Shown here: piece by piece, positions 1 through 64,000 of the stretch | How positions within the stretch are numbered: position 1 is the stretch's first letter | How the letters are laid out: every line of letters starts with the position of its first letter | From: Calditrichia bacterium | Lineage (GTDB): Bacteria; Calditrichota; Calditrichia; RBG-13-44-9; J075 | Direction of reading: 5' to 3' | DNA length: 64,000 bases | Assembly: GCA_020635015.1 (NCBI GenBank) | Contig: JACKAP010000006.1 | Span: 76,998-140,997 of the forward strand | Notes under the pieces: model-generated | What the model was told of the DNA's origin: nothing | The model's input: only the letters and a program-made list of their open reading frames with translations | The model's database searches: none | Made by a program: the position numbers and the translations under genes

Positions 1-1
1 G

Positions 2-940
2 GTGATGAAATCGGCCGGAGAATCGCCCCTGACCTTTGAACGGCCGGAACTGGAACTGGTTGACCGCAACCAAAAAAAGCGCCTGGTGGGCTTTTCGGTG
101 CAGGAATTCACCGATCAAATGAGCGGGGAAGAAGGCTATATCATCTCTCTGAAAGATATCACCTTCACCAAGGAGATCCAGGAAGAGATGCGCCGGGTCG
201 ACCGTCTCGCTTCCCTGGGCGTGATGGCTTCGGGGATCGCCCACGAGATCCGCAATCCCCTGGCGGGCATCAAGGCGATGGCCCAAACCTTCGAGGAAGA
301 GCTGCAGCCAGACGATCCCAAGAACGAATACGTGAAGCGGATCGTGCGCCTGGTGAACCGGTTGGACGATCTGCTGCGCACCCTTTTCTCCTATGCCAAG
401 CCGCCCAAGCCCAACCGGCAGTACTGCAATCTGGATGAAGTGCTGCGGGATGTGTTCAGCCTGATGCGCCAGAAGCTCCGGGAACACAATATCAAACTGA
501 TCAAGCTGATTCATCCGGAATTGCCCCGGGCCTTCGTGGATCCGGGACAGATCCAGCAGGTGCTGGTGAACCTGTTCCTCAACAGCGTGGAGGCGATCAA
601 TAAGAACGGCGAGATTGTCATCTCGATCCAGCCGGTCGGTGAAAAAGAAGCGGCATCCAAGCCCTTCCTTTCCCCGTATCTGATGCTGGGGAAGGCTAAA
701 TTTTTTATCGAGATCCAGATCCGCGATAACGGCTGCGGGATCTCTGAAGAAAACCTCAAGCATATATTCAACCCCTTCTTTACCACCAAGACCTTCGGCA
801 CCGGCCTGGGATTGTCGATCGTCTATCAGATCATCAAAGAAAACGAGGGGTTGATTAATTATGAAAGTGAAGTGGATCAGGGCACGACCTGCTACTTATA
901 TTTACCGGCAGAACAACCCGGTGCCATGATATTGGAATGA
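2..940 (+). CDS. Sensor histidine kinase, C-terminal HisKA/HATPase_c portion (5' end cut by window edge)
   Basis: H-box 'AHEIRNPLAGI', N-box 'LVNLFLNSVEA' and G2-box 'GTGLGLSIV' are present. The ORF runs from the window start to TGA at 938-940. Confidence 0.85.
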   Translation: MMKSAGESPLTFERPELELVDRNQKKRLVGFSVQEFTDQMSGEEGYIISLKDITFTKEIQEEMRRVDRLASLGVMASGIAHEIRNPLAGIKAMAQTFEEELQPDDPKNEYVKRIVRLVNRLDDLLRTLFSYAKPPKPNRQYCNLDEVLRDVFSLMRQKLREHNIKLIKLIHPELPRAFVDPGQIQQVLVNLFLNSVEAINKNGEIVISIQPVGEKEAASKPFLSPYLMLGKAKFFIEIQIRDNGCGISEENLKHIFNPFFTTKTFGTGLGLSIVYQIIKENEGLINYESEVDQGTTCYLYLPAEQPGAMILE

Positions 941-1011
941 TAGACAATCAGGGAGGGACTCCGCCGGATTAAATTGGTTACGAAACTGAATTTGCAGTCA
1001 AGGAATCTTCC

Positions 1012-1808
1012 ATGGTCCGTTTTGGTATTACTGAAGACCTCATTCATCAGCCGCTGCTCTATGCCCTGCAGCATTCCCTCATCGATCACCCGTTTGAATT
1101 GATTTCACAGTCGCCGGCACAAAATACGGCCGACCTGTGCCGTGGCAAGCTGGACGCCGCCCTGATTGGCCCGGTCGACTATGCCCGTAACAGCAGTGAA
1201 TTGCTGCTGGTGCCGGATGTTATCGTCTCCAGCCACGGCGCTGCCCGGCACGGCCTGCTTTATTTCCGGGAGAATCAACAGCATATCAGCCGGGTGGTTT
1301 GCCGGGATCTCGATTCCCAATACCGGGTGCTGGCCGATATGGTCATGAAGGAATTCTTCGAAATCGAGATCGAATGGATATCCCTGCCGGGCGGATTTTC
1401 CCTGGAGAAAGCCCTGGGGAATTCCCGGCCTGCCTGGCCGAAGGCCCGGAAGCGCTCCGGGCTTTTCCCCTGGCGGATAATTTTTTCGATCTCCTGGAAG
1501 CGTGGCGTGATAATGCCGAGCTGGATTATGTGCACTATCTGCTGGCCGTGCCGGAGGCCGGGGAGTGGGAAGCGCGGATGGTCGAGCCGCTGCGCCTCTC
1601 CCGGGAACTGGGATTGCGCAATATCAAAAAAATTGCTCAGGATTTTGCGGGCCCTGCCAAAACGGGATGGGATGCCTATTACGACCTGCTGAACGAGGTG
1701 TACCATTATGCGCCGGACGATGCGCTGTGGACCCATCTGCGCGATTATTTTCAATACCTGTTCTACTACGGCGAAATCGAATTCTTGCCGGAGATGCGGT
1801 TCGTTTGA
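1012..1808 (+). pseudogene. mqnA: Chorismate dehydratase MqnA-like (futalosine menaquinone pathway), split into two frames by an apparent 1-nt frameshift in the G-run near 1412-1420
   Basis: The N-terminal part (frame of 1012) 'VRFGITEDLIHQPLLYAL...LDAALIGPVDYAR...SLEKAL' and the C-terminal part (frame of 1299) 'GEFPACLAEGPEAL...YLFYYGEIEFLPEMRFV' together make about 265 aa of MqnA/DUF178-like sequence. Neither frame alone is complete. Confidence 0.5.
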
Positions 1809-1871
1809 TGAGCGAAGTCTGTGATGGTACATTGAATGCGAAGTTTCTTGTCGTTTTCAATCCGGTGTTAG

Positions 1872-1937
1872 TTGTGGGTGATTGGTTGTTGGGTAAGATA
1901 GGTCTTTGCCAATGACCAATGACCAATCACCAATCGC
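1872..1937. repeat. Inverted heptamer arrays (GGTTGTT / CCAATCA-type) flanking the core TAAGATAGGTCTTTGCCAA
   Basis: gtgattggttgttgggTAAGATAGGTCTTTGCCAAtgaccaatgaccaatcaccaatc. Related copies are at 5541-5624 and 20792-20855. Confidence 0.8.
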
Positions 1938-2020
1938 AGTTCCTTAAATCTAAAGAACTTAGTGTGCCGTGTAGCAGTGTTTAAAAAAATTTAACCCATA
2001 AAACCGAGAGGCTTGCCGGC

Positions 2021-3217
2021 GTGGATTCCAAGAAAGCGGAACAGCGTTACCTGGATGAAATATCACTTCTGACCAGCAAGGAAGTGGAAGACTATATCCT
2101 GCTCAACCTGAAAAGGATCCGGGAGCGCCGCCGCAAGTTCGATATTCCGGTGATCGGCATTGCCGGTTCAGAGGGAAAAACCACCACCAAGCGGATGCTT
2201 TCGGCCATCCTGCGCCCGGCCCACCAGGTGTTGGAGACCCCGCCCAACTGCTCGACCGCCTCCGGGGTAACCGCCACCCTGCTGGAGATGAACCAGACCC
2301 ATCAATACGCCCTGCTGGAACTGGGGATTGTCAAATCCAAACAGTTTGAACTGGCGGTGCAGGTCGCCGAACCGACCATCGCCGCGATAACCAACATCGG
2401 AGAGGCGCATCTGGCCAACCTGGGCGATAAATACCACATCGCCGATGCCAAGGTCGAGCTGATCAAGCGTCTGCCCCCGGATGGCTATGCGGTGCTGAAT
2501 ATCGATGATGACCTGGTCAGCGAGCTTGCCGCCCATTCGACCAGCCGGAGGGTGATCAAGTTCGGCTTAAATAAAAATGCCCAATTCTTTGCCAATAAGA
2601 TCGAATATCTGGGGCCGGAGGGAATCCGCTTTCACGTGAACGGCTTTTATCCCTTCCACATGCCGATTTACGGTTCTGCCTCAATCTATAATGCCCTGCT
2701 GGCGATTTCGGTGGCCCGGTTGCTGGAGATCGAATTTGAGGAGATCCAGGAAGGGCTGGAGCAGCGTTTTTCCCTGCTCGATCACACCGGCAATCTGACC
2801 CGCCGCGACAATATCAATATCCTCGATTATACCTACGATGCCTCGATCAACTCAGTCACCAAGGCCTGCGAGTCGCTGGCCCAGTTTAAACCCTTCTCGG
2901 AAAAGCTGATCCTGGTGATCGGCGATATCCGCAATCCCGGGCCGGATGTGGCCGGCACCCACCTGAAAATGGGCTACTATATCGCCGCCCAGCCGATCGA
3001 TGTGGTGTTGACCATCGGCGAGGATGCCCGCCTGATCGGCGAGGGAATCCGGCGACTCAATCACACCAAAAAGATCGTGGAATGCAGCGGCGATGCACCC
3101 ACGCTTCTGGAGCGGCTCGCTGCCCACCTGACCCCGAACAGCACCGTGCTGTTTATCGGCAGCAAGGAGCTGCACCTGGAGGATACGCTGCAGGCGCTGC
3201 TGAAGATGATTGGGTGA
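2021..3217 (+). CDS. Mur ligase family protein (MurF/FolC-like ATP-dependent amide ligase)
   Basis: Mur-ligase P-loop 'VIGIAGSEGKTTTKRML'; GTG start at 2021; 398 aa. Confidence 0.75.
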   Translation: MDSKKAEQRYLDEISLLTSKEVEDYILLNLKRIRERRRKFDIPVIGIAGSEGKTTTKRMLSAILRPAHQVLETPPNCSTASGVTATLLEMNQTHQYALLELGIVKSKQFELAVQVAEPTIAAITNIGEAHLANLGDKYHIADAKVELIKRLPPDGYAVLNIDDDLVSELAAHSTSRRVIKFGLNKNAQFFANKIEYLGPEGIRFHVNGFYPFHMPIYGSASIYNALLAISVARLLEIEFEEIQEGLEQRFSLLDHTGNLTRRDNINILDYTYDASINSVTKACESLAQFKPFSEKLILVIGDIRNPGPDVAGTHLKMGYYIAAQPIDVVLTIGEDARLIGEGIRRLNHTKKIVECSGDAPTLLERLAAHLTPNSTVLFIGSKELHLEDTLQALLKMIG

Positions 3218-3327
3218 ATGGGTTAATGGGTGGATGGGTTAATGGGTAAGAACGGATGTACGTCAACTGATTTTACACCCATTCACTCATTCACCCATTC
3301 ACTCATTCACCCATTCACCCATTCACG
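3212..3327. repeat. Mirrored heptamer tracts: G-rich (TGGGTGA/TGGGTTA)n followed by C-rich (CCATTCA)n; large hairpin and G-quadruplex potential
   Basis: gggtgaatgggttaatgggtggatgggttaatgggtaag ... cccattcactcattcacccattcactcattcacccattcacccattcacg. Confidence 0.8.
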
Positions 3328-3438
3328 TTTTTTATATTCCCCCATTGTAAATATCCCATAAAAGCTTTACCTTTAACTCTTTCGAGCCGGAAATGTCAGA
3401 ATTTATTGTGTTGATTTTTTTGAAGTTAAAGGTTTTGT

Positions 3439-4056
3439 ATGATTCACCAGGACATTCACTTTGACACGCCCCACACCCGCACCATCCATAGCGCCGTGGA
3501 AGCGCTGGAAAAGGGCGGCAGCATTATTTATCCCACGGATACGGTCTATGGGATCGGATGCAGCATTTACCGCAAAAGTGCGATCGAACGGCTCTACAAG
3601 ATCAAGGGAAAGTCGAAGTTCGATCCCATGAGCCTGATCTGCAACTCCATCCAGCAGGCGGCGGAGTATGCCCAGATTTCCAATACCGTCTTCCGGATTC
3701 TCAAGCGTTGTTTTCCAGGGCCATACACCGTGGTGCTGCCCGCCAAGCACGGCATTGCCAAGCTGATGCTGTCGCGCCAGAAGGAGATCGGTATCCGCAT
3801 TCCGGACAGCCCGGTTTGCCAGATGCTGGTAGAGGGATTGGGCCACCCGCTGCTCAATACCTCGGTGAATGTATTCTTTGACGAAGACTGGTTTGATGAG
3901 GGGGAAGACACTGAAAAATTTCTCGATTTCGCGGAAATTTTTCTCGATGCCGGCCCGCTTCCGGAAAGTCGGGAATCGACCGTGGTGAAGATCCACGATC
4001 ACGAGATCGAGATTCTCCGCGAGGGCAAAGGGGATCCGGAGGTGTTGTTTTATTGA
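3439..4056 (+). CDS. tsaC: L-threonylcarbamoyladenylate synthase (YrdC/TsaC family)
   Basis: 'IIYPTDTVYGIGCS' and the overall YrdC fold pattern; 205 aa. Confidence 0.85.
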   Translation: MIHQDIHFDTPHTRTIHSAVEALEKGGSIIYPTDTVYGIGCSIYRKSAIERLYKIKGKSKFDPMSLICNSIQQAAEYAQISNTVFRILKRCFPGPYTVVLPAKHGIAKLMLSRQKEIGIRIPDSPVCQMLVEGLGHPLLNTSVNVFFDEDWFDEGEDTEKFLDFAEIFLDAGPLPESRESTVVKIHDHEIEILREGKGDPEVLFY

Positions 4057-4099
4057 GGCCGTGCCCGTCGCGCCGGATTGCGCATGGAAGGGCACGTAT

Positions 4100-4180
4100 G
4101 TAGGGTAGGGTCGCGACCCTACCCTACGCGCGCGAATGGTGCAAACATCCAACATCCAACATCCGACATTCGAAACATCA
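4100..4180. repeat. REP-like perfect palindrome GTAGGGTAGGGTCGCGACCCTACCCTAC followed by an (ACATCCA)n tract
   Basis: Seen directly in sequence. A second copy of the palindrome is at 60768-60792, also immediately after a stop codon. Confidence 0.8.
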
Positions 4181-4192
4181 CAAGGAGTTCAC

Positions 4193-4579
4193 ATGAAAAA
4201 AATCATCCGCACCGACAAAGCGCCCCTCCCGGTGGGGCCGTACAATCAGGCGGTCGTCATCAATGGGCTGGTGTTTACCGCCGGGCAGATCGCGATCGAT
4301 CCGGCGACCAATCAACTGCTGCCCGGGGATGTGGAAGCCCAAACCCGGCTGGTGATGGAGAATCTCCGCGCTTTGCTGAATGCGGCCGGCGCCAGCCTGG
4401 AAAGGGTGATCAAAACCACCATTTTTCTCAAGGATATGAATGATTTTCCCCGGGTGAATGCGGTTTACGGCAGTTTCTTTGAAGCAGCCAGTGCCCCGGC
4501 ACGCTCCACCGTCGAGGTGAGCCGCCTGCCGAAAGACGTGCTGGTGGAGATCGAGTGTATCGCCGAAGTGAACGGATAA
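4193..4579 (+). CDS. ridA: RidA/YjgF family reactive-intermediate deaminase
   Basis: 'PVGPYNQAVVINGLVFTAGQI...' is typical of RidA. ATG at 4193 is preceded by AAGGAG; the ORF-track start at 4136 lies in the repeat. Confidence 0.85.
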   Translation: MKKIIRTDKAPLPVGPYNQAVVINGLVFTAGQIAIDPATNQLLPGDVEAQTRLVMENLRALLNAAGASLERVIKTTIFLKDMNDFPRVNAVYGSFFEAASAPARSTVEVSRLPKDVLVEIECIAEVNG

Positions 4580-4582
4580 CGC

Positions 4583-5476
4583 TTGCCGGCGGCCTATCAT
4601 CTGATCTTTAATCCTGCTGCCGGAAGGGGACGGGCGATACGGGAAACCGCTGCCGTGAGCGCCGAAGTGCGCCGGCAACTGGGAGATGTCGCCATCTACC
4701 ATACCGATCGGAAGGGACACGCCGCGGAGATCGCCGCCTCCCTCCGCGGGCAGGGGGTGACGGTGATTGCCGCCGGAGGTGACGGCACCGTTCACGAGAT
4801 CGTCAACGGGCTGGTGGGAGGCAATTGCACCCTGGGCATCATCCCGATCGGCAGCGGCAACGATTTTGTCAAAATGCTCAACCTGAAGGGCGGCGACTGG
4901 CGTAGCGCGGTGGCGGCGATTCGCCGCGGGCACACCCTGCAGGCAGACGTCGGAAAGGTCGGAGCGGTGTATTTTCCCAACGGGGTGGGGATCGGTTTCG
5001 ATGCCGAGGCGCTGATCGAAAGCCATAAGATGAAGCATTTGAAGGGATTTGCGCTCTATTTCGCTTCGGTGCTGAAAGCACTGCGCCGCTATCGCAACCG
5101 CACCGTGACCCTCACCATCGACGGCCGGCGTCAGACCCGGGAGATTTTCCTGATCGCGGTCGGGAATGGCGAGTGTGCCGGCGGCGGGTTTTACCTGACC
5201 CCCGGGGCGCGGATCGACGACGGCCGGCTGGATGTCTGCATCGCCCGGGCGCTGAAATTAAGCGAGATCCTGCTGCTGCTGCCCCGGGTGGTCAAAGGGA
5301 AGCATATCGGCATGCCGCAGGTGGAATATTTGCAGGCGGAACATCTGCGGATTGAATCCGCGCAGGGCATTCCGGCTCATGCCGACGGCGAATTGCTGGG
5401 AGCGGATCTCCGGGAACTGGAAATCGAACTTCTCCCCGCCGCCCTGAAAGTGATCCATAACCTGAATCCGGATTGA
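4583..5476 (+). CDS. Diacylglycerol kinase catalytic-domain lipid kinase (YegS/DagK family)
   Basis: 'VIAAGGDGTVHEIVNGL' and 'GIIPIGSGNDF' motifs; TTG start. Confidence 0.8.
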   Translation: MPAAYHLIFNPAAGRGRAIRETAAVSAEVRRQLGDVAIYHTDRKGHAAEIAASLRGQGVTVIAAGGDGTVHEIVNGLVGGNCTLGIIPIGSGNDFVKMLNLKGGDWRSAVAAIRRGHTLQADVGKVGAVYFPNGVGIGFDAEALIESHKMKHLKGFALYFASVLKALRRYRNRTVTLTIDGRRQTREIFLIAVGNGECAGGGFYLTPGARIDDGRLDVCIARALKLSEILLLLPRVVKGKHIGMPQVEYLQAEHLRIESAQGIPAHADGELLGADLRELEIELLPAALKVIHNLNPD

Positions 5477-5540
5477 GTTTGGGCGTATATTGAAATTGTT
5501 GATGGGGTGGTGTGCTGTGTTCAAGTTGTTTGCGGTTTTA

Positions 5541-5624
5541 GATCGTTGTTGGTTGTTGGCTTTTGGTTAAAGACCAAAGACCAACAACCAAGGACCAACA
5601 ACCAAGGACCAACAACCAACAAGG
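5541..5624. repeat. Inverted heptamer arrays (GGTTGTT)n ... (CCAACAA/CCAAGGA)n
   Basis: gttgttggttgttggcttttggttaaagaccaaagaccaacaaccaaggaccaacaaccaaggaccaacaaccaacaagg. Confidence 0.8.
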
Positions 5625-5625
5625 T

Positions 5626-6132
5626 ATGCTGTTGAAAAACCTTTGTTTATACATTTTTGTTCTGGCCCTGTGGAGCGTTGCCGGCCGGGCGCAGACAACC
5701 GCGGATAGCAGCACTGTCAATATTGTGAGCAGCGCCGGGATCGATACTCTGCGCCTGCTGTCCGACGAGCCGCTGAAATCCCCGATGGGAGCGATGCTGC
5801 GTTCGGCACTATTGCCGGGGTGGGGGCAGCTTTATAACCGCTCCTACATCAAGAGCGGGGTGGTTGTGGCTGTCCACGGATTTCTGCTCTACAAAGTGCT
5901 GGATAATAACCGGCGCTGGCTGGATCTGCGCAAGGTAAAAGACCCCGGGCGCTACAACGCCAAAGATACCCGTAATCGCTATATCTGGTATACCGGCCTG
6001 GCCTATCTGCTCAACCTGGTCGATGCCTATGTCGATGCCTATTTGTTCGGCTTTGACGATGTCATCGATCTCACCTGGCAGCCGCTGCCGGGGCAAAATA
6101 GCCAGACCCTGACCCTCCACATCAAATTATAA
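5626..6132 (+). CDS. Secreted hypothetical protein (DUF5683-like, 'LLPGWGQLYN' motif)
   Basis: ATG at 5626 gives the signal peptide MLLKNLCLYIFVLALWSVAGRAQ. The upstream part of the listed ORF translates the heptamer repeat. Confidence 0.6.
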   Translation: MLLKNLCLYIFVLALWSVAGRAQTTADSSTVNIVSSAGIDTLRLLSDEPLKSPMGAMLRSALLPGWGQLYNRSYIKSGVVVAVHGFLLYKVLDNNRRWLDLRKVKDPGRYNAKDTRNRYIWYTGLAYLLNLVDAYVDAYLFGFDDVIDLTWQPLPGQNSQTLTLHIKL

Positions 6133-6141
6133 CCGGCGTCT

Positions 6142-7098
6142 GTGAGTGAATTGATTCGAATCCTGGACTATCTCTACCTTACCCGCCCGGTGCTGTTCTT
6201 CCCGGGCTGGGCCACTCTCCTGGCGGGTTACCTGGTGGCTGCCGGTGATGCCGGCCGGATCCTGCCGCTGCCGCCGGAAATCCGGCCCCTGTTCTGGCAC
6301 GGAGGCATCGTCACCGCCATGCTCAGCTTTGCCGGGGCGATGGGGGGAAGCTTTATCCTCAATCAGCTCCAGGATGTCGATAGCGACCGCAAAAATCAAA
6401 AACTTTTCCTGCTGGGAGACGGCCTGGTGCCGCTGCGTCACGGCTATATCGAGAGCGCGCTGCTGCTCGGAGGCAGCCTCCTCGCTGCCGTTGTCTGTGG
6501 CCTTCAGTATGCGGCTTTTACAGCGGTTTTTATCCTGGTGACCGGCTATCTGTACAATTATCCGCCGTTCCGTTTCAAGGATTATCCCCTCCGCGGCCTG
6601 ATTGCCAATATGCTAATGGGCTGGCTGGCTTTCATCCTGGGCGGGCTGCTGCTGACCGCTTTCAACCATATCCTGTTGCTGCAGTCGCTGCCCTACCTGG
6701 CCTATAATACGGCCCTCTACTTCCTGACCACCATCCCGGACCGGGAAGGGGACGCGGCGGTGAAGAAAGTAACCTTCCCGGTTCGTTACGGATTTTCCGC
6801 CACCTTATGGATCAGCAGCGGCTGTTATCTCCTGGCCGCTTTGCTGGGATGCTACCTGGGAGATCAATTCCTGCTGATCATCCTGGCCGCGGTCGCCCCT
6901 TTCTGGCTCTATGCCCTGATCCGCCATACATCTGCGGCGGTGATAATTGCGCTGAAAATGGGTATTTTCTTTTTTTCGATAGGTGTATGTATTAAATTCC
7001 CCCTGTTTGGCGTATTGATCATTGCGACCTACTATGTGACGCGATTTTACTACAAAAGACGGTTCAACTTCGATTATCCCAATTTCAAAGGCCGATAA
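6142..7098 (+). CDS. UbiA-family polyprenyltransferase (integral membrane)
   Basis: Asp-rich motif 'NQLQDVDSDRKN' and multiple TM helices; GTG start. Confidence 0.7.
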   Translation: MSELIRILDYLYLTRPVLFFPGWATLLAGYLVAAGDAGRILPLPPEIRPLFWHGGIVTAMLSFAGAMGGSFILNQLQDVDSDRKNQKLFLLGDGLVPLRHGYIESALLLGGSLLAAVVCGLQYAAFTAVFILVTGYLYNYPPFRFKDYPLRGLIANMLMGWLAFILGGLLLTAFNHILLLQSLPYLAYNTALYFLTTIPDREGDAAVKKVTFPVRYGFSATLWISSGCYLLAALLGCYLGDQFLLIILAAVAPFWLYALIRHTSAAVIIALKMGIFFFSIGVCIKFPLFGVLIIATYYVTRFYYKRRFNFDYPNFKGR

Positions 7099-7194
7099 TC
7101 GGCGGTTATTGGAAAAACGCGCGAGATGAATGTGAGATTTATTATTTGCGGGTGAAATTAGTTATATATTTTAAAACGGTTCATAGCAAAAAGA

Positions 7195-8601
7195 TTGTCA
7201 ATGGATACGGTACTTAGTCAAATATTTCTCTATCTGGCCAGCATATACATGATCAATGGCATATTGATCAATATCTTTCGCCGTTTGAAGTTAGCCGATT
7301 TTATCGCTCACATATTGACCGGGATCGTCTTTAGCCTGTTGCTGATGGGGTGGGGCGAGTTTTTCGGCAGCGCGGGAACCGCCCCGTTTAACCACAACGG
7401 CCAGCTGGATCTTTTCTTTCGCCAATCCCAGTTGAACAGCGCTGCGGCGGAAGGGGATACGCTGAATCCGGTGCTGTCGCCGGACAGCGCCGCCATGCCG
7501 GTTGCCGGGGAAACAAATGCCCGGGTCGATGCGCTGCCGCCGGAAATCGCGGCGGCGGATAATCCCGACGCCCACTTCCTGCTGCTGATCAAATTCATGA
7601 TCACGGTTGGGTTGCTGCTCTTCCTGATGCAGTTGGGGCTGAACTTTGATCCCCGGTTCTTCCGGATGAAGAAGGAGGAGAACACCTGGCGCCAGGTGGG
7701 CATCTTCGCCGGCCTGACCGCGCTGATCGTCGGTCTGAGCAGCTACTTCCTGGTGCTGGAGCGCGACCTGCTGCTGTCCGGCCTGACCGTGATCGCTTTT
7801 CTCAGCATCCACATCGGTGCGGTGCTCTCCTATAATTTCCCAGTCTCCGCCCGCATGCAGCGGCCTTTCATCTTCCTGATCCAGTTGGCGATCCTGCTGG
7901 ATATTATCGTGATCGGCATCTATTCCGCCCTGGAAATTTATGTCAAATATCAAAATTATACCTTTTCTAAGCATGGTATTCACGGCATCTATTTGCTGAT
8001 CCTGCTGTTGTTCGTCATCCCGATTGTCTTCAACAAGGCCTCCGTCGCCATCTTCAAGACCTTATCCAAATGGATGGGAGAATATACCCTACTGCTCAAA
8101 CTGGGTATCCTGTTTTTCTTCTTTTATGCCGGCTTCCAGGCGGAGCTGTCGGTGCTGCTGCTGGGATTGTGGGCGGGACTGCTCTTCAATGCCCTGATGG
8201 ACATCTCCGAATTCGAATTTCGCCAGAAATTTTTTGCCGGGGCTTCGTTTCTTTATATCCTGCCGTTTGTCGAAATCGGGCGCTCATTGTTTTTTGGCGA
8301 ATTATATCAGCGCGGGTTTTGGATACACCTGGGGGTGATGATCGGTGCTCTGGTGCTGGTTTCCCTGGTGATGGGATTTCTCCAGCGGGGTGAACGGCAA
8401 TATCCGCTGGTCATTTCCGCCGGAACCTTTCCGCGGGGCGAATTGACCGTGTTGATCATCTGGCTGTTCAAGGAGATCGGCTGGATCCCGCTTTCGGTGT
8501 TTACCCTGCTGGTGGTGGTGGTGATCGTCACCAATCTGATCGGGACGGTAATGGGAAAGATCTTGTTCATCCGGCCGCTGCGGCGACAGATGCGCACCTG
8601 A
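7195..8601 (+). CDS. Polytopic membrane protein, cation/proton-antiporter-like
   Basis: At least 10 hydrophobic helices with an Ala/Pro-rich insertion; the family call is weak. Confidence 0.45.
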   Translation: MSMDTVLSQIFLYLASIYMINGILINIFRRLKLADFIAHILTGIVFSLLLMGWGEFFGSAGTAPFNHNGQLDLFFRQSQLNSAAAEGDTLNPVLSPDSAAMPVAGETNARVDALPPEIAAADNPDAHFLLLIKFMITVGLLLFLMQLGLNFDPRFFRMKKEENTWRQVGIFAGLTALIVGLSSYFLVLERDLLLSGLTVIAFLSIHIGAVLSYNFPVSARMQRPFIFLIQLAILLDIIVIGIYSALEIYVKYQNYTFSKHGIHGIYLLILLLFVIPIVFNKASVAIFKTLSKWMGEYTLLLKLGILFFFFYAGFQAELSVLLLGLWAGLLFNALMDISEFEFRQKFFAGASFLYILPFVEIGRSLFFGELYQRGFWIHLGVMIGALVLVSLVMGFLQRGERQYPLVISAGTFPRGELTVLIIWLFKEIGWIPLSVFTLLVVVVIVTNLIGTVMGKILFIRPLRRQMRT

Positions 8602-8636
8602 GCGCGGTTCATTCTAACCTGGAAGGAAAATACTTC

Positions 8637-9560
8637 ATGGCTTCGATTTTCGATAAGATCAAACAAGGATTCAGCAGAACCCGAGAGCAGGTCTTTGACC
8701 GCATCAATCACGCTATCAATGCCAAGAAAAAGATCGATGATGAGCTGCTGGAAGAAATCGAGGAAATCCTGATCTCCGGTGATGTCGGGGTGGAGACCAC
8801 CCTGGAGATCATCGAAAACGTCAAGCAGCGGGTGCGGAAAGAGAAGTATGAAGAATCGCACGAACTCTATCGGATCCTGCGCGAGGAAGTAGCGGGCATC
8901 TTTCCGGAGAAGCAATTCCGGGAAGATGGGCTGAGCAACCGGCCTTATGTGATCCTGGTGATCGGGGTGAACGGCACCGGCAAGACCACCACCATCGGCA
9001 AGCTGGCCAACCGTTTTCGCCAGCAGGGCAAGAAAGTGCTGCTGGCGGCGGGCGATACCTTCCGGGCGGCGGCCATCGAGCAGTTGGAGATCTGGGCGCA
9101 GCGGGTGAATGTCGACCTTGTCAAGCACCAATTTGGCGCCGATCCCGGGGCAGTGGCCTTCGACGCCATCCAGGCGGGGCGCTCGCGCCAGGCGGATGTG
9201 GTGATTATCGATACCGCCGGGCGGCTGCATACCAAAGTGAACTTGATGGAAGAGCTGAAAAAGGTGCAGCGGGTGATCCAGAAAGTGGACCCGGGCGCCC
9301 CCCATCTCAATCTGCTGGTTCTCGACGGCACCACCGGCCAGAATGCCCTCAACCAGGCCCGCCAGTTTATCGATGCCGTGGGGGTGGACGGCATCGTGCT
9401 GACTAAGCTCGACGGCACCGCCAAAGGCGGGGCGGTGATCGGGATCGCCCACCAGTTGAAACTGCCGGTAGAATACATCGGGGTGGGGGAGGGGATCGAT
9501 GATCTCCAGCCGTTTGATCCTCAACTCTATGCGGAAAGCCTTTTCGCAAATGCGGAATGA
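8637..9560 (+). CDS. ftsY: Signal recognition particle receptor FtsY
   Basis: '[17 protein letters not shown]', 'DTAGRLH' and '[11 protein letters not shown]' SRP-GTPase motifs. Confidence 0.95.
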
Positions 9561-9593
9561 ACCGCATCCAGCATCCAGCATCCAGCACCGAGC
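9561..9593. repeat. (GCATCCA)n heptamer tract
   Basis: accgcatccagcatccagcatccagcaccgagc. Confidence 0.8.
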
Positions 9594-9652
9594 AAATTAA
9601 CCCGTTCAGGGGATAGCATTCATAAAAACAATTTTGTATATCTCAACTGATT

Positions 9653-11005
9653 ATGGAAACAAAAGCGAAAATCGATGATAGTCCCGCCCGGGAGGGCGCT
9701 CCGAAACGGATCCACCTGACCACCCTGGGGTGTTCCAAGAATACCTACGATTCGGAGATCCTGCTCGGGCAGTTGCGCTCGCGCAATGCCCAGATTGTGG
9801 AAGCGCCGGAGAGCGCCGATGTCATCATCATCAATACCTGCGGCTTTATCGAGATGGCCAAGCAGGAATCGATCGAAGCGATCCTGGAGGCCGAACAGCT
9901 CAAAAAGGATCACCCCGGCAAGAAGGTGGTGGTGTGCGGCTGTCTTTCCCAACGCTACGCCACGGAACTGCGTGCGGAGATGCCCGGCATCGACGGGATC
10001 TTCGGCACCGAGGATTATGCCAATATCCTGAAGTTTCTCGATTATGATCCGCGCCTGTCGCCGGAATTTCTCTATGAACAGCGTATTCTGACGACTTCCA
10101 AACATTATGCCTATCTGAAAATTTCCGAGGGCTGCAATCACACTTGCGCCTTTTGCGCCATTCCCCTGATGCGCGGCCGCCACCGCAGCCGGCCGTTGGA
10201 GCAGATCATTGACGAGGCCCGGCGTCTGGCGGACCAGGGCGTCAAGGAGCTGATCATCATTTCCCAGGATACCACGTTCTACGGGTTGGATCTCTACCAG
10301 TCGCAGCGGCTGGTGGAACTGCTGGAACAGTTGGAGGCGGTGGAGGGCATCGAATGGATCCGGCTTCATTATCTGTATCCCACCACCGTGCAGGACCGGT
10401 TGATCGATTATATGGCCGGCAGCGCCAAGGTGGTGCCTTATCTCGATATGCCGGTGCAGCATATCAGCGACCGGATGCTGAAGATCATGAAGCGGGGCGG
10501 CAAGGCGCACCGTATCCGTAATATTTTCGAACAGGCCCGCGAGAAGATCCAGGACGTTACCCTGCGCACCACTTTCATCGTCGGCCATCCCGGGGAAACA
10601 GAATCAGACTTCCAGGCGTTAAAAGAGTTTGTAGAGGCTTTCCGGTTTGACCGGATGGGGGTCTTCACCTATTCCCATGAGGAAAAGACCTCTGCTTATG
10701 AACTGGAGGATCTTGATCCTGAGGTTAAACAGGCCCGGTATGATGAACTGATGCAGGTGCAGCGCCAGATATCCTTCGACAACAATCAGCAGAAGCACGG
10801 GAAAACCTGCCGGGTGATCGTAGACGAGATCGATTGGACCGCTATGAACGCGTTCGGGCGCACCGCGGGAGATTCCCCGGAAATTGACAATGAGGTGGTG
10901 ATTACCGATCTGAACCGGGCGCTGCGGGTGGGGGAATTTGTAAACGTCGAGATCTTTGATGTCTCGGAATATGAACTTTACGGTAAATTAAAGGATTCAC
11001 CATGA
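9653..11005 (+). CDS. rimO: Radical-SAM methylthiotransferase, RimO-like (ribosomal protein S12 methylthiotransferase)
   Basis: MTTase N-domain 'IHLTTLGCSKN', radical SAM 'CNHTCAFCAIP' and a C-terminal TRAM domain; 450 aa. Confidence 0.8.
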   Translation: METKAKIDDSPAREGAPKRIHLTTLGCSKNTYDSEILLGQLRSRNAQIVEAPESADVIIINTCGFIEMAKQESIEAILEAEQLKKDHPGKKVVVCGCLSQRYATELRAEMPGIDGIFGTEDYANILKFLDYDPRLSPEFLYEQRILTTSKHYAYLKISEGCNHTCAFCAIPLMRGRHRSRPLEQIIDEARRLADQGVKELIIISQDTTFYGLDLYQSQRLVELLEQLEAVEGIEWIRLHYLYPTTVQDRLIDYMAGSAKVVPYLDMPVQHISDRMLKIMKRGGKAHRIRNIFEQAREKIQDVTLRTTFIVGHPGETESDFQALKEFVEAFRFDRMGVFTYSHEEKTSAYELEDLDPEVKQARYDELMQVQRQISFDNNQQKHGKTCRVIVDEIDWTAMNAFGRTAGDSPEIDNEVVITDLNRALRVGEFVNVEIFDVSEYELYGKLKDSP

Positions 11006-12294
11006 AGCGATATGAGAAGCTGGTCTTTTGGATGACGCTAGTGCTGTTGAGCTCAACCGTATTGGCGCAAATTTCCAACCGCTTCCGCAACCGCGAAGCC
11101 GGCGTGCCATTCTTTGAGGCCAAGGTGCTGGAGACCTACTCGGAAGCAGAGGGCAAACTGCTGGCGCGGGCGTTTATTCAGATCGTCAACGACGATCTCA
11201 CCTTCGTAAAGAGCGGGGATGGCTTTCAGGCTGAAGTGCAGATCGAGATTTACCTGCGCCACAAAAGCAGCGATTTTGTGTTTAACCGTACCATTACCCA
11301 AAGCGTTTATACCGAGGATTTTGCCAGAACCAACGATCAGAATATCGTCAATACTTTTTCGACCGATATGGAAGTGGAAGAGGGTGAATATGAGGCGACC
11401 ATCACCGTGCTGGACCAGAATAATAACGAGCAATATACCCGACGCACCAGTTTCAACATCAGTGGCACCAATGCGGTCGATGCCGACCTGATGGTGGGAG
11501 ATATTCTCTTCTTCGACGAATTCCGCAGCGACGAAAACGGGGAAATTGCCGAGTTCAACCCCAAGCTGGATAATAATTTTTCCAGTGACAGCAAGCATCT
11601 TTACTGCTATTTCAACACCTTTACCCGTGATACCACCTCGGAAATGACCGTCGATTATGTGGTGCAGGATGACCGGGGACTGGTGGTACAGCAGAACCAG
11701 TATGTCATTTCCAGCCCGGAAAAGGGTTATCAGGATCATTACATCCGCCTCAACCGCTACTATTTTAGCCGCAACGATTACGCAATCAACATCAAGGTCT
11801 CCTACAATGGTAAATCGGTGCAGCGTACCGCCCGGTTCGGCTTTTACTGGCAGTTCGTTCCCGGAACGGAAAAAGATCTCGATCTGGCGATCAAGCAACT
11901 GCGTTATATCGCCAAGGAAGATTCGATCAAGTACTACCTGAAGAAAGGCAGCTATGAGGAGAAAAAGGCCTTTTTCCAGCGCTTCTGGGAGAGCAAAGAT
12001 CCCAATCCCGATACCGAGGCCAATGAGCTGATGGAGGAATACTATCGCCGGATCAACTATGCCAACGGGCAGTTTTCCTCATCCGGCCTGGGGGGCTGGA
12101 TTACCGACCGCGGGCGCATTTTCATCAAATTCGGCCAGCCGGATGATGTGGAGCGCCATCCCTTCGAGGCGAATTCCTATCCCTACGAGATCTGGCGCTA
12201 CTATTCGTTGCAGAAAAACTTCCTGTTCATCGACCGCACCGGCTTCGGCGATTATGATCTGCATCCGTCGTATTATTATGTGGAATATGAGTGA
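11002..12294 (+). CDS. GWxTD domain-containing secreted protein
   Basis: Signal peptide and a C-terminal 'GWITDRGRIFIKFGQPD...YEIWRY' GWxTD motif. Confidence 0.8.
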   Translation: MKRYEKLVFWMTLVLLSSTVLAQISNRFRNREAGVPFFEAKVLETYSEAEGKLLARAFIQIVNDDLTFVKSGDGFQAEVQIEIYLRHKSSDFVFNRTITQSVYTEDFARTNDQNIVNTFSTDMEVEEGEYEATITVLDQNNNEQYTRRTSFNISGTNAVDADLMVGDILFFDEFRSDENGEIAEFNPKLDNNFSSDSKHLYCYFNTFTRDTTSEMTVDYVVQDDRGLVVQQNQYVISSPEKGYQDHYIRLNRYYFSRNDYAINIKVSYNGKSVQRTARFGFYWQFVPGTEKDLDLAIKQLRYIAKEDSIKYYLKKGSYEEKKAFFQRFWESKDPNPDTEANELMEEYYRRINYANGQFSSSGLGGWITDRGRIFIKFGQPDDVERHPFEANSYPYEIWRYYSLQKNFLFIDRTGFGDYDLHPSYYYVEYE

Positions 12295-12295
12295 G

Positions 12296-12580
12296 GTGTT
12301 TGCTCGCTTCGCTCGCGATGTTAGTTCGCTTCGCTCACGATGTTTGCTCGCTGGCGCTCGCGATGTTTGCTCACTTCGTTCGCGATATTTGCGCTTCGCG
12401 CGATATTTGTTCGCTACGCTCACGATGTTTGCGCTTCGGGCGTCATGGAACGAAGAATACCTACTCCTCGATACTCGCAAGGTACCGCGCGAAGCGCAAA
12501 TATCGCTCACGAAGTGAGCAAACATCGCGCGAAGCGCAAATATCGTGAGCGACAGCGAGCAAACATCACTCAAATGCCAA
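12296..12580. repeat. Array of about seven degenerate 21-23-bp direct repeats (GATGTTTGCTCGCTTCGCTCGC-like) followed by three or four inverted copies
   Basis: Seen directly: units abut with no spacers, then GCGCGAAGCGCAAATATCG... in reverse-complement. It lies between convergent genes. Confidence 0.8.
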
Positions 12581-12588
12581 ACTTCCCT

Positions 12589-14190
12589 TTAATTTCCATC
12601 CTTCTTCTTCAGTCCGCTAAAATCAATCATACTTTCCGGGTCCAGTGCTTTGTCATTGTGACGTAATTCGAAGTGCAGGTGCGGGGCGGTCGATAATCCG
12701 GAGTCACCGACCAGGCCGATCAATGTGCCGGCATCAACCTGCTGGCCGTAGCTGACCAGGATGGTGTCCATTTGGCTGTAGAGTGTGGTATAATCATCTC
12801 CATGGCGGAGGATGACGGTATTCCCATAATTCTCCCTAAACTTGCTGAGAATTACCGTGCCGGCGGCTGCGGCGTAAATTTCACTGCCCCGGGGGGCGGC
12901 GACATCGATCCCCCTGTGCAGCATCTTGACTTTCTTGACGGGGTGAATCCGATTGCCATAGCCCGAGCTGACATAGCCGGTTTTTATCGGGCAGTCGAAT
13001 GCCGGACCGGCCATTGCCGGCGGATTTTCCGCTACGGGGCGGTCATCTGCCAACGATTGGTAAGAAGCCATCGGTAGTAAAAACAGGCCGATGAGCATGA
13101 GAACGGCGATGCGAACCAGCGGGTGATGCTTTTTCATAAAACTTCCTCCTTTGATATCGTGAATACGTTGTACCAGAAATTGATGATCGTTGCTAAAACC
13201 GGCATAGAGTTTCCAAGGTTCGGTTCCGCTTTGGTTTAGCCTGAGAACGGCCAGCATGCTTTCGCCATATTCGCGGGGAGAAATTTGCCGCCGGGCCAGC
13301 ACCATCCGGTCACAGATCCGTTCCCGGGCCTGGTTGAGCCGGCGGTTGGCGTACCACACCACTGGATGAAAGAAGTAGATCGCCTGCAGTAATATCTGCA
13401 GCCGGATCCACAGATCGTCATAGCGCCGTATATGGGCCATCTCATGAGCGATGATCGCCTCCAGCAGCCGGGGAGTGTGGAGCGCTGCGACCTTCTGGGG
13501 CAAAAAAATCACCGGGCGAAATATGCCGATGGTAAATGGCGTGGTGCAGTCGTCGGCGCTGCAGAGACGTACCGGCCGGGTGATGCGGAAGGCTTGCCGC
13601 CAATGGGCTGCAGTTTCCAGAATGGCCGGATCGGTAATCGCGCGGGCGCGGGCCGTCAATCGGCGGTAGCGCCGCCGTCGCTGCAGGAATAACCCGCCCA
13701 AACCGGCCGCTCCGCCCAACCAGGCCAATAGCAGCAGCATCTGCTGCACGGCAGGGTCCTCAGCCGGGGCGGCAACACCCTCCAACGTCTGATGCTCGCC
13801 CGGGAGATAGCTGTGCGCGCCGATACCCTCGTCAGTCAATCCGTTGGCGCCATCGCTCCCGCTGCTAAAGATCAGCCCTGATATCACCTCCCATGACGCC
13901 TGAAAGGGCGGCCAGGGGGCCAGCAGATTCCGGGCGCTGAGCGGGGAGGCCCATGAAGGAGGCACGACCAGGCGCAGCAGCAGCAGGGTGCACAAGCCGA
14001 GTTGAAGGTACGCGGAGCGCTTGCCGAACAGACGGAGGAGAATCCAGATTGGAATAAATAAGACGATACTGTAGAGCAGTTCTGCCTGAAGAAATGCAAT
14101 CATATAGGCGCCTGCCTGTGCGGTCTGGTTGAGAAGGTCAACGCTCATTTTAGCCCTCATTTTGATCTTCAGTGGATTGATCATCTTCAT
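12589..14190 (-). CDS. BlaR1-like M56 signal-transducer peptidase fused to a C-terminal M23 (LytM) peptidase domain
   Basis: M56 zinc motif 'AHEMAHIRRYD' after TM helices. The C-terminal 'HRGIDVAAPRGSEIYAAAAGTV...GDSGLSTAPHLHFE' is an M23 domain. The start may be further downstream (14148). Confidence 0.8.
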   Translation of the reverse strand: MKMINPLKIKMRAKMSVDLLNQTAQAGAYMIAFLQAELLYSIVLFIPIWILLRLFGKRSAYLQLGLCTLLLLRLVVPPSWASPLSARNLLAPWPPFQASWEVISGLIFSSGSDGANGLTDEGIGAHSYLPGEHQTLEGVAAPAEDPAVQQMLLLLAWLGGAAGLGGLFLQRRRRYRRLTARARAITDPAILETAAHWRQAFRITRPVRLCSADDCTTPFTIGIFRPVIFLPQKVAALHTPRLLEAIIAHEMAHIRRYDDLWIRLQILLQAIYFFHPVVWYANRRLNQARERICDRMVLARRQISPREYGESMLAVLRLNQSGTEPWKLYAGFSNDHQFLVQRIHDIKGGSFMKKHHPLVRIAVLMLIGLFLLPMASYQSLADDRPVAENPPAMAGPAFDCPIKTGYVSSGYGNRIHPVKKVKMLHRGIDVAAPRGSEIYAAAAGTVILSKFRENYGNTVILRHGDDYTTLYSQMDTILVSYGQQVDAGTLIGLVGDSGLSTAPHLHFELRHNDKALDPESMIDFSGLKKKDGN

Positions 14191-14557
14191 AGAGCAGCCG
14201 GGACAGCTCCTCTATTTCCATCTCCGAAAGGGTGTTGCTGCGGGCAAAGAGGTTGATGACAGTTCCGTAGTCTGTCTCCAACACCCGGTCGGCGAAGAAC
14301 TGTACCATCCGCACCAGACCGGCTGGCCGGGATACCCGGGGTTGATAGAGAAAGATGCCGTGGAATTTCTCTCGGGTAAGCAGGCCTTTCTTGACCATCC
14401 GGTCCATCATGGTTTTAGTGGTTGAATAGGCCCATTGCTGGGTAGGGTTGAGTTGATCGTGCACTTCCCGGATGGTCTGCCGGCCGCTGCGCCAGAGCAC
14501 TTTCATGATGCTGTATTCCGCCCGGGATAGATCGGGTATTTCTGTGGGAGCTGTCAT
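14150..14557 (-). CDS. blaI: BlaI/MecI/CopY family transcriptional repressor
   Basis: 'LSRAEYSIMKVLWRSGRQTIREV...TTKTMMDRMVKKGLLTR' winged helix. I place the start at the internal Met (MTAPTEIP) rather than the extended ORF. Confidence 0.8.
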   Translation of the reverse strand: MTAPTEIPDLSRAEYSIMKVLWRSGRQTIREVHDQLNPTQQWAYSTTKTMMDRMVKKGLLTREKFHGIFLYQPRVSRPAGLVRMVQFFADRVLETDYGTVINLFARSNTLSEMEIEELSRLLYEDDQSTEDQNEG

Positions 14558-14587
14558 ATAACACCTGAGTTTGTTTGTCGTTGTTTT

Positions 14588-14600
14588 GTTACACTGTAAC
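14588..14600. promoter_or_regulatory. Candidate BlaI operator (TTACA-n-TGTAA dyad) in the blaI upstream region
   Basis: GTTACACTGTAAC lies about 30 bp upstream of the blaI start. BlaI/MecI operators are TACA/TGTA dyads. Confidence 0.45.
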
Positions 14601-15039
14601 AGGCTTGCTAAATAAACAAAACTGCAAAACAAAAGTCAAGAAAAAAAATCCATTGGGGAATTTTATGGCCGGGCAGGTGGGGAAGCGGCTATTCTGAGAA
14701 GGCTTGGGTGACTTGCCTCCTGAAGCGATTCTCGGAATAACAGAGGGATTGTGGTATTTACCACAGGACTCATCTGAAACGGGGCTATCGGTAACTCCAA
14801 AAAAGGCAGGAATTAAAACCGGGGTATTAGTTCATAACCGTTAGACAATAAATTTCATCCCCGAAAAATAATGATCTTGCGCAAGACCGAATAAGACTAT
14901 TTTGAGTTGATTGTGAGTTTGGAAGTGCGGTGGTTGGCGTGAAACATTTTGATCAAAATGATGGCTCTGTACAAAGAAAAACTCCCTCTCCATGCCGCTG
15001 CACGAAAGGGAGTTCCTATACCGGATAAAAACACAAATA

Positions 15040-15234
15040 TCAGCTGACCGCTTTTTCGACCTTGCCAGCCTGAATGCAACTGGTGCAGACCATAATCCGC
15101 TTGGTAGCGCCATTAATTACTGCCCGGACCTTTTGAAGGTTAGGGTTAAATCGGCGTAAGGTCTTGTTATTTGCATGACTTACATTCTTGCCAGTCATCG
15201 GTTTTTTGCCACATACTTCGCACATTTTCGCCAT
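15040..15234 (-). CDS. rpmB: 50S ribosomal protein L28
   Basis: '[37 protein letters not shown]' matches L28; 64 aa. Confidence 0.9.
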
Positions 15235-15300
15235 GTTGACTCTCCTTATGCTTGTAAAAATAAAGACTCTAAATATATGATATGGAATATCTGAAAACAA

Positions 15301-15567
15301 ATCTATTTAGAAATTTTCTTAGATTTTTTGCAGTTTTTGGCTAAGTCGTTATTAAACCGAAGGAAAGCTTGCCGTGTTACGTGAAACCCTCTTTTGTGAA
15401 ACAATTCGGTAATTTTTTTGCAATTTTTTTTACGGGCGATTTGGATAATTGGGGGGACTTTTTTTATTATTAGAGGCTCATTTGGGGTAAGGTAAGCCAA
15501 AAACGATTTTCCAACAAATTCAATTGACCGGGTCAATTGGTAAGGGCCTCTCTTTGTCTGGCCAGGA
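15301..15567. promoter_or_regulatory. Candidate oriC / dnaA promoter region: AT-rich tract in a GC-rich genome, degenerate DnaA boxes and a 9-bp perfect dyad
   Basis: T-rich runs (ttttttgcaattttttttacggg), 'tTTGGATAA' (8/9 to TGTGGATAA) and the dyad CAATTGACCgGGTCAATTG at 15521-15539. It sits immediately upstream of dnaA. Confidence 0.4.
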
Positions 15568-17037
15568 ATGGATTTATTAGGGATGAGTGACGTACAGGCG
15601 GTACGCTTGAATATGCGATCTGACGATTTGGATGCTTCAAGGCCGGCAGGGAGCCACCGGGATGGTGTGAAAGACCAGTGGGAGAAATGCCTGACTGCGC
15701 TGAAGACCGCTTTGCCTTCCCAAACCATTCAGACCTGGTTCCTGCCGATCAAGCCGGTATCCCTGATCGATGAAACCCTCATTCTGACCCTGCCGTCCCG
15801 ATTCTTTCAGGAATGGATCGAATCTCATTATGGCGAGTTGTTCAAGGAAGCGATTGCTGCAGCCTTCGGGGAAACGGTGCAGGTCAAATTCCTCATTGTC
15901 AGCGAACAGGAAGAACAACAGCAAATTGCCGCCGCCGCTCCGTCGCCGGAGGAGGACGCAGGCGGCGAGCAGACCGCCATGCCCGCTCCGGAGGCTTGTG
16001 ATTTCGATCACCGTTTCCACTTTGATAATTTTTTCGGAGGGATGGAAAACCAGTTCGCCCTCAAAGCCACCCAGCATGTGGCCCGGCAGCCCGGCACCAC
16101 CGAGTATAATCCGCTGCTGATCCAGGGAGATATCGGCACCGGTAAAACCCACCTACTCCATGCGTTCGGGAATCATCTCCATGAGCACCGGACGGAAACT
16201 CGCCAAATCCTGCTCTCCGGAGAAGGGTTTCTGCATGAATACGTCAATGCTCTACAGAGCAATCGCACCAACCAGTTTATTGCGCAAATGACGGCGGCAA
16301 ACGTCTTTTATCTGGATGATATCCACTTCCTGGCCAATAAGACCAAATCCCAGGAAGGGCTGCTGTTTGTCATCTCCGAGTTACTGAAACGCAAAGCGCA
16401 GATTGTGATCACCTCCCAACTGGCCCCCAATCAGCTCATCCAGTTCAATCCCAAGCTGATTGCCTTCCTGCAGAAAGGGCTGGTGGTCAACCTCGCTGCC
16501 TGCGATTACAATACCCGCGAACAAATCATCCGCCATCATCTGGAAAAAAATGGGTTGCGGCTGGAAGAAAAGATCATTTTTTACCTGGCGGAGCATCTTC
16601 AGAATAATGTGCACCAGCTTCACTCGGTGATGGTGCGGCTGGTTGCTCAGATGTCGCTGCTTGGGAAAAGCATGACCCTGGAGGAGGTGCGCTATATCAT
16701 CTCCCGGATATGCCCCCAGGACGGTGCCGGCACGCCGGGGGTATCCCCGCACCAGGAGATTCGCATCGACAGCATTGTCACTGCCACATCGAATTTTTTC
16801 AACATCCCGGTCGACATTCTCCAGGGTGTTTCCCGCAAGCAAAAGCTGATCAATGCCCGCCAGATAGCCATCTATCTCTGCCGCGAACTCACCAGCGAGT
16901 CACTAAGCGCCATCGGGTATCATTTCTCCAACCTGAATCATGCGTCGGTGCTGTACTCCTATAATAAGGTCAAGCAAAACATGACCCAAAATCCCCGCCT
17001 GAAATCCACGGTCGACAAAATCAAATCTTTGCTCTAG
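15568..17037 (+). CDS. dnaA: Chromosomal replication initiator DnaA
   Basis: AAA+ 'LLIQGDIGTGKTHLLHAFGN' and C-terminal DNA-binding 'ARQIAIYLCRELT...GYHFSNLNHASVLYS'. The true start may be an internal Met (15613). Confidence 0.95.
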   Translation: MDLLGMSDVQAVRLNMRSDDLDASRPAGSHRDGVKDQWEKCLTALKTALPSQTIQTWFLPIKPVSLIDETLILTLPSRFFQEWIESHYGELFKEAIAAAFGETVQVKFLIVSEQEEQQQIAAAAPSPEEDAGGEQTAMPAPEACDFDHRFHFDNFFGGMENQFALKATQHVARQPGTTEYNPLLIQGDIGTGKTHLLHAFGNHLHEHRTETRQILLSGEGFLHEYVNALQSNRTNQFIAQMTAANVFYLDDIHFLANKTKSQEGLLFVISELLKRKAQIVITSQLAPNQLIQFNPKLIAFLQKGLVVNLAACDYNTREQIIRHHLEKNGLRLEEKIIFYLAEHLQNNVHQLHSVMVRLVAQMSLLGKSMTLEEVRYIISRICPQDGAGTPGVSPHQEIRIDSIVTATSNFFNIPVDILQGVSRKQKLINARQIAIYLCRELTSESLSAIGYHFSNLNHASVLYSYNKVKQNMTQNPRLKSTVDKIKSLL

Positions 17038-17175
17038 ACCGCCACGGGAACCTGAAACCCCGCTTCCGGGTAAAGGATCAATGAACGGTGGCAACAATAA
17101 TAAAAAGCAAGTGCATCGGCGTGCCGGATGCTGTATTATTCCGTTTGATATGTTGAACCAACAGGAGACCCCGGA

Positions 17176-18057
17176 TTGCTGAGGATTCTTTGCTTACTCT
17201 TTATGCTGACGCTATTACTGCCCGCTCAGGAAGATCCATCTGCCGATACCAGCGCAATTTCTACCCCAAATACACCGCCGGAAGCGCGTTTCCGCCCGCT
17301 GGAGCGGGAGGTGCCCAACCGGGCCTTCCGGGTGGGCGAGCGGCTGACCTTTACGATCCGCTACGGCTTTGTGAAGGCCGGGGAAGCGATTATGGAGGTG
17401 ACCGACTCCATGCTGGTGCGCGACAGTATCCCGGCCTATCATATTACCTCCCTGGCCCAATCGGCTTCGTTCTTTGATAATTTCTACAAAGTGCGCGATA
17501 CCGTCGAGACCTTTGTCGACGCCCGGCGAATGTTTTCCTGGAAGTTCAGTAAAAAGCTGCGCGAAGGGGGATATAAATTTGATCTGCTGGTCGATTATGA
17601 TCAGCATTACGGCGCTGCCAAGGTGAAACGGATCCGCTACCATAACAAAGAACCGCTGGAGATCAAAAACCAGAGCGAGTTCAGTCTGCAGATTCCGGCT
17701 TATGTGATGGATGTGCTGGCCGCTTTTTACTATGTGCGTACCCAGAAACTGGAACCCGGCATGCCGCTTTATATGTCAAATCACGATAACAATAAAGTCT
17801 ATGACCTGCAGGTGATCGTGCAGCGCCGGGAACGGATCAAAGTCGATGCCGGCGAATTCAATACCATCATGGTGCAACCCCGCTTGAAAGGGGAGGCCAT
17901 CTTCAAACAAAAGGGCGAATTGTGGATCTGGCTGACCGACGATCAATATAAGATTCCGGTGCAAATGAAGTCGAAAGTGGCGGTGGGTAAGATCACCACA
18001 GAACTGAAGGAAATCGAGGGCGTTCCCCTCCCCTTGCCCTCGCAAGTCAAGCGGTGA
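17176..18057 (+). CDS. Secreted hypothetical protein (DUF3108-like)
   Basis: Signal peptide MLRILCLLFMLTLLLPAQ; the family assignment is tentative. Confidence 0.55.
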   Translation: MLRILCLLFMLTLLLPAQEDPSADTSAISTPNTPPEARFRPLEREVPNRAFRVGERLTFTIRYGFVKAGEAIMEVTDSMLVRDSIPAYHITSLAQSASFFDNFYKVRDTVETFVDARRMFSWKFSKKLREGGYKFDLLVDYDQHYGAAKVKRIRYHNKEPLEIKNQSEFSLQIPAYVMDVLAAFYYVRTQKLEPGMPLYMSNHDNNKVYDLQVIVQRRERIKVDAGEFNTIMVQPRLKGEAIFKQKGELWIWLTDDQYKIPVQMKSKVAVGKITTELKEIEGVPLPLPSQVKR

Positions 18058-18428
18058 AATGCGTTGCACTTTTGGTAATTTTGCCAAAAATATGCATAAT
18101 ATTTACACTTTTTGAAAAAGATGCCGTTTGGTGGCGATTGGTAGCCGGCAATATGTTTTGCCGGCATTGCCGATGCTCATCCACAGTAAAGCGCCTGATG
18201 ATGTCAAACCGGTGAATTGACCCGACTTTTCACCCAAAAACCTTCGCGTCGCACCGTCCAGCCGGCAAATGTACCCCCTTCTCTGTGTGAAACATAAAAT
18301 TCGCCAATGTTCGATTGACGCAGCTTACAAATTCGCCGCCGGGAAATTTAATCCGGGACGATGCGCCTCCTGCTGGTAAGATTTTTGCACCGACTTGCTC
18401 TGAGGATAACAGGAGAAGGAGCATTTAT

Positions 18429-20753
18429 ATGGAAGCTATGCTAATAGGAAAGTTTGTCGAGAATTACAAGATCATCGGCGTGCTCGGAAAAGGGGGGATG
18501 AGCACGGTGTTTAAGGCGATCGATCAAACGCTCGACCGGGAGGTGGCGCTCAAGATCATGGAGTCGCAGCTTTCCCGGAGAAAGGATTTTGTTAAGCGGT
18601 TCCGCACGGAAGGGCGCTCTCAGGCCTGCCTGAAGCATCCCAATATCGTCAACATTTATGCCATGCGGGAGGCCGCAGACGGACTCTTCATTGTGATGGA
18701 GTATGTGGCCGGCGGTACGCTCAAGAAGCGCATCGCCCGCGATGGCCCTTTTGCCCCGCTGGAAGCGCTCAATATTCTCAAACAATTGCTGCTGGCGATC
18801 AAGCACGCCCACTCCCGCGGCATCATCCACCGCGATATCAAACCGGCCAACATTTTACTGGACAACAGCGATGTGGTGAAAGTCACCGACTTTGGCCTGG
18901 CCAAAATGCAGCGGGATTTCGGGGTCACCAGCACCGATATTGCCGTCGGCACCCTGGGGTATTCGCCCCCGGAACAGTTGAAGAGCCTCAAGAACACCGA
19001 CCAGCGCAGCGACCTGTATTCGATCGGGATGACGTTCTATGAGATCATTGCCGGTAAGCTGCCCTTTAACGACAACGATTCCAACTTGTCGGTGCAGTTG
19101 GCTATCCTGGAGGGCAAGCTGCCTTCCCCGGATCTGCTCAATCCGGAGATCCCAGCGGAATTTGTGAACCTGATCCGCAAGGCGACCCGGAAAGATCCGG
19201 CCGACCGCTATCAGTCGGCTGCGGAAATGCTTCAGGATGTGCTGGCGCTGGAGCAGCGTTATATCCAGGCCATGCGTAAACGCGACCAGCGGGGCGCTTT
19301 TCGCCGTCTGCCGGCCGGGGCGGCATCGACTGCCGGCAGCACCCGGCCGGGCGGAGCGCTGCCGGAGGAGCGTCCCGCCCCGGCGGCCCCCCCGCAGCGC
19401 CGTCTGCCGGATCGCGCTGCCCAACCGCTGCGCCGGGTGTTTCGTTCATTGCAAAAGCGTTTCGAGGTTAACCTGCGCGCCATGGGGATTTTGACGCTGG
19501 TAATCGTATCCTTGCTGGTGGTGGGGAGCGGGGGATCGATCTATACCCATGGCCAGCGCCCGGATGGAGCAGCAGGCCTCGCCTCACCGGTGATCCCGCT
19601 CTCGATCTTTTCCCGGCCGGAAGGTGCGTCGGTATACCTGAACGGATTTCAGATCGGCACCACGCCGTTGAAGGATTACCTGGTGAGAACCGGCGAGGCG
19701 GCCCTGAAGATCGTTAAAGACAATTATTTGGCGATCGATACCAGCATGGTCTTTTTCCCCGGGGATACGGCGGCATTTTCCCTGCGGCTCTCCTCCGGGG
19801 GCAGCGAGCTGCTTGCCCTGACCGGCAGCGGCAGGCGCTCCCGCCGGGCGGATACGCTGAATGTTCCGCAATACGGCCGCATCAAAGTGATCTCCAGCCC
19901 GCCCGGGGCTGCTATTACGCTCAACGGTACCCCGGTTACGGCGGCGCAAACCCCGCATATTTTCGAAAAAATGCCTCCCGGGAGATACCGGCTGGAGTTG
20001 GCTAAGAAGGGATACCATCCCGCCATCACTCATTTTGAGGTCGTGGCGCAGGAATCGCGGCCGCTGCGGGTCAGCCTGACACCGCAAGTGGGCAATCTGT
20101 ACATTACGTCCAATCCGCCCGGGGCCGATGTCTGGCTCAACGGAAAACGGCTGGCCGGGGTGCGCACGCCGGCGGAACTGCCGGAAATTCCGGTCGGACT
20201 GCAGCGCATCACCCTGCAGAAACCGGGCTTCGAGAAGTATACCGCCCGAGTGGAAGTGGCGCCCCGGAAAACTCGCCAGGTACGGGGGAACTTGCGGCCG
20301 GTACAAGCCCGCCTGAGCGTGGTGGTGCTGCCCTATGGGTCCACTTTCGTGGACGGTGAGTTGAAGAAACACAATACCAACATCCCTTACAATGACGTGC
20401 TGAGCGCCGGGCGATATGTCATTCAAACGGTGCATCCCAAACTGGGTACCTGGGAAAAGGAACTGGTGGTCGATCGATCGCTGCAGCATCAATATATTGT
20501 CGATTTCAACCGTCAATTTAGGCTGCCGGTGACGATCCAGGATGACCGGGGAAACCGTCTCTCCGGCGCCCGGATTTATGTGGATCAGCGGGAAGTTGCT
20601 CTGCATGCGGACGGCACCCTGGAACTGCGAACCGGCCAGCATCTTCTGGAAGTAAGGCGGGAGGGGTATGTACTGCGGGAAGGGCCGATGAAGCTCAATC
20701 TCGACGAGCATTCCGTCAGAACGCTTAATTTTGTTATGGAGCCGGCTCGTTAA
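18429..20753 (+). CDS. Hanks-type Ser/Thr protein kinase with Pro/Arg-rich linker, one TM helix and extracellular PEGA-domain repeats
   Basis: 'HRDIKPANILL', 'DFGLAK' and 'GTLGYSPPE' kinase motifs; TM 'ILTLVIVSLLVVG'; repeated 'PEGASVYLNG', 'PPGAAITLNG' and 'PPGADVWLNG'. ATG at 18429 follows AGGAGAAGGAG. Confidence 0.85.
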   Translation: MEAMLIGKFVENYKIIGVLGKGGMSTVFKAIDQTLDREVALKIMESQLSRRKDFVKRFRTEGRSQACLKHPNIVNIYAMREAADGLFIVMEYVAGGTLKKRIARDGPFAPLEALNILKQLLLAIKHAHSRGIIHRDIKPANILLDNSDVVKVTDFGLAKMQRDFGVTSTDIAVGTLGYSPPEQLKSLKNTDQRSDLYSIGMTFYEIIAGKLPFNDNDSNLSVQLAILEGKLPSPDLLNPEIPAEFVNLIRKATRKDPADRYQSAAEMLQDVLALEQRYIQAMRKRDQRGAFRRLPAGAASTAGSTRPGGALPEERPAPAAPPQRRLPDRAAQPLRRVFRSLQKRFEVNLRAMGILTLVIVSLLVVGSGGSIYTHGQRPDGAAGLASPVIPLSIFSRPEGASVYLNGFQIGTTPLKDYLVRTGEAALKIVKDNYLAIDTSMVFFPGDTAAFSLRLSSGGSELLALTGSGRRSRRADTLNVPQYGRIKVISSPPGAAITLNGTPVTAAQTPHIFEKMPPGRYRLELAKKGYHPAITHFEVVAQESRPLRVSLTPQVGNLYITSNPPGADVWLNGKRLAGVRTPAELPEIPVGLQRITLQKPGFEKYTARVEVAPRKTRQVRGNLRPVQARLSVVVLPYGSTFVDGELKKHNTNIPYNDVLSAGRYVIQTVHPKLGTWEKELVVDRSLQHQYIVDFNRQFRLPVTIQDDRGNRLSGARIYVDQREVALHADGTLELRTGQHLLEVRREGYVLREGPMKLNLDEHSVRTLNFVMEPAR

Positions 20754-20791
20754 TACACTGCGAGTCAAGTGTTTTTTACTCTCGAGCTGCC

Positions 20792-20855
20792 ATTGGTTGT
20801 TGGTTGTTGGTTAAGACAGGTCTTTGCCAAAAACCAATGCCCAACAACCAAAAGC
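20792..20855. repeat. Inverted heptamer arrays flanking the core TTAAGACAGGTCTTTGCCAA
   Basis: cattggttgttggttgttggTTAAGACAGGTCTTTGCCAAaaaccaatgcccaacaaccaaaagc. Confidence 0.8.
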
Positions 20856-20881
20856 TAATTTTAACGCTCATACTGACGCCG

Positions 20882-21583
20882 TCACTCATTGAGCAATTCG
20901 TGCAGCTCTTTATATTTCTGACGGCTCAGCGGCAGCTGCCGCCCGTCTTTCAAGGTCACCTGGTAAGTGCCTCCCCCGGTATGGCGGTAAGCGGCGATCG
21001 CCTCCAGGTCGACAAAATAGGAGCGGTGGATTCGTAGAAAGTTGGCCGGGAGGATCTGTCCCAGTCGGTCCATGGTCTTATCCAGGATCTCCCGGCGTCC
21101 GTTTTTCAGGTGTGCCTCCACGTATATCCCGGCGGCCTTGAGAAAAAAGATCTCCCGGACCGGCAGCAGGATGTTCTGATTCTCTTTGCGCACGGTCAGA
21201 TATCGGACGGCCTCTGCCGGAGGAGATTGGCGGTCGAAATAGCGCTGAAGGGCCTGGGAAAGCCGTTCTTCATCAAAGGGCTTGGGGACGAAATCCAGCA
21301 CCCCGAACCGGAATGCCTCAATCGCCTTATCGGTATTGGCGGATATGATGATGGTGTGAAAGGAACCCGACACCGCCAGCTTGAGCAGTTCATAGCCGTC
21401 TTCACCATTCAGATTCAGGTCCAGCAGGCAGAGGTCTACCGGCTGCCGGAACAAAAATGAGGCGGCATCCTCCAGGCTGTGCTGAATATCGATGGCGCGG
21501 ATTTTAGACCCCAGCAATTGCCGGCAGAGACGCTCGATGTATTTGGCGATCGGCCTTTCATCCTCAACGATCAGAATACGCAT
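20882..21583 (-). CDS. LytR/AlgR-family response regulator (REC + LytTR DNA-binding)
   Basis: 'MRILIVEDE...LCLLDLNL' receiver domain and a C-terminal LytTR domain ('LRIHRSYFVDL'). Confidence 0.85.
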   Translation of the reverse strand: MRILIVEDERPIAKYIERLCRQLLGSKIRAIDIQHSLEDAASFLFRQPVDLCLLDLNLNGEDGYELLKLAVSGSFHTIIISANTDKAIEAFRFGVLDFVPKPFDEERLSQALQRYFDRQSPPAEAVRYLTVRKENQNILLPVREIFFLKAAGIYVEAHLKNGRREILDKTMDRLGQILPANFLRIHRSYFVDLEAIAAYRHTGGGTYQVTLKDGRQLPLSRQKYKELHELLNE

Positions 21584-21611
21584 GCATCCCTCCCTTTAGC
21601 GCAGTGCCCGG

Positions 21612-23504
21612 TTAATGTTGGGCGATGATGATATTCACTTCCCAGCCATCGCTGCGCAGGCCATAATCCATCTGCCAACGGTGCGGATAACGCTCTTCCA
21701 GGCGGGCCTTGACATACTTCAATCCCATCCCTTCTTCGATCTGCTGCGCCGGCTGCCGGGAGAGCTTCTCCAACTGCGAACCGTCATTCCATAGCCGGTA
21801 GTGCACGGTGCCGTTGTTGCGCTCGCAACTGATCAAAAATTTCCCGTTTTCCCCGCTGCGGTAAGCGTGGGTCAGTCCGTTCTCGATCAGGGTATGGAAG
21901 ATCATCGGCGGTATCTTTTCCTCGCCGGGAAGATTTTGTGCTTCCAGGGCATACTGTACGTCCTGGCGGTAGCCCATCAGGGTCAGGTGGGTGCGGCAGA
22001 GCGCAACTTCGTCGCTTAGCGGGATCTCGGTTTGTGAGGAGATCTGGTTGATCATGCGGAATTCCTCCGCCAGCGATTGGATCAGTTTGATGGCGGTGGG
22101 AGGATCTTCCCGGATCCAGGAAATGATCGAGAGCAGGGTGTTCATCAAAAAATGAGGTTGGATGTGCTTTTTGAGCAATTCGGTCTCCAGCCGGGCGGAA
22201 CGCAGTTTGGCCACCTCATGCTGCTGGTTCTGCTGCTTGATCTGCCGGCTGATGGAAAGCATCACGCAAAAGATGAAAAAGACGATACCGGCGGTATAGA
22301 CGTACCAGACCACACCCCAGTAAAAGAACACCATCATTGCCAGCAGTCCAAGGATCCCGATCAGGGCAGTCAGGCTGCCGGGCACTTTTTTCCGGATGGC
22401 GTATAGCGCCATGCCGGATGCGTAGAGCAGCACCAGCACCGGATCCGACTGGTCGAATAACAGCAGCGGAACCACTGCCAGCACACTGACGATCAGCATG
22501 TGATAATACTTGCGGGGCATCTCGAAAATCAAGATAAAAAAGATCGCCAGCAGCACTCCGCTTAGCGGCGTGATGATATAAGAGAGCCAGACCAGGCTGT
22601 CGGCATAGCGGATATTGATATTCCAGAGCAGTTGATAGGCCAGGATGCCGATCCCCAGCACGCTGGCCAGGCAGTAGAGACTGAACATCAGGTAAGGCCG
22701 CTGCCGGCCGCCCCCCAGGAACAGGGCGAAGCTGAACAGGCAGGCAAAAAAGAATACCCCGATATTAAACAACTGGAGATACATAAACTCGTTCAGCTTG
22801 TCGCGGATATCGGAGAGATAACCCAGCGGTATCCGGAAATAACGGAAAGAGTCATGCACATGCAGGTTGGAGAGCCGGATGGCAATCGTATGGATACCGG
22901 GGGTGGTCCACTCCCGCCTGAGTTTGACCACCCGCAGCAGGTCGCCGGGAATCTCCGCCGCCTGCACCGCCGCCACGCCGCCGTTGCGGTGGATCAGCCG
23001 CCCATCCCAGTAAATTTCATAGGCGGAGACGATCCCGGAGAAATACATCGCCAGGATATCAAAATCGTTCTGTTCTCCTTCCAGCCGCACCCGGGTGCGG
23101 TACCAGCGGATTCCGTGATTGGTTTCCTTTTCTTTGCCGGGATGCAGCCGGCCCCAGGCCTGGTCGTCGAAATCGGACAGCGCCCAAAGCGGGTTGTCGC
23201 CAAAGCGGTATTTCCAGTCTCCCAGCCGTTCGAGCTGCCCGCTCCGGCTGAGATCGAAAACGTGCAGGGAATCGCTGCCGGTCTTTTGAGCGTGCAGCGG
23301 CAGGATGCAGAAGAGAGCGATGGCCAGAATCGTGATTTTTGAAGGAGGAAGGATAAAGGATAAAATGAGATTTGCCACAGAGACACAGAGGCTGAAAGAC
23401 ACAGCATCGTTGCCAACTCTGTGGTCTCTGTGCCTCTGTGGCATATATCCTATTCGCATTTTCCGCTTGACGCTGTTCTCCCATTCACCCATATACCGAT
23501 CCAC
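21612..23504 (-). CDS. Sensor histidine kinase, LytS/YehU-type (7TMR-DISM sensor + His_kinase internal region)
   Basis: Seven TM helices then 'HFLMNTLLSI' (PF06580-type H-box) and an ATPase domain. It sits 29 bp upstream of the LytTR regulator. The true start may be downstream of the listed one. Confidence 0.8.
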   Translation of the reverse strand: MDRYMGEWENSVKRKMRIGYMPQRHRDHRVGNDAVSFSLCVSVANLILSFILPPSKITILAIALFCILPLHAQKTGSDSLHVFDLSRSGQLERLGDWKYRFGDNPLWALSDFDDQAWGRLHPGKEKETNHGIRWYRTRVRLEGEQNDFDILAMYFSGIVSAYEIYWDGRLIHRNGGVAAVQAAEIPGDLLRVVKLRREWTTPGIHTIAIRLSNLHVHDSFRYFRIPLGYLSDIRDKLNEFMYLQLFNIGVFFFACLFSFALFLGGGRQRPYLMFSLYCLASVLGIGILAYQLLWNINIRYADSLVWLSYIITPLSGVLLAIFFILIFEMPRKYYHMLIVSVLAVVPLLLFDQSDPVLVLLYASGMALYAIRKKVPGSLTALIGILGLLAMMVFFYWGVVWYVYTAGIVFFIFCVMLSISRQIKQQNQQHEVAKLRSARLETELLKKHIQPHFLMNTLLSIISWIREDPPTAIKLIQSLAEEFRMINQISSQTEIPLSDEVALCRTHLTLMGYRQDVQYALEAQNLPGEEKIPPMIFHTLIENGLTHAYRSGENGKFLISCERNNGTVHYRLWNDGSQLEKLSRQPAQQIEEGMGLKYVKARLEERYPHRWQMDYGLRSDGWEVNIIIAQH

Positions 23505-23637
23505 GAATTTATAATCAAAACTAATAGATTATACTCCTTCCCCTTCCCATCCGCAATACCAAACATTTCATTTGCATTTCCGGCAGCAGCGGGTATATTT
23601 GTTGCCTGAGCATTTTCATCATATCGGTAGGAAACGA

Positions 23638-25440
23638 ATGAAGTTACATCTTTGGAAAATTTTATGGTTGGTGGGGTTATTGGTCGTTTGGAACAGCGCA
23701 TTAATCGGCGGAGGGGAGATGCAGATTGCTTACCAGGTTGCGTGGGCGCAGCCGAATTCGCATTATTTTGAGGTGACCGTCACGGTGACCAATCCCGGGG
23801 CGGGACCGACCGCGTTCCGCATTCCTGCCTGGCGGCCCGGGCGCTACCGGATCGAAAATTATACCCGAAATGTCATCCAATTTGCCGCCGCCGATGGCGC
23901 CGGTGCGACCTTGAATTTCCGCAAGCTGGATAAAGATACCTGGGAAGTGCCGCATGGCGCGATCGAGCGGATCGTTGTCACCTATCGCTACTACGCCAAT
24001 GTGCTCGATGCCGGGTCTTCTTATCTTGATGACCGGGAAGCCTATCTCAATCCGGTCACCATGCTGATGTACCTACCCGGCCGGGAGCATCTGCCGGTCT
24101 CGATCCGTTTCCCCAATCCCCAGGGCTGGCGGGTGGTCACTGCGCTGGACATCGACCCGGTAACCGGCGCCTATCCGGCGGCGGATTATCACGAGCTGGC
24201 TGACAGCCCGTTCCTGATCAGCCCGGATGTGGAAGTGCTGGAGTTCGAGTACCGGCATGCCCGTTTCGAGATTGCGCTTCAGAGCAAGGTCGATGCCGAT
24301 CTGCAAAAGCTGATCGGCGATATTCGTGAGATCGTGCGGGTGCAAAGCGAACTTTTCGGCGATATACCGTTCAAGCGTTACGTGTTCCTTTATCACCTGG
24401 TGCCTTTCCGCATCAGCCATGGGGTGGAGCATAAGAACTCTACCTCGATCGTGCGCGGGCCGGTGGATTTCAGCAGCCCGGAATTCTATTTTGGACTGCT
24501 TGGGTTTACCTCGCATGAGTTTTTCCATGTATGGAATGTGGAGCGCATCCGCCCGGCGGCGATTTATTACCCGGATTATTCCCGGGAGAACTATACCACC
24601 GGGATGTGGTTTTATGAGGGGGTAACCAGCTATTACGACATGTTGACGCTGTGCCGGGCGGGGTTGATTTCCCGTTACGCTTTCTATAATGATCTGCAGC
24701 GGGTCATCAACGGATTTGAGAAATCCCCCGGGCGCAAGCTCAACAGCCCGGCCATGACCAGTTGGGATAGCTGGGGGCGGGAGCAGGATCCGCCGCCCAA
24801 TACTGCGGTGTCGTTTTATCGAAGCGGGCAACTGCTCGGCCTGCTGTTGGACCTGGAGATCCGCGGTCGCACCGCCAATGCCCAATCGCTGGATGCGGTG
24901 ATGCGCTATCTCTACCGGAATTATGCTCAAAAAGACATCGGGGTGCCGGAAGATGGAATCCAGCAAGCGATCGAAGCGGTGGCCGGCAGCAGCTTCGAAG
25001 CTTTTTTCCGCGATTTTGTCTATGGCACCGAAGATATCGACTATAATGCCTTCCTGCAGCATGCCGGGCTGGAACTGGTCGAGGATGTGGATAGCGGGAC
25101 GCCGGCCGCTTACCTGGGCATCCGCCTCAGCGGTGACAGCCGGGAGAGCCTTATTACCAATGTGTTCCCGGCCTCGCCGGCTCTGGAGGCCGGGCTGGCG
25201 GTCGGTGATGTACTGCTGGCCCTCGACGGGCAGCGCGCTCACGCCGATAACCTCGACCGCCTGCTCCAACCCTATCATCCGGGAGATAAAATAACCCTGA
25301 CGGTGTTCCGGCGGGAGGAACTGCGCCGCTTTGAGGTACTGCTGGGCGGCGGGAAAAATACCGTGCTTAACCTATGGGAATCGCCGGAAGCATCCGATGC
25401 GCAAATACGATTGCGGGATGGCTGGCTGGGTGGCGAGTGA
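23638..25440 (+). CDS. M61 family glycyl aminopeptidase with C-terminal PDZ domain
   Basis: Zinc motif 'HEFFHVWNVERIRP' and a C-terminal PDZ-like 'GIRLSGD...LALDGQ'. Start is ATG 23638 (MKLHLWKILWLVGLLVV signal-like). Confidence 0.75.
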   Translation: MKLHLWKILWLVGLLVVWNSALIGGGEMQIAYQVAWAQPNSHYFEVTVTVTNPGAGPTAFRIPAWRPGRYRIENYTRNVIQFAAADGAGATLNFRKLDKDTWEVPHGAIERIVVTYRYYANVLDAGSSYLDDREAYLNPVTMLMYLPGREHLPVSIRFPNPQGWRVVTALDIDPVTGAYPAADYHELADSPFLISPDVEVLEFEYRHARFEIALQSKVDADLQKLIGDIREIVRVQSELFGDIPFKRYVFLYHLVPFRISHGVEHKNSTSIVRGPVDFSSPEFYFGLLGFTSHEFFHVWNVERIRPAAIYYPDYSRENYTTGMWFYEGVTSYYDMLTLCRAGLISRYAFYNDLQRVINGFEKSPGRKLNSPAMTSWDSWGREQDPPPNTAVSFYRSGQLLGLLLDLEIRGRTANAQSLDAVMRYLYRNYAQKDIGVPEDGIQQAIEAVAGSSFEAFFRDFVYGTEDIDYNAFLQHAGLELVEDVDSGTPAAYLGIRLSGDSRESLITNVFPASPALEAGLAVGDVLLALDGQRAHADNLDRLLQPYHPGDKITLTVFRREELRRFEVLLGGGKNTVLNLWESPEASDAQIRLRDGWLGGE

Positions 25441-25528
25441 ACGAGCGGTATTTTAGCCTATTACAACGGATTTAGGAAAATTACGCTGTGAATTAAGTTT
25501 TTAGCAGTTATAGATTTCTCACAAACTA

Positions 25529-25583
25529 CGTTCGAAATGACGACATTGTGTCATTCCGAGGCGCCAGCCGAGGAATCTGTAAT
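25529..25583. repeat. About 55-bp hairpin element copy 1 (GAAATGACGACATTGTGTCATTCCGAGGCGCCAGCCGAGGAATCTGTAATT)
   Basis: Near-identical to 57988-58045. Both lie upstream of a plus-strand gene. Confidence 0.8.
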
Positions 25584-25674
25584 TTTTAAAGACTTAATTC
25601 ACCGTGTAACAATTGCATGCCCCATGCGGGCAATTTTACAGCGGTTTCAGTCGCATATTCTGGCAGGAGATACC

Positions 25675-26550
25675 ATGCATCAAACATTGATTTTACTGGC
25701 AGCCGGGAGGGCTTCCCGGATGAAAAACGCCCCGGCCGGGGAAGGCGTCGCTCCCGAGGATGCGGCTCAGGCCAATTCGCTGCACAAAGGGCTGATTGGC
25801 GTGGGAGAGCAGGGACGCCCCCTGATGGATTACATACTGTATAATGCCTGGAAAGCCGGGCATCGGCGGGCGATTCTCGTGACCGGGGAGGACAACCGTC
25901 ATTTCCAGTCACGTTACGGGGCGCAGCGCCGGGGAAACCGCTTCCACGGTCTGGAAATATCATACGCCATCCAGGCGATCCCGCCCGGGCGGGAGAAGCC
26001 TTTCGGCACTGCCGATGCGCTCTGCCAGGCCCTGGAACAGTTCCCGGAACTTCAGCGGGAGGCCTTTTCCGTGTGTAATAGCGACAATCTCTATTCGGAA
26101 AAAGCGTTCCGCCTGCTGCGGGAGACTTCCAGTCTCCATGCCTGGATCAATTACGACCGGGATGCGCTGGAATTCACGCCGGAGCGGATTGCCGGCTTTG
26201 CGGTGGCGCAGACCGACCGCGCCGGTAAGCTATTGGCAATGATTGAAAAACCGGAGGTACAAGCCCTGGAACAGTATCGTGGTGAAGACGGGAAAATACG
26301 GGTGAGCATGAATCTGTTCAAATTCAGCGGGGACGTGTTTTATCCTTATTTGCGGGATTGCCCGGTGACCCCCGGGCGGAACGAAAAGGAATTGGTAAGT
26401 GCCATCGCCCATCTTGTCGAGGATAATCCCGGCAGCATGCGGGGCATTCCGCTGGGCGAGCATGTGCCGGATTTAACCGAAAAAAAAGATATCGCCCGGG
26501 TGCGGGCGTACCTGCAGCAGCATTACGCCCGCCTGGATTGGGAGGATTAG
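25675..26550 (+). CDS. Sugar-phosphate nucleotidyltransferase family protein
   Basis: 'LILLAAGRASRM' NTP-transferase loop; ATG 25675 after a GGAGAT RBS. Confidence 0.7.
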   Translation: MHQTLILLAAGRASRMKNAPAGEGVAPEDAAQANSLHKGLIGVGEQGRPLMDYILYNAWKAGHRRAILVTGEDNRHFQSRYGAQRRGNRFHGLEISYAIQAIPPGREKPFGTADALCQALEQFPELQREAFSVCNSDNLYSEKAFRLLRETSSLHAWINYDRDALEFTPERIAGFAVAQTDRAGKLLAMIEKPEVQALEQYRGEDGKIRVSMNLFKFSGDVFYPYLRDCPVTPGRNEKELVSAIAHLVEDNPGSMRGIPLGEHVPDLTEKKDIARVRAYLQQHYARLDWED

Positions 26551-27242
26551 AATTCGCCGAGCTGTTTCTCGGCAGCTTCCAGCCGGGTCAGGTAATCTTC
26601 GTAAATCTTCAGATTCGCGTCATTGCGCACCGGCCGGGTCTCCAGCCATTTCATCAATTGGGCTTCAGTATCTTTATACGCTTTGATCGCCTGGCGGTAG
26701 GCCTTTCCCTTTTCCGGGGAGAGCGTTTTAACCCGCTTGCTGATCTCTATTTCCCGGAAGCGCAGGAGATCTTTCAGTTGATCGATGAACATCGCCGGGG
26801 TGATTTCCTGAGCGGCGCCTAATTTCCCCAAAACGGTTTTGCCGTCGCTGTCGACGACCATATAGGTCGGAAAACCTTCCACGCCATACGCAACCCGCAG
26901 ATTCTCATTGCGCCCGACATATTTCGCCGGCACGATATTCGGGTTGCGGGGAAAGTCCAGGGTGACCAACACCATCTCCCGGCGGGCGAATTCCTGCCAT
27001 TGGGTCTGGGAGAAAACGCTGCGATCCATCAGTTTGCACCAGCCGCACCAATCAGAACCGGTAAAGTTCAGCAGCACGGGAAGCTGTTTCTCGCCGGCCA
27101 GTTTTAAGGCGGCATCATAGTCCATGGTCCACTCACCGACTTTGGCACCTTCTTTGGCAACCTGATTGGCCTGCAGCGTGCTTGCCAGTAATAAGAGCAC
27201 ATTCAAGATGATTAGCAGGGATGACACTTTCCGGATATGCAT
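26547..27242 (-). CDS. Secreted thioredoxin-fold protein (thiol:disulfide oxidoreductase-like)
   Basis: Signal peptide and a 'DWCGWCK' CxxC motif. Confidence 0.8.
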   Translation of the reverse strand: MHIRKVSSLLIILNVLLLLASTLQANQVAKEGAKVGEWTMDYDAALKLAGEKQLPVLLNFTGSDWCGWCKLMDRSVFSQTQWQEFARREMVLVTLDFPRNPNIVPAKYVGRNENLRVAYGVEGFPTYMVVDSDGKTVLGKLGAAQEITPAMFIDQLKDLLRFREIEISKRVKTLSPEKGKAYRQAIKAYKDTEAQLMKWLETRPVRNDANLKIYEDYLTRLEAAEKQLGEF

Positions 27243-27403
27243 GATGACCTTCCTTTTCTCAAACTTGTGGTTTGACCGATTATGGCGATCAGCTTAAAAA
27301 TTACGCCGGATCGGCGATTGAATCAATCGAAAAAACCCTTTTTCATCTATTGGATGAACGAGCGTGCGAAAAGTGACATCATGCTGGAAATTGGCGAGAC
27401 GGC

Positions 27404-27600
27404 ATAAAAAAAGCCCGCCGGACAGTTTGCCCGACGGGCCCCTCCTTTAAAAACCCGTTGTACGGTCCCTCTTCCGGCCAACGGCGTTTTCTAAAAATTG
27501 CCCGCCAGTGTCGCCACCTTTGGGCTTTCCCTCCTTAAGGGAACAAATCGCGAGGTAACTGGAGGATGTAAACCGTCCAGTTACCTCCTCCCTCGATGCA
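27404..27600 (-). ncRNA. Candidate structured small RNA or leader ending in a minus-strand intrinsic terminator
   Basis: Perfect 12-bp hairpin GAGGTAACTGGA/TCCAGTTACCTC (27554-27590), a CCGTTG...CAACGG hairpin, and GCCCGTCGGGCAAACTGTCCGGCGGGC followed by T7 on the minus strand (27404-27439). No coding ORF is present. Confidence 0.25.
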
Positions 27601-27767
27601 GGCAGGACCTGCAATACAATGTATTCGATAATTCCGCTTGGATAATATACCAGTTATGATTAGTATCTCCTGTCTTATCGCTAACCGTCTACTATATTGT
27701 TCTGTTGCAGCGGCTGAATATTGAATTTTTTTTGAAAAAAATAAAAATTTTGAACCAGCTTTAAAGG

Positions 27768-28316
27768 TTGCACATGACGCCGAGACAAAATCGATCCGAT
27801 CAGCCGGCAAATCCGGAGGTGGAAAAGCAAGTGGAGGCGCTGCTGGGTTTGAAGGAGCAGATAAGAGATGTGGTGAATTATCACATCTGGAATAAAGATA
27901 ACCGGGAAGATATCCTGCAAGAGATTATCGCGGCCGCTATCACCAGCATCCGCAACGGTAATTTTAATCCCGAGGCCGGGGTGAAATTTACGACCTATGT
28001 CTTTAAAATCGTTAGAAATAAGATCACCGACTATATCAAGTCTCAGACAAAAATCCGGGATAATGAGGTGCCCGGACTGGATATTGATCTATTCCCCGAC
28101 GATCCGGATACCCTATCTGAAGAGGATATGGAGGAATTGCGGGAAGCGCTAAGCGACATGTTGAAGCCATTAAAACCGAAATACCGCGAGATACTGAGGC
28201 TGCGATTTATTGAAGGGCTTTCGATCGAAGCAATCAGCAAAATTCTCGATTTACCGCCCCGGAGAGTCAGCGAACGCATTCATTATGCGATTCAAAAGAT
28301 CCGTAAAAAAAAGTAA
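27768..28316 (+). CDS. ECF-type RNA polymerase sigma-70 factor
   Basis: Region 2 'FTTYVFKIVRNKITDYI' and region 4 'REILRLRFIEGLSIEAISKIL'. Confidence 0.85.
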   Translation: MHMTPRQNRSDQPANPEVEKQVEALLGLKEQIRDVVNYHIWNKDNREDILQEIIAAAITSIRNGNFNPEAGVKFTTYVFKIVRNKITDYIKSQTKIRDNEVPGLDIDLFPDDPDTLSEEDMEELREALSDMLKPLKPKYREILRLRFIEGLSIEAISKILDLPPRRVSERIHYAIQKIRKKK

Positions 28317-28373
28317 AAAAAATCAATATAAGCCCTCATTTTTAGAATAATTATTCGGGAGGGAGTTAAATTT

Positions 28374-29270
28374 ATGCCATGCCATTTAAAAGATCGTGAT
28401 AAAATTATCAGCCGCTACCTGTTGCATGAGCTTAGCGAAGCAGAAGCGATGGAGTTCCAGGCGCACTTTTTCGAATGTGAGGAGTGTTTTCAAGAAATTA
28501 CTTTCAAGCGGAAAGCGTTGCGCTTGTTTCATGACCGCGGTGAAGAAATACTGGAATCCATCGAAACGGAGCCGGAGCCAGAGTTGGATCGAGCGACGCG
28601 TGGATTCTTTGCGCGCTACCGGCCGCATTTCGCTACAGCCGCAGCAGTGTTGATCGTGATGGCGTTGGTCATCCAGTTTACCCCATTGCTGGAAAAACCG
28701 GCTGACCAACAATGGCAGCGGGATATGAAGGTGCCTTATGAATATCGTCCGGGCGACAGTTTCCGCTCTGCCGGTACGCCTAGCGCAAAAAGTACGGCCG
28801 ATTCCCTGGCGGGTCAATTGCAGCGGGGGATAAACCGTTCGATGGGGGCCTATAATCAACCGAATTATGCGCTGATGCTCCAGAATATGGCGCAGTTGGA
28901 GGCGGCCGCAGCGCACTTGCGCGGGCAGCTATCTGCCCAGGATACCGCTGCCGCCATGATCCTGCGCGATTATGAATTCTATTACGGGGTCAGCAGGCTG
29001 GCCCGGGCGCGCACCCAAATAACCGACCTGGATCCGAAATACCGGGAACAGTTGCTCCAGGAAGCGGTCACGAACATCTCCCTGGCCTTAGATCTGGCCG
29101 TGGTTTATGGAAAAACCGATACCGATAAAGAACATTATTTCCTGGGGCTGGCGTACGGCTTTTCCGGTCAATTTTCCCGGGCCGTGGAGGCGCTGGAGAA
29201 GGTTACAGACGTTTCCAACCCGCAGTTTGACAGCCTCGCATCATTCCTCAAATTATGGAAAAACCGTTGA
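28374..29270 (+). CDS. Anti-sigma factor (zf-HC2 zinc finger, single TM, periplasmic helical domain)
   Basis: 'HFFECEECFQE' zinc finger and TM 'AAAVLIVMALVIQF'. It lies directly downstream of the ECF sigma gene. Confidence 0.7.
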   Translation: MPCHLKDRDKIISRYLLHELSEAEAMEFQAHFFECEECFQEITFKRKALRLFHDRGEEILESIETEPEPELDRATRGFFARYRPHFATAAAVLIVMALVIQFTPLLEKPADQQWQRDMKVPYEYRPGDSFRSAGTPSAKSTADSLAGQLQRGINRSMGAYNQPNYALMLQNMAQLEAAAAHLRGQLSAQDTAAAMILRDYEFYYGVSRLARARTQITDLDPKYREQLLQEAVTNISLALDLAVVYGKTDTDKEHYFLGLAYGFSGQFSRAVEALEKVTDVSNPQFDSLASFLKLWKNR

Positions 29271-29495
29271 AGCCTCGCCAACCGATCTTTCCTGGCCGGC
29301 GAGGCCGGTGAATTCGCTCCAGATAGTTGATGCGGTCTCGGGCCGCCGCAACGACTGCAACCGATGAGATTGATCCTCCGCCGTAATCCAGCGCCAAGTC
29401 GACTTAAATCCATCCCTGGATTTGAAAGGCAATATTCGTATATTTTCCGAAGTCAACAACATCTCAACTGCCGGATAGATTACTTCGGGGGCTTT

Positions 29496-32400
29496 GTGAA
29501 AACGAACCTTTTCGAAATTAAGAGAGTGCTTTATCCGTTGATGCTGGTCGCTGGAATAAGCACATTGTTTGCTCAGGAACCCGGGCAGTATGAGCCCGAC
29601 CCTGCTGATCTGTCCCGCCTTTATACCTTCATGGAAACCATCGCCCGGGATTCGGTCGAAGTGCAGATCCGCGCTTACCGCCAATTTGTCACCGATCATC
29701 CGGAGCAGGAGCGGGCCTGCTGGCATTTGCTGGATTTTATGGTGATGGGCGGCCAACTGGAGGAGGCCCGGGATTTCTTTCAGGAGCAGGCGCTCGTTCC
29801 GGCAGGACGGCGCAACAGCCTCTGGATGCTGGCCCGGATCTACGCCCTGGAGGGCAATGCCGCTGCCGCCTTGCAAACCTACCGGGAAGTCTTTCAAAAC
29901 GGAGCGGCCTCCTTTGTGCTGCTGGATGATTTTGCCCTGTTTATCGTCCAAAACAAACTCGACCTGGAAAGTGAAATCGCGCAGTTGTCGATATCATCTG
30001 CCCAGCAAGCGATGATCCGAGTGGAAGTGTTGCGCCGGCGCGGTGAGGTCGAGAGGGTCCTGACCGTGCTTCAGGAAACGCTCCCCGACTATCAAACCAA
30101 CAAGTATTTGCTCCATCTCGCCGCCTACTGTCATCTCAACTCCGGAGACGAGGCCAGCGCGCTGCGTCTTCTGGAAAAAGGTCTTGGGATTGCCCGCGCA
30201 GAGAATGACCGGTTTATGACCGCCTATTACCTGACCATGATGGCGAATGTTGCCGGGGGCAATCGCGGAAAGGCCTATTGGGAAGAGGCCCGCAAGATTT
30301 CCGAAGGTCTTGCCAACCTGCGCCTGTCTATCAATGTCTATGTTGCCAGTTCCTTCGCGCTGGAGGATAAACAAGCTGCTCTGGGCTATATGGAACGGGC
30401 GATTGAAATTGCTACCGCTATCCGAAGCACACCGGAGATCGTATCGGCCTGGCTGTTGAAGGCCCAGCTGGAATCAGATCTGGAAAATTATAACGAGGCC
30501 CTGGATGCGTTTGTGCGGACGGAACAATATCTTGCTCAAGATGGCAATGAGGTTCACCGCTACGATTTTTACCTGGCCCGGGGAAGGTTCTTTCATAAAC
30601 TGCAACTAAACCAATGGGCCCGGAAGGATTACGAAACGGCCTATGAGTGGGCCCGGCAGAATGGCATGCTTTCCTACAACTATCTCGCACTCTCGCGTCT
30701 GGCCGATATCACCCTGAAAGAAAAAGAATATGAACGTGCCATTGTCCTGTACCGGGATTTCTTGAACCTGCACGCATCGAAGGTGCGTGTGTCCAACCGG
30801 GTTTATTGGCGCTATAAATTGGCGGAAGCATACCAGGCACAACATAAATATGCCGAAGCCCAGCAGCAGTTCGCCCGGGTTTACCAAGCGGCAGATCAAA
30901 TTCCGTTTCCGGTGTATAAAGAGCGGATGAAAGCGTATGCCCTGATACAGCAGGTCGCTATTCTGGCGGATCAGGAGGATCTGAAAGGCGCAAGCCGCCT
31001 GCTTAACAACGATGATCTCCGCCAGGTGTCGAAAGACCAGCAGGATGTCAAGATTGCTTATTTGATGATGCAGGGGCGGTTGTATCAACAAAAAGAGGAG
31101 ACAGACAGCGCGATCGTATGCCTGGAGGAGGCATCGAGAATTATCGAGGCGCAGCGCGGGCAACTGAAAGCGGAGGACCTGCGGGTAGGGTTTTTCAGTG
31201 ATAAAAGCAAGGTATATGATGAGCTGGTCAGTTGTTACTGGCAGCGCTATCGGCATGAATCCCAGCCGGAGGATCTGGAGCAAATTTACACTGCGCTGGA
31301 AATGCGCCGGGCACGGGTACTGCGTGATCTCAAATTTTCCGGGAATAAAAATCTCCGGAGGCAATCCAAAGATCCCTTGTATCAAAAATATCATGCGGCC
31401 TGTAATAGACTTCAAGCGCTTCAGCGCAGGATCCGGTTGAACCCCGGGCTTTATAGTGACTTGCAGCTCCAGTTAAAAACCGCCCGCCAGCAGGTAATCA
31501 ATACCCGGCTTCATTTGCTGAATCAATACGGATCGGCGGCTGTAGAGCAGCAGAAACCGCGACTGGATGAACTGGTCAGCGCCATGCAGTTACGGCAGAT
31601 GAGTCTGCTGTTTTACTGTATCGCCGAAAACGAGGCGTTTGTGCTGGTGGTGAACCGGGGGGAGCCCCGGGTGATCGCTCTGGATGCAAAGCTGGCGACC
31701 ATCGATTCCAAGGTGGATTCCCTGCTCCGGCCGCTGCACGAAATGCCGCCGGGTGGAATGGTAGGAATCCCATTCCGTGCGAAACTGGCCAACGAGTTAT
31801 ATCAGATCCTGATCGCGCCGGTTAAAGCGCAGGTCGACCTGGAGGAACAGGTGATGATCATCCCCGACCTGGCACTGGCCGGGCTGCCCTTTGATATACT
31901 GCTGAGCCAGATGCCCTCCCGGGAAGTTTATACCCCGGCCGATCCGGATACCGATTACCGCGATTCCTTTCTGCTGCATCAGCATGCAATCCTCTATGCG
32001 CCCAGTTCCTGGGTGGTACGCTCCGCTTCCAGCGCCGCCGTTGATTCCAGCGCCATACTGCTGCTGGCCAATCCCTTCTCGAATGATTTGTCACGCCCAT
32101 CGGAAAATGCGCTGCCGGTGAACCGGCAGCTTGAATATTTTGAACCCCTGATTTATGCCGATTACGAAGCGCAGATGATCAAAAGCCGTTGCGAGCAGGT
32201 GGAGGTCTTCCAGCACCAGCAGGCCACGCTCAAGGTGATTGATTCCCTCGGCAGCCGGTATGGGGTGCATCATTATTCGACGCACAGCTTTATCGATAAC
32301 GAGTTTGGGGCGTTTTCCGGCCTGTTTTTTGCCCTGAGTGATGATTCAACCGACGATGGCCTGCTGACGGTTTATAAGATTGCCGATCTGGAACTGAATT

Positions 32401-32855
32401 GTGACCTGGTATGTCTGAGCGCCTGCGAGAGCGGGGCGGGAAAGTTGGTGCGGGGTGAAGGGGTGATGGGAATGCCCCGGCAGTTCCTGGCCGCGGGCGC
32501 CCGCCGGGTGCTGATGAGCCAGTGGCTGGTCTCCGACCGCTTTAGCTCGCTGTTGATGCCGCTGTTTTACGAAGGAGCTATTGGGGAGCGTCAGCCCAAA
32601 GCGGTGGCGCTGCAACAGGCGAAGGTCGGCCTGCTGAGCCAGGTATCCGAAGAGCAATTGCGCTATGCCCATCCGTTTTTCTGGGCCGGTTTTACCCTCT
32701 ACGGCGAGCCGGAGATTGCGCTCGGCCCGCGCTTTCCGCTCTTTTCCGGAAACTGGTGGTTTGTCCTGCTGCTGGGCGCTATTGCCGGTGGGTATTTTGT
32801 CGCCGTCTGGCGCCGAATGAACGGCACCCCCCATTCTCGCGACCGGCGCACCTAG
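29496..32855 (+). CDS. Multi-TPR protein with C-terminal CHAT (caspase-like) peptidase domain and C-terminal TM anchor
   Basis: TPR-like repeats throughout. CHAT His/Cys core 'YSTHSF...LVCLSACESGAG' and terminal TM 'WWFVLLLGAIAGGYFVAVW'. GTG 29496 gives a signal peptide (KTNLFEIKRVLYPLMLVAGISTLFAQ); alternative start is ATG 29364. Confidence 0.75.
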   Translation: MKTNLFEIKRVLYPLMLVAGISTLFAQEPGQYEPDPADLSRLYTFMETIARDSVEVQIRAYRQFVTDHPEQERACWHLLDFMVMGGQLEEARDFFQEQALVPAGRRNSLWMLARIYALEGNAAAALQTYREVFQNGAASFVLLDDFALFIVQNKLDLESEIAQLSISSAQQAMIRVEVLRRRGEVERVLTVLQETLPDYQTNKYLLHLAAYCHLNSGDEASALRLLEKGLGIARAENDRFMTAYYLTMMANVAGGNRGKAYWEEARKISEGLANLRLSINVYVASSFALEDKQAALGYMERAIEIATAIRSTPEIVSAWLLKAQLESDLENYNEALDAFVRTEQYLAQDGNEVHRYDFYLARGRFFHKLQLNQWARKDYETAYEWARQNGMLSYNYLALSRLADITLKEKEYERAIVLYRDFLNLHASKVRVSNRVYWRYKLAEAYQAQHKYAEAQQQFARVYQAADQIPFPVYKERMKAYALIQQVAILADQEDLKGASRLLNNDDLRQVSKDQQDVKIAYLMMQGRLYQQKEETDSAIVCLEEASRIIEAQRGQLKAEDLRVGFFSDKSKVYDELVSCYWQRYRHESQPEDLEQIYTALEMRRARVLRDLKFSGNKNLRRQSKDPLYQKYHAACNRLQALQRRIRLNPGLYSDLQLQLKTARQQVINTRLHLLNQYGSAAVEQQKPRLDELVSAMQLRQMSLLFYCIAENEAFVLVVNRGEPRVIALDAKLATIDSKVDSLLRPLHEMPPGGMVGIPFRAKLANELYQILIAPVKAQVDLEEQVMIIPDLALAGLPFDILLSQMPSREVYTPADPDTDYRDSFLLHQHAILYAPSSWVVRSASSAAVDSSAILLLANPFSNDLSRPSENALPVNRQLEYFEPLIYADYEAQMIKSRCEQVEVFQHQQATLKVIDSLGSRYGVHHYSTHSFIDNEFGAFSGLFFALSDDSTDDGLLTVYKIADLELNCDLVCLSACESGAGKLVRGEGVMGMPRQFLAAGARRVLMSQWLVSDRFSSLLMPLFYEGAIGERQPKAVALQQAKVGLLSQVSEEQLRYAHPFFWAGFTLYGEPEIALGPRFPLFSGNWWFVLLLGAIAGGYFVAVWRRMNGTPHSRDRRT

Positions 32856-32905
32856 AGGCCTTTTTAAATTCTCGCCAGAGAGGCGAATATTGACAAAAGA
32901 TTATT

Positions 32906-33892
32906 TTATTCGGTAGGATATCGCAGGTTCCACTGGCGGCGCAGGGTATCCATGATGCGCATCAGCGCCAGCGACTCATCCAGGGGCATCGTTTCACTCT
33001 CGGTTTTACCGGCGGCCAGGCAGTGCATTACTTCCCGGGCTTCGTAAAGGTAGCCGTGTCCGCGATAAGGGGTGGGAAATATTTGCGGTTCCCGCCCTTC
33101 CGGGATAACGGTCAGGCTTTCCGGACGGTAGAGCGGGCCATGAATTTCAATCCGGCCCTCGCTTCCCAGCAGCACCGCGCCGCCCGGGGCAGCGGTACGC
33201 ACTGCGGCGAACAGGGAGGCCAGCTGTCCCTCCGGGTATTGCAGCATGAAGGCGCATTGCTCATCGACCCCGGTGGCGCCGATGTGGGCAACCCCCCGGA
33301 TGTCTGCCGGAGCTGCGCCGAAGATCATCGCCGCCAGGGCGAGGGGGTAGATGCCTAAATCCAGCAGCGCCCCGCCTCCCAGCGCCGGATCGAATAGCCG
33401 GCCGGAGGGATCGAAGGGGGCCCGGAAGGCCAACTCCCCGCGCAGCATTCGCTGCTCGCCGATCGTTCCCGCCGCCAGCAACTCCCGCAGCTTGATCAAA
33501 GCCGGTTGAAAACGGGTCCACATCGCTTCCATCAGGAAAAGCTTTTCCCGGCGGGCGAAAGCGATCAACTGTTCCGCCTCCCGGGCGTTGATGGTAAAGG
33601 CTTTCTCGCACAGCACCGCCTTGCCGTGCTGCAAGCAGAGCAGGCTGTCGCGATAGTGGAAAATATGCGGGGTGGCGACGTAGATAATCTCCACTTCCGG
33701 ATCGGCGGCCAGGGCTTCGTAACTGGCATGGCGGCGGGGGATATGATATTGCGCTCCGAAAGCCTCGGCATTTTCCCGGCTGCGCGACCCTACCGCTACC
33801 AGTTCCGCCTCGGGCAGCAATTGAAGGTCGGCGGCAAACTGATGGGCGATCCGCCCCGGCCCCAGGATGCCCCAGCGGTATTTACGGCTCAT
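32906..33892 (-). CDS. Gfo/Idh/MocA family NAD(P)-dependent oxidoreductase
   Basis: 'WGILGPGRIAHQFAADL' Rossmann start and 'EKAFTINAREAEQL'. Confidence 0.85.
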   Translation of the reverse strand: MSRKYRWGILGPGRIAHQFAADLQLLPEAELVAVGSRSRENAEAFGAQYHIPRRHASYEALAADPEVEIIYVATPHIFHYRDSLLCLQHGKAVLCEKAFTINAREAEQLIAFARREKLFLMEAMWTRFQPALIKLRELLAAGTIGEQRMLRGELAFRAPFDPSGRLFDPALGGGALLDLGIYPLALAAMIFGAAPADIRGVAHIGATGVDEQCAFMLQYPEGQLASLFAAVRTAAPGGAVLLGSEGRIEIHGPLYRPESLTVIPEGREPQIFPTPYRGHGYLYEAREVMHCLAAGKTESETMPLDESLALMRIMDTLRRQWNLRYPTE

Positions 33893-34979
33893 CGGATACC
33901 TCGGGACTCGGGATGCTGATCTTCAGGCGGGCGATGCGTCCTTCGGAGCCGGCGGCCCAACAGTCGCCGAAAGGCCCCACCGCCAGGGTGTAATAGCCTT
34001 CCGCACTAAATGGCGCCCAGCTTTCTCCTTCATCAAAAGAATAACTGCAGCCGGATGCGCCTGATGCCACTAGGGCGGTGCGTTCACCCACCTGGAGATA
34101 GATGACGCAGGAGCGGTAAGTCATGGCGGCGGAGTCGGCCAGCGGCTGCCAGGTGCGTCCGCCGTCGTTGGTGCGGGCGGCATTGTGGTTGGCTGAATCC
34201 GGCTGCCGGAAATCGCCTCCGACCGCAATGCCGTTAAGTGCATCACGGAAGGCGAGGGAGAAGATGCCGGAAGATGGGGTGCCGCTCATGACCGGGGTGT
34301 CACTGACCTCCCAGTTGCGGCCGCTGTCGGCGCTAAAGAACACCCGGGCGGCGGTGCCGCCGCTGGCAATCCATGCCCGCCCCTCCGCGCCGGCGATCAG
34401 GCAGCTTCCGCTGGCGGCGAAAGCATATTCGCCTTCTTGCGCCGGTGGGATCTGGATCCGGGGCACTTCCAGCCAGGTTTGTCCGGCATCAGAAGTGCGG
34501 TAAATGACAAATTTGCCATCGACCGGATCGCTGAAGACGATGCCGTTCCGGGCATCCCAAAAGTCCATGCTGCTGAAGAAGCCCTCCGGATGGGGGCAGG
34601 TTAGCTGCAAGGCCCAGTTCTCGCCCCGGTCGGTGCTTTGGTAGATGCGCGACAGCTCGCCGTTGCCGGCGCTCATCAGGTACACCGTATCGCCGAAGGC
34701 ATGCACATCGCGAAAATCAAGGCTGCCGCCGTCCGGCATCCGCCCCGACCGCCAACTGGTGCCGCTGTCGCTGCTGACGGCATACTGCCCGCTGGCCCCG
34801 CTGACCCAGATGTCCCCATTGGCTGCCAGGGAGATGCCGCGCAGGGGCACCACCAGGCCGGCGTCAACCGGGATCCATTGCATCAGCACCGGTGCCGGGC
34901 CCATCAATTGCTGCGCCTGGAGGGAGACGGTCAGCCCGGCAAGCAGAATGCCCCAAAAGAAAAAATGATGTTTACCCAC
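33882..34979 (-). CDS. Secreted BNR/Asp-box repeat protein (Ycf48-like / sialidase-like beta-propeller)
   Basis: Five Asp-boxes 'STDRGENW', 'TSDAGQTW', 'SADSGRNW', 'TNDGGRTW' and 'SFDEGESW', plus a signal peptide. Confidence 0.8.
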   Translation of the reverse strand: MGKHHFFFWGILLAGLTVSLQAQQLMGPAPVLMQWIPVDAGLVVPLRGISLAANGDIWVSGASGQYAVSSDSGTSWRSGRMPDGGSLDFRDVHAFGDTVYLMSAGNGELSRIYQSTDRGENWALQLTCPHPEGFFSSMDFWDARNGIVFSDPVDGKFVIYRTSDAGQTWLEVPRIQIPPAQEGEYAFAASGSCLIAGAEGRAWIASGGTAARVFFSADSGRNWEVSDTPVMSGTPSSGIFSLAFRDALNGIAVGGDFRQPDSANHNAARTNDGGRTWQPLADSAAMTYRSCVIYLQVGERTALVASGASGCSYSFDEGESWAPFSAEGYYTLAVGPFGDCWAAGSEGRIARLKISIPSPEVSDEP

Positions 34980-34999
34980 GATTCGATCCTGCCGTATTG

Positions 35000-36214
35000 T
35001 TAATTCTGAACGTTTAACAACAGCAACTGAGAGATACTGCTATTGCCGGCCGCATCGTAAGCCCGGGCCAGCAGACTGTGCAGACCGTTGGGCACGGTGC
35101 CGGTATCCCAGTTCCAGGTAAAGGGCGCGGTATTTTCTGTGCCGGCCAGGAGCCCGTCGACAAAATATTCTACCTGGACCACCTCCTCATTGTCGCTGGC
35201 CTGGACCAGGACTGCGATGGTGCCCGATACATCGGAGAGGTTGATCGGCGCTGTAATGACCACCACCGGCGCAATCTCGTCCCCGGTTTCCGAATATACG
35301 CTAATTAGCTGGGAATAGCCAATATTTCCCTGGGCGTCGCGGGCGGTGGCGTAAATGGAATAGCTTTCTCCGCCGGCCGGCGACCAGCTCGCTTCATAGG
35401 GGGGCGTTGCGACCGAGGTCAGGGAATCGCCGTCGATGTAGAAGGTCACCGCTTCTACCGCCACATTATCCGATGCCTCGGCGCGGATGGTCACCGCTTC
35501 TCCGACAAGACTGTACGCGGCTGGGTGGGTGAGAAAGACGATTGGCGCGGTCATATCCGCCGATTCCGGATAGACCGTCACCAACTGGGAGTAGCCGATA
35601 TTGCCCTGGCGGTCACGGGCGGTGGCGTAGATAGAATAACTCGCTCCGCCGGACGGTGACCAGGTGACTTCGTAGGGGGGGGCGCTTGCCGACGCCAGAG
35701 AATCGCCGTCGATGTAAAAGGTTATTGTTTCCACCGCGATATTATCCATCGCCTCAGCACGGATGATGACCTCCTCTCCGACGATGCTGTAGGCGGCAGG
35801 CTGGGTGATAAATAGGACCGGCGCCTGCAGATCCGGGACGGTGTAGACCGTCACCAGTTGTGAAATACCCAGATTGCCGGACCCGTCGCGCGCTTTGGCC
35901 AGCAAGGTGTGGCTGGTTTCCGGACCGTCGAAAATGATCTGGAACTCGAAAGGAAGCTGGTTGTCGCCTGCCAGGGAATCGCCGTCGATCAGGATGTAGA
36001 CCTCGCGAATCTCACCGCTGTCCTGGGCATCCACCTTGACATCTACCGTGTCGCCGGTATAAGCATACTGGGCCGGTGCCGTGATGGTAACCACCGGCGC
36101 GTAGATATCCTCCGGCGTCGGCGCGACCGTTTCCACCGGATCGGCTTCGTTGCATGCGGTGAAAAAGAGCAGACTGAACAGCAAAATAGAAATCGGTTTT
36201 ACTATTTTCATCAT
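35000..36214 (-). CDS. Lipoprotein with three tandem Ig-like (about 85 aa) repeats
   Basis: Lipobox 'LLFFTAC' and a repeated module 'AP(V/I)V.IT.PAAYS.VGE.V.IRAEA.DN.AVE..TFYIDGDSL...SYSIYATARD.QGNIGYSQL'. Confidence 0.7.
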   Translation of the reverse strand: MMKIVKPISILLFSLLFFTACNEADPVETVAPTPEDIYAPVVTITAPAQYAYTGDTVDVKVDAQDSGEIREVYILIDGDSLAGDNQLPFEFQIIFDGPETSHTLLAKARDGSGNLGISQLVTVYTVPDLQAPVLFITQPAAYSIVGEEVIIRAEAMDNIAVETITFYIDGDSLASASAPPYEVTWSPSGGASYSIYATARDRQGNIGYSQLVTVYPESADMTAPIVFLTHPAAYSLVGEAVTIRAEASDNVAVEAVTFYIDGDSLTSVATPPYEASWSPAGGESYSIYATARDAQGNIGYSQLISVYSETGDEIAPVVVITAPINLSDVSGTIAVLVQASDNEEVVQVEYFVDGLLAGTENTAPFTWNWDTGTVPNGLHSLLARAYDAAGNSSISQLLLLNVQN

Positions 36215-36235
36215 CCCAAACTCCTGCTTTTTTTG

Positions 36236-36470
36236 TCCACGGATTACACGGATGAGACAGATGTTATGCACTCACGGCTGAAAACATGATTTATGCTGTC
36301 ATTGCGAGGCGTTTTTTCCGAAGCAATCTCCCGCAAGGTGCAACCATCTGCAGTTAAATTGTAAGCGATCCGCATGAGATTGCCGCGCCGCACGCTACGC
36401 GGCTCGCAATGACAGCACCCGATGACGACCTGAGTTTCATTTAATCCGTGAAAATCCGTGTAATCCGTGG
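36236..36470. repeat. Nested long-range palindromes: outer 17-bp arms CCACGGATTACACGGAT / ATCCGTGTAATCCGTGG, inner 15-bp arms TGCTGTCATTGCGAG / CTCGCAATGACAGCA
   Basis: Seen directly. The inner arm resembles the TGTCATTCCGAGG hairpin family (25529, 57988). Confidence 0.75.
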
Positions 36471-36526
36471 ACCGATTTTCTTCTATCGTTTAAATACTCC
36501 CGCCCTCCGCACTCCGCACTCCACCC

Positions 36527-37903
36527 TCAGCCCTTCGCGCTTCGCCCTTTGCCATCTTTTTCCAGCCAGGGCGGCAGCGCTTCCAACTGCTGCACGTATT
36601 CGGTGTTTTCCGCCTGGCGGATGACGGCAATGCTTTTATCCTCACCGATCATCACCACATTGGGACGGAGGTGGATGAACTGCATCCATTGGGTGTTGTT
36701 GTAGGCCCCGACCGGAGAGATCACCACCTGGTCGCCTTTCTCCAGGTAGGGCATCTGGATGGTGTTGCAGATCTCATCGATCTGCATGCACAGCGGTCCG
36801 TAGATGTGATGAGCCTCCTGATTCAACTGGGCTTTATTCTCCGCCGGCAGGATGGTATGGTCGTACCAAAAGGAGGTGAACAGCAGATTGACCCCGGCGT
36901 CCAACACCAGCATGCGCATGCCGCTGTTCATGCGCTTGGTGGCGACCACCTGGGCGATCAGGAAGGCCGACTCATCCACCAGCCCCCGCCCGGTCTCCAG
37001 GAAGAGGGTGGGCAACTGCGCTGCCGGGAAGGCGTTGAGCAGCTCCGCGGTGATCGCCTCGGCATACTGGTCGAAGGAGGGGATGGTCTGGTAGGCCGCC
37101 GGGTAGATCGACGCCTTGAGCTTGTTGTGCGAGGCGAAGCCGCCTCCGATATCGATATAGCGGATCTTGATGCTCTCTGCCTGCTGGATCTGCTGAACAA
37201 AGCCGATCAGCTTGCGCACCTGTTCGCGGTAAACCTCGGCGTTGAGCACAAAGGTGCCGATATGGGAATGGATCCCCACCAGGCGCAGCCACTTGCTGGC
37301 GGCGATCCTCCGTGCCGCCTCGAAGGCCTGCCCGCTCTCCATGTTGAGGCCAAATCGATCCCACGACTGCAAAGTAGAGAGGTTCATATTGACCCGCATG
37401 CCGATCTCGACTTCCCGGCCGAGGTCCTCGGCAATCTGTTCGATCTCGTAAATTTCATCGAAGCTGTCGATGTTGATCATCGCTCCATCCTGAACCGCGA
37501 TTTGCAGTCCGCGAGGCGACTTGTACGGTCCGTTGAAGATGATCCGGTTGCCGGGATTGCCCATCTTGCGGGCCAGTTCATATTCCCATTCCGAGACCAC
37601 CTCCGCCCAGGCGCCGAGCTGGTGATAGCTCCGGCATACCGCCTGCAGATAGTTGGTCTTGTAGCTCCAGGCGAAATGTACTTTGGGATATCGTTTAGAG
37701 AAAGCCCGGTAGGCATTCTGGAAGATCTCCTTCAGCCGCGGGTAGGAATAGACAAAGAGCGGGGAGCCGTAGGCGGCGGTCAACTCGCTGACCGGGATGC
37801 CTTCGATATTGTCCTGAAAGCCGCTGGTCTGCGGTGTGCCGAATTTGCTGGTAATGCCCATTTGCCGCCGCGATATCGCCGGTTTTTGATAGGTCTTTTT
37901 CAT
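36527..37903 (-). CDS. Fold-type III PLP-dependent decarboxylase (Orn/DAP/Arg decarboxylase family 2; LysA/BtrK-like)
   Basis: PLP-Lys context 'FAWSYKTNY', 'IDIGGGFAS' and C-terminal 'GPLCMQIDEI'. Its start overlaps the ATP-grasp stop by 4 nt. Confidence 0.8.
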   Translation of the reverse strand: MKKTYQKPAISRRQMGITSKFGTPQTSGFQDNIEGIPVSELTAAYGSPLFVYSYPRLKEIFQNAYRAFSKRYPKVHFAWSYKTNYLQAVCRSYHQLGAWAEVVSEWEYELARKMGNPGNRIIFNGPYKSPRGLQIAVQDGAMINIDSFDEIYEIEQIAEDLGREVEIGMRVNMNLSTLQSWDRFGLNMESGQAFEAARRIAASKWLRLVGIHSHIGTFVLNAEVYREQVRKLIGFVQQIQQAESIKIRYIDIGGGFASHNKLKASIYPAAYQTIPSFDQYAEAITAELLNAFPAAQLPTLFLETGRGLVDESAFLIAQVVATKRMNSGMRMLVLDAGVNLLFTSFWYDHTILPAENKAQLNQEAHHIYGPLCMQIDEICNTIQMPYLEKGDQVVISPVGAYNNTQWMQFIHLRPNVVMIGEDKSIAVIRQAENTEYVQQLEALPPWLEKDGKGRSAKG

Positions 37904-38994
37904 GATGTCGGTCCTTCATCGGTTGAATGTTGCACAGGATTCGTCTCCGGATAATGGATCTCACCCCGGGAGAGCAGGCTGTCCAGCTGGCTGATTTCGC
38001 CAATCAGATCGATGGTGTAATGGGTGAAGAGTTTGCCCACCTGGTAATCGTTGACCGGTTCCAATTTCCGCCCCCGGGCCAGATCAACGTAATGGGCGGG
38101 CAGGTTGATCTCTGCCGCCACTCCGAGGTAGATCCAGGCGGGAAAGCGCGGGTTGATCTCCAGGATATAGAGTTTCTGGTCGCGCCGGGCCAGCAGGGTC
38201 TCCATCTCCAGCGCGCCCCGCCAGCGAGTGGCGCTAATGAAGCGGCGGGTGAGGTCGAGTAGCTGCTCGTTGCGGATACTCACCCCCGCCCAGCCCTTGC
38301 CCTTGTCGGTGAGCAGGATCTTCTTCATGCACAGGGCGGACACAATGCCGCCGTCGCCCCCGCCCAGCGCCGCTGCATTGAATTCCTCGCCCTGGATATA
38401 TTCCTGCACCAGCAGCGGGTAGCCCCACTTGTTGGCCAGCAGGCGGGCGTAAGAGAGCGCCTGAGGCTGGTCGTGGCAAATGTAAGCGTCGTAATAGATC
38501 CCTTTGACCAGCAGCGGGAAGCCGACCTCCCGCAGCGCTGCCTCCAGATCGGCCAGATGGTGCACCGTCACAGTGCGTGGTACCGCAAAATCAAATTTAC
38601 GGCCCAGTTCCGCCAGGTTGGCTTTGGAGCGGGCCTCGATCTGCGCAGTGGTGGGGATGAACATCCGGGTCCCGCTCTCCCGCAATTCAGCTTCCAGCCC
38701 GGCAAAGTGGGCGATCTCCGAATCCAGGGTGGGGATGATGATGTCGATGGGCGTTCTCTGCCGGATCTCATCCAGGCGCTGCTGCAGCGCCTCCCGCCCT
38801 TCCCGGGGGTAGGGCAGCAGATAGCCGGCACGGAACAGCTCGCGGTCGAACAGCCCGGGATCGATGGCGTCATAGCCGAGGGCGATCAGGCGATAATCCT
38901 GCCCGCCCTGGGCCATCAGACTGCGCGCCACCGCCACACCCGGACCGGGACTCTCCACGGCGTTGACCCCGGTAATGGCTATGGTCAGACTCAT
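37900..38994 (-). CDS. ATP-grasp family carboxylate-amine/peptide ligase
   Basis: Pre-ATP-grasp N-domain and 'LYILEINPRFPAW' ATP-grasp core. Its start overlaps the PqqD-like stop by 4 nt. Confidence 0.8.
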   Translation of the reverse strand: MSLTIAITGVNAVESPGPGVAVARSLMAQGGQDYRLIALGYDAIDPGLFDRELFRAGYLLPYPREGREALQQRLDEIRQRTPIDIIIPTLDSEIAHFAGLEAELRESGTRMFIPTTAQIEARSKANLAELGRKFDFAVPRTVTVHHLADLEAALREVGFPLLVKGIYYDAYICHDQPQALSYARLLANKWGYPLLVQEYIQGEEFNAAALGGGDGGIVSALCMKKILLTDKGKGWAGVSIRNEQLLDLTRRFISATRWRGALEMETLLARRDQKLYILEINPRFPAWIYLGVAAEINLPAHYVDLARGRKLEPVNDYQVGKLFTHYTIDLIGEISQLDSLLSRGEIHYPETNPVQHSTDEGPTS

Positions 38995-39269
38995 ATGCTG
39001 TTCTCCTGTGTGTCAAAACTGACCAGGCCGAGGTTGATCAGCATTGGGATGAATTCGCGGATATCCTTGTCGAGTACCCGTTCGTCCACTTCGTAAACTT
39101 CCAGCAGGCGGGTTTTGATCGCCTCGGTATCGGTGATGCCTTCTTTGAGGCACTGGATGATGTCTCGGGCAACCTCATTGGTGCTGAGGATTTCCCCGGT
39201 GCCGGGATCGAATACGAACCCGGTATCGCTGATGATGAATTGCTGTAATCTTTCCACATTGTAGCGCAT
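38991..39269 (-). CDS. PqqD-family protein (RiPP-recognition-element-like peptide chaperone)
   Basis: 92 aa; 'FVFDPGTGEILSTNEVARDIIQCLKEGITDTEAI...VDERVLDKDIREFIPMLINLGLV' matches the PqqD pattern. Confidence 0.7.
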   Translation of the reverse strand: MRYNVERLQQFIISDTGFVFDPGTGEILSTNEVARDIIQCLKEGITDTEAIKTRLLEVYEVDERVLDKDIREFIPMLINLGLVSFDTQENSI

Positions 39270-39287
39270 GGCGAATTCTCCTGAAGA

Positions 39288-39719
39288 TTAGGGGGATACC
39301 AGGTAAGCCCAGATATAGGCGGTCATGCCGTCGAGCTTATAGCCGAGTTTATTGCATACCGCGTCGTCTTCGGCACAGTCTTTTTTTTCCAGCTTGCGCA
39401 GCCAAACCGCGGCCTCGAAGGTGCCGTTGAGGTATTCCGGATCGACCACGATCTCCTTCACCGTCACCCCCTGTTTGATCGAAAAAGAGAGATGCTTGCC
39501 CTCTTCCAGGGTATTGGTCACATTGGGCGGGTAAAGCGAGACCCCCAGCCACATGTCCTTGCCGCTGACGTGGGCAGTGAGGGTTAGTTTGAGGGTGTTG
39601 CCGCCGTTTTTGGTGATCTCGTAGGAGAACCCGATCTGGTCGGTCTGGGCGGCCGCCCCATTTCCAAAGGCGCTGATTAACGCCAGCAGGATGATAAAAA
39701 TTAATGTGTTACGCTTCAT
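39288..39719 (-). CDS. Small secreted hypothetical protein (signal peptide; C-terminal Cys pair)
   Basis: MKRNTLIFIILLALISAFGNGAAAQ signal and '...KDCAEDDAVC...'. No recognisable family. Confidence 0.6.
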   Translation of the reverse strand: MKRNTLIFIILLALISAFGNGAAAQTDQIGFSYEITKNGGNTLKLTLTAHVSGKDMWLGVSLYPPNVTNTLEEGKHLSFSIKQGVTVKEIVVDPEYLNGTFEAAVWLRKLEKKDCAEDDAVCNKLGYKLDGMTAYIWAYLVSP

Positions 39720-39731
39720 AGTGATGACTCC

Positions 39732-40604
39732 TTAGAATTTATAGAACAAACCAAATGTATAGTACACAGCACTGAACTGAAATCCCTGGTCGTCATAGCG
39801 CTCATATTGGACATCCGCATAAGGCTTGAGGTGCTTGCCGAGCTGGTAGTAGGCGGTGAGCCCCAGGTTGGTGGTCAGCATCACGTCGGTGGTGTAGAGC
39901 ACCAGCGTCGAGGGGTTATAAGAAAGTACCTGTTCCCCGAAAATTCCGTAAGCAGTAAGGGTGAGTTTGCGGGGCACGGGGTACCAGGTTAGCTCCGGAT
40001 GCACGCTCCAGCCCCATTTGATATTCTGCACCGGCTGTTCATAAAACGAAAAATGCCCGGAAGCCTGCGCCCAGACATAATAGTTGAACAGGGCCATGCC
40101 CCAGGTGGCGGAGACTTCGGCTTTATCGGCCAGGTCGTTAGGAAAATAGTGCAGATTAAGATCCGCATAATAGCGCCCCGCCGGAGAAAACCAGGAAAGG
40201 GAGAGGTAGCCGGGAAAGGTCTGATCGACCGCCGGAAAAGGCGCCCACAGCGCGCTGCCCTCCAGGGCCAGGGTAAAGCTGCCGCGATGGCGAGTATAGA
40301 AGGTGCGGGCCAGGCTGACCCGCAGGTGGTCGCTGCGGGCCGGCTCGCCGTCGGTTTTGTCGACCGTGATGTCGGTATGGCGCCAGCCCAAGGCCAGCCA
40401 CCAGGTCTTGGCTCGATTGTTATAATAGATGTCGCCCCTTCCGGAGCGAAATACGTCGACCAGGCTGTTTTCGTAGATTCCGTAGACGCCTTTCGCCGCG
40501 ACCGTGAGCGAGGACTGGGCAGATGCCTTGCCGCTCAGGAACAGCGCCAGGCAGATCAGTTGTAAAACCGTAAATTGCAGTAAGCGGGTCGATAAGCGTT
40601 TCAA
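39732..40604 (-). CDS. Putative outer-membrane beta-barrel protein
   Basis: Signal peptide, alternating amphipathic strands rich in Y/W/G, and a C-terminal aromatic residue (...FGLFYKF). Confidence 0.6.
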   Translation of the reverse strand: MKRLSTRLLQFTVLQLICLALFLSGKASAQSSLTVAAKGVYGIYENSLVDVFRSGRGDIYYNNRAKTWWLALGWRHTDITVDKTDGEPARSDHLRVSLARTFYTRHRGSFTLALEGSALWAPFPAVDQTFPGYLSLSWFSPAGRYYADLNLHYFPNDLADKAEVSATWGMALFNYYVWAQASGHFSFYEQPVQNIKWGWSVHPELTWYPVPRKLTLTAYGIFGEQVLSYNPSTLVLYTTDVMLTTNLGLTAYYQLGKHLKPYADVQYERYDDQGFQFSAVYYTFGLFYKF

Positions 40605-40611
40605 ACCGTAT

Positions 40612-42765
40612 TCACTCCCCGGGTGTCTGTTCGTAATACTCTATTTTATCTAACTTTAATTCGACGCCATTCTCCTGGAGATAATTGAATCCTTCCCCTT
40701 TGCGGAACACCAGTTGGCGGGTGCCAGCCTTGCGCTTGAACGTAAAATGCCATCTGATAAATCCGCCTCGGATCTGCTGGGCCTGCTTGAGCAGAATGGT
40801 TTCGTCGGGCAGTTTTTCCAGGGAATTGTCGATCTCCAGGAAGCAGCGCAGGCCGAAAATGGTAAACAGGTCCAGGAAGTGCACCAGGTAACGGGGCAGG
40901 GTGTAATCCAGGGAGGTCTGGCTGGTCCAATGAAGTTTGCCCGGCGCTTCCGGAAACACCACATCGGTGAGGGTCTGGGCCAGCAGAAACAGGGCGCTGT
41001 TGCGCTTTCCCTGATACTTTTTCAGCGAGAGCACTCCTTCAGACAGGTCGAAATAGAGCCGGTCGCCGTCCTGGTTTTCCAGGCAGAGATTGTTGTAAAA
41101 ATCATTGTGCAGATGCCAGGATTCCTCAGAGCTCAACTTGCCGCTGTTCAGGATCAACTGCCATTTTTTGTAAATTTCATCGAAGAAATATTTGCTGTAG
41201 TCGGCATCATAGCGCAGGTTCTCCACCCGGTCATCTTTGTTGAGGATGCCCTTGGGAAGCAGGCGGTCGGCGGCGTTATCCTGTTTGATCAGCAGATTGG
41301 AAAATTCAAAATAAAGTGCCGGGGCGCCGATGTAATCCTGAGCCTGAAACTGCAGGTGGATATGCGGGTAGGGAGAACGGCCGGAATTGCCGCAGTGCCC
41401 GATTTTATCACCTTTACTGACGGTATCCCCTGCTTTGACGCTGATCGAATCCTTCTGCAGGTGAGCGATGCAGCTGTAGAAATAGGGGGCATGCTCGATG
41501 ATCACGCAGTTGCCCCAGTTGTCGCGGGGATTGGCCTGCCCGGGGCGGTTGTCATAGATGTCATTTTTGACCCGAACGACCGTGCCGTCGGCCGGGGCGA
41601 GCACCAGGGCGTTGTAGCAATAGTAATCGCTCAGCTTCTCCCCGCTGCCGCTGTAAATGCTGCCGCCGGTGTCGCGGATCATGAAGTCGATCCCATAAGC
41701 CCATTCGTCTTTATGGGTATATTCGCCTTTGAATGCCTGGCTCACCACCCAGTCGCTGTAAAAGGGCAGGGAGATCGCCACCCCGTAGCGCCGCCACATC
41801 TTCAGGTTTTCCCGGTAGCTGCTCAGGTTCTCCTCAGGTGATAGCGGGTGGGAACTCAATTCCAGCCCCAGCGAGGGATGGAGGCGCATCTTTAAGGCAA
41901 ATACCACCAGTAGCACCGAGAGGTTGAAAGACAGCGCAAGAGAAGAGAGATAAAACGGCATGGCGATCTCCAGCGCGATCAGGTTCATGTAAACGATAAA
42001 GATGCCGAAGATCGCCAGCAGGAGGCTGGATAGATTCGGGATCAGGAACACCCCGCCCAGCGCCAGGGCGGTGAGCATATAGTTGAAGCCAAGATATTGG
42101 CTGTGAATGAACGCTTCGCTCACCCCGAAAAATTCGTGGATGTAATACCCGCCCAGCCAGCCGATCCCGATCAGCAACAGCGAGAGGCGGGAATAAATCA
42201 GCAGCCCGGCGGCGATCAGGATGCCTGAGATCGGGTTGATGGTGAAAAAGATCGCCCCGAGGTTCTTGAAAAACAGGTTGAGGCTAAGGGGCAAGGCATG
42301 CAGGGAGACGTCAAACACCTGCCAGCGCACCTCCGAAGGGGTCAGGTAGCCGCTGCCAAAGCTGGCGATGATGGCGGTGTAGATGATCAGATTGAAGGGG
42401 AGGCTCATGTAGGGCAGCCCGTAGGCGCTCAAGAAGGTTTTGATCCACATGGTGAAGACGGTCATCAGGATCACCGCAATGATGACCAGGATGACCAGGT
42501 GGAGGGAGACATCGTAATAAAGGCTCAGGCCTAACGCCACCAGAATACCGTTGAAGCCCCATAAGCCTTGCCGTATCTCCTGGCGGCTGAATCCCAGCAG
42601 GTAGGCGACCAGGTTGGCAATCAGCGCCCCTCCCAGGCCGAAGATGCCGTGGGAGGGAATGACCAGGGTTGCCAGCAGGATAATCAATCCCAATGCCTGA
42701 TGTTGTGAAAAGAATATGAGCGAATAGCTTTTTAAGGTACTCTCTGTCCAGAATTTCGCATTCAT
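40612..42765 (-). CDS. Polytopic membrane protein with N-terminal urea-transporter (UT)-like domain fused to M23 metallopeptidase and C-terminal domain of unknown function
   Basis: N-terminal 'ALGLIILLATLV...GLWGFNGILVALG' resembles the UT-family LSGLLILVGL...GLYGYN. M23 core 'HAPYFYSCIAHL...GHCGNSGRSPYPHIHLQF'. This is the first gene of a six-gene operon. Confidence 0.7.
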   Translation of the reverse strand: MNAKFWTESTLKSYSLIFFSQHQALGLIILLATLVIPSHGIFGLGGALIANLVAYLLGFSRQEIRQGLWGFNGILVALGLSLYYDVSLHLVILVIIAVILMTVFTMWIKTFLSAYGLPYMSLPFNLIIYTAIIASFGSGYLTPSEVRWQVFDVSLHALPLSLNLFFKNLGAIFFTINPISGILIAAGLLIYSRLSLLLIGIGWLGGYYIHEFFGVSEAFIHSQYLGFNYMLTALALGGVFLIPNLSSLLLAIFGIFIVYMNLIALEIAMPFYLSSLALSFNLSVLLVVFALKMRLHPSLGLELSSHPLSPEENLSSYRENLKMWRRYGVAISLPFYSDWVVSQAFKGEYTHKDEWAYGIDFMIRDTGGSIYSGSGEKLSDYYCYNALVLAPADGTVVRVKNDIYDNRPGQANPRDNWGNCVIIEHAPYFYSCIAHLQKDSISVKAGDTVSKGDKIGHCGNSGRSPYPHIHLQFQAQDYIGAPALYFEFSNLLIKQDNAADRLLPKGILNKDDRVENLRYDADYSKYFFDEIYKKWQLILNSGKLSSEESWHLHNDFYNNLCLENQDGDRLYFDLSEGVLSLKKYQGKRNSALFLLAQTLTDVVFPEAPGKLHWTSQTSLDYTLPRYLVHFLDLFTIFGLRCFLEIDNSLEKLPDETILLKQAQQIRGGFIRWHFTFKRKAGTRQLVFRKGEGFNYLQENGVELKLDKIEYYEQTPGE

Positions 42766-42964
42766 CTCCGGCTCTCAGCTTGTGCGATCGAATAGTGAAT
42801 TGCAAACTGGCATTAATCCAACTTTATTATGATGCTGGATACTGGATGCTGGATACAAGATTGGGTCGAGCATCCAGCGTCTTCGGATGTATAGATCGTT
42901 ACCATTCGCATTGTAATATACCGGATTTAATCGCGGTACTCCATCATTGATACATTTTGTTCGC

Positions 42965-43369
42965 GGTTGATGGGTTAATGGGGAAAAGGATAAAGGATAA
43001 AGGATAAAGGATAAAGGATAAAGGTTGAAGATACTGGATACTGGATACTGGATAAAATAAAAATGCTTGTTCAGGTGTGAAAATCGGGTTCATTTAAGCA
43101 TCCAGCATCCAGCATCCAGCATCCAGCATCCAGCATCCAGCATCCAGCATCCAGCATCCAGCATCCAGCATCCAACATCCAACATCCAGCATCCAACATA
43201 TACTCATCAGACAAAGCCATCCGCAAAAACTTGCAAATTTCCTATTGACCTGACCCGATCCCTTCAACATATTTCCGCCGCAATGAAAAATCAACCCATC
43301 AACCCATCAACCCATCAACCCATCAACCCATCAACCGATCAACCCATTAACCCATCAACCCATCAACCC
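42965..43369. repeat. IR-L: composite heptamer block (GGATAAA)5-(ATACTGG)3-unique core-(GCATCCA)12-(ACATCCA)-(CCATCAA)9 running up to the S9 peptidase start codon
   Basis: Seen directly. Its first 200 bp or so are the reverse complement of 45296-45545. Confidence 0.9.
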
Positions 43370-45295
43370 ATGAAAACATTACCCTATGGCACCTGGCCAT
43401 CACCGATTACCGCCGATCTCATCGCTGCCGCCGGGCGGCGGCTGGGCGATATCGCCGTCGATGGAGATTCGGTTTACTGGATCGAAAGTCGCCCGGAGCA
43501 GGAGGGGCGCAATACCATCATGATGTGGAACCCCGGCGGGGAGTTTCGGGAAGTTACCCCGCCGCCTTTTAATGTGCGCTCCCGGGCCCATGAATACGGC
43601 GGCGGCGCTATGGCGGTGTATGGCGGCCGGGTGTTCTTTGTGAACGATGCAGATCGCCAGATCTATCACATTCCTCCCGGCGGATCCCCGCAGGCGCTGA
43701 CCAGCGAATCCGATACCGCCTATGCCGATATGATCCTCGATCCGGCGCGCCAGCGGCTGATCCTGGTGCAGGAGCATTATTTTGATGACAGCCGCCCGCC
43801 CCGCGACATGCTGGCCGTGCTTTCCCTGCGCGGCCGCCCGGGATATTGTGAGCCGCTGGTGAGCGGGAACGATTTCTATGCCAGTCCCGCCCTGAGCCGC
43901 GACGGCCGGCAGCTTTGCTGGCTGAGCTGGGACCATCCGGCAATGCCCTGGAACGGTACTGAATTATGGGTGGCGGAGGTAGGGGATGACGGTCAACTGC
44001 GCCGCCGGCGCCGGATTGCCGGAGGCGCGCAGGAGTCGGTGTTCCAGCCGCAATGGGGTACAGACGGCACCCTGTATTTTGCTTCCGACCGCAGGGAGGG
44101 CTGGTGGAACCTCCATGCCTGGGATGGGCACACCATCCGGCCGGTGCTGGAGATGGCTGCGGAGTTCGCCTTGCCCCAGTGGGTTTTCGGAATGTCGACC
44201 TATTGTATTTTGAATGAGCGTTGTATCGCCGCTGCGTACACCCGGGAGGGGCGCTGGGAGATGGGGCTGATCGATCCGCAGCGCGGTGATCTGGAGGCCC
44301 TGGCGCTGCCCTTTAGCTATATTACCCAGGTTCGCGGCGCCGGGGAGCGGATCGCTTTTGTCGGCGCTGCGCCGGATGCAGCGGAGGCGGTTTATACCCT
44401 GGAACTGCCGTCGCAGCACCTGCAGATGTTGCGGAAATCCAGCGATCTGGAGGTGGATGCCGGCTATATTTCCACCCCGCAGGCAGTGAGTTTTGAAAGT
44501 GATGGCGAGGAGGTGCACGGCTTTTTCTATCCTCCCAGCAATCGCGATTTCAGCGCTCCGGAGGACGAAAAACCTCCGCTGATCGTATTCATTCACGGCG
44601 GTCCCACGGCGGCGGCGAACAGCGGATTGGATCTTCGCAAACAATTTTGGACCAGCCGCGGCTTTGCGGTGCTCGACGTCAACTACCGGGGCAGCACCGG
44701 CTATGGGCGGGCGTACCGGGAAAGCCTCAACGGCCGTTGGGGGGTGGCCGATGTGCAGGATTGCGTCAACGGCGCCCGGCGTCTGGCGGCGCAGCAGCAG
44801 GCGGATCCGGAAAGGCTGCTGATCCGCGGCGGCAGCGCCGGGGGATTCACCGCCCTGGCGGCGCTGACTTTTCACGATTGTTTCCGGGCCGGGGCGAGCT
44901 ATTATGGCATCAGCGATCTGGAAGCGCTGGAGCAGGAGACCCACAAGTTTGAATCGCGCTACAATCATCAATTGATCGCCCCCTATCCCGCCGGTAAGCC
45001 AGTCTACCGCGAACGCTCGCCGCTGCACCATGCCGGGGATCTGAACCGCCCGGTGATCTTCCTGCAGGGCCTGGAGGATCGGGTGGTGCCCCCCGGTCAG
45101 GCGGAAAGAATGGCCCACGCCCTGCGTAAACGCGGCGTGCCGGTGGCTTATCTTACCTTTGAGGGCGAAGGGCACGGCTTCCGCAAGCCGGAAACCATCC
45201 GCCGCGCCCTGGAAGCGGAGTTGTTCTTTTATGGAAGGGTGCTGGGATTCGAGCCCGGGGAGAAGCTTGATCCGGTGCAGATAGATAATTTGTGA
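43370..45295 (+). CDS. S9 family serine peptidase (acylaminoacyl-peptidase / dipeptidyl-aminopeptidase-like beta-propeller + alpha/beta-hydrolase)
   Basis: Nucleophile elbow 'GGSAGG' and a C-terminal 'HGF' His. The true start is ATG 43370 (MKTLPYGTWPSP); the upstream 100 codons of the listed ORF translate heptamer repeats (SIQHPAS..., QPINPST...). Confidence 0.85.
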   Translation: MKTLPYGTWPSPITADLIAAAGRRLGDIAVDGDSVYWIESRPEQEGRNTIMMWNPGGEFREVTPPPFNVRSRAHEYGGGAMAVYGGRVFFVNDADRQIYHIPPGGSPQALTSESDTAYADMILDPARQRLILVQEHYFDDSRPPRDMLAVLSLRGRPGYCEPLVSGNDFYASPALSRDGRQLCWLSWDHPAMPWNGTELWVAEVGDDGQLRRRRRIAGGAQESVFQPQWGTDGTLYFASDRREGWWNLHAWDGHTIRPVLEMAAEFALPQWVFGMSTYCILNERCIAAAYTREGRWEMGLIDPQRGDLEALALPFSYITQVRGAGERIAFVGAAPDAAEAVYTLELPSQHLQMLRKSSDLEVDAGYISTPQAVSFESDGEEVHGFFYPPSNRDFSAPEDEKPPLIVFIHGGPTAAANSGLDLRKQFWTSRGFAVLDVNYRGSTGYGRAYRESLNGRWGVADVQDCVNGARRLAAQQQADPERLLIRGGSAGGFTALAALTFHDCFRAGASYYGISDLEALEQETHKFESRYNHQLIAPYPAGKPVYRERSPLHHAGDLNRPVIFLQGLEDRVVPPGQAERMAHALRKRGVPVAYLTFEGEGHGFRKPETIRRALEAELFFYGRVLGFEPGEKLDPVQIDNL

Positions 45296-45545
45296 GTGGA
45301 TGGGTGGATGGGTTGATGAGTGGATGGGTGGATGGGTTAATGGGTTGAGATGCTGGATGCTGGATGCTGGATGCTGGATGCTGGATGCTGAAATGAACCC
45401 GATTTTCGCACCCGAACAAGCATTTTTATTTTACCCAGTATCCAGCACCTTCAACCTTTATCCTTTATCCTTTATCCTTTACCCTTTATCCTTTATCCTT
45501 TATCCTTTTCCCCATTCACCCATCAACAAGCAATCGCAAAACCAC
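45296..45545. repeat. IR-R: inverted copy of the IR-L composite heptamer block
   Basis: Its reverse complement reads ttgatgggtgaatggggaaaaggataaagg...ggttgaaggtgctggatactgggtaaaataaaaatgcttgttcgggtgcgaaaatcgggttcatttcagcatccagcatccagc..., over 90% identical to 42969-43160. Confidence 0.9.
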
Positions 45546-45562
45546 GAAAGGTAACCGACTTA

Positions 45563-46798
45563 ATGATCTACCAATCCGTCCACAAAACCATTCTCCCCAA
45601 CGGCCTGACCATCGTTTCCGAGCACATCCCTTACGTGCGTTCGATTTCCCTGGGTGTATGGGTGAAGTCCGGCAGCCGCAGTGAAACCCCGGAGAATAAT
45701 GGGGTTGCCCACTTCCTGGAACATCTGCTGTTCAAGGATACCGAGCGGCGCAGCGCTCGCGACGTGGTGCGCAATATCGAGTCTTTGGGCGGAATGATCA
45801 ACGCTTACACCAGCAAAGAGCAGACCTGCTTTCACGTGGAGATTCTTGATGAACACCTTCCCCAGGCGGTGGACGTGCTGGCGGATATCCTGTTCCGCAA
45901 GGGTTTTCCGGAAAATGAGATCGAAAAAGAACGGGAGGTGATCCTGGATGAGATTCAGTCGCTGGAAGACACTCCGGATGAACTGGTGCAGGATATCCTG
46001 ATGGAAAAACTCTACCCCGGCCACAGTCTGGGATTTTCGATCCTGGGTACGGAGCAGTCTATTGCTGCCCTGACCCTGCGCGAGTTGATGAATTTTTACC
46101 ATGCCCATTATTGCCCCGGCAATATCATCATCGCCGCCGCCGGAAATCTGGAACATGCCCGCCTGGTGGATTTGGCACAGGGCAGCTTTTCCTTTTCCGA
46201 TCAGCCTTGCGATTCCAGCGTGGAGGCCCCCCGGCAGTACGGAAAGGGCGAAGTGCGGATCACCCGCCCGATCAACCAGGCGCATGTCTGCCTGGGGATG
46301 CCCGCCTTCTCCTACAGTGATCCCCGTAAATACGATCTACTGGTGCTGAATACGGTTCTGGGCGCCGGGATGGGCTCGCGCCTGTTCCAGAATATCCGGG
46401 AAACATACGGCATCGCCTATGGGATCTACTCGTTTTTTGATTTCTTCAGCGACAACGGCATGTTTGGGGTCTATCTCGGCACCGATCCGAAAAAAGTGCC
46501 CCGGGCGCTGGAACTGGTGGAGAAAGAACTGGCGGTGCTTTGTAAGCGGCAGATACCCCGGCAGGAACTGCAGGAGGCCCAATCTCAACTGAAGGGCAAC
46601 ATCGTACTGGGACTGGAAAGCACCGCCGCGCGCATGAACCGGCTGGCCATGTTGGAAATCTATTTCGATGGTTTCAAGACGATCGATTACATCGTAGAAG
46701 CGATCGACCGCACCACCCGGAGGTCGGTGTGGGAAACCTCCTGCGAGCTTTTCCGGCCGGAGAACTTTCTGCGGGTGGTGTTCTCGCCGGAGGGTTAG
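45563..46798 (+). CDS. M16 family (pitrilysin-like) zinc peptidase
   Basis: Inverted zinc motif 'HFLEHLLFKDTE' (HxxEH). Confidence 0.85.
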   Translation: MIYQSVHKTILPNGLTIVSEHIPYVRSISLGVWVKSGSRSETPENNGVAHFLEHLLFKDTERRSARDVVRNIESLGGMINAYTSKEQTCFHVEILDEHLPQAVDVLADILFRKGFPENEIEKEREVILDEIQSLEDTPDELVQDILMEKLYPGHSLGFSILGTEQSIAALTLRELMNFYHAHYCPGNIIIAAAGNLEHARLVDLAQGSFSFSDQPCDSSVEAPRQYGKGEVRITRPINQAHVCLGMPAFSYSDPRKYDLLVLNTVLGAGMGSRLFQNIRETYGIAYGIYSFFDFFSDNGMFGVYLGTDPKKVPRALELVEKELAVLCKRQIPRQELQEAQSQLKGNIVLGLESTAARMNRLAMLEIYFDGFKTIDYIVEAIDRTTRRSVWETSCELFRPENFLRVVFSPEG

Positions 46799-46826
46799 TG
46801 CATAAGTCATCATCCTGTAAATACCG

Positions 46827-46924
46827 TTGCATGGGGCATGGGGCATGGTGTATTACAGTGCGAGTGTCGACGTATACGCTAGCACATGACGGCGCCATGC
46901 GCTTTGCCCTTTGCCCCATGCAAA
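46827..46924. repeat. MITE-like palindromic element copy 1 (TTGCATGGGGCATGGGG ... CCCCATGCAA)
   Basis: Terminal inverted repeats GCATGGGGCATGGGG / CCCCATGC with an internal TATTACAGTGCG core. Copies are at 52773-52856 and 58702-58798. Confidence 0.85.
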
Positions 46925-47074
46925 AGCCGTCCCCAATATCCAGTCCCCGGCACGAACGAAAATAAGTATGCTAGATATACACATTTTTTTTGTATGTTGC
47001 TGATGAGACGGGGCGATCTGCGGGTCGCCTTTGTTTTTTGGCAGCATGATGTTGATTGATGAAGAGGAGTCAGG

Positions 47075-48190
47075 ATGATATTTGGCGTTCCGCTCGAAAT
47101 TCGCACCCATGAGCACCGGGTGGGCGCGGTGCCGTCGGTGGTGCATGAATTGGTCGGTCTGGGCCATCAGGTGCTGGTGGAGGCCAAAGCCGGAGAAAGA
47201 AGCGGGCACAGTGATGCCGATTACGCTGCGGCCGGTGCCACCATCGTGCCCTCGCCGGAGAAACTCTACTCTCAGGCGGAAGCGATCCTGAAGGTGCGTG
47301 GCCCGATTCCGGTTGAGTACGACTTGATCCGCCCCGACCACATCCTCTTCGGCTTCTTCCGGTTTTTTAACCGCCCGGAGAAAACCCTGGCCCTGCTGGG
47401 GCGGGGATGCACCTGTTACGCCTACGAAATGTTCAAAACCCGAGACAATCGCCGCCCGCTGCTGGATATCGACTGCCGGATTTCCGGACAGGTGGCGGTG
47501 CAGCAGGGAAGCACCTATCTGATGACCCCGCACGGGGGCCGGGGCGTGCTGCTGGGACGAATTCCGTTTGGCGACCCGCTGAATGTGACCATCCTTGGCC
47601 TGAGTGTCGCCGGGATCAGCGCAGCGGAGTTCGCCGCCCAAAACGGCGCCCGCATCAACATCATCGATCATGATGAAACCCGCTTTGAAGAAGCGGCTTC
47701 CCACCTTCCGGAGGATGTGCGTTTGCTGAAATTCTCACCGGAAACCCTGCAGGAGATGCTGCCGCGCACCGATCTGCTGATCAGCACCCTGCAGGAGGTG
47801 GAGGATCTCTCGCCGGTCGTGCTGAGCAAGGCGGAGGTTGGGCTGATGCCTCCCGGATCGGTGTTGGTGGATCTGGCGGCGGACTTTGGCGGCAGTGTCG
47901 AAACCAGCAATCCCACCTCCCCGGATAATCCCACCTTTGTGGTTGAGAATGTGATCCATTACTGCGTGCGCAGCCTGCCCAGCATGGTAGCGGCGACCGC
48001 TTCGGAAGCGCTCAGCAATGCGCTGTTGCCCTACCTGATTCGTTTCTGTGAAGCGGGATTTGTGGAAACCCTCAGAGCTAACGAGGAACTGGCCACCGGG
48101 CTGGTCTTTTTTGAAGGCTGGGTCACCCACGAAAAGCTGGCGGAGACCCTGGGTGTCAAGTATGTCGATTTCCGGGAGAGCGGTGAGTAA
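47075..48190 (+). CDS. Alanine dehydrogenase/PNT family protein (Ald-like) with divergent dinucleotide-binding loop
   Basis: N-terminus 'MIFGVPLEIRTHEHRVGAVP...HQVLVEAKAG' is collinear with AlaDH. The glycine loop reads 'ILGLSVAGISAA' (GxSxxG) instead of GxGxxG. Confidence 0.7.
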   Translation: MIFGVPLEIRTHEHRVGAVPSVVHELVGLGHQVLVEAKAGERSGHSDADYAAAGATIVPSPEKLYSQAEAILKVRGPIPVEYDLIRPDHILFGFFRFFNRPEKTLALLGRGCTCYAYEMFKTRDNRRPLLDIDCRISGQVAVQQGSTYLMTPHGGRGVLLGRIPFGDPLNVTILGLSVAGISAAEFAAQNGARINIIDHDETRFEEAASHLPEDVRLLKFSPETLQEMLPRTDLLISTLQEVEDLSPVVLSKAEVGLMPPGSVLVDLAADFGGSVETSNPTSPDNPTFVVENVIHYCVRSLPSMVAATASEALSNALLPYLIRFCEAGFVETLRANEELATGLVFFEGWVTHEKLAETLGVKYVDFRESGE

Positions 48191-49049
48191 GCGGCGCCAC
48201 CGGGATTCCATCCGTGCCCTGCTGGCAAAGATCCCCATCCTGACCTATCACAAGATCGAAAACCGCCGGGAAGTGGGCATTAACGCCCTCCCCCCGGAAC
48301 ATTTCCAGGCGCAGCTGGCCTGCCTGCAGGAACTGGGATATACCACCATCACGTTTCACGACCTCCTCGATTCCCCGGAACTGCCAGAGAAGGCGGTCAT
48401 CCTTACCTTTGATGATGGGTATGCGTCGGTCTACGAGCATGCCCTGCCGCTGATGCAGCCCTACGGATTCCGCGGAGTGGTTTATGCGGTTGGCCGCTTT
48501 ATCGGCCGCTGGAATGATTGGGATGCCAATCTGGGCGGCATCCGCTTCCGCCACATGGACCGGCGGCAGCTGCGTGAGCTGGCGGATGCCGGCTGGGAGG
48601 TCGGCGCTCATTCCCTGACCCACCGGGCGCTCTCCTGGCTTGATGAAACAAGCCTTCACCGGGAAATTTTCGGATCACGTGATCTACTGGCTGATGTCGC
48701 CGGTCGCATGCCAGCGAGCTTTGCCTATCCGTTCGGCATGCATCATCTCCGGGTGCGGGAGATGGCCAAAGCTGCCGGATTTGCTTTCGCCTGCGGCGGG
48801 ATTAACAGCGCTGCAGAAGCCGTCGATCCCCTGCAGTTGCGCCGTGTCCCGGTCTACCAGTTCGAAGGGCTCAGCGCTTACCGGAAAAAGCTGCGGATCG
48901 CGGGTTTGCCCCGATTGGAATATCTAAAACTCCGTATCCTGAGCTGGCCGGCGGTACTCACGCCGCTCTATCAAAAGCGCTTCCGTCGGGAATTATTCCT
49001 TGAAATGGAGGGCATGCCGGGGGTATATTCTAATAATTCAAACGATTGA
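48183..49049 (+). CDS. Polysaccharide deacetylase (NodB-homology) family protein
   Basis: 'VILTFDDGYASV' NodB motif 1 and 'HSLTH'. A GTG start at 48183 overlaps the upstream stop by 8 nt; the ORF-track N-terminal extension is antisense to the Ald-like 3' end. Confidence 0.75.
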   Translation: MSKRRHRDSIRALLAKIPILTYHKIENRREVGINALPPEHFQAQLACLQELGYTTITFHDLLDSPELPEKAVILTFDDGYASVYEHALPLMQPYGFRGVVYAVGRFIGRWNDWDANLGGIRFRHMDRRQLRELADAGWEVGAHSLTHRALSWLDETSLHREIFGSRDLLADVAGRMPASFAYPFGMHHLRVREMAKAAGFAFACGGINSAAEAVDPLQLRRVPVYQFEGLSAYRKKLRIAGLPRLEYLKLRILSWPAVLTPLYQKRFRRELFLEMEGMPGVYSNNSND

Positions 49050-49127
49050 GCCGATTATTACCAGCACCTGAGATTGGATTGACGATGCTCAGGTTGCATT
49101 CGCGGCAATCAAAGACGGTCTGTTGAG

Positions 49128-49478
49128 ATGAGCATTCAGAAACCGCCGAAAAAACTCTATTATTCGCTGCGTCAAACCGCCTCCATGACCGGTTTGAGTG
49201 TCGCCGTGCTTAAAAATTGGGAGAAAGAATTTCCCGAAGTTCAGCCCGCCCGCAATCGCGCCGGCAACCGCCATTATACCGATAGCGACTTGACCCTCCT
49301 CTTCCGCATCAAGGAATTACTTTTGGAAAAAAAGTTGTCTCCGGAGGAAATTCACACCCGCCTGCGCAGCCATCCGGCCCAGCCCGCTCCGGAAGTGGCC
49401 GACGTGGTGCGCCTGAAAAAAGTGCTGGCGGAGATCAAGCTGGAGATCGAGGAAATATTGCTGCTGTTGCGGGAGTAG
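49128..49478 (+). CDS. MerR-family transcriptional regulator
   Basis: HTH 'YYSLRQTASMTGLSVAVLKNWEKEF' and a C-terminal coiled-coil. Confidence 0.75.
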   Translation: MSIQKPPKKLYYSLRQTASMTGLSVAVLKNWEKEFPEVQPARNRAGNRHYTDSDLTLLFRIKELLLEKKLSPEEIHTRLRSHPAQPAPEVADVVRLKKVLAEIKLEIEEILLLLRE

Positions 49479-49604
49479 GGGGGACGAAGGGTGAAGGATG
49501 AAGGATGAAGGATGAAGGATGAAGGATGAAGGATGAAGGATGAAGGATGAAGGATAAAGGATAAAGGATGAAGGATAAAGGATGAAGGATGAAGGATGAA
49601 GGAT
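49479..49604. repeat. (GGATGAA/GGATAAA)n heptamer tract, about 17 units
   Basis: gggggacgaagggtgaaggatgaaggatgaagg...ggataaaggatgaaggataaaggatgaagg. Confidence 0.9.
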
Positions 49605-49970
49605 ATGTCGGAACGTAAATCGCCACGACTCAGTGGAGGCATCCAAAAATTTTGGGAAGAGCGGGAGCAGTTGAATGAAACCGTGCTGAAAAATGCCGGC
49701 CTCACCACCCGGCGTTTTTTCAGTCTGGATCATCAGGCCTACCAGGAAGGCGCTCTGCCGGTCAAGACCAAGGAACTGCTGGGCCTGGTCGCCTCGCTGG
49801 TGCTGCGCTGCGACGATTGCATCTCCTATCATCTGGTGCGCTGCCGGGAAGAAGGGGTGAGCGCGGCAGAATTGGAAGAGGCGCTGTCGATCGGGCTGGT
49901 CGTGGGAGGCTCTATCACCATTCCCCATCTCCGCCGGGCCTTCCGCGCCTGGGAGGAGATGGAAGGCTAG
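49605..49970 (+). CDS. Carboxymuconolactone decarboxylase/AhpD-like family protein
   Basis: 'LVLRCDDCISYH' AhpD-core CxxC..H motif. Confidence 0.7.
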   Translation: MSERKSPRLSGGIQKFWEEREQLNETVLKNAGLTTRRFFSLDHQAYQEGALPVKTKELLGLVASLVLRCDDCISYHLVRCREEGVSAAELEEALSIGLVVGGSITIPHLRRAFRAWEEMEG

Positions 49971-49991
49971 CGCCGCACGCACCCTAGGGCT

Positions 49992-51149
49992 TTATCCGAA
50001 CAAGCGGGAGTCTGACACCTCCGGCTCCTGGCTGGAGACGGTTTCCATGTAGGTCTTAATGAATGAAGGGCGGAAGATCTTGCGGTCGAAACCGATATTG
50101 CCCTCATCAGCCAGATTGCGGATCAATTGTTTATAGGATTTGAAGGCCCGGACTTTCACATAAAACGGAATCCAGCGCAGGGGAAACTTCAGCGGTCCCA
50201 GCACCAGCCGCTGCCGCCCGAGATGCTTTTCCAGGTTACCGGGGTTGAGGTAGTTCAGCAGATGGGCCGCCCCCTGATCGACCAGCGCCCGGTATCCTTT
50301 CAGCATCGCCCGTTCGTGAAGGAGATGCTCTTCGATTTGCTGGTGAATATAGTTCAAGCGCCGGTCGGCTTCTTCCGGGGTGATGTCGGCATCATACAGA
50401 TAAGCCTGAAGCTCTTCCGGGGTGGATAAATGCAGGGGCTGGTCGCTGATGACCGTGGCGATTTCCATAAATTGCCGGCGGAATTTGGCCGCTTCTTTAG
50501 CCAGTTCGATCAGGGCGTTAAATAAAATCTCTTCGGTCTTGCGGGGGTTGTAGGGGGGACCCGCTCTTTCCGCAGGTGGTGCCGGCTGCGCCGGGGCCGG
50601 GGGAGCTTCCGGGAAAATGGCCGCGAGCATGGCGCGGATCTCCTCTCGGCTGACCGCGCGGCGGGTGAGGGCGTCATCCAGCGCACCGCGCATCTCGCTT
50701 TCCCGAAGTTCACGCTTTTCGCTGTGGAATTTTTCAGCCAGCTGCTGCAGCAGATGCACCAATTGGCGAATATCTTCCTGGAAGGGATTGAGGTAAGGAG
50801 CCGTTTCATCCGCCCTTCCATTGCGGTGAGGCGCTTCCGGGCGAAATTGATATTCCAGCAAAAATTCCCCGATTTGAATCTTGTCTCCGTTCTGCAATTG
50901 ATAGGGCTGCTCGGCAGCCAGCTTGATCTGGTTGAGATATGTCGCATTGGCGCTTTTGCAATCCACCAGATAATATACCGCGCCCTTCTGCCGAATCATG
51001 GCGTGGCGCCGGGAAACCACTTTCTCCCGGTCTTGCAGTTGCAGGGTGTTGGATGAATGGCGGCCGATCGAGATCAATGCCTGTTCGAACTCCGCCTCCT
51101 GCTGCCAATTTATATCGGATGCCTTCCGGATGTTAAATCTCGCGGGCAT
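49992..51149 (-). CDS. FHA-domain protein with large C-terminal domain of unknown function
   Basis: N-terminal FHA 'ISIGRHSSNTLQL...VSRRHAMIRQKGAVYYLVDCKSANATYLNQ'. Confidence 0.75.
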   Translation of the reverse strand: MPARFNIRKASDINWQQEAEFEQALISIGRHSSNTLQLQDREKVVSRRHAMIRQKGAVYYLVDCKSANATYLNQIKLAAEQPYQLQNGDKIQIGEFLLEYQFRPEAPHRNGRADETAPYLNPFQEDIRQLVHLLQQLAEKFHSEKRELRESEMRGALDDALTRRAVSREEIRAMLAAIFPEAPPAPAQPAPPAERAGPPYNPRKTEEILFNALIELAKEAAKFRRQFMEIATVISDQPLHLSTPEELQAYLYDADITPEEADRRLNYIHQQIEEHLLHERAMLKGYRALVDQGAAHLLNYLNPGNLEKHLGRQRLVLGPLKFPLRWIPFYVKVRAFKSYKQLIRNLADEGNIGFDRKIFRPSFIKTYMETVSSQEPEVSDSRLFG

Positions 51150-51201
51150 GCTTACGCTCCTTTCCCAAAAGTGTGCAAACTATGAACATTCCCCGCCGGT
51201 T

Positions 51202-52692
51202 TTACCGATCGCTTTTTTTAGCATAATCGGGATACCAGGCCTTCATACAGTCGTCGCAGATGCCATGACTGAACTCTGCTTCTGAATGTTCTTGCAAATA
51301 CAGTTCCAATTGATTCCAATATCCCTTATCATCACGTATTTTTTTACATGAGGAGCAGATTGGAATCAATCCCCGGAGCGTTTTGATTTTGGTCAGGGCG
51401 TCACGCAGTTCGCGGATCAACTGTTCTTTGGCAGCTTCCGCCTCTACTCGGTCAGTGACGTCTCGGATGATCGACAGCACCGCTTCTGACCCGCAGGCCA
51501 TGATGCGGTTTTCATAGAATCGTTTTTTGCCATGCACCTGCAGGTCGAATTCGAACACCTGCACCGTGCCGGAATACAGCGCTTTGGAAATATAGCCGAG
51601 GGTTCGCTGGTTGATTTCGCCGGGCAGCAGGTCGTGCAGTCTTTTCCCCGGCAGGTCATCGCCGAACAACGGAATGGTGTTCTTGGGCATCTTGCAGGCC
51701 AGCACTGTGCCGTCCTGGTTTAGCTGCATCATCAGATCCGGTATGGCGTTGAGCAGGGCGCGGTTGGTGACTTCGCTTTGCTGGAGGGATTTCAGGAAGT
51801 TCTCCAGGTTTTCCCGGGAGTTTTTTTCTTTGTGCACGCGCTCGTTCAATATCAGGCGTTCCAGCCCTCCGGCGGTTTGCCGGGCGATGTCGGTCAGCAG
51901 GCGCAGATCGCTGTTGCCGAACTTCTTGGCGGATTTATCCTCGATATACAATACCCCCATCAGGGAATCCTTGCTGCGCAGGGGAACGCAGATGGCGGAG
52001 TGCATTTCCTCCGCCAGGAGCGTATCGGCCGGGTCGGTGCCCGGGTTATATATTGCCGCCTCCCCGTTGCCTAGCACTTGCGCCACCAGCGGCCGGCGGT
52101 AGGAGTCGGAGGCCCCATAGTAAATCTGGCAGTAGGGCATCGGGTCCTGGTCGAACAGCAGGATGGCGCCTCCATCGGCGCCGGTCGATTGACAGGACAG
52201 CTTAATCACCCACTCACAAATGGTATCGATATCATTGGTCTGGTTGAATTTCTGGCTGATCTTGTTGATGATCAGATAGTGCAGATCTACCGTGTTGCTG
52301 GGATCCACGCTGTCGGCCTTCGCTGCGGTTTCGCCGGTGGGCTGATCCTGCGGGATGTCGGCAGCAAAGGTCAGGATGGTAAACCCGACCCGGATCTGGT
52401 CCTGATCGGCCAGGCGGATGCGTTTGATCCGCTCGTCGTTGACATAGGTGTGATTCCGGCTTCCGAGATCTTCAATGTAGTAATGGCCTTTCTCGCGGAA
52501 GATCCGGGCATGACGGCGGGAAACCGTCTCGTCATCGATCGCCAGATCATTTTCGATCTGCTGGGAAAGATCATCTTTCCCGATATATATCTCCTCCTCG
52601 GAGAAGGTGTACGCTTCTTCGCTACCGTTTGGCAGGCGTACCTTTAACTTGGCCATGGGCATCCCTTTGCTGATTCGATCATAATATATCAA
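51202..52692 (-). CDS. FHA-GAF-PAS multidomain signalling protein with C-terminal Cys4 zinc-ribbon-like motif
   Basis: FHA 'IYIGKDD...VSRRHARIFREKGHYYIEDLGSRNHTYVND', a central GAF-like region, a PAS-like region and a C-terminal 'PICSSCKKIRDDKGYW...HGICDDCMKAWYP'. Confidence 0.7.
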   Translation of the reverse strand: MIYYDRISKGMPMAKLKVRLPNGSEEAYTFSEEEIYIGKDDLSQQIENDLAIDDETVSRRHARIFREKGHYYIEDLGSRNHTYVNDERIKRIRLADQDQIRVGFTILTFAADIPQDQPTGETAAKADSVDPSNTVDLHYLIINKISQKFNQTNDIDTICEWVIKLSCQSTGADGGAILLFDQDPMPYCQIYYGASDSYRRPLVAQVLGNGEAAIYNPGTDPADTLLAEEMHSAICVPLRSKDSLMGVLYIEDKSAKKFGNSDLRLLTDIARQTAGGLERLILNERVHKEKNSRENLENFLKSLQQSEVTNRALLNAIPDLMMQLNQDGTVLACKMPKNTIPLFGDDLPGKRLHDLLPGEINQRTLGYISKALYSGTVQVFEFDLQVHGKKRFYENRIMACGSEAVLSIIRDVTDRVEAEAAKEQLIRELRDALTKIKTLRGLIPICSSCKKIRDDKGYWNQLELYLQEHSEAEFSHGICDDCMKAWYPDYAKKSDR

Positions 52693-52772
52693 AATTTACC
52701 ACACCGCCAAAGAGAATGCAAAAAGGCTTGATTTTTCTTGAATGATCAATCTGAGAGCAGTGTAGGTCTTTT

Positions 52773-52856
52773 TTGCATGGGGCATGGGGTATTACAGTGC
52801 GGGTCTCGGAATATGCGCTTGCGCATTACGGCGCCATGCCCTATGCCCCATGCAAA
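52773..52856. repeat. MITE-like palindromic element copy 2
   Basis: ttgcatggggcatggggtattacagtgcgggtctcggaatatgcgcttgcgcattacggcgccatgccctatgccccatgcaa. Confidence 0.85.
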
Positions 52857-52972
52857 AGTTTTCCACATTTTACAGTTCTCAAAATGCTTGTTTGCAAAAA
52901 AAAATAAAAAATGTGTTGCAACATTAAATGTCTATACATATATTTTTGGCGAATAAAATAACCGAGTATTAT

Positions 52973-53422
52973 ATGGAACTGGAAAAAGAGATTAATCAAA
53001 GCAAGTTTCGCAACGAATATCAGAAGATGATCATCAACATCCTCTTCACCGCCGGGTGGTTGAATCATCACAATTCGCTGAAGTTAAAGCCCCATGGCAT
53101 ATCGCCTCAGCAGTTTAACGTACTGCGGATTCTGCGCGGCCAGCATCCCAATCCGGTCACGATCAACCTGCTGCAGGAGCGGATGCTTGACCGCATGTCG
53201 AATGCCTCCCGGTTGGTGGAGAAGCTGCGCCAGAAAAACCTGGTGGAACGGCGTGTCTGCGAACGCGATCGCCGGGCGGTTGACGTCATCATCACTGATC
53301 AAGGGTTGGCAATATTGGCAGAACTGGATAAAGTGATGATCGAATGGGAAAACGAATGCAAAGTGTTGAGTGAAAGCGAAGCAGATACCCTGAACCGGCT
53401 CCTAAATAAACTGCGCGGCTAG
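52973..53422 (+). CDS. MarR-family transcriptional regulator
   Basis: 'ISPQQFNVLRILRGQHPNPVTINLLQERMLDRMSNASRLVEKLRQKNLVER' winged HTH. Confidence 0.8.
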   Translation: MELEKEINQSKFRNEYQKMIINILFTAGWLNHHNSLKLKPHGISPQQFNVLRILRGQHPNPVTINLLQERMLDRMSNASRLVEKLRQKNLVERRVCERDRRAVDVIITDQGLAILAELDKVMIEWENECKVLSESEADTLNRLLNKLRG

Positions 53423-53425
53423 GGG

Positions 53426-53478
53426 GGTTATAGATTGCGGTTATTGGCAACAACACCCAATAACCGCAATCTATAACC
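53426..53478. terminator. Perfect palindrome with 22-bp arms (GGTTATAGATTGCGGTTATTGG / CCAATAACCGCAATCTATAACC) immediately after marR
   Basis: Seen directly; no clear U-tract, so this may be a bidirectional terminator or a protein-binding dyad. Confidence 0.45.
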
Positions 53479-53576
53479 AAATGCCAAAGACTAAAGACCA
53501 AGAGCTAAATGTTTGAAAGACATATTTTATAGTAACCAAACAAATATCACCATAAATCAATCTAAGGAGTTGTATC

Positions 53577-54185
53577 ATGAAAAAGTATTTTGCAGTGTTG
53601 TTGGTTTTCGCCTTGACCGGGTTGGGAGGCAGCTTGTTGGCCCAGACTTACACCGTTGATGTAGAGAATAGCAAACTGGCCTGGGAAGGTGAAAAAGTGA
53701 CCGGTAAGCATCATGGAATTATCAATATTCAATCCGGGCAACTTTCCCGTGACGGTGAAAGCCTGAGCGGCGAATTCACGATTGACATGAATTCGATCGT
53801 TGACTTCGACCTGGAAGACCCGCAGTGGAACCAGAAACTGGTCGGTCATCTGAAGTCGGATGATTTCTTCTCGGTGGACAAGCATCCGGTCTCCACTTTC
53901 AAGATTACCAATGTCGCCGAATATGAAGCCAAAGAAGGGGAGAAGGCAACCCACACCATTACTGGCGATCTGACCATCAAAGGGATCACCCATCAGATTT
54001 CCTTCCCGGCCTATGTCAATTTCAACGGGGAAACCGTGGTGGCCGAAGCGAACTTCGCGATCGATCGCACCAAGTGGGATATCCGCTTCCGTTCCGGCAG
54101 CTTCTTCGAGAACCTGGGCGACAAGCTGATCTACGACGACATCAAATTCGAACTGAATCTGACCGGTGCTAAGGCCGAAAGCTAA
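53577..54185 (+). CDS. YceI-family periplasmic protein
   Basis: Signal peptide; 'KVTGKHHGI' and 'ITGDLTIKGITHQISFPAYVNF' match YceI-like. Confidence 0.8.
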   Translation: MKKYFAVLLVFALTGLGGSLLAQTYTVDVENSKLAWEGEKVTGKHHGIINIQSGQLSRDGESLSGEFTIDMNSIVDFDLEDPQWNQKLVGHLKSDDFFSVDKHPVSTFKITNVAEYEAKEGEKATHTITGDLTIKGITHQISFPAYVNFNGETVVAEANFAIDRTKWDIRFRSGSFFENLGDKLIYDDIKFELNLTGAKAES

Positions 54186-54202
54186 GGATCACCGGTTCAA
54201 GT

Positions 54203-54241
54203 AAGGCGGCCAGTATTTTGTTTTATAAGTCTGGCCGCCTT
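54203..54241 (+). terminator. Stem-loop AAGGCGGCCAG(n17)CTGGCCGCCTT downstream of the yceI-like gene
   Basis: 11-bp perfect stem with a U-rich loop. Confidence 0.4.
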
Positions 54242-54315
54242 ATGAATTATGACGGCTATAAGCTAATAAATCAGTTTTTCTTTACAATTATATTTAGCAT
54301 TTTTTTGGCAATATT

Positions 54316-55023
54316 ATGAAAATACTATACATATATCCCCATCCCGATGATGAATCCTTTGGCCCCGGCCATGTGATGGCGAAACAGGTGCGCGATGGCC
54401 ACGAGGTATACTTGCTGACCCTCACCAAAGGAGGCGCCACCCGGCAGCGGTTTAAATACAATCATACGATCGCTGAGATGGGGGAGGTGCGTTACCGGGA
54501 AATGCTGAATGTCGCCAGGACGTTAAATCTCACCGGCATGACCGTGCTGGACCTGCCCGACAGCGGATTGAAGGAGATGGATCCCCGGGAGATCGAAAAA
54601 GTGGTTGCTGCCGAGATCGAGCGGCTGCAGCCGGCAGTGGTGGTGACCTATGCGGTTCACGGTATCAGCGGCTTTCACGATCATCTGGTGACCCATGCAG
54701 TAGTAAAAAGAGTTTTTGTGGATTTAAAGGAAAGAACAAATTATCTTAGACGGTTGGCAATGGTAACACTCACCGAAGCTGATGCGAGTATGGGAACGAT
54801 GTTTAAGCTGAATCATTCCAAGCCTGAGGAAATCGACTGCATCGTGACGGTGGAAGATGCCGACATCAAAAGCTGCCATGCAGCCCTGGATTGCTATACG
54901 ACATTTCAGGAAACGATCGAGAAATCCGGCATCAAATCATTCATTAAGCACCAGGCGGTGTTTGAAATTTTTCAGGAAGATCACAAGCCGCCGCTGACCG
55001 ATCTCTTTGATCATTTGTCCTGA
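54316..55023 (+). CDS. PIG-L/LmbE family N-acetylglucosaminyl deacetylase
   Basis: 'ILYIYPHPDDESFG' and 'HGISGFHDHLVTH' motifs. Confidence 0.8.
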   Translation: MKILYIYPHPDDESFGPGHVMAKQVRDGHEVYLLTLTKGGATRQRFKYNHTIAEMGEVRYREMLNVARTLNLTGMTVLDLPDSGLKEMDPREIEKVVAAEIERLQPAVVVTYAVHGISGFHDHLVTHAVVKRVFVDLKERTNYLRRLAMVTLTEADASMGTMFKLNHSKPEEIDCIVTVEDADIKSCHAALDCYTTFQETIEKSGIKSFIKHQAVFEIFQEDHKPPLTDLFDHLS

Positions 55024-55140
55024 GCATGATCACGCTGCTGCGGTTCGCTAAATCATTGAACCGGGCTGCTGGTAGGCGTGATGTCTTTACATGCATCCGG
55101 GGGAAGTGGCATTTTCTTTAAATCCAGGAGGGTTGCAGCA

Positions 55141-55707
55141 ATGAAATCGTGCACAAGCGTCCGGGCGATGATGAGTGGGGTATTCATTTCGTTGGTGACC
55201 ATGTGCGCCTGCGCGCCATTAAACTCGGAACGGGAGGACGGTCGAAGTTATACCCCGCCTCCGAAGCCGAAGCAAACGACGACGGTTAAAGCTGATACTT
55301 CCGGTCAGAACGGGCCGGTAATCGGGCCGCCGCTGCCGCCGTCTTATAAAAAACCGGAAAACCCCAAGCCCAAAGCCGTAACACCCGCGCCGAAAGCGGA
55401 GAAGGTCTATTATGGGAAGGCGGTTTATATCGACAATCAGCTGCACGGCCGGCCGACGGCCAGTGGCGAGCGTTACGACCGCACCAAATTTACTGCCGCC
55501 CATATTTTTTTGCCGTTTGGCACCATCTGCCGGGTAACCAACCTGGCCAACGGAAGGACCGTCAATGTGCGGATCAATGACCGCTGCAAGAATGTCGACA
55601 ATCGGGTGATCGACCTCTCTTACGCCGCAGCGGAGGAATTGGACGCGATTCTGGCGGGGGTCATCAATGTAAAAATTGAAGTGGTTAAAGAAGTGGAGTA
55701 TCCGTGA
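55141..55707 (+). CDS. RlpA-like (DPBB) lipoprotein
   Basis: Lipobox 'LVTMCAC', a Pro-rich linker and DPBB 'GKAVYID...TASGERYD...FGTICRVTNLANGRTVNVRINDR'. Confidence 0.7.
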   Translation: MKSCTSVRAMMSGVFISLVTMCACAPLNSEREDGRSYTPPPKPKQTTTVKADTSGQNGPVIGPPLPPSYKKPENPKPKAVTPAPKAEKVYYGKAVYIDNQLHGRPTASGERYDRTKFTAAHIFLPFGTICRVTNLANGRTVNVRINDRCKNVDNRVIDLSYAAAEELDAILAGVINVKIEVVKEVEYP

Positions 55708-55708
55708 G

Positions 55709-57028
55709 GTGAAAACCGCCTGTATCATCGGCGCCGGCGCCTCCGGTATTACCGCCGCGAAAACCTTCCGGGAGCAGGGAATTGATTTTGACTGCTTTGA
55801 GAAAGGTTCCGGTATCGGCGGCAACTGGCGCTACGGAAACGACAACGGGATGTCTTCCGCCTACCGCTCCCTGCATATCATCTCCAGCAAGTGGAACATG
55901 CAGTATTCCGATTATCCCATGCCGGAAGATTTTCCCGACTACGGCCATCACAGCGATGTACTGCGTTATTTCGAGAATTATGTCGATCACTTTGGCATTC
56001 GCGAGACCATCCGCTTTCATTGCGAAGTGAAAGAGGTGACGCCGCACTCCCGGGATGGCTGGGAGGTGACCCTCGCAGGGGGCGAGCGCCGGAACTATCG
56101 TGCGGTGGTGGTGGCCAACGGCCATCACTGGAATCCCCGCTGGCCGGAATTTCCCGGAAGCTTTCACGGAGAAGCAATCCATTCTCATCATTATAAAACG
56201 CCCGAGGCCTTTGAAGACAAAAATGTGCTGATCGTCGGGATCGGAAATTCCGCCTGCGATATTGCGGTCGACCTCTCCCGCCTGGCCCGCACGGTGCATC
56301 TTTCTACCCGGCGCAGCGCCTATGTGCTTCCGAAATATGTGCTGGGAATTCCCAATGATCAATGGCTTCATCCGCTGTTCGATTATTTCCCGCTGGCCCT
56401 GCGTCGCACCGCCTTCCGGATATTGGCCTACATGACCGTTGGTAACCAGGAGCGCTACGGCCTGCCCCGGCCCCGCCACAAATTGTTGCAGGAGCATCCC
56501 ACTCTGAATCAGGAATTTTTGTCCTACGTGGGACACGGGCGGATCAAGATCAAACCGGATATCCGCGAACTGCAGGGGGAACGGGTGGGGTTCGTCGACG
56601 GCAGCAGTGAACCGTTCGATACGATCATTTATGCCACCGGCTATAACATCACCTTTCCGTTTCTGAAGCCGGAAGTGTTTACGGTGCAGGACAACCGGGT
56701 ACACCTTTACCGGCGGGTGATCGATCCGGAATTGCCCAACTTGTTCTTCCTGGGGCTGATCCAGCCCCTCGGGGCGATCATGCCCCTGGCGGAGTTGCAG
56801 GCCCGCTGGATCGCCGGGCTGCTGAACGGCGAGATGGCCCTGCCGGACGAAGGGCGGATGCGCCGCGATATCGAGGCCGATCGTTCCCTCCTGCGCCGCC
56901 GCTACACCGACTCCGCCCGCCATACCATCCAGGTGGATTTTTGGGATTATGTGCACCAACTGAAGCGGGAAATGCGGAAAGGGAAGAAGCTTGCTGATAG
57001 GAAAAGGAGGATGAAGGGTGAAGGATAA
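55709..57028 (+). CDS. Flavin-containing monooxygenase (FMO family)
   Basis: 'KTACIIGAGASGITAAK' FAD site and 'VLIVGIGNSACDIAVDL' NADPH site. GTG 55709 is preferred, after GGAG and 2 nt past the upstream stop. Confidence 0.8.
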   Translation: MKTACIIGAGASGITAAKTFREQGIDFDCFEKGSGIGGNWRYGNDNGMSSAYRSLHIISSKWNMQYSDYPMPEDFPDYGHHSDVLRYFENYVDHFGIRETIRFHCEVKEVTPHSRDGWEVTLAGGERRNYRAVVVANGHHWNPRWPEFPGSFHGEAIHSHHYKTPEAFEDKNVLIVGIGNSACDIAVDLSRLARTVHLSTRRSAYVLPKYVLGIPNDQWLHPLFDYFPLALRRTAFRILAYMTVGNQERYGLPRPRHKLLQEHPTLNQEFLSYVGHGRIKIKPDIRELQGERVGFVDGSSEPFDTIIYATGYNITFPFLKPEVFTVQDNRVHLYRRVIDPELPNLFFLGLIQPLGAIMPLAELQARWIAGLLNGEMALPDEGRMRRDIEADRSLLRRRYTDSARHTIQVDFWDYVHQLKREMRKGKKLADRKRRMKGEG

Positions 57029-57175
57029 AGGGCAAAGGATAAAGGGCAAAGGATAAAGGAATAACCTTGATTGACATTGGGACTGGATTTTGTTCTGTTT
57101 CAGCATCCAGCATCCAGCATCCAGTACAACCCATCAACCCATTTACAAAAGAAAAACATCCACCATATCATACAC
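57008..57175. repeat. Composite heptamer block (GGATAAA/GGGCAAA)n-spacer with TTGACA-(GCATCCA)3-(CCATCAA)2 upstream of the SDR gene
   Basis: Same modular order as the IR-L block upstream of the S9 peptidase. Confidence 0.85.
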
Positions 57176-57946
57176 ATGCAACCAAAAACCATCTTCATCA
57201 CCGGCGCCGCTTCCGGGATCGGAGCGGCTACTGCCCGCAAGTTTCACGCGCAGGGCTGGTTTGTAGGTTTATATGATCTGAATCCCGCTCCGCTGGCTGA
57301 GTTGCAGCGCTCCCTGGGCACGGAAAACAGCTGCTTCATGGCCTTGGATGTACGCGACCGGGAGGCGGTGGCAGCGGCGATGGACCACTTCGGGGCGCAC
57401 AGCGGGGGGAGGATGAACCTGCTGTTCAACTGTGCCGGGATCATCGGCATCGGCCCCTTCGAGGACCTCCGGCTGGAAGATCACCTGCGTACGGCGGAGG
57501 TGAATTTTCAGGGGGTGCTCAACTGCACGTTTCTGGCTTTTCCGTTGCTGAAAGCAACTCCCGGCGCGCGGGTGGTCAGCATGTCCTCCGCCTCGGCCCG
57601 CTACGGCACGCCGGACTTTGCCAGCTACTCGGCCAGCAAATTCGCGGTGCGCGGCCTAACCGAAGCGCTGAATATCGAATGGCGCCGGCATGGCATCGTG
57701 GTCAGCGACATCATGCCTCCATTCGTTAATACCCCGATGATCCAGAGCGGGCCGGCCAGCAAGAGTTTCGAGCGGATGGGCATCCGTCTCAGGCCGGAGC
57801 AGGTGGCTGAGGTGGTCTGGAAAGCCGCCCGGGGAAACAAGGTGCACTATCCGGTCGGTTTGCAGTTCAAACTGCTCAACGCCCTCTCGGCCGTTTCGCC
57901 TGACTGGCTGACCCGCCGGGTGATGCGCTGGATTGGGGGATATTAG
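57176..57946 (+). CDS. Short-chain dehydrogenase/reductase (SDR)
   Basis: 'IFITGAASGIGAATA' and 'YSASKFAVRGL' (YxxxK). ATG 57176; upstream codons of the listed ORF translate repeats. Confidence 0.85.
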   Translation: MQPKTIFITGAASGIGAATARKFHAQGWFVGLYDLNPAPLAELQRSLGTENSCFMALDVRDREAVAAAMDHFGAHSGGRMNLLFNCAGIIGIGPFEDLRLEDHLRTAEVNFQGVLNCTFLAFPLLKATPGARVVSMSSASARYGTPDFASYSASKFAVRGLTEALNIEWRRHGIVVSDIMPPFVNTPMIQSGPASKSFERMGIRLRPEQVAEVVWKAARGNKVHYPVGLQFKLLNALSAVSPDWLTRRVMRWIGGY

Positions 57947-57976
57947 TGTGCGCTACCCGGGCTTTCGCAAGAACAG

Positions 57977-58045
57977 ATTCCTCACTTCGTTCGGAATGAC
58001 AGCACAAATGTCATTCCGAAGGCGCCAGCCGAGGAATCTGTAATT
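57977..58045. repeat. About 55-bp hairpin element copy 2, with outer arms CAGATTCCTC / GAGGAATCTG and inner arms GGAATGACA / TGTCATTCC
   Basis: aacagattcctcacttcgttcggaatgacagcacaaatgtcattccgaaggcgccagccgaggaatctgtaatt, 37 bp upstream of the kefG start. Confidence 0.85.
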
Positions 58046-58081
58046 CTACAAGATGTGACCATCTATGCCAAAAGGAGCGAC

Positions 58082-58678
58082 GTGAAAAAAATTCTGATTA
58101 TCTTCGCCCACCCCGCGTTTCAGAAATCGCGGGTGAATGCCCGGCTGATCGAAGGGCTGGCTCAGATGGAAGGGATTACCTTCCACGATCTTTATCAGGC
58201 CTACCCGGAGTTCGACATCGATATCGCCGCCGAGCAGCAGCTGCTGACCGGGCATGACGTGATCGTGTTTCACCATCCCTTCTTCTGGTACAGCACCCCG
58301 GCGCTGCTCAAGGAGTGGCAGGATCTGGTGCTGGAGCATGGCTGGGCCTATGGCAGCCAGGGGAATCAGCTTAATGACAAGTGGTTTTTTAACATCATCA
58401 CCACCGGTGGCGGTGCGGCTGCCTACAGCCAGCAGGGCTATAATTTTTACACCATCCGCCAGTTGCTGGCGCCGATCGAACAGACTGCCAGGCTATGCAA
58501 GATGGTGTTTCTGCCGCCCTATGTGGTGCACGGCACCCACGCCATCACCCCAGAGGAAATCGAAGCATACCGGGAGAAAGGCCAACGGCTGCTGACGATG
58601 ATCCGCGATGGGGATTTTGACCTGGCGGCTGCCATGCAACTGCAATATTTAAATGATTATATGAAACGCTCAGACTGA
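58082..58678 (+). CDS. kefG: Glutathione-regulated K+-efflux system ancillary oxidoreductase KefG/KefF (flavodoxin-like NAD(P)H:quinone oxidoreductase)
   Basis: 'ILIIFAHPAFQKSRVNARL...DVIVFHHPFFWYSTPALLKEWQD' is collinear with E. coli KefG. GTG start after AAGGAG. Confidence 0.85.
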   Translation: MKKILIIFAHPAFQKSRVNARLIEGLAQMEGITFHDLYQAYPEFDIDIAAEQQLLTGHDVIVFHHPFFWYSTPALLKEWQDLVLEHGWAYGSQGNQLNDKWFFNIITTGGGAAAYSQQGYNFYTIRQLLAPIEQTARLCKMVFLPPYVVHGTHAITPEEIEAYREKGQRLLTMIRDGDFDLAAAMQLQYLNDYMKRSD

Positions 58679-58701
58679 TGACGATGTAATGCGGCGCACT
58701 T

Positions 58702-58798
58702 TTGCATGGGGCATGGGGCATGGCGCCGTAATATGCAAGCGCATGGTCCGACACCCGCACTGTAATACACCATGCCCCATGCTCCTGGCCCCATGCAA
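58702..58798. repeat. MITE-like palindromic element copy 3 (central core inverted relative to copies 1 and 2)
   Basis: ttgcatggggcatggggcatggcgccgtaatatgcaagcgcatggtccgacacccgcactgtaatacaccatgccccatgctcctggccccatgcaa. Confidence 0.85.
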
Positions 58799-58875
58799 TA
58801 TAACTTGACACTATACTCAGTCTGAGCAGACTCATTCTGAGCGATCCGAAAAACTCAAAAACAGGAAATAGATCC

Positions 58876-60771
58876 ATGCACGAAGGCGGATTTTTTTATC
58901 AGGCATTTGTTTATCTCAGCGCAGCCGTTGTCTCGGTGCCGGTGGCCAAGCGGCTCGGCCTGGGCTCGGTGCTGGGATATTTGATCGCCGGCATCATCAT
59001 CGGACCTTTTGCCCTGGGCCTGGTGGGGGAGGAAGGGCAGGACGTGATGCATTTTGCCGAATTCGGGGTGGTGATGATGCTGTTTCTGATCGGCCTGGAA
59101 CTGCAGCCGGCCCTGCTCTGGAAGCTGCGCGTGCCGATCCTTGGCCTGGGTGGGCTGCAGGTTGGTTTGACCAGTGCGCTGATCCTCGGTGCGGGAATTG
59201 CTTTCGGACTGGCCTGGCAAACCGCTCTGGCGCTTGGGCTGACCCTGGCGCTCTCCTCTACGGCGATTGTGTTGCAGACCCTGAACGAAAAAGGGTTGAT
59301 GAAAACCGCCGGAGGCCAGAATGCTTTCTCGGTGCTGCTGTTCCAGGATATCGCAGTGATCCCGATCCTGGCGGTGATGCCGCTCCTGGCAAGCGGACAT
59401 GTTGCTGCGGGGTCCGGAGACGGGCATCATGCCGTCACCTGGGTGGAAGGGCTGCCGATCTGGGCCCAGACCGGGGTGGTGCTGGGGGTGGTGGTGATGA
59501 TCGTGCTGGCCGGCCAGTACCTGATCAGCCCCCTGTTCCGCATTATCGCCCGCACCCGCCTGCGGGAAATTTTTACCGCCGCCGCCCTGTTGCTGGTGAT
59601 CGGCATTGCCCTGCTGATGACCCAGGTGGGGCTCAGTCCGGCATTAGGCACCTTCCTGGCCGGGGTGGTGCTGGCCCAGAGCGAATACCGCCATGAGTTG
59701 GAAACCGATATCGAACCGTTCAAAGGACTGCTGCTGGGCCTGTTTTTCATTGCGGTGGGGGCTTCGATCGACTTCAACCTGATCGCCGCCGATCCCCTGT
59801 TGATCACCCAACTGGTGATCGCCCTGATCCTGCTGAAGTTCGTGGTGCTCTTCGTCACCGGTAAGTTTTTCCGCATGAGCCTGGATAATAACCTGCTTTT
59901 CGCCTTTGCCCTGGCCCAGGGCGGGGAGTTTGCCTTTGTGCTCTTCTCCTTTGCGGTGCAGAATCAGGTGATCCCCCCGGCGGTGGCCAATCCGCTGATC
60001 GCGGTGGTGGCAGTCTCCATGGCCCTGACCCCGCTGCTGATGCTGATCAACGAGAAGCTGATCCAGCCGCGCTTCGGCACCACCGAGAAGGCTGCCCGGG
60101 CCGCCGATGAAATCGATGAACAGAGCAAGGTGATCATCGCCGGCTTCGGCCGGGTGGGCAGCACCGTCGGCCGCTTTCTGCAGGCCAACGGGGTGCAGGC
60201 CACCTACCTGGATATCGATCCGGACAATGTCGACCTCCTGCGCAAGATGGGGCTGAAGGTATTTTACGGCGACGCCTCGCGCCATGACCTGCTCCATGCC
60301 GCCGGGGCCGGGGAAGCGGAACTGCTCATTGTGGCGGTGGACGATCCCGTCAAAACCCTGGCGATCGTGGAAACCGCCCGCAAGCACTATCCCAATCTGA
60401 AGATCATGGCGCGCAGCGTGGGCTGGACCGATTCCTACGATCTACTCGATGCCGGCATTGGCGATGTCTACCGCGAGACGCTCGACTCCGCCCTGCGTAT
60501 GGCGGCAGATGCCCTGCACCGGCTGGGATTCCGCCGCCATCAGGCCATGCGGGCGGTCAAAACTTTCCGCCGGCATGACGAGCGCTACCTGCGCGAGCTG
60601 GCCGCGATGCGCCACGACAGCAAAGCGCTGATCCGGGGCGCGCGACAGCGAATCGAAGACCTGGAGAAACTCATGCAGGAAGAGAGTGAGAATGTCGGCA
60701 AGCACAAAGACCTCGGATGGGATGCGACGACATTGATTGAAGAGTATGGAAAAATGCAATCGGATTCGTAG
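58876..60771 (+). CDS. kefB: Glutathione-regulated potassium-efflux antiporter KefB/KefC (CPA2 + KTN/TrkA-N)
   Basis: CPA2 membrane domain and 'VIIAGFGRVGSTVGRFL' KTN NAD-binding domain; 631 aa. Confidence 0.9.
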   Translation: MHEGGFFYQAFVYLSAAVVSVPVAKRLGLGSVLGYLIAGIIIGPFALGLVGEEGQDVMHFAEFGVVMMLFLIGLELQPALLWKLRVPILGLGGLQVGLTSALILGAGIAFGLAWQTALALGLTLALSSTAIVLQTLNEKGLMKTAGGQNAFSVLLFQDIAVIPILAVMPLLASGHVAAGSGDGHHAVTWVEGLPIWAQTGVVLGVVVMIVLAGQYLISPLFRIIARTRLREIFTAAALLLVIGIALLMTQVGLSPALGTFLAGVVLAQSEYRHELETDIEPFKGLLLGLFFIAVGASIDFNLIAADPLLITQLVIALILLKFVVLFVTGKFFRMSLDNNLLFAFALAQGGEFAFVLFSFAVQNQVIPPAVANPLIAVVAVSMALTPLLMLINEKLIQPRFGTTEKAARAADEIDEQSKVIIAGFGRVGSTVGRFLQANGVQATYLDIDPDNVDLLRKMGLKVFYGDASRHDLLHAAGAGEAELLIVAVDDPVKTLAIVETARKHYPNLKIMARSVGWTDSYDLLDAGIGDVYRETLDSALRMAADALHRLGFRRHQAMRAVKTFRRHDERYLRELAAMRHDSKALIRGARQRIEDLEKLMQEESENVGKHKDLGWDATTLIEEYGKMQSDS

Positions 60772-60823
60772 GGTAGGGTCGCGACCCTACCCACACCCCT
60801 CAACCCCTCAACCCATCAACCAT
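60768..60823. repeat. REP-like palindrome GTAGGGTAGGGTCGCGACCCTACCC (copy 2) followed by a (CCCTCAA/CCATCAA)n tract
   Basis: It overlaps the kefB stop codon (TAG), the same arrangement as 4100-4180. Confidence 0.85.
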
Positions 60824-60842
60824 AACACGGAGCACATACATC

Positions 60843-61790
60843 ATGTCCCCCAAAGTCCACGGCATCCATCACGTTACTGCCATGGCCGGCGATCCCCAGC
60901 AGAATGTCGATTTTTATGCCGGCATTCTCGGGCTGCGCATGGTCAAAAAGACCGTCAATTTTGACGATCCGTTCACCTATCATTTTTACTATGGCGATGA
61001 TGCCGGCAATCCCGGCACGATCATGACCTTTTTCCCCTGGAGCTCTGCCGGGATGCGCGGCCGGATCGGCAATGGTCAGTTGAGCGTCACCTCCTTTGCC
61101 GTACCCGAAGGTTCACTGACCTTCTGGGAGGCGCGCCTGAAAGCGCATCGGGTAAAGATCCGGGGTATTTCCGAACGGTTTTCGGAAACGGTGCTCTCGT
61201 TTGACGATCCGGACGGGCTGTTGCTGGAACTGGTGAGTTCGCCGGCCGAGCGCCGTCCGGGATGGGAGAACGGCAGCATTCCTGCCGATCATGCCATCCG
61301 TGGGTTTTACAGCGTCACCCTTTCCCTGGCGGCCTACGAGCGAACCGCCGGTCTGATGACCTCCACCCTGGGTTACCAGGCGGTGGAGGACGCAGACAGC
61401 CGCTTTCGCTATGAATCCGGGACCGGGGGCCCTGGTACCTATGTCGACCTGTTTTGCCAGCCTTCCGCGCCCCGCGGCACGATGGGCGTGGGCGCGGTGC
61501 ACCACGTGGCCTGGCGGATCAACGACGACGAGTCCCAGCTGCAGCTTCGCCGGGAATTGCTCGCCTCCGGATACCAGGTCTCGCCGGTGATGGACCGGAA
61601 CTATTTCCATTCGATCTACTTTCGGGAGCCCGGCGGGGTGCTGTTCGAGGTGGCGACCGATCCCCCGGGTTTTGCAGTTGATGAACCGGCCGAGAGCCTG
61701 GGCCAGTCGCTGAAGCTGCCCCCCTGGCTGGAGAAGGAGCGGGCGTTGATCGAACAGAACCTGACGCCGGTAACGGTGCGGAAACCCTGA
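60843..61790 (+). CDS. VOC-family two-domain ring-cleaving dioxygenase/glyoxalase-like protein (MhqO-like)
   Basis: 'IHHVTAMAGDPQQNVDFYAGILGLRMV' and the second VOC module 'VHHVAWRINDD'. Confidence 0.8.
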   Translation: MSPKVHGIHHVTAMAGDPQQNVDFYAGILGLRMVKKTVNFDDPFTYHFYYGDDAGNPGTIMTFFPWSSAGMRGRIGNGQLSVTSFAVPEGSLTFWEARLKAHRVKIRGISERFSETVLSFDDPDGLLLELVSSPAERRPGWENGSIPADHAIRGFYSVTLSLAAYERTAGLMTSTLGYQAVEDADSRFRYESGTGGPGTYVDLFCQPSAPRGTMGVGAVHHVAWRINDDESQLQLRRELLASGYQVSPVMDRNYFHSIYFREPGGVLFEVATDPPGFAVDEPAESLGQSLKLPPWLEKERALIEQNLTPVTVRKP

Positions 61791-61794
61791 TGAA

Positions 61795-61855
61795 GGGAAA
61801 AGGATGAAGGATAAAGGATGAAGGATAAAGGGAAGAAGAATAGCCCCATTGTTCA
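61795..61855. repeat. (GGATGAA/GGATAAA)n tract
   Basis: gaagggaaaaggatgaaggataaaggatgaaggataaagggaagaag. Confidence 0.85.
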
Positions 61856-61877
61856 CGATGGGGAGGAGGAGTAGCCC

Positions 61878-62516
61878 ATGCAAGGACCTCATCAGGGGCA
61901 GCCGGTGATGCATGCCGGGGCTCCGCTCGATAAAGCCCGGGCGGCAATGATCATGATCCATGGCCGCGGTGCCGATGCCCGGGATATTCTCTCGCTGCTG
62001 CCGGAACTGAACTGTACGGATGTCGCCTGCCTGGCGCCCAATGCCGCCGGCAACACCTGGTATCCCTACAGCTTCCTGGCGCCGCTGGAACGCAACGAGC
62101 CGGGAATTTCCTCCGGCCTGCAGGTGATCGATGATCTGCTGGCCGATCTTGCCGCGCAGGGCTTTCCCCCGGAAAAAATTCTGCTGCTTGGATTTTCCCA
62201 GGGCGCCTGCCTGACTCTAGAATATGTTGCCCGCCATGCCCGCCGCTACGGCGGGGTGGCCGGACTTAGCGGGGGCCTGATCGGCGCGGAAGGTACCCCG
62301 CGCGACTATCCCGGCAATCTGGCCGGCACCCCGGTCTTCCTGGGATGCAGTGATATCGATTTTCATATCCCCAAAGAGCGGGTGTTGGAAACCGCCGCGA
62401 TTATGCGTGACCTGGGTGGAGAAGTGACCGACCGTCTCTACCCCGGGATGGGGCATACCATCAACGCCGATGAGATCCGGGTCGTGCGGGAGATGATCGC
62501 GCAGATCACTAAATAG
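61878..62516 (+). CDS. Phospholipase/carboxylesterase family alpha/beta hydrolase (MhqD-like)
   Basis: 'LLGFSQGACL' nucleophile elbow and C-terminal 'GMGHTI'. Confidence 0.8.
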   Translation: MQGPHQGQPVMHAGAPLDKARAAMIMIHGRGADARDILSLLPELNCTDVACLAPNAAGNTWYPYSFLAPLERNEPGISSGLQVIDDLLADLAAQGFPPEKILLLGFSQGACLTLEYVARHARRYGGVAGLSGGLIGAEGTPRDYPGNLAGTPVFLGCSDIDFHIPKERVLETAAIMRDLGGEVTDRLYPGMGHTINADEIRVVREMIAQITK

Positions 62517-62571
62517 TGTGCCGAAAGTGTATGTTTCGAGAGTGGAATAGAGCAGAGATTGTTGCCTGGAA

Positions 62572-62655
62572 AGCATTTCGCCACCGAGGCACAGAGCGCA
62601 CCAAGTGTTGTCAGGAAACAACGCATTTTATATCTGTGCATCGGTGGCGAAATGC
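62572..62655. terminator. Long inverted repeat (23-bp arms GCATTTCGCCACCGAGGCACAGA / TCTGTGCATCGGTGGCGAAATGC) with an inner hairpin, between convergent genes
   Basis: Seen directly between the esterase (+) and glgC (-) genes. Confidence 0.5.
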
Positions 62656-62668
62656 TAAACGCTTGGCA

Positions 62669-63952
62669 CTAAATTACCAGATCATCCTGGATCACCGCAT
62701 TCTTCGGAATCACTACGATGCCGTCCTGGATGATGTAGTTTTTGCCCTCTTCGTAATTGACCCGGCGGTGATTGGTGATGCGCACATTGTTGCCGATGCG
62801 GGCATTCTTGTCGATAATCGTCCGTTCGATCACCGCATTTTCGCCCACCCCGATCAGGGGAATGCCTTTCTCCCGGTTTTCTTTTTTCTCCGCGGCAGTT
62901 TCGAAAAAGTCCGATCCCATCATCACCACTTCTTTAAAATTACAGTTGTTGCCGACGATTGAGCGTGCCCCGATAATCGAGTCGCGGATCACCGAAGGGT
63001 TGATGATGCTGCCGTCGCCCAGGATAGAATGTTCGATATCGGATTTGAGCACCTTGGCGCCGGGCAGAAAACGCGGATGGGTGTAGATCGGCCGGTCTTC
63101 GTCATAAAAATTGAACTTCGGGAGGGGCCGGGTTAGATCAATGTGAGCGTCGAAAAATGAGCCAATGGTTCCGATATCTTCCCAGTAACCGTCAAAGAAA
63201 TAGGCAAATACGTTCTTGTTAGAAATGGCAAAAGGGATCACTTCCTTGCCGAAATCGGAATAGGAGGTGCCGTCCAACAGATCGCGCAATACCTGGTGAT
63301 TGAATACGTAGATCCCCATGGAGGCCAGGTGAGTGCGGCCGTTGGCAGGCACACCCTGCTTTTCGAAGACTGCTTCCGGCACTTTCAGATTTTCGAGCAA
63401 TTCCGCCTGCTTGGGTTTTTCATGAAAGGTGGTGATGCGCGAATCCCCGTCTACCTTCATCACCCCGAACTGAGTAGCGCGCTCCTGGGGTACCGGGATG
63501 ACCCCGATGGTGATATCGGCCTTCTTTTCGATATGGTAATTGACAAATTTGCTGTAGTCCATGCGGTAGAGATGGTCGCCGGACAGGATCAGCACATGGT
63601 CGCCATGTTCCTGAATAAACCGCAGGTTCTGCCGCACCGCGTCGGCTGTGCCCTGGTACCAGTCGCGATTCTCCATGGTTTGCTGGGCCGAGAGGATGGT
63701 GATGAAGTCTTTCGAAAAGATGCTAAAGCGGTAGGTCAGAAAAATATGCCGGTGCAGCGACTCTGCGCTGAACTGGGTACAGATATAAATCCGCCGGTAC
63801 CCGGAATGCAGGCAATTGGAGATCGGGATATCGATCAGGCGGAATTTTCCGGCGATAGGGACCGCCGGTTTGGAGCGGTATTTGGTTAAGGGGTACAGCC
63901 GGCTGCCCTGACCGCCGGCTAAAATCATGGTAACGACCTTGGAAGATGCCAT
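62669..63952 (-). CDS. glgC: Glucose-1-phosphate adenylyltransferase
   Basis: 'ILAGGQGSRLYPLTKYRSKPAVPIAGKFRLIDIPISNC' and C-terminal LbH repeats; 427 aa. Confidence 0.9.
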   Translation of the reverse strand: MASSKVVTMILAGGQGSRLYPLTKYRSKPAVPIAGKFRLIDIPISNCLHSGYRRIYICTQFSAESLHRHIFLTYRFSIFSKDFITILSAQQTMENRDWYQGTADAVRQNLRFIQEHGDHVLILSGDHLYRMDYSKFVNYHIEKKADITIGVIPVPQERATQFGVMKVDGDSRITTFHEKPKQAELLENLKVPEAVFEKQGVPANGRTHLASMGIYVFNHQVLRDLLDGTSYSDFGKEVIPFAISNKNVFAYFFDGYWEDIGTIGSFFDAHIDLTRPLPKFNFYDEDRPIYTHPRFLPGAKVLKSDIEHSILGDGSIINPSVIRDSIIGARSIVGNNCNFKEVVMMGSDFFETAAEKKENREKGIPLIGVGENAVIERTIIDKNARIGNNVRITNHRRVNYEEGKNYIIQDGIVVIPKNAVIQDDLVI

Positions 63953-64000
63953 TCGATTCCTCTCCGCTTTTTTCCGTCTCAGTGAAATTCAATTTACAGA

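Follow-up and report, generated by a model that had tools for sequence, protein, structure and literature searches.

Tandem arrays and their placement

The 64-kb stretch of an uncultured Calditrichota genome analysed here, referred to as the window, is 89.6% coding and carries short tandem arrays of 7- and 8-base units at 17 loci, all of them intergenic. Family-matched neighbours adjoin 8 of the 17 loci and are all of housekeeping types: S9 and M16 peptidases, alanine dehydrogenase, RidA, a MiaB-like protein, a Mur ligase, KefC and a MerR regulator. The overlap of the arrays with gene 3' ends totals only 64 nt, and the map of arrays against genes in the window placed none inside a reading frame, which bears out the preliminary description in limiting this family of related units to intergenic DNA. 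The census covers only 64 kb of the genome and therefore the term genome-wide, used in that description, is an extrapolation.

Arrays were detected with Tandem Repeats Finder and with a separate periodicity scan of the window, and were counted against dinucleotide-preserving shuffles. The periodicity scan found 19 arrays of period 7 (0.1 +/- 0.3 in the shuffles) and 5 of period 8 (0 in the shuffles), while the counts at periods 5, 6 and 9 were not above those of the shuffles. The arrays are real, and their copy numbers range from 2.9 to 17.6. Both scans recovered them at each place listed previously (1872-1935, 3207-3326, 4144-4173, 5545-5622, 9564-9594, 20793-20851, 42957-43371, 45293-45529, 49486-49604, 57008-57142, 60795-60821 and 61789-61831), and also at 23341-23364, 36500-36553 and 42831-42854 and as GCATGGG/CCCATGC hairpins at 46829-46920, 52775-52855 and 58704-58796, which that list did not include.

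The dominant units are GGATRAA, GCATCCA and GGGTKRAT. Most units are heptamers, as had been proposed for all of them, with the exception of those given as CCATCAA and TGGGTGA/CCATTCA, which are octamers: ATCAACCC (x10.2) at 43290-43371, TGAATGGG/CACCCATT at 3207-3326, TGGATGGG at 45293-45346 and ACCCCTCA at 60795-60821. The units are linked as single-mutation networks, one consisting of GGATAAA-GGATGAA, a second of GGATGCT-GGATACT-GGATGTT and an octamer network of GGATGGGT/TGATGGGT/TAATGGGT/GAATGGGT; further groups are GGTTGTT/GGTCTTT/GGTCATT and GCATGGG. Variant units are grouped in blocks within the arrays, and higher-order periods of 14, 16 and 24 nt fit better than the basic 7 or 8; at 57008-57059, for instance, Tandem Repeats Finder gave a 92% match at period 14 versus 76% at period 7.

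ORF callers extend genes through the tracts, as the preliminary description had remarked, both in the ORFs of the window (43067-45295 is an example) and in a public MAG annotation, which has a spurious 90-aa gene built from array pseudo-peptides. Of the periodic peptides named there, SIQHPAS does recur every 7 aa; QPINPST is really QPINPSTH, with a period of 8 aa. Such long frames and the 90-aa gene call are what speaks for an artefact, that is, for chance, assembly error or true coding repeats for periodic peptides, a reading to which we attach practically no probability. It is refuted by the near absence of arrays in the shuffles, by the recurrence of the arrays across assemblies made independently from seven or more samples, by periods that are not multiples of 3, and by the S9 protein, which begins at the ATG past the array, in agreement with an NCBI protein of identical sequence (641 aa) and over 100 homologues of about equal length, whose alignments cover 99-100% of it.

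Hairpins, composites and polarity

Most arrays are the arms of palindromic composites, and the suggestion that mirrored arrays could form long hairpins was confirmed for 9 elements, with fold z values from -3.7 to -9.7 that no shuffle equalled. Some of these composites are present in more than one copy, with the loop or core conserved. Element A (1872..1935), located between co-directional genes (z -4.2), consists of the G/T-rich arm GTTGTGGGTGATTGGTTGTTGGG, the loop TAAGATAGGTCTTTG and the C-rich arm (CCAATGA)x3.9. Its sister copy F (20793..20851), 84% identical to it across 57 nt, lies between convergent genes (z -3.7) and consists of a (TTGGTTG)x2.9 arm, the loop TAAGACAGGTCTTTG and the arm CCAAAAACCAATGCCCAACAACCAA. 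Palindromic element K (46829..46920; z -4.9) has a (GCATGGG)x2.9 arm, the conserved core GTATTACAGTGCG... and the arm CCATGC/CCCCATGC; M (52775..52855; z -6.1), in a divergent region, is a sister of K (82% across 79 nt), and O (58704..58796; z -4.3) is an inverted copy of both.

The largest pair brackets the S9 peptidase gene. Composite I (42957..43369, + strand; z -4.1) abuts the S9 ATG at 43370 and consists, in this order, of TTGATGGGTTAATGGGG, (GGATAAA)x5.7, (GATACTG)x3.6, the core AAAATAAAAATGCTTGTTCAGGTGTGAAAATCGGGTTCATTT, (AGCATCC)x14.7, a 90-nt unique stretch with TTGACC-17-CATATT, and (ATCAACCC)x10.2. Composite J (45293..45529, - strand; z -6.5) begins on the S9 stop codon, ends 34 nt before the M16 ATG and has the order (TGGATGGG)x6.8, (GATGCTG)x6, core, CAGTATC, (CCTTTAT)x8.9 and CCCCATTCACCCATCAAC. 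The two are inverted copies over 181 nt with 86% complementarity, and I(-) and J(+) share the sharp end ...CCCATCAAC and diverge beyond it. Before the S9 gene, the divergent region also has a short GATGCTG/GATACTG array (x3.4; 42831..42854). Composite N (57008..57142, + strand) has the same module order as I, made of (AGGATAAAGGGCAA)x3.7, a TTGACA-containing spacer, (CAGCATC)x3.4 and CAACCCATCAACCCAT; it is not a hairpin (z +0.2) and leaves 33 nt to the start codon (57176) of a gene that, from its N-terminal sequence, looks like a putative SDR. The modular order described previously recurs before both the S9 gene and this SDR-like gene, with the correction that the TTGACC upstream of S9 is not placed between GGATAAA and GCATCCA but follows the GCATCCA tract and precedes the octamer one.

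Two further hairpins are B and D. Element B (3207..3326), with a fold of -67 kcal/mol (z -9.7), has the octamer arrays (TGAATGGG)x5.1 and (CACCCATT)x6.4 with the loop TAAGAACGGATGTACGTCAACTGATTTTAC between them; it starts on the stop codon of the Mur-ligase gene, has a T-run behind it and probably doubles as an intrinsic terminator, the only terminator-like element among the arrays of the window. Element D (5545..5622; z -4.3) has a (GTTGTTG)x3.4 arm followed by a higher-order C/A-rich arm, (ACCAAGGACCAACA)x3.4, and ends 3 nt before the ATG at 5626.

The remaining loci are organised as follows. Locus C (4100..4173, + strand) is the palindrome GTAGGGTAGGGTCGCGACCCTACCCTAC followed by (AACATCC)x4.3 and ends 19 nt before the ridA start codon at 4193. 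A second copy of this palindrome, GTAGGGTAGGGTCGCGACCCTACCC, followed by (ACCCCTCA/ACCCATCA)x3.4, occupies 60768..60821 (+ strand) and ends 21 nt before the ATG at 60843. Array E, (GCATCCA)x3.4-4.4 (9564..9594, + strand), is separated by 3 nt from the stop codon before it and by 58 nt from the MiaB-like gene that follows, and showed no significant fold (z -1.3). Locus G (23341..23505), in a divergent intergenic region, consists of GAAGGAGGAAGGATAAAGGATAAA, an internal hairpin and the degenerate octamers CCCATTCACCCATATACC. Locus H (36500..36553, - strand), degenerate CCGCCCT/CCGCACT heptamers (x7.7), is at the 3' end of a decarboxylase gene, where the sense (-) strand is G-rich. Array L, (GGATGAA/GGATAAA)x17 (49486..49604, + strand), runs from 7 nt past a stop codon to the MerR-family ATG at 49605 and is completely unstructured (0 kcal/mol fold). 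Array Q, (GATGAAGGAAAAAG)x3.1, equivalent to (GGATRAA)x4.7 (61789..61831, + strand), begins on a stop codon, and the next ATG is 46 nt past its end.

On either strand the composites have a G-rich arm 5' and a C-rich arm 3' (10 of 10 in the window by inspection). With an automated polarity criterion the ratio was 4:0 for the window and 19:1 for loci of other phyla (binomial p = 4e-5). In those other phyla the sense strand was G-rich versus C-rich in a ratio of 46:28 after stops and 17:42 before starts (Fisher p = 2e-4), counts that rest on crude ORF calls as gene models. The outcome is a sense strand that is G-rich just past stops and C-rich and G-poor just before starts.

A possible reading, with perhaps a quarter of the weight, is that the primary objects are small mobile palindromes of MITE or REP/BIME type that insert into intergenic DNA, the tandem units being only the material of their inverted-repeat arms. 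The discrete modules with conserved loops or cores at unrelated loci and in both orientations (A/F, K/M/O, I/J), the sharp shared ends of I and J, and the minisatellite-containing MITE outlined for Porphyromonas gingivalis in PMC4596501 argue for it. So does a 99.7% identical strain contig, L123, in which locus I holds another module, one with a B-type loop; this swap could be a misassembly, since the scaffold contains an N-gap. Against this reading, no target-site duplications were found at the borders of K, M, O, I and J and no transposase or RAYT gene among the scanned part of the window ORFs, and the conserved cores were not recovered from JGI metagenomes or the 116 loci of other genomes; moreover, C, E, H, L and Q are single-orientation tracts without a palindrome or conserved core.

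The preliminary description had also noted that G-rich versions of the units could form G-quadruplexes. This holds for the octamer arrays (GGGTKRAT), the only ones with at least four G3 runs and loops of at most 7 nt, at four sites, 3212-3246 (+), 43295-43329 (-), 43343-43369 (-) and 60785-60814 (-), where canonical (G3N1-7)x4 motifs occur; the far more numerous heptamer arrays (GGATGAA, GGATAAA, TGGATGC) have no G3 runs. That these octamers fold as G4 DNA or RNA and pause polymerases or recruit proteins is improbable in our estimate. Their orientation is that of the G4-forming GGGNATC repeats, which were folded in vitro (PMC4692102). However, the whole window has 8 G4 motifs versus 4.6 +/- 2.1 in shuffles, three of the four sites have a longer complementary array in cis within ~350 nt, so that a hairpin arm competes, the fourth (60785-60814) shares bases with a GTAGGG/CCCTAC palindrome of its own, and array 45293-45346 would require a 13-nt loop.

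Variation between strains and possible effects on neighbouring genes

The arrays were compared with 98-99.8% identical contigs from seven samples, all of them metagenome assemblies, which may collapse or mis-join repeats (the N-gap of the L123 scaffold is inside one array). All six aligned indels fall within an array or at its border, and four of them measure 7 or 14 nt, the other two 15 and 3 nt. Composite J is 14 nt shorter at 45459 in L002 and 14 nt shorter at 45353 in L123, element K lacks 7 nt at 46902 and 15 nt at 46840 in L005, L001 lacks 3 nt at 49482, and in L128 the array at 4144 is longer by one unit or more. The unique DNA compared, 0.9 to 12 kb per strain, had zero indels. Steps of 7 or 14 nt between near-identical strains are those predicted by slipped-strand mispairing, for which the repeats had been called a classic substrate, and slippage is supported as the driver of array length change. 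On the other hand, ~80% of the array-by-strain comparisons were identical (the array of locus H in L123, for instance) while the flanking DNA differs by 0.2-1%, a stability far above that of classical contingency loci. The short-read contigs of L001 and L002 stop inside array L. In a more distant relative, 89% identical, the S9 ATG is likewise preceded by the octamer array and the stop followed by a GATGCTG array, with different unit numbers.

Changes in unit number raise the possibility of a copy-number rheostat or contingency system, in which arrays in 5' leaders set the expression of the downstream gene and slippage gives heritable, reversible changes. Leader arrays rich in C and devoid of G, (ATCAACCC)10 for example, could serve to load Rho or ribosomal protein S1, and GGATGAA arrays offer repeated AAGGA Shine-Dalgarno-like motifs. 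Arrays are at or near the start codons 43370, 49605, 5626, 4193 and 60843; contact is direct (0 nt) at 43370 and 49605 and within 3 nt at 5626, as had been described, and the tract said to abut 57176 is 33 nt away. The non-random orientation of the arrays is in line with such a role, and the promoter-like TTGACC-17-CATATT would place all 80 nt of the octamer array in the S9 leader. Dawid et al. are said to have found in 1999 that 7-bp repeats upstream of Haemophilus influenzae hmw1A and hmw2A grade expression, which we counted in favour. MacGregor has proposed that a post-transcriptional regulator binds at TAACTGA repeats just before starts (PMC4679880).

We nevertheless consider the rheostat doubtful, and the proposal that the tracts are phase-variable promoter or UTR elements is not supported in the form given: as phase-variable regulators in the classical sense the arrays are unlikely. 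None in the window lies between -35 and -10 hexamers or in a reading frame, promoter-like matches (15 versus 12.1 in shuffles) are not above expectation, the matched neighbours are housekeeping and not surface or virulence genes, most arrays are unchanged between strains, and those right past stops or between convergent genes are equally many.

Comparison with known repeats

In cyanobacteria, Mazel et al. reportedly described in 1990 the STRR units CCCCAGT, TTGGTCA and CAACAGT. As in those STRRs, several heptamer families occur side by side in intergenic tandem arrays, and the window array 1909-1935, (CCAATGA)n, is the reverse-complement rotation of TTGGTCA. Unlike them, the dominant units GGATRAA, GCATCCA and GGGTKRAT are different and the host is not a cyanobacterium, as indicated by an identical protein named Calditrichaeota and by the lack of HIP1 enrichment in the window.

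The long simple-sequence repeats LSSR5-11 of Mrazek, Guo and Shah (2007), as summarised by MacGregor (PMC4679880), are similarly longer than chance and non-coding and vary by whole units; heptamers are their commonest class, octamers occur too, polymerase slippage is the proposed cause, and no specific physiological role is known for them according to that summary. Calditrichota is not among the LSSR-rich genomes that the summary names, and the window arrays differ in being mostly polar palindromic composites with conserved loops. The GGGNATC repeats of Xanthomonas and Nostoc (Rehm et al. 2015, PMC4692102) are intergenic, with the same preference for a G-rich strand that is sense past stops and antisense before starts, inverted copies able to form hairpins or G4, positions conserved among relatives with variable lengths, and mixed, housekeeping flanking genes; their authors did not identify a regulatory role. 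Here, in contrast, the G3-bearing units are octamers (GGGTKRAT) and the majority are heptamers without G3 runs.

The TAACTGA repeats of Beggiatoaceae, Cyanobacteria and Bacteroidetes (MacGregor 2015, PMC4679880) are likewise heptamers a few nt before starts, mixed with other heptamers in larger assemblages, with 7-nt strain steps and draft contigs that break inside arrays; they differ in unit sequence, and the window arrays follow stops as often as they precede starts and are mostly palindromic. Similar, too, are REP/BIME elements and MITEs (among them the P. gingivalis MITE with a minisatellite outlined in PMC4596501), being short dispersed intergenic palindromes with modules in both orientations and conserved internal sequence, but the window arms are tandem 7/8-mers of variable number, and neither target-site duplication nor, among the ORFs scanned, a cognate transposase was identified. 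Contingency repeats of host-adapted pathogens, such as the 7-bp repeats of H. influenzae hmw and AGAT of Moraxella uspA2 cited in PMC4679880, share slippage-changed tandem numbers and lie between promoter and start codon, whereas the window arrays are outside promoter spacers, equally frequent past stop codons, adjacent to many housekeeping genes and largely stable between strains.

The window therefore contains a known kind of bacterial simple repeat, here in an uncultured Calditrichota genome. We consider it probable that the arrays are long simple-sequence repeats of the STRR/LSSR5-11 kind, with 7- and 8-nt units, and mostly tolerated by-products rather than switches. The kept position and units in the 89% relative, the strict polarity and the contact of arrays with start codons would fit a positive function equally well. 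The arrays would be lengthened and shortened by slipped-strand mispairing or unequal recombination, and modules would spread via recombination or a MITE/REP-like process, their arms being homogenised together. Selection at the transcript level may limit the tolerated orientation, so that leaders would remain G-poor and unstructured and hairpins would be placed between genes.

Arrays of seven- and eight-nucleotide units

Tandem Repeats Finder identified period-7 or period-8 arrays at every coordinate at which tandem heptamers had been noticed in the preliminary description, although two of the "heptamers" are really octamers, namely ATCAACCC and TGAATGGG/TGGATGGG. A periodicity scan counted 19 period-7 and 5 period-8 arrays in the window versus 0.1 ± 0.3 and 0, respectively, in twenty dinucleotide-preserving shuffles of it, and found no excess over the shuffles at periods 5, 6 and 9. 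Each array has between 2.9 and 17.6 copies of its unit. Array L, (GGATGAA/GGATAAA)x17 at nucleotides 49486-49604, is the largest, and other large ones are (AGCATCC)x14.7 at 43097-43199 and the octamer array (ATCAACCC)x10.2 at 43290-43371. Sites that had been overlooked are located at 23341, 36500, and 42831, and three further overlooked ones, GCATGGG hairpin elements, at 46829, 52775, and 58704.

After the ORF starts were trimmed out of the arrays, coding sequence made up 89.6% of the window and all 17 array loci proved to be intergenic; gene 3' ends overlap only 64 array nucleotides. In the orientation count discussed below, untrimmed ORFs, which extend through arrays, had put 34 of 139 arrays "inside ORFs", and the count was redone with trimmed starts. 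The arrays were also considered as coding repeats, a possibility that was rejected because neither period is divisible by 3 and the homologues begin after the array. The expectation that they would disturb annotation was borne out by public annotations, in which they have led to spurious ORFs and to genes with extended starts. Rfam RNA families and tRNAs were absent from the window. A 276-nt tandem duplication (35268-35819, 74% identity) in the gene of a protein that has four Big_7 Ig-like domains is of another nature: it is a domain repeat in coding sequence and has no relation to the intergenic arrays.

The units can be sorted into three groups. Single mutations join GGATAAA, GGATGAA, GGATGCT, GGATACT, and GGATGTT to one another and to the octamers GGATGGGT, TGATGGGT, TAATGGGT, and GAATGGGT, and likewise join GGTTGTT, GGTCTTT, GGTCCTT, and GGTCATT; the third group consists of GCATGGG. 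Variant units are arranged in blocks and several arrays fit periods of 14, 16 or 24 nt better than 7 or 8, patterns that are produced by repeated duplication of one- or two-unit blocks.

A single-unit scan of GTDB genomes with (GCATCCA)3 returned at least 116 stretches from more than ten phyla, those among the matches listed including Bacteroidota, Armatimonadota, Chloroflexota, Planctomycetota, Verrucomicrobiota, Desulfobacterota, and Calditrichota. These loci, among the matches listed, contain 270 period-7 arrays versus 25 or fewer at any other period, with diverse units, and none of the matches listed showed similarity to the window outside the arrays. GGATACT arrays often stand alongside (GCATCCA)3 (12 arrays among the matches listed, loci L007-L122).

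Palindromic modules and strain variation

Most arrays are arms of palindromes. Long hairpins had been anticipated, and they were indeed found in the hairpin elements A (1872-1935), B (3207-3326), D (5545-5622), and F (20793-20851), in the palindromic elements K (46829-46920), M (52775-52855), and O (58704-58796), and in the composites I (42957-43369) and J (45293-45529) that precede and follow the S9 peptidase gene (43370-45295), all of which fold at z scores of -3.7 to -9.7 that no shuffle equals. Array L, the composite N (57008-57142), and array E (9564-9594) have no fold, L being wholly unstructured.

Several of these elements are copies of one another. A and F have a common loop, TAAGAYAGGTCTTTGCC, and an identity of 84% across 57 nt; between K and M the identity is 82% across 79 nt, O being an inverted form of the same element. 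On either side of the S9 peptidase gene, composites I (42957-43137) and J (45349-45529) form inverted copies of each other, 181 nt long and 86% complementary. When the minus strand of I and the plus strand of J are read towards the adjoining gene, both consist of a GATGCTG array, a 42-nt core, CAGTATC, TTCAACC, a CCTTTAT array, and TTTTCCCCATTMACCCATCAAC, after which they diverge. The recurrence of a module order was confirmed in N, which lies before the gene at 57176 (designated SDR by reading of its sequence only) and is composed of a GGATAAA tract, a spacer, a GCATCCA tract, and an octamer; it differs from I in its spacer and in having no hairpin. The features of MITE or REP elements, i.e., dispersed copies with terminal inverted repeats and a conserved interior, were found in A/F, K/M/O, and I/J, and no target-site duplications were seen at the inspected element borders (K, M, O, I, and J). 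The cores of I/J and of K/M/O had zero matches in JGI metagenomes and were absent from the 116 foreign loci among the matches listed.

Other palindromic structures were observed in the window. The 25-nt palindrome GTAGGGTAGGGTCGCGACCCTACCC, itself composed of short tandem GTAGG/CCTAC units, is present in two copies (4100-4127 and 60768-60795; 0 expected), both of them directly 5' of a C-rich array (at 4144 and 60795) and a gene start. Nucleotides 12290-12575, between convergent genes for a GWxTD-domain protein and a BlaR1/M23 peptidase, include repeats of about 20-22 nt (CGCGATRTTTGCKCRCTTCG...), about six direct and about four inverted, which fold into a 286-nt hairpin (-161 kcal/mol, z -12.7); this cluster is a separate REP/BIME-like family and not a 7- or 8-mer array. 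The S9 gene and its putative promoter are bracketed not only by the 181-nt inverted repeats but also by inner octamer inverted arrays (43291-43346 and 45293-45348), and recombination between the arms could flip the gene. No inverted S9 allele was seen in the three assemblies spanning one or both junctions.

The S9 peptidase has an identical counterpart at NCBI, named "[Calditrichaeota bacterium]" and encoded in the MAG GCA_020434175.1, and the 12.6-kb contig that carries it matches window nucleotides 35530-48173 at 99.1-99.8%. The next relative is 90% identical and all others 58% or less. The organism therefore belongs to an uncultured lineage of Calditrichota, few relatives of which have been sequenced. 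Exact-protein look-ups, in which the M16 and RidA proteins and those designated P0001 and P0002 were matched, found the same species in several ENA, Logan, and NCBI assemblies; those with the S9 protein from start 43370 and with the products of the genes at 60843-61790 and 57176-57946 had no match.

Comparison of the window with related strains in consensus metagenome assemblies (98-99.8% identical DNA, 0.9 to 12 kb per strain) showed that all indels fall in an array or at an array border and none in unique DNA. Relative to the window, contig L002 has a change of -14 nt in the CCTTTAT array, L123 one of -14 nt in the GATGCTG array, L005 two of -7 and -15 nt in element K, and L001 one of -3 nt at the border of array L, and L128 has at least one extra ACATCCA unit (at least +7 nt). 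The whole-unit differences (14, 14, 7, and at least +7 nt) between these metagenome-assembled strains of 98-99.8% identity support the slipped-strand mispairing that had been suggested. About 80% of the between-strain array comparisons were identical for strains that are 0.2-1% apart. Since most arrays are identical in such strains, yet indels occur only in arrays or their borders, array turnover is above the point substitution rate and far below that of classical contingency loci. An 89%-identical relative keeps both the octamer array that adjoins the S9 ATG and the GATGCTG array after the stop, and its downstream octamer array is down to about 1.5 units.

A larger difference was found in L123, where nucleotides 7440-7520 (window 42983-43140; flanks 99.7% identical) hold another module in the left half of locus I. 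This module, (TTGATGGG)x5 plus a loop, TAAAAACGGACGTACGATAAGCGATTTTATATCA, that resembles the B loop, replaces the GGATAAA and GATACTG arrays and the core. It represents either a module exchange or a misassembly, the latter being possible because the scaffold has an N-gap in the octamer array. The same contig includes (nucleotides 2371-4190; window 37900-39719) genes for an ATP-grasp protein (weak ATPgrasp_Ter match), a PqqD-family protein, and two small or uncharacterised proteins that adjoin an Orn/DAP decarboxylase gene and may constitute a small peptide-modification (RiPP-like) cluster.

Polarity and regulatory potential

The composites have a common polarity: by inspection, the G-rich arm is 5' and the C-rich arm 3' in 10 of 10 in the window, an arrangement that reads identically on both strands. 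An automated count of adjacent arrays of opposite G/C skew gave a G-to-C polarity of 4:0 in the window and of 19:1 (binomial p = 4e-5) in the 116 loci from other phyla, among the matches listed. The arrays are also oriented with respect to the genes. Hand-read on the sense strand of the window, they are about 11-12 G-rich to 2 C-rich near stops and 7 C-rich to 2 G-rich near starts, the G-rich exceptions near starts being array L and array Q (61789-61831). With crude gene models, the corresponding G:C numbers among the matches listed from other phyla are 46:28 for arrays that follow stops and 17:42 for those that precede starts (Fisher p = 2e-4). The G-rich strand is thus sense within 50 nt after stops and antisense within 50 nt before starts, as in a Rehm-type rule. 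GGGNATC repeats in Xanthomonas and Nostoc exhibit the same orientation preference (Rehm et al. 2015, PMC4692102). The orientation rule, published for one family in those two genera, appears to hold broadly, and its breadth is a sign of some general constraint or function at the level of the transcript. To our knowledge, such a constraint or function behind the rule has never been explained by experiment.

Promoter-like matches numbered 15 versus 12.1 in shuffles and so were not above expectation, and promoter and terminator consensus scans, the latter over a range that left out element B, detected nothing above shuffles. Two promoter-like sequences can be considered as leads only: TTGACC-17-CATATT at 43245-43273, which would put the entire octamer array in the S9 leader, and TTCRCA-16-TATTTT in the I/J core, aimed at the CCTTTAT side in both copies. 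Element B is the only one in which the hairpin is followed by a T-run, GTTTTTTATATT, and resembles an intrinsic terminator as judged by eye; A, D, F, K, M, and O have no 3' T-run, the last three having TTTT at the 5' flank and AAAA at the 3' flank. The window contains 8 canonical G4 motifs versus 4.6 in shuffles, and 4 of the 8 lie inside octamer arrays. The G-quadruplex potential attributed to the G-rich units is retained, as a prediction, for the octamer arrays, in which, as in the GGGNATC G4 repeats, at least four G3 tracts are separated by short loops, and not for the heptamers, which have no G3 runs.

Family scans, which covered 20 of the 57 window ORFs, annotated the neighbours at 8 of the 17 loci: S9 and M16 peptidases, alanine dehydrogenase, MerR, RidA, a MiaB-like protein, a Mur ligase, KefC, and a urea-transporter/M23 fusion. 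Neighbours with a family match are of housekeeping types and not surface, virulence or restriction-modification genes. No array in the window lies between -35 and -10 hexamers or inside a reading frame, and classical phase variation via promoter spacing or frameshift was rejected on array position. The phase-variable regulation initially envisaged, in the classical sense, is unlikely on these positions and with housekeeping neighbours.

A rheostat, in which Rho or S1 would load on C-rich leaders or the AAGGA repeats of GGATGAA arrays would act as Shine-Dalgarno-like sequences, is unsupported. In its most ambitious form, which we consider improbable, the arrays would be working parts of the palindromic modules and the polarity a shared transcript function; Rho, S1 or some dedicated binding factor would load on G-free C-rich leader arrays, e.g., the 80-nt (AUCAACCC)10 directly before the S9 start; the number of units would set, in a heritable way, the expression of housekeeping genes in many free-living phyla; and the I/J core would serve as a portable promoter that faces outwards. 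Because the promoter, terminator, G4, and neighbour data demonstrate no regulation, we prefer to consider the arrays as slippage-driven simple repeats, probably packed in part into dispersed palindromic modules, whose orientation would be filtered by transcript-level selection for G-poor unstructured leaders and for hairpins between genes.

Other genes of the window include dnaA (15568-17037), near which the cumulative GC skew, climbing monotonically over the 64 kb, shows no switch. The window is rich in signalling genes, which encode a 1163-aa TPR-CHAT protein (29364-32855), an 812-aa Ser/Thr kinase (18315-20753), and two FHA-domain proteins (49992-52692); element F is found at the 3' end of the kinase gene and element M upstream of the second FHA gene.

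Relation to described repeats

The excess of arrays over chance, their exclusion from coding DNA, and their whole-unit length polymorphism are features of the LSSR5-11 class. According to the summary of Mrazek et al. 2007 in PMC4679880, many large genomes have heptamers as their most frequent long SSR, and polymerase slippage was proposed. TAACTGA arrays abut start codons, mix with other heptamers, show 7-nt strain indels, and end contigs (MacGregor 2015, PMC4679880); no TAACTGA array was detected in the window by Tandem Repeats Finder or the periodicity scan. The GGGNATC repeats have inverted copies, conserved positions at which the length varies, and no identifiable role (Rehm 2015, PMC4692102). 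The unit GGGNATC/GGGGAYT was not found in the window, where the G3-bearing units are instead the octamers GGGTGGAT, GGGTTGAT, GGGTTAAT, and GGGTGAAT.

A cyanobacterial origin, in which the arrays would be STRR accompanied by HIP1, was rejected: HIP1 (GCGATCGC) occurs 2 times versus 2.75 expected, and the identical S9 protein is named Calditrichaeota. The dominant units, GGATRAA, GCATCCA, and GGGTKRAT, differ from STRR1-3. One small array, the only one in the window so matching, has at 1909-1935 the unit CCAATGA, equivalent by rotation and reverse complement to TTGGTCA, the cyanobacterial STRR2; the canonical form of this unit, AATGACC, occurs three times in the loci from other phyla, among the matches listed.

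Because the class has already been described by Mrazek, MacGregor, and Rehm, the repeats of the window belong to an established class, and what is new is the phylum, Calditrichota, and the units. The known range of heptamer and octamer simple repeats now includes Calditrichota. Two aspects may exceed what has been published, namely how generally the polarity rule applies and the packaging of arrays in palindromic modules. Short-read assemblies are broken by the arrays, contigs from six samples stopping inside them, as do many MAG contigs in the GTDB loci, and unit number is a marker by which strains of more than 99% identity can be told apart.

Follow-up and report, generated by a model that had tools for sequence, protein, structure and literature searches.

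The closest described relatives of the repeats reported here are the CGTC-tagged REPs and the NTS/SRM hairpins. CGTC-tagged REPs, which include dRS3 of Neisseria and RPE-4 and RPE-6 of Rickettsia, have an unpaired CGTC/TGTC (or CCTC) tag, a stem of 8-9 bp that opens with A-T and T-A, a loop of 4-5 nt and a short unpaired tail of 3 nt with the consensus CCA; they are mostly intergenic, are frequently found as inverted pairs and have no dedicated transposase (Di Nocera, De Gregorio and Rocco 2013, BMC Genomics 14:522, PMC3733652). NTS/SRM hairpins are bound and cut as single-stranded DNA by Ssn GIY-YIG nucleases (Chenal 2025, Nat Commun 16:2388, PMC11893778). The meningococcal NTS is CGTCATTCCCGCG..GCGGGAATCYRG, and only one of its strands, as single-stranded DNA, is a substrate; cleavage depends on the three nucleotides preceding the palindrome and SsnA binding on the C that follows it, these data covering perfect-stem NTS only (PMC11893778).

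We analysed a 64 kb stretch of a Calditrichia genome (the window), for which a preliminary description had reported a repeated hairpin element in two near-identical copies of about 55 bp, with a relative at a third site. The repeat is real, as are the two near-identical stretches and the third related site. Positions 25548-25584 and 58008-58045 share 44 nt that are identical except for one added A, and a 32-nt pattern derived from both copies has 0.00 expected occurrences in shuffles of the window. At the third site, at 36.3 kb, the arms TGCTGTCATTGCGAGGCG / CTCGCAATGACAGCA are enclosed by an outer palindrome. Near identity applies only to the right-hand 44 nt, the left arms having diverged: the left part of copy 1, given earlier as AGATTCCTC, actually reads AGATTTCTC, and of the 9-bp inverted repeat attributed to each copy, the left arm in copy 1 is GAAATGACG and not GGAATGACA (7/9).

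Every 'copy' proved to be an inverted pair of one oriented unit of about 30 nt, such that each site carries the unit on both strands. A covariance model finds six units in the window and none more, arranged as three intergenic pairs at 25.5, 36.3 and 58.0 kb; model R1, which was trained on foreign sequences alone, recovers all six. The features are as follows.

25508..25546, minus strand: unit 1A, diverged, cGTC-ATTTC-GA-ACGTAGTTTGT-GA-GAAAT-C-ta (model R1, 30.2 bits, E 1e-5).
25545..25582, plus strand: unit 1B, tGTC-ATTCC-GA-GGCGCCAGCC-GA-GGAAT-C-tg (model R1, 31.5 bits, E 4e-6; structure scan).
25481..25498, no strand: left arm TTACGCTGTGAATTAAGT of the outer inverted repeat of pair 1 (DNA fold).
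25592..25609, no strand: right arm ACTTAATTCACCGTGTAA of the outer inverted repeat of pair 1 (DNA fold).
36293..36333, plus strand: unit 3A, tGTC-ATTGC-GA-GGCGTTTTTTCC-GAA-GCAAT-C-tc (model R1, 17.0 bits, E 0.03).
36373..36418, minus strand: unit 3B, tGTC-ATTGC-GA-GCCGCGTAGCGTGCGGC-GCG-GCAAT-C-tc (model R1, 14.2 bits, E 0.16).
36235..36253, no strand: left outer arm GTCCACGGATTACACGGAT of pair 3 (sequence reading).
36454..36472, no strand: right outer arm ATCCGTGTAATCCGTGGAC of pair 3 (sequence reading).
57971..58005, minus strand: unit 2A, tGTC-ATTCC-GA-ACGAAGT-GA-GGAAT-C-tg (model R1, 49.6 bits, E 8e-11).
58005..58043, plus strand: unit 2B, tGTC-ATTCC-GA-AGGCGCCAGCC-GA-GGAAT-C-tg (model R1, 29.0 bits, E 2e-5).
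12292..12552, no strand: tandem array of a repeat of about 22 nt (repeat families D11, I6 and I20; four core-only R1 matches).

An outer inverted repeat had been noted for copy 2; copy 1 is also wrapped in one (TTACGCTGTGAATTAAGT / ACTTAATTCACCGTGTAA). Related arms do lie inside the nested palindrome placed earlier at 36236-36470, the outer arms of which occupy 36235-36253 and 36454-36472. Units 3A and 3B form a pair with outward tags, 39 nt apart. Folded as DNA, the region 25450-25615 around pair 1 has a free energy of -24.6 kcal/mol (z -4.1), and pair 2 one of -24.3 kcal/mol (z -7.9).

The order within a unit is (C/T)GTC, ATTCC, GA, a variable mini-hairpin, GA, GGAAT and C. The unit thus has an unpaired 5′ tag, (C/T)GTC, a stem opening with A-T and T-A, a tandem G.A/A.G mismatch, an inner mini-hairpin that is variable and often has a GNA triloop, and a conserved C right after the stem. 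All six window units read (C/T)GTCAT at their start and ...AATC at the end of the stem. Unit 1B folds into a 5-bp stem and a GGC/GCC stem separated by a GA/GA internal loop, which makes 10 stem positions including two G.A pairs, with the loop GCCA; the inserts of the other units are longer or shorter. Across the unit class, insert length ranges from 4 to 20 nt and is bimodal, with modes at 7-8 and 16-18 nt. Inserts of seven nucleotides have a GNA triloop in 54 of 83 cases, GCGAAGC being the commonest, and unit 2A has such a canonical 7-nt insert with a GAA triloop. According to work by Hirao and Yoshizawa, d(GCGAAGC) and GNA loops reportedly form unusually stable DNA mini-hairpins. The inner loops point to hairpins made of DNA.

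Within the window the stems covary (ATTCC/GGAAT, ATTTC/GAAAT and ATTGC/GCAAT), with GTCAT and the C after the stem invariant. The stem of unit 1A differs by a compensatory change from C-G to T-A and that of unit 3A by one from C-G to G-C. Complementary triplets occur in 236 of 246 units matching GTCAT-NNN-GA...GA-NNN-ATC, among them 51 of the 61 units that were not fixed by the original search. In an alignment of 73 units, 96.9% of cells are paired, compared with 88% in shuffles and at most 55% when the partners are slid, and five of seven pairs show two-sided changes. The covariation analysis proposed in the preliminary description thus finds the pairing kept, with compensatory stems in the window itself; the structure of the unit is under selection.

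Among the relatives of Calditrichota are Chlorobi and Bacteroidetes. The CGTC-tagged superfamily has been reported in both (PMC3733652), and the window units share its unpaired tag, its A-T/T-A stem start, its arrangement as intergenic inverted pairs and its lack of a dedicated transposase. However, Calditrichota lies outside the five phyla listed, the tails in the window are CTG or CTC (that is, C-TG or C-TC) rather than CCA, and two of the three window pairs have their tags inside, which was the rarer layout in that survey (PMC3733652). With 5 bp, GA, a further 2-3 bp and loops of 3-8 nt, the units fit the description of an 8-9-bp stem and a 4-5-nt loop only loosely. The NTS/SRM class is similar in its HGTC tag leading straight into a hairpin that opens with A-T, in the C right after the palindrome, and in being an oriented, strand-specific unit with hundreds of dispersed copies, often in inverted pairs (PMC11893778). 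It is also defined as a hairpin-forming semi-palindrome of 20-50 nt whose pairing is kept in evolution, as is the case for the units here. The main structural difference is that the stem of the present units (GA type) is broken by the tandem G.A mismatch and has a variable inner hairpin, whereas the known biochemistry concerns perfect-stem NTS; in addition, the host is a member of Calditrichota, and the window has no Ssn gene.

The distribution of the units bears directly on what they might do. The preliminary description placed its two copies at a conserved position in 5′ regions, in the orientation of the downstream gene, and offered four explanations: an operator, a small RNA, a riboswitch-like leader or a REP-type element. 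If the units were such a cis-regulatory leader, operator, small RNA or riboswitch controlling the nucleotidyltransferase and kefG, near-identical units on the coding strand shortly before both start codons would be expected, and these are present: the distances of 92 and 37 nt to the starts (ATG at 25675 for the nucleotidyltransferase and GTG at 58082 for kefG) are correct. The pairs also fold stably as RNA, with -38.9 and -27.3 kcal/mol (z -8.1 and -4.9). However, the two genes are unrelated, and since each site is an inverted pair of an oriented unit, with one unit per strand, an orientation shared with the downstream gene has no meaning. Furthermore, all three sites lie between co-directional genes and start 13-60 nt past the upstream stop codon, so they are equally 'downstream of a gene' and 'upstream of a gene'.

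In other sequences the units occupy all intergenic contexts. About 230 units are spread over gaps with co-directional, convergent or divergent flanking genes, the share of each kind roughly following the intergenic length it offers, and they occur in both orientations with a bias to antisense; such random orientations and positions were named at the outset as arguing against a cis-regulatory role. By crude gene calls, 56% of units in other sequences fall within the 15% of sequence that is non-coding. In the window all six are intergenic, in three dimers across the 64 kb, from which any genome-wide copy number is an extrapolation. The same unit is present in at least 120 stretches of viral contigs, where units sit between phage structural genes, and a scan of genome contigs for the exact 28-29-nt variant gave one match, in a Chloroflexota MAG. 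A full-text literature search for the repeat as a string of letters returned primers only. Rfam searches, even at a permissive E<=10, gave chance-level matches and no family. An unpaired GTC tag, a covarying stem and a freely variable insert do not form the pattern of a ligand pocket, and the unit class clusters around Ssn nuclease genes (see below). With hundreds of unrelated contexts, convergent and divergent gaps and phage structural genes among them, and with antisense commoner than sense, we regard cis-regulation of the two genes as extremely improbable; of the four explanations, the REP-type element survives. A false lead is thereby removed, namely that of a common regulator of the nucleotidyltransferase and kefG.

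An effect at the RNA level need not involve the downstream gene. The hairpins could end or stabilise upstream transcripts, as terminators or by protecting mRNA 3′ ends, a role proposed for many REPs. The hairpins are strong, their position 13-60 nt past an upstream stop codon between co-directional genes is suitable, and Di Nocera and colleagues place REPs mostly downstream of ORFs (PMC3733652). However, no T/U tract follows the hairpins, and a terminator scan found no terminator-like site at either locus tested. Units are equally frequent per kb between divergent genes, and most phage units are antisense, so that the transcript would have weak U.C mismatches in place of G.A. A generic hairpin role would also give no reason for an unpaired tag that never changes, nor for the C behind the stem. 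We therefore consider an RNA-level role unlikely as the main function, though it could exist as a secondary effect.

More specific evidence comes from the genes beside which the units are found. Annotated GIY-YIG (Ssn-family) genes in Spirosoma and Planktothrix have GA-type units on their flanks, and Ssn-family genes in Azospirillum and Neisseria have perfect-stem units. Among 80 metagenome loci selected solely by the presence of an Ssn homolog, a unit lies no more than 400 nt from the homolog in 55, and in 45 of the 80 it is of the GA type. Unit density at these loci is 2.77 per kb near the gene and 0.30 per kb farther off, compared with a chance density of about 0.015 per kb, which is our own estimate and not the result of a tool. 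The usual layout has a plus-strand unit upstream and a minus-strand unit downstream of the gene; the inward tags of two of the three window pairs are the opposite of this layout. The core of unit 2A itself also adjoins an Ssn gene in a Chitinophagaceae contig, the product of which is MBN9351759.1. The GA-type class is thus associated with Ssn genes, single-domain members of cd10448/PF01541, in other genomes, flanking homologs in Bacteroidota, Cyanobacteria and many metagenome contigs.

The published SRM pattern, HGTCWYN(0-2)YYVSBRHN(0-5)WNVSBRGN(0-2)RNCYNB, matches none of 232 GA-type units and none in the window, because the GA mismatch falls on its S/B positions; this pattern is operational, derived from 29 genomes, and is not a biological definition. 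A very common tandem-G.A form of the stem, tied to Ssn-type GIY-YIG genes, is thus invisible to it, and surveys of Ssn targets therefore probably under-count, notably in Bacteroidota-like lineages and phages.

We also considered whether the units could be classical REPs or REPINs mobilised by a RAYT, an HUH Y1 tyrosine transposase of the IS200/IS605 type. The general design is shared: an imperfect hairpin preceded on its 5′ side by a short tag, an arrangement in inverted pairs and dispersed intergenic copies (PMC6006769). In the REP/REPIN-RAYT systems of E. coli and Pseudomonas, too, a small nuclease-type protein reads a tagged imperfect hairpin in single-stranded DNA, the repeats flank the single-copy gene of this protein, and inverted doublets are common. 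However, the tag here is GTC (GTC-AT), whereas the RAYT guide sequence is GTAG/GTGG (PMC6006769), and no RAYT flanked by CGTC repeats was found by Di Nocera and colleagues (PMC3733652). The window encodes no Y1 transposase, nor any other transposase, and the gene found flanked by this unit class is a GIY-YIG nuclease rather than an HUH Y1 enzyme. Mobilisation by a RAYT is thus very unlikely.

We conclude, with a probability of roughly 0.7, that the six units belong to the CGTC-tagged REP superfamily / NTS/SRM class and act at the DNA level together with an Ssn-family nuclease. The anatomy, covariation and distribution of the units, and the association of the GA type with Ssn genes elsewhere, are shown by the present analysis; binding and cutting restricted to single-stranded DNA, and the role of the key bases, are carried over from the literature on perfect-stem NTS and would apply here by analogy. 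We likewise infer that the Calditrichia genome encodes such a nuclease and uses these sites; searches by regex, tblastn, HMM and Pfam of neighbours found no Ssn/GIY-YIG homolog in the 64 kb window or 4.7 kb beyond, and the best 120 homologs of a Spirosoma Ssn query are all Bacteroidota-like. The strand carrying a unit would fold when it becomes single-stranded during replication, repair or DNA uptake. A single-domain GIY-YIG nuclease of the Ssn family, presumably encoded elsewhere in the genome, would bind the folded unit strand-specifically and nick a few nucleotides 5′ of the tag. Scattered intergenic copies and inverted pairs would be the form in which the units spread or are maintained, and their influence would be on recombination and on incoming DNA, not on how a particular neighbouring gene is expressed; were an adjacent mRNA affected, for instance by a stable hairpin when transcription reads through, this would be incidental. 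On this assignment, CGTC-REP/SRM repeats extend to Calditrichota.

More speculatively, and doubtful as it stands, the GA-interrupted units may be a large Ssn/SRM subclass that spans several phyla (the FCB group, Cyanobacteria, Chloroflexota and tailed phages) and is wholly missed by the published pattern, with cognate nucleases whose target would be a hairpin that has the tandem G.A and an insert free to vary. The multi-copy, mostly antisense units in phages that lack Ssn would then reflect a conflict between phage and host over single-stranded DNA intermediates. Unit-bearing phage contigs have no Ssn gene, which also counts against the link between the units and Ssn in general; clustering the proteins of unit-bearing viral loci yielded phage structural genes only and no candidate partner, and GIY-YIG searches by regex, tblastn and HMM over 1.25 Mb of unit-bearing loci found no Ssn gene. 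If this broader idea is true, recognition of tandem-G.A hairpins would be a new specificity class for single-stranded DNA tools.

In a comparison of strains, pair 2 shows no variation among the six contigs covering it, and contigs covering pair 1 differ there at two positions at most; two further contigs carry pair 3 unchanged, unit 3B being identical in strains L153 and L154. This conservation bears on whether the units are relics that expanded in the past and now decay, having neither a partner nor a function at present. Unit 1A and the units at 36.3 kb are diverged and low-scoring, and there is no partner gene within the window, as expected of relics. However, units 1B and 2B share an identical stretch of 44 nt, the diverged units retain their pairing through compensatory changes, and the pairs are kept among strains as described, which makes decay without function quite unlikely.

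The same comparison shows that synteny breaks at pair 1. In two strain variants the breaks fall at both ends of the composite palindrome: at about 25486, in the left outer arm, in strain L136, while homology to strain contig L144/L006 begins only at about 25610, beyond the right outer arm. Such breaks are the behaviour of a dispersed repeat, and the differing upstream sequence in L144/L006 could be an empty site; this contig ends after 107 nt of that sequence, which has no other match. Four independent assemblies break within unit 1B. The repeats also break metagenome assemblies and mark points of rearrangement, which is relevant to users of these MAGs. In strain contig L001, what looked like an insertion of 155 nt is a run of N from scaffolding and was rejected.

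Finally, the tandem array at 12292..12552 has a core, CGA-GCGAAGC-GAG, in each repeat, without the GTCAT and ATC ends. It forms a long inverted repeat between convergent genes and is possibly related to the hairpin units.

The preliminary description of this DNA reported a hairpin element with near-identical copies at about 25.5 kb (copy 1) and 58.0 kb (copy 2) and a relative at 36.3 kb. The element is real: between 25548-25584 and 58008-58045, 44 nt are identical except for one additional A, and shuffling the window gives an expectation of 0.00 for a 32-nt pattern taken from both copies. Near-identity holds for the right halves of the copies but not for the left halves; the left arm of copy 1 has diverged (it reads GAAATGACG, AGATTTCTC). 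The arms at the third site are present as claimed.

A structure-aware scan revealed a single oriented unit, repeated six times. It begins with an unpaired (C/T)GTC tag, followed by a 5-bp stem whose first pairs are A-T and T-A (ATTCC/GGAAT). Inside the stem, GA faces GA and a variable mini-hairpin follows; immediately past the stem comes a C, then TG or TC. When a covariance model trained on foreign examples only was run unfiltered across the entire window, it detected exactly six units, arranged in three inverted pairs:

25508-25546, minus strand, unit 1A
25545-25582, plus strand, unit 1B
36293-36333, plus strand, unit 3A
36373-36418, minus strand, unit 3B
57971-58005, minus strand, unit 2A
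58005-58043, plus strand, unit 2B

The remaining matches were weak (E > 0.2), and four of them comprise only the core, in an array at 12.3 kb. The tags face each other in pairs 1 and 2 and lie outside in pair 3. Because every copy combines one oriented unit with its inverted counterpart, the earlier statement that the copies share the orientation of the downstream gene has no meaning. The window stems vary by compensatory change (ATTCC/GGAAT, ATTTC/GAAAT, ATTGC/GCAAT), while GTCAT and ATC are constant. Further, unrelated inverted repeats enclose pair 1 (25481-25498 with 25592-25609) and pair 3 (36235-36253 with 36454-36472). The array at 12292-12552 consists of tandem repeats of about 22 nt, each with CGA-GCGAAGC-GAG, which is the unit core without the GTCAT and ATC ends; it forms a long inverted repeat with convergent genes on either side, and may be a derivative or relative of the hairpin family.

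The window derives from a Calditrichota (Calditrichia) MAG and probably adjoins the chromosomal replication origin, since it contains dnaA (15568-17037) and, upstream of it, the gene for ribosomal protein L28. At all three sites the neighbouring genes are co-directional (M61 peptidase to NTP-transferase; SDR to flavodoxin-like KefG; and, on the minus strand, Orn/DAP decarboxylase to a Big_7 protein), and the hairpin structures begin 13-60 nt past the upstream stop codon. A role as terminator is not favoured, as there is no T-tract, but as RNA the hairpins fold very stably and may secondarily affect read-through transcripts.

All six strain contigs across pair 2 show it unchanged, pair 1 varies at two positions at most in the contigs that cover it, and pair 3 is unchanged in two further contigs, in which only the adjacent heptamer array alters its copy number. 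Four independent assemblies terminate inside unit 1B, and two strain variants lose synteny at the ends of the composite palindrome 25481-25609: at its left end in one contig (L136, 1480-1500), which has a different gene upstream, and at its right end in another (L144/L006, 1-45, compared with window 25481-25613). These ends and breaks fit a discrete, repeated or recombinogenic block; mobility is not proven.

Outside the window, a degenerate pattern (GTCATTCCGA-N4-18-GAGGAATC) matched at least 120 stretches of viral contigs; these are real phages, as their terminase, portal and capsid genes show. A Chloroflexota MAG likewise contains the exact window variant, beside a unit with an ATCCT/AGGAT stem. 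Among matches to GTCAT-NNN-GA...GA-NNN-ATC at these loci, the triplets are complementary in 236 of 246, and in 51 of the 61 of these in which the search did not fix them. The stem covaries: in 73 aligned units, changes on both sides are seen in five of seven pairs, and pairing holds in 96.9% of cells. Insert lengths are bimodal (7-8 and 16-18 nt); 54 of 83 seven-nt inserts carry GNA triloops, GCGAAGC being the most frequent insert. DNA hairpins of exceptional stability are typified by d(GCGAAGC)/GNA loops, as well as by tandem sheared G.A pairs in a YGAR context.

By crude gene calls, non-coding sequence is 15% of the total yet holds 56% of units, and units per kb are similar between co-directional, convergent and divergent genes; placement does not depend on gene context. 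Both orientations are found, the antisense one moderately more often (31 versus 13 contigs, p ~0.01). Phage contigs bear several units each, mainly antisense to structural genes (for example L033 5775-11869, L017 1563-7298 and L022 720-4405). This distribution, and the lack of any Rfam match for the hairpin unit, contradict the proposal of a regulatory leader or riboswitch; the two downstream genes do not share a regulator in this repeat.

The REP-type option of the preliminary description fared better. The CGTC-tagged REP superfamily has a CGTC or TGTC tag, an A-T, T-A stem start and a short tail; it forms inverted dimers and lacks a dedicated transposase. Neisseria dRS3 belongs to it, and the groups in which it was reported include Chlorobi and Bacteroidetes (Di Nocera et al. 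2013, PMC3733652). The window units match this description. Both the tag and the lack of a Y1 transposase in the window speak against a rival assignment, RAYT-type REPs; Pfam annotation of called genes found neither a transposase nor a GIY-YIG gene in the window. The window repeat belongs to a known kind, which it extends to a new phylum in a GA-interrupted form.

The meningococcal version, NTS (CGTCATTCCCGCG..GCGGGAATCYRG), is the target of SsnA, a single-domain GIY-YIG nuclease of 94 aa that binds and cuts it (Chenal et al. 2025, PMC11893778). SsnA acts on ssDNA only, and on just one of the two strands, with its cut a few nt to the 5′ side of the tag; the three bases preceding the palindrome control cutting and the C following it controls binding, and ssn genes usually have such motifs (SRM) on their flanks (PMC11893778). 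The published degenerate SRM pattern matched 0 of 232 GA-type units, those with GA opposite GA. A consensus Ssn query matched annotated GIY-YIG genes, the ssnA locus of Neisseria among them; GA-type units flank those of Spirosoma and Planktothrix (e.g. GTCATCCCGAGGAACGAGGGATC, GTCATTCTGAGTGAAACGAAGAATC), and perfect-stem units, lacking the interruption, those of Azospirillum and Neisseria. In 80 metagenome loci selected solely for an Ssn homolog, a unit lies within 400 nt of the gene in 55 and a GA-type unit near it in 45, with 2.77 units per kb close to the gene versus 0.30 farther off. Typically a plus unit lies upstream and a minus unit downstream, and at a Chitinophagaceae locus among the 80 the core of window unit 2A adjoins the Ssn gene.

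As a class, GA-type units are associated with Ssn genes in other genomes. In the best reading, the window units would be hairpins that an Ssn-type nuclease, encoded outside the window in the same genome, recognises strand-specifically in ssDNA, and they would act on DNA transactions and not on neighbouring genes; binding and cutting of ssDNA are carried over from the published biochemistry, and an Ssn is presumably present and used in this Calditrichia genome. Ssn homologs were found neither in the window (tblastn and HMM, all six frames) nor on the unit-bearing phage contigs (L007-L126), and no Calditrichota are among the homolog matches listed. At three loci, an Ssn-type GIY-YIG gene with flanking hairpin pairs forms a small insert between unrelated genes (sufB/sufC; MmeI/DISARM gene drmA; two glycoside hydrolases) and looks like a mobile gene cassette:

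L156 1486-1779, Spirosoma insert
L157 1492-1776, Planktothrix insert
L158 1489-1782, Azospirillum insert

Two other repeat types occur in the window. A third repeat, about 95 nt long (GCATGGGGCATGGTGTATTACAGTGCGGGTGTCGG...ACGGCGCCATGCCCTATGCCCCATGCAAAAG) and dispersed among intergenic regions, has inverted GCATGGG heptamers as its ends and no credible Rfam match; it is present at 46836-46923 (plus), 52775-52855 (plus) and 58704-58798 (minus), one copy being directly downstream of kefG. Many intergenic regions carry tandem 7-8-nt repeats (AAGGATG/AAGGATA, CATCCAG, CATCAACC, GGGTGAAT, GGAGTGC), at 3195-3340, 9549-9611, 36480-36530, 42957-43215, 43266-43401, 45285-45529, 49460-49634, 56980-57143 and 61759-61856. 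They resemble STRR repeats, although those are cyanobacterial. The GGAGTGC heptamer varies in copy number among strains, and the repeats often form inverted arrays flanking a gene, such as the 181-nt arms around an S9 peptidase gene (43067-45295).

Follow-up and report, generated by a model that had tools for sequence, protein, structure and literature searches.

A conserved ECF sigma factor, anti-sigma factor and TPR-CHAT gene module in Calditrichia as a candidate split counterpart of DdvA-DdvS

Can a caspase-like protease that is encoded downstream of an ECF-type sigma factor and its anti-sigma factor take part in setting this sigma factor free? The question is raised by a three-gene locus on contig JACKAP010000006.1 of a Calditrichia bacterium, found in a stretch of 64,000 nucleotides (here called the window, whose numbering is used throughout) and positioned in the chromosomal core, ~11 kb from dnaA. 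A preliminary description of this DNA had proposed a regulated-proteolysis circuit, with the CHAT protein as site-1 protease or sensor of the ECF system, and had considered the pairing to lie outside the well-characterised ECF activation mechanisms.

Gene products and predicted topology

The features of the locus are compiled in Table 1. In case of the sigma factor, the assignment comes from Pfam (Sigma70_r2, 36.6 bits; Sigma70_r4, 43.9 bits; also Sigma70_ECF) and from NCBIfam (TIGR02937, sigma70-ECF, 95.7 bits at a cutoff of 42.9), and the nearest solved relative is SigW of Bacillus subtilis (E 1.6e-8). The match to the NCBIfam model of III-E sigma factors is weak (44 bits, cutoff 100). The upstream element listed in Table 1 may tentatively be regarded as the operon promoter, with a 5' UTR of ~95 nt; it scores under the threshold of the promoter tool, and it is kept in the loci L001 (identical hexamers and spacing) and L002 (TTGGAT-N17-TACAAT). 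The operon seems to carry sigma-70-like promoters.

Table 1. Features of the sigma factor/anti-sigma factor/CHAT locus, in window coordinates
Feature	Position	Strand	Details and basis
Putative sigma-70-type operon promoter	27638..27666	+	TTGGAT-N17-TAGTAT
ECF-type sigma factor	27768..28316	+	182 aa from TTG 27768; alternative start ATG 27774
Single-pass zinc-binding-type (ZAS) anti-sigma factor	28374..29270	+	298 aa; zf-HC2, AlphaFold2 model, family alignments
HxxxCxxC zinc-finger motif HFFECEEC (H31/C35/C38), predicted cytoplasmic	28464..28487	+	family alignment
Anti-sigma transmembrane helix, residues 88-106	28635..28691	+	hydropathy 2.22 over 19 residues
Juxtamembrane linker motif DMKVPYEYRPGDSFRSA (D117...P121-Y-x-Y124...R131-S-A133)	28722..28772	+	model, alignments
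Predicted periplasmic three-repeat TPR-like sensor domain, residues 140-298	28791..29267	+	AlphaFold2 model, pLDDT 83-96
Small accessory gene remnant	29266..29367	+	reads ...DLSWPARPVNSLQ...
Signal peptide-TPR-CHAT-TM protein	29496..32855	+	1119 aa from GTG 29496
Signal-peptide-like N-terminus (M/V-KTNLFEIKRVLYPLMLVAGISTLFA / QE, cut between)	29496..29573	+	heuristics, orthologues
TPR-like superhelix, ~19 hairpins, residues 36-678	29601..31529	+	DSSP on AlphaFold2 model
CHAT caspase-like domain, residues ~700-1075	31593..32720	+	Pfam, alpha/beta fold in model
Catalytic His930 (HYSTHSF) and Cys977 (LSACESG)	codons 32283-32285 and 32424-32426	+	alignments
C-terminal TM anchor (WWFVLLLGAIAGGYFVAVW), then basic cytoplasmic tail (RRMNGTPHSRDRRT)	32754..32852	+	hydropathy; 5 K/R in tail

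The anti-sigma factor matches zf-HC2 with 30.9 bits at a cutoff of 22.2, and its zinc-finger residues, invariant in the family alignment (A11), lie N-terminal to the only hydrophobic segment, which has 4 K/R in the 15 preceding residues. The conserved linker motif follows this segment (median distance 19 residues in the 81 of 136 representatives that match the search pattern) and falls into a stretch of low pLDDT (residues 102-140) that is presumably flexible. Among 43 diverse family members, only five columns of the anti-sigma factor are invariant, and two of them are P121 and R131, placed 15-30 residues past the transmembrane helix, which makes this linker a candidate site of cleavage or docking by the CHAT protein. 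The TPR-like domain beyond the linker finds peptide-binding TPR modules in Foldseek searches (FKBP51/52, CHIP, Sec72, SycD; E ~1e-2), and it defines the family, which comprises 249 representatives at 50% identity. Between the anti-sigma and CHAT genes, the window contains the remnant of a small accessory gene that is intact in L002, L008 and L010 (106-109 aa) and has decayed here and in L001; tblastn with the small ORFs of L008 and L002 against the gap gave E 0.017-0.065 for the window and 1e-12 for L001.

The open reading frame of the CHAT protein extends over 29364-32855 (1163 aa), with GTG 29496 as the start best supported by orthologues. The public gene models start further 3' and lose the signal peptide (NCBI MCB9088837.1, 1096 aa; ENA, 1104 aa). 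Pfam recognizes the CHAT domain with 185 bits (E 2.8e-54), and all of 52 diverse TPR-CHAT proteins share His930 and Cys977. Few of the repeats are detected by Pfam (TPR_12, TPR_8, TPR_2, ANAPC3), while the AlphaFold2 model (pLDDT 90.7, pTM 0.88) contains ~38 helices in the repeat region and a C-terminal helix at residues 1087-1109. By Foldseek, the model falls into the fold class of separase (4e-14), Csx29 (8eey_B, E 3e-13, TMt 0.51) and DdvA (8rw5, E 4.5e-12; 8rot, 9e-12, TMq 0.39).

A segment equivalent to the signal peptide is encoded by all orthologues with unambiguous starts, and it is found together with the C-terminal transmembrane helix and its K/R tail in 9/9 family members and 18/18 complete metagenome orthologues. 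Hydropathy and positive-inside heuristics place the CHAT body as well as the sensor domain of the anti-sigma factor on the extracytoplasmic side in every orthologue, a prediction that depends for the CHAT protein on the GTG 29496 start and not on the public start codons. The preliminary description had placed both domains on the same side of the membrane, with which these predictions agree. Its account of the genes was also borne out: all three ORFs lie on the + strand at the coordinates indicated and with the domain matches given above, the anti-sigma factor is of the single-pass HxxxCxxC type, the CHAT protein described as 1120 aa long has 1119 aa with its His/Cys dyad intact (Cys in 'LSACESG') and with predicted signal peptide and anchor, and the count of about 20 TPR-like repeats is reasonable in view of the modelled hairpins.

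Conservation of the arrangement

Beside topology, the preliminary description had named conserved synteny as a test of its proposal, and the arrangement is indeed conserved. Of ~40 loci, 34 have enough flanking DNA to be informative on the downstream side, and in 33 of these the anti-sigma-type gene is followed by a CHAT orthologue (11/11 early loci and 22/23 metagenome loci). It is preceded by a sigma-like gene in each of the 26 cases that are informative upstream (7/7 early, 19/19 metagenome). The synteny persists to ~29% identity of the CHAT proteins, and since the flanking genes vary between the loci, only the module itself is conserved. As the arrangement recurs in ~40 independent loci, the adjacency is, judged by sequence comparison, far beyond chance. 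It is thus very improbable that sigma/anti-sigma pair and CHAT gene are functionally unrelated neighbors, and the synteny survey effectively refutes an incidental adjacency, the more so as the periplasmic domain of the anti-sigma factor is accompanied by a CHAT orthologue in every informative locus except L033. In L033, the available downstream sequence is just 1.5 kb.

The same three-gene logic recurs in unrelated lineages with other anti-sigma sensor domains or other gene orientations. L025 contains two tandem operons of sigma factor, ZAS anti-sigma factor and CHAT protein with overlapping stop and start codons, and in L023 and L024, CHAT genes with signal peptide and TM anchor adjoin a sigma gene and the gene of a TM-TPR protein. 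In the protein P0070, all parts are fused, with HCFICEEC followed by a transmembrane helix and TPR-CHAT. Clade-C relatives have a membrane partner without zinc motif, and as the motif is carried there by a separate small protein, the coupling to the sigma factor may be more complex than a simple cut of the anti-sigma factor.

Relation to known systems

The closest counterpart is DdvA-DdvS of Myxococcus, described in 2024, in which the anti-sigma factor is fused to a periplasmic TPR-CHAT region and for which CHAT site-1 cleavage has been proposed but not observed (PMC11506125). Both systems consist of an ECF sigma factor and a single-pass membrane protein whose N-terminal anti-sigma domain carries HxxxCxxC, and both have a large TPR-CHAT region of the separase/craspase fold, predicted to be periplasmic in case of the window, as well as a flexible juxtamembrane linker as proposed target of a CHAT-triggered regulated intramembrane proteolysis. 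They differ in that anti-sigma factor and TPR-CHAT are two proteins in the window, the CHAT protein with a signal peptide and C-terminal anchor of its own and the anti-sigma factor with a small TPR domain of its own. No sequence similarity of the window proteins to DdvA or DdvS is detectable, and no CBASS or CRISPR defence island is near the window locus. A three-helix motif is missing in DdvA (PMC11506125). DdvA-like proteins have been reported from Myxococcota and one Comamonas (PMC11506125), whereas the window family occurs in Calditrichota, KSB1 and Bacteroidota-type lineages.

An action in trans has a precedent in the type III-E Craspase, whose TPR-CHAT protease Csx29 (with Cas7-11) cleaves Csx30, the inhibitor of the ECF-like CASP-sigma (PMC10028731). 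As proposed for the window, a TPR-CHAT protease of the same fold class thereby acts on a separate protein that holds an ECF-type sigma factor. However, Craspase is cytoplasmic, RNA-guided and encoded in a CRISPR locus, whereas cas genes and a CRISPR array are absent from the window, its protease is predicted to be extracytoplasmic and membrane-anchored, and the place of Csx30 as sigma inhibitor is taken by a classical ZAS membrane anti-sigma factor.

With the canonical systems RseA/DegS/RseP of E. coli and RsiW/PrsW/RasP of B. subtilis, the window shares a single-pass anti-sigma factor and, as a candidate, a membrane-associated extracytoplasmic site-1 protease. The similarity of the sigma factor to SigW fits in here, as RsiW, the ZAS anti-sigma factor of SigW, is controlled by regulated intramembrane proteolysis (RsiW is cited in PMC10028731). 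As in DegS, the catalytic domain of the CHAT protein comes with a module for peptide binding, which is TPR here and PDZ in DegS. In contrast to the canonical systems, the candidate site-1 protease would be a clan CD cysteine protease and not a serine protease or metalloprotease, it shares the operon with the sigma/anti-sigma pair, and no site-2 protease gene was seen within the window.

A genomic link between an ECF sigma factor and a CHAT-domain protein has also been noted for the actinobacterial ECF54 group, for which PMC8999054, citing Huang 2015 and Casas-Pastor 2021, gives carboxypeptidase-, subtilase- and CHAT-domain proteins as conserved context and mentions a proposed proteolytic control. 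S8 subtilases likewise adjoin the CHAT gene in two loci related to the window (L007, L024). However, ECF54 is described without any anti-sigma factor (PMC7826278, PMC8999054), whereas the window family, from other phyla, always has its cognate ZAS anti-sigma factor.

Proposed mechanism and alternatives

Starting from the observed gene content, synteny, topology features, intact dyad, fold class and linker motif, we infer a model that covers contact, cleavage and its site, the signal, the regulon and the part played by a site-2 protease. The three genes would constitute one ECF-type envelope-signalling unit, a split DdvA-DdvS design in which CHAT cuts the anti-sigma factor in trans, and we consider the chances of this model to be about even. 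In the resting state, the zinc-binding N-terminal domain of the anti-sigma factor would, as family membership suggests, keep the sigma factor at the inner membrane face, while the small TPR domain and the flexible linker would reach into the periplasm. The TPR-CHAT protein would be exported and tethered by its C-terminal helix beside the anti-sigma factor, as topology and strict co-occurrence suggest. The signal would come from the periplasm, probably as a protein or peptide that binds to the large TPR superhelix, and would activate the His930/Cys977 dyad, which would cut the linker in trans, plausibly at or near the invariant Arg131 of the PY-x-Y...Phi-R motif, and thereby strip the periplasmic domain from the anti-sigma factor, which corresponds to site-1 cleavage. 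The shortened anti-sigma factor would next be attacked by an RseP-type site-2 intramembrane protease and by cytoplasmic proteases, setting the sigma factor free. Separase, metacaspases and gingipain R are clan CD peptidases that cleave after Arg. Arg131 as P1 residue is a guess, as CHAT specificity varies and Csx29 cuts at M427-K428 (PMC10028731). It also speaks against the model that a search for an ECF-type autoregulatory promoter or a regulon of the module identified none.

What alternatives exist for a CHAT domain that acts as site-1 protease? It is possible, albeit rather unlikely, that the CHAT protein is the output of the system: sigma and anti-sigma factor would detect envelope stress by other means and drive a co-transcribed anchored protease that acts on other periplasmic proteins in quality control, defence or programmed cell death. 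ECF operons often contain their own targets, and according to the ECF classification paper, conserved context alone cannot separate regulators from targets (PMC7826278). In addition, secreted TPR-CHAT proteins are common without a sigma neighbor, as signal-peptide-like N-termini occur in 62 of 83 homologues and the models used here gave no sigma or anti-sigma match in five generic CHAT loci (L016-L020); the subtilases of L007 and L024 suggest a set of output proteases, and the ECF54 context is similar (PMC8999054). However, fused proteins such as DdvA and P0070 are hard to account for in this way, and the C-terminal anchor is rare among generic TPR-CHAT homologues (12/83). Where the flanking DNA sufficed, however, nearly all of the anchored CHAT proteins examined are encoded near genes for a sigma factor and a TM partner, which fits a membrane protein as their target at the membrane. 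Moreover, no ECF-type promoter was found 5' of either the operon or the CHAT gene.

Co-occurrence, common compartment and fusions would suit equally well a periplasmic co-sensor or shield that, like RseB for RseA, binds the TPR domain or linker of the anti-sigma factor and guards it against other proteases, or that relays the signal by a conformational change and, as a protease, acts on itself or on some other periplasmic substrate. TPR modules, typical binders of proteins and peptides, are present on both partners, and the bulky TPR-CHAT of DdvA has been given a steric role in blocking RseP (PMC11506125). Nevertheless, such a function is unlikely, as the dyad, invariant in the family and in 52 distant homologues, favors a retained catalysis, and as the P...R motif lies in a flexible linker and not in a folded interface, a location that suits a docking peptide no better than a protease substrate.

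Fused anti-sigma-TPR-CHAT proteins together with the invariant linker motif support, at the level of sequence comparison, a physical and functional coupling of CHAT and anti-sigma factor. Of the originally suggested proteolytic circuit, it is thus the coupling that is backed by synteny, predicted topology, fusions and linker motif, whereas CHAT would be the site-1 protease by inference. The suggested novelty of the pairing has to be qualified, as DdvA, Craspase and ECF54 are precedents. The module most likely represents a two-protein version of the DdvA system, and this split, trans-acting and membrane-anchored form appears to be undescribed so far.

Composition and conservation of the module

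The preliminary description had placed an ECF sigma factor gene, a zf-HC2 anti-sigma factor gene and a TPR-CHAT gene at 27768-32855, and this is borne out by three same-strand ORFs with the corresponding Pfam matches (see table). The sigma factor reaches 95.7 bits against TIGR02937 (NCBIfam cutoff 42.9), and by this match, the Pfam matches and its length it belongs to the ECF (group 4) sigma-70 family, its nearest solved relative in a PDB sequence search being SigW of B. subtilis (E 1.6e-8). None of the NCBIfam equivalog models matches it at cutoff, and the III-E sigma model NF041236 gives 44 bits at a cutoff of 100. The search for a shared ECF-type promoter (-35 GAAC / -10 CGT) 5' of the sigma genes yielded nothing usable; the promoters there look sigma-70-like. 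In the anti-sigma factor, the zinc motif is HFFECEEC (H31/C35/C38), with all three residues invariant in the family alignment, and this HxxxCxxC motif lies in an N-terminal helical domain (modelled helices 8-63), as is characteristic of Class I anti-sigma factors (ZAS). Solely from the adjacency of the two genes in all informative loci, we infer that the anti-sigma factor binds and inhibits its cognate sigma factor. In GenBank, where the three genes belong to a Calditrichota (Calditrichia) MAG, they are annotated only generically, the anti-sigma factor for instance as 'zf-HC2 domain-containing protein' (MCB9088836.1) and the CHAT product as 'CHAT domain-containing protein' (MCB9088837.1).

Coordinates of the module, of other features of the window, and of related loci on other contigs (L numbers)
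Feature	Sequence	Position	Strand	Length	Remarks
7-8-nt tandem-repeat arrays	window	3207-3326, 12297-12567, 42985-43371, 45293-45508, 49482-49604, 57008-57060
BlaR1-type M56 sensor + Peptidase_M23	window	12589-14190	-	533 aa	unusual fusion
dnaA	window	15568-17037			Bac_DnaA, DnaA_N and DnaA_C domains
Ser/Thr kinase	window	18315-20753	+		three PEGA domains and a CarboxypepD_reg-like domain
Non-coding conserved element	window	27398-27720	-		core 27398-27565; between thioredoxin-like and sigma genes
Intrinsic terminator	window	27405-27445	-		strong, followed by T7; end of the element
ECF-type sigma factor	window	27768-28316	+	182 aa	Pfam Sigma70_r2 36.6 bits, Sigma70_r4 43.9 bits, Sigma70_ECF match
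zf-HC2 anti-sigma factor	window	28374-29270	+	298 aa	zf-HC2 30.9 bits (Pfam cutoff 22.2)
Trace of small gene	window	29266-29367			faint
CHAT ORF	window	29364-32855	+	1163 aa	CHAT domain PF12770, 185 bits
Region with the signal-peptide-like N-terminus of the CHAT protein	window	29496-29576
Urea-transporter (UT) domain + Peptidase_M23	window	40612-42765	-	717 aa	unusual fusion
S9 prolyl-oligopeptidase gene	window	43067-45295
P0070, fused ZAS-TM-TPR-CHAT	L021	5001-8681		1226 aa	metagenomic
Three CHAT genes	L023	1-14007			43% GC
Two tandem operons	L025	3794-7751, 9968-12751			73% GC
Clade C module	L003	39-5392
Clade C module	L014	2590-9333
Clade C module	L015	2023-8493

Relatives of the CHAT protein at 73%, 44% and 31% identity are each encoded downstream of an anti-sigma homologue, and a profile of the anti-sigma periplasmic domain brought in more members, all of which have a sigma-like gene before them and a CHAT orthologue of about 1115 aa behind them; among species-representative genomes, the same arrangement occurs in MAGs labelled KSB1, 'bacterium' and 'Cytophagia'. 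Scanning genome contigs with the single anti-sigma sequence gave no match, and a CHAT-orthologue profile was required. A word-indexed protein search had made the periplasmic-domain family appear tiny (8 clusters), which was overturned by exhaustive HMMER, with 249 representatives at 50% identity, 180 of them at E<=1e-10. Within this family, the domain invariably forms the C-terminal part, and a TM segment is present in 134 of the 136 full-length members. A metagenome scan added 30 further loci, and in these the synteny, which the preliminary description had named as a check, is retained: a same-strand CHAT orthologue is found in 22 of the 23 loci having at least 700 bp downstream (in one, L039, it lies 2.3 kb off, beyond three inserted ORFs), and a sigma-like gene precedes in all 19 having at least 1 kb upstream. 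The sole exception without CHAT, L033, has only 1.5 kb of downstream DNA. As the flanking genes vary from locus to locus, it is the module and not the neighbourhood that is conserved, and the module is almost certainly a genuine, widely conserved functional unit.

In the window, the module belongs to the chromosomal core, with dnaA about 11 kb away, and its neighbours encode an M61 peptidase, a nucleotidyl transferase, a thioredoxin-like protein, a GFO/IDH/MocA oxidoreductase and a BNR protein. Because dnaA is present, the window probably adjoins the replication origin; the cumulative GC skew climbs monotonically through the window. No defence genes or CRISPR array were found near the module, and a reading as defence system was rejected, as neither the anti-sigma factor nor the CHAT protein has a match in PADLOC, and the sigma factor has only a weak, partial one, to MzaA (18 bits). 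The PEGA kinase matches many PADLOC PD-T4-6 models, which looks like generic kinase similarity. The non-coding element upstream of the sigma gene shares 84% DNA identity with L002, a clade A locus, though the adjoining proteins are only 37-44% identical; its terminator shows compensatory changes between loci, and a second CCGGCGGGC copy could pair with the 5' arm of the terminator, a terminator/antiterminator layout. Rfam and ARAGORN gave no Rfam family, tRNA or tmRNA match for this element, and the minus-strand ORFs across it are unconserved; it could act on the thioredoxin-like gene downstream of it, as a leader or riboswitch-like element, or else represent a small RNA that diverges from the sigma operon. 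The window moreover contains many tandem-repeat arrays (AAAGGAT, AGCATCC, ATCAACCC, GGATGAA), and those on either side of the S9 gene are mutual reverse complements in mirrored order, so that they form a composite inverted repeat around this gene.

Predicted topology and fold of the membrane-bound components

The public models of the CHAT gene start at ATG 29541 (ENA, 1104 aa) or TTG 29565 (NCBI MCB9088837.1, 1096 aa), and both are devoid of a signal peptide because they begin downstream of a GTG at 29496 that is supported by orthologues. All orthologues with an unambiguous start (L001, L003, L005, L007, L015) begin with a basic n-region, followed by a hydrophobic core and an AxA-like site, and L008, which is 75% identical, has a TTG in place of this GTG, for which reasons we took GTG 29496 as the start. 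The resulting protein has 1119 aa and the N-terminus M/V-KTNLFEIKRVLYPLMLVAGISTLFA↓QE. The shortened public models would steer localisation predictors to 'cytoplasmic'. A single hydrophobic C-terminal helix is present in each of the nine family members identified early on, and in each of the 18 complete CHAT orthologues from metagenomes; wherever the contig runs far enough, the tail behind this helix contains 2-7 K/R. The positive-inside rule thus predicts an extracytoplasmic TPR-CHAT body that is tethered by its C-terminus. In case of the anti-sigma factor, the sole hydrophobic segment comprises residues 88-106, and the zinc motif is predicted to be cytoplasmic; as it lies on the N-terminal side of this only TM segment, the C-terminal 190 residues would share the compartment of the CHAT domain. 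That the CHAT domain and the anti-sigma sensor domain lie on the same side of the membrane had already been proposed, and the hydropathy and positive-inside heuristics used here agree with it across the whole family.

The confident AlphaFold2 model of the CHAT protein (pLDDT 90.7, pTM 0.88) consists of about 38 helices in residues 36-678, an alpha/beta CHAT domain at about 700-1075 and a terminal helix; the helices form about 19 hairpins, in good agreement with the roughly 20 TPR-like repeats counted beforehand. Foldseek searches against the PDB gave human separase (4e-14), Csx29 (3e-13) and DdvA (4.5e-12) as top matches, the DdvA match having a TMq of 0.39 and being among those with the best query coverage. 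Because of these matches, the CHAT protein, as modelled, is of the separase/craspase/DdvA type of TPR-CHAT proteins and not uniquely near DdvA. This tie emerged from the fold search only: PDB sequence searches with the CHAT and anti-sigma profiles and with the sigma factor returned generic TPR and ECF entries, and no DdvA, DdvS, Csx29 or separase. Across 52 diverse TPR-CHAT homologues, the candidate catalytic residues His930 and Cys977 (the latter in 'LSACESG') do not vary, and with the Pfam match, this dyad and the predicted caspase-like fold, the protein can be assigned to clan CD. The model of the anti-sigma factor (pLDDT 74) shows N-terminal helices, the TM helix and then a three-repeat TPR-like domain (residues 140-298, pLDDT 83-96), which in fold searches resembles peptide-binding TPR modules, such as those of FKBP51/52, CHIP, Sec72 and SycD.

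Variants of the module and known systems

Three types of gene arrangement can be told apart within the family. In clade A (the window, L001, L008, L002, L010), a canonical ECF sigma factor is encoded together with a ZAS anti-sigma factor of about 300 aa and the CHAT protein. In clade B (L005, L007), the sigma factor, about 216 aa long, is divergent but still reaches the TIGR02937 cutoff, and a ZAS anti-sigma factor is again present. Clade C (L003, L014, L015 and some 14 loci from metagenomes, among them L034, L043, L049 and L052) is a large sub-clade with four genes, which encode, in this order, a sigma-like protein of about 215-223 aa that is recognised by profile-profile comparison only (hhalign probability 92.6%, E 4.6e-7), a separate soluble protein of 137-181 aa with HxxxCxxC at its end, a TM protein (about 380 aa) with the periplasmic domain but without a zinc motif, and the CHAT protein. 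In clade A, the anti-sigma and CHAT genes are moreover separated by a small gene, which is intact (106-109 aa, 'MAQITDADLNDLFEAL...') in L002, L008 and L010, reduced to its C-terminal half in L001, and detectable only as a trace in the window. In clades B and C, non-homologous small ORFs lie between the anti-sigma or TM-partner gene and the CHAT gene. Given this lack of homology between clades and the decay in the window and L001, the small ORF was ruled out as a fourth core component.

Beyond the family, 62 of 83 TPR-CHAT homologues have a signal-peptide-like N-terminus, and only 12 a C-terminal TM anchor. We examined four distant loci with anchored CHAT proteins, of which L026 is too short for judgement. 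In L023, two of the three CHAT genes adjoin a convergent sigma gene and the gene for a TPR protein (about 240 aa) that passes the membrane once, and in L024 (Lewinellaceae), a sigma-like gene and a TM-TPR protein precede S8 peptidase and CHAT genes. Both operons of L025 run from sigma factor over ZAS anti-sigma factor to CHAT with overlapping stop and start codons (translational coupling), and the periplasmic domain of these anti-sigma factors is non-TPR. In other lineages, sets of sigma factor, membrane partner and CHAT protein thus occur in two or three copies side by side, in tandem in L025 and convergently in L023, and the logic of sigma factor, membrane partner and anchored CHAT recurs with different parts. 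One homologue, P0070, combines the zinc domain (HCFICEEC), TM segment, TPR and CHAT in one polypeptide, which is a DdvA-like architecture; within 5 kb of it, no sigma gene was found. Such fused forms, DdvA and P0070, provide a gene-fusion argument for a physical coupling of the split forms.

DdvA of Myxococcus, the partner of the ECF sigma factor DdvS, is a ZAS anti-sigma factor that spans the membrane once and has a TPR-CHAT domain as its periplasmic part (about 900 residues). It has been proposed that upon a signal the CHAT domain cleaves the juxtamembrane linker by autoproteolysis, acting in trans between the two chains of a dimer, and that RseP takes over thereafter (PMC11506125). The authors stated in 2024 that this mechanism would be unprecedented, and reported DdvA-like proteins only from Myxococcota and one Comamonas (PMC11506125). 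That study could only propose the cleavage, in part since DdvA is protease and substrate in a single polypeptide and its signal is not known. Unlike DdvA, the module described here consists of two genes, separated by the anti-sigma stop codon (29268-29270) and a spacer of about 225 bp; no sequence homology to DdvA/DdvS emerged from the profile searches of the PDB, the likeness of the CHAT protein being at fold level only, and the neighbours are of housekeeping type in place of a CBASS/CRISPR island. In case of Craspase, the TPR-CHAT protein Csx29 demonstrably cuts Csx30, the inhibitor of an ECF-like sigma factor (PMC10028731), and this type III-E module is associated with Cas7-11 (gRAMP), Csx30, Csx31 and a CRISPR array, whereas the window contains no cas genes or array. 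ECF54 has been described as lacking an anti-sigma factor (PMC7826278), and its context includes CHAT, subtilase and carboxypeptidase proteins; in contrast, the module here has a conserved cognate ZAS anti-sigma factor, and the window locus has CHAT but no subtilase. The module falls outside the definitions of all three systems, yet it would work like them in outline. The earlier view that the pairing is not among the known ECF mechanisms can therefore be upheld only in part: the split module of sigma factor, anti-sigma factor and anchored CHAT is undescribed in the full texts searched, a set that excluded subscription papers and the ECF Hub group descriptions, but DdvA and Craspase are precedents for the principle.

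The linker motif and the role of the CHAT protein

Among 43 diverse members of the anti-sigma family, only five columns are invariant, and two of these, P121 and R131, are located in the juxtamembrane linker, which is modelled with low confidence. The consensus of this linker motif is YVYDxxVPYEYxxSxLR (in the window DMKVPYEYRPGDSFRSA), and it begins a median of 19 residues past the TM helix in the 81 of 136 representatives that match the motif pattern. Such a sharply conserved linear motif in a presumably flexible near-membrane segment is as would be expected of a protease site or docking peptide. Separase, metacaspases and gingipain R, which are clan CD peptidases, cut after Arg. That Arg131 might be the P1 residue of the predicted cut is only a hypothesis, because Craspase does not cut after Arg (PMC10028731).

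The most likely mechanism, to which we would give about even chances, is a split-DdvA or DegS-like scheme, in which the anchored TPR-CHAT protein would sense a periplasmic protein or peptide signal and would then perform the site-1 cut in the anti-sigma linker. No M50 (site-2) peptidase was found among the annotated ORFs of the 64-kb window. Two other roles are the main rivals of this scheme. The CHAT protein could be an output or effector of the sigma factor and not its regulator, which appears rather unlikely, and it could serve as a non-proteolytic co-sensor or shield, which we consider quite improbable. Going further with the site-1 protease scheme, it is conceivable, albeit on balance somewhat doubtful, that membrane-anchored periplasmic TPR-CHAT proteins form a widespread class, hitherto unrecognised, that serves ECF signalling with caspase-like site-1 proteases acting in trans, which would cut their partner anti-sigma factors at the conserved juxtamembrane motif PY-x-Y...Phi-R. 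Such a class would span Calditrichota, KSB1, Bacteroidota-type and at least one high-GC lineage, and one large sub-clade would form a four-component relay, with the zinc domain on a separate soluble protein and a membrane adaptor as CHAT substrate.

As protease and substrate are here split into two proteins, with a sharply conserved candidate cleavage motif, a direct test of the idea that CHAT acts as site-1 protease becomes possible. The main value of the module is that with only two proteins it makes the study of CHAT-triggered regulated proteolysis tractable, together with the evidence that this logic has phylogenetic breadth. The module occurs in other phyla, in hundreds of sequence clusters and away from defence islands, which suggests that ECF sigma factors are under caspase-like control more broadly, and not in phage defence alone.
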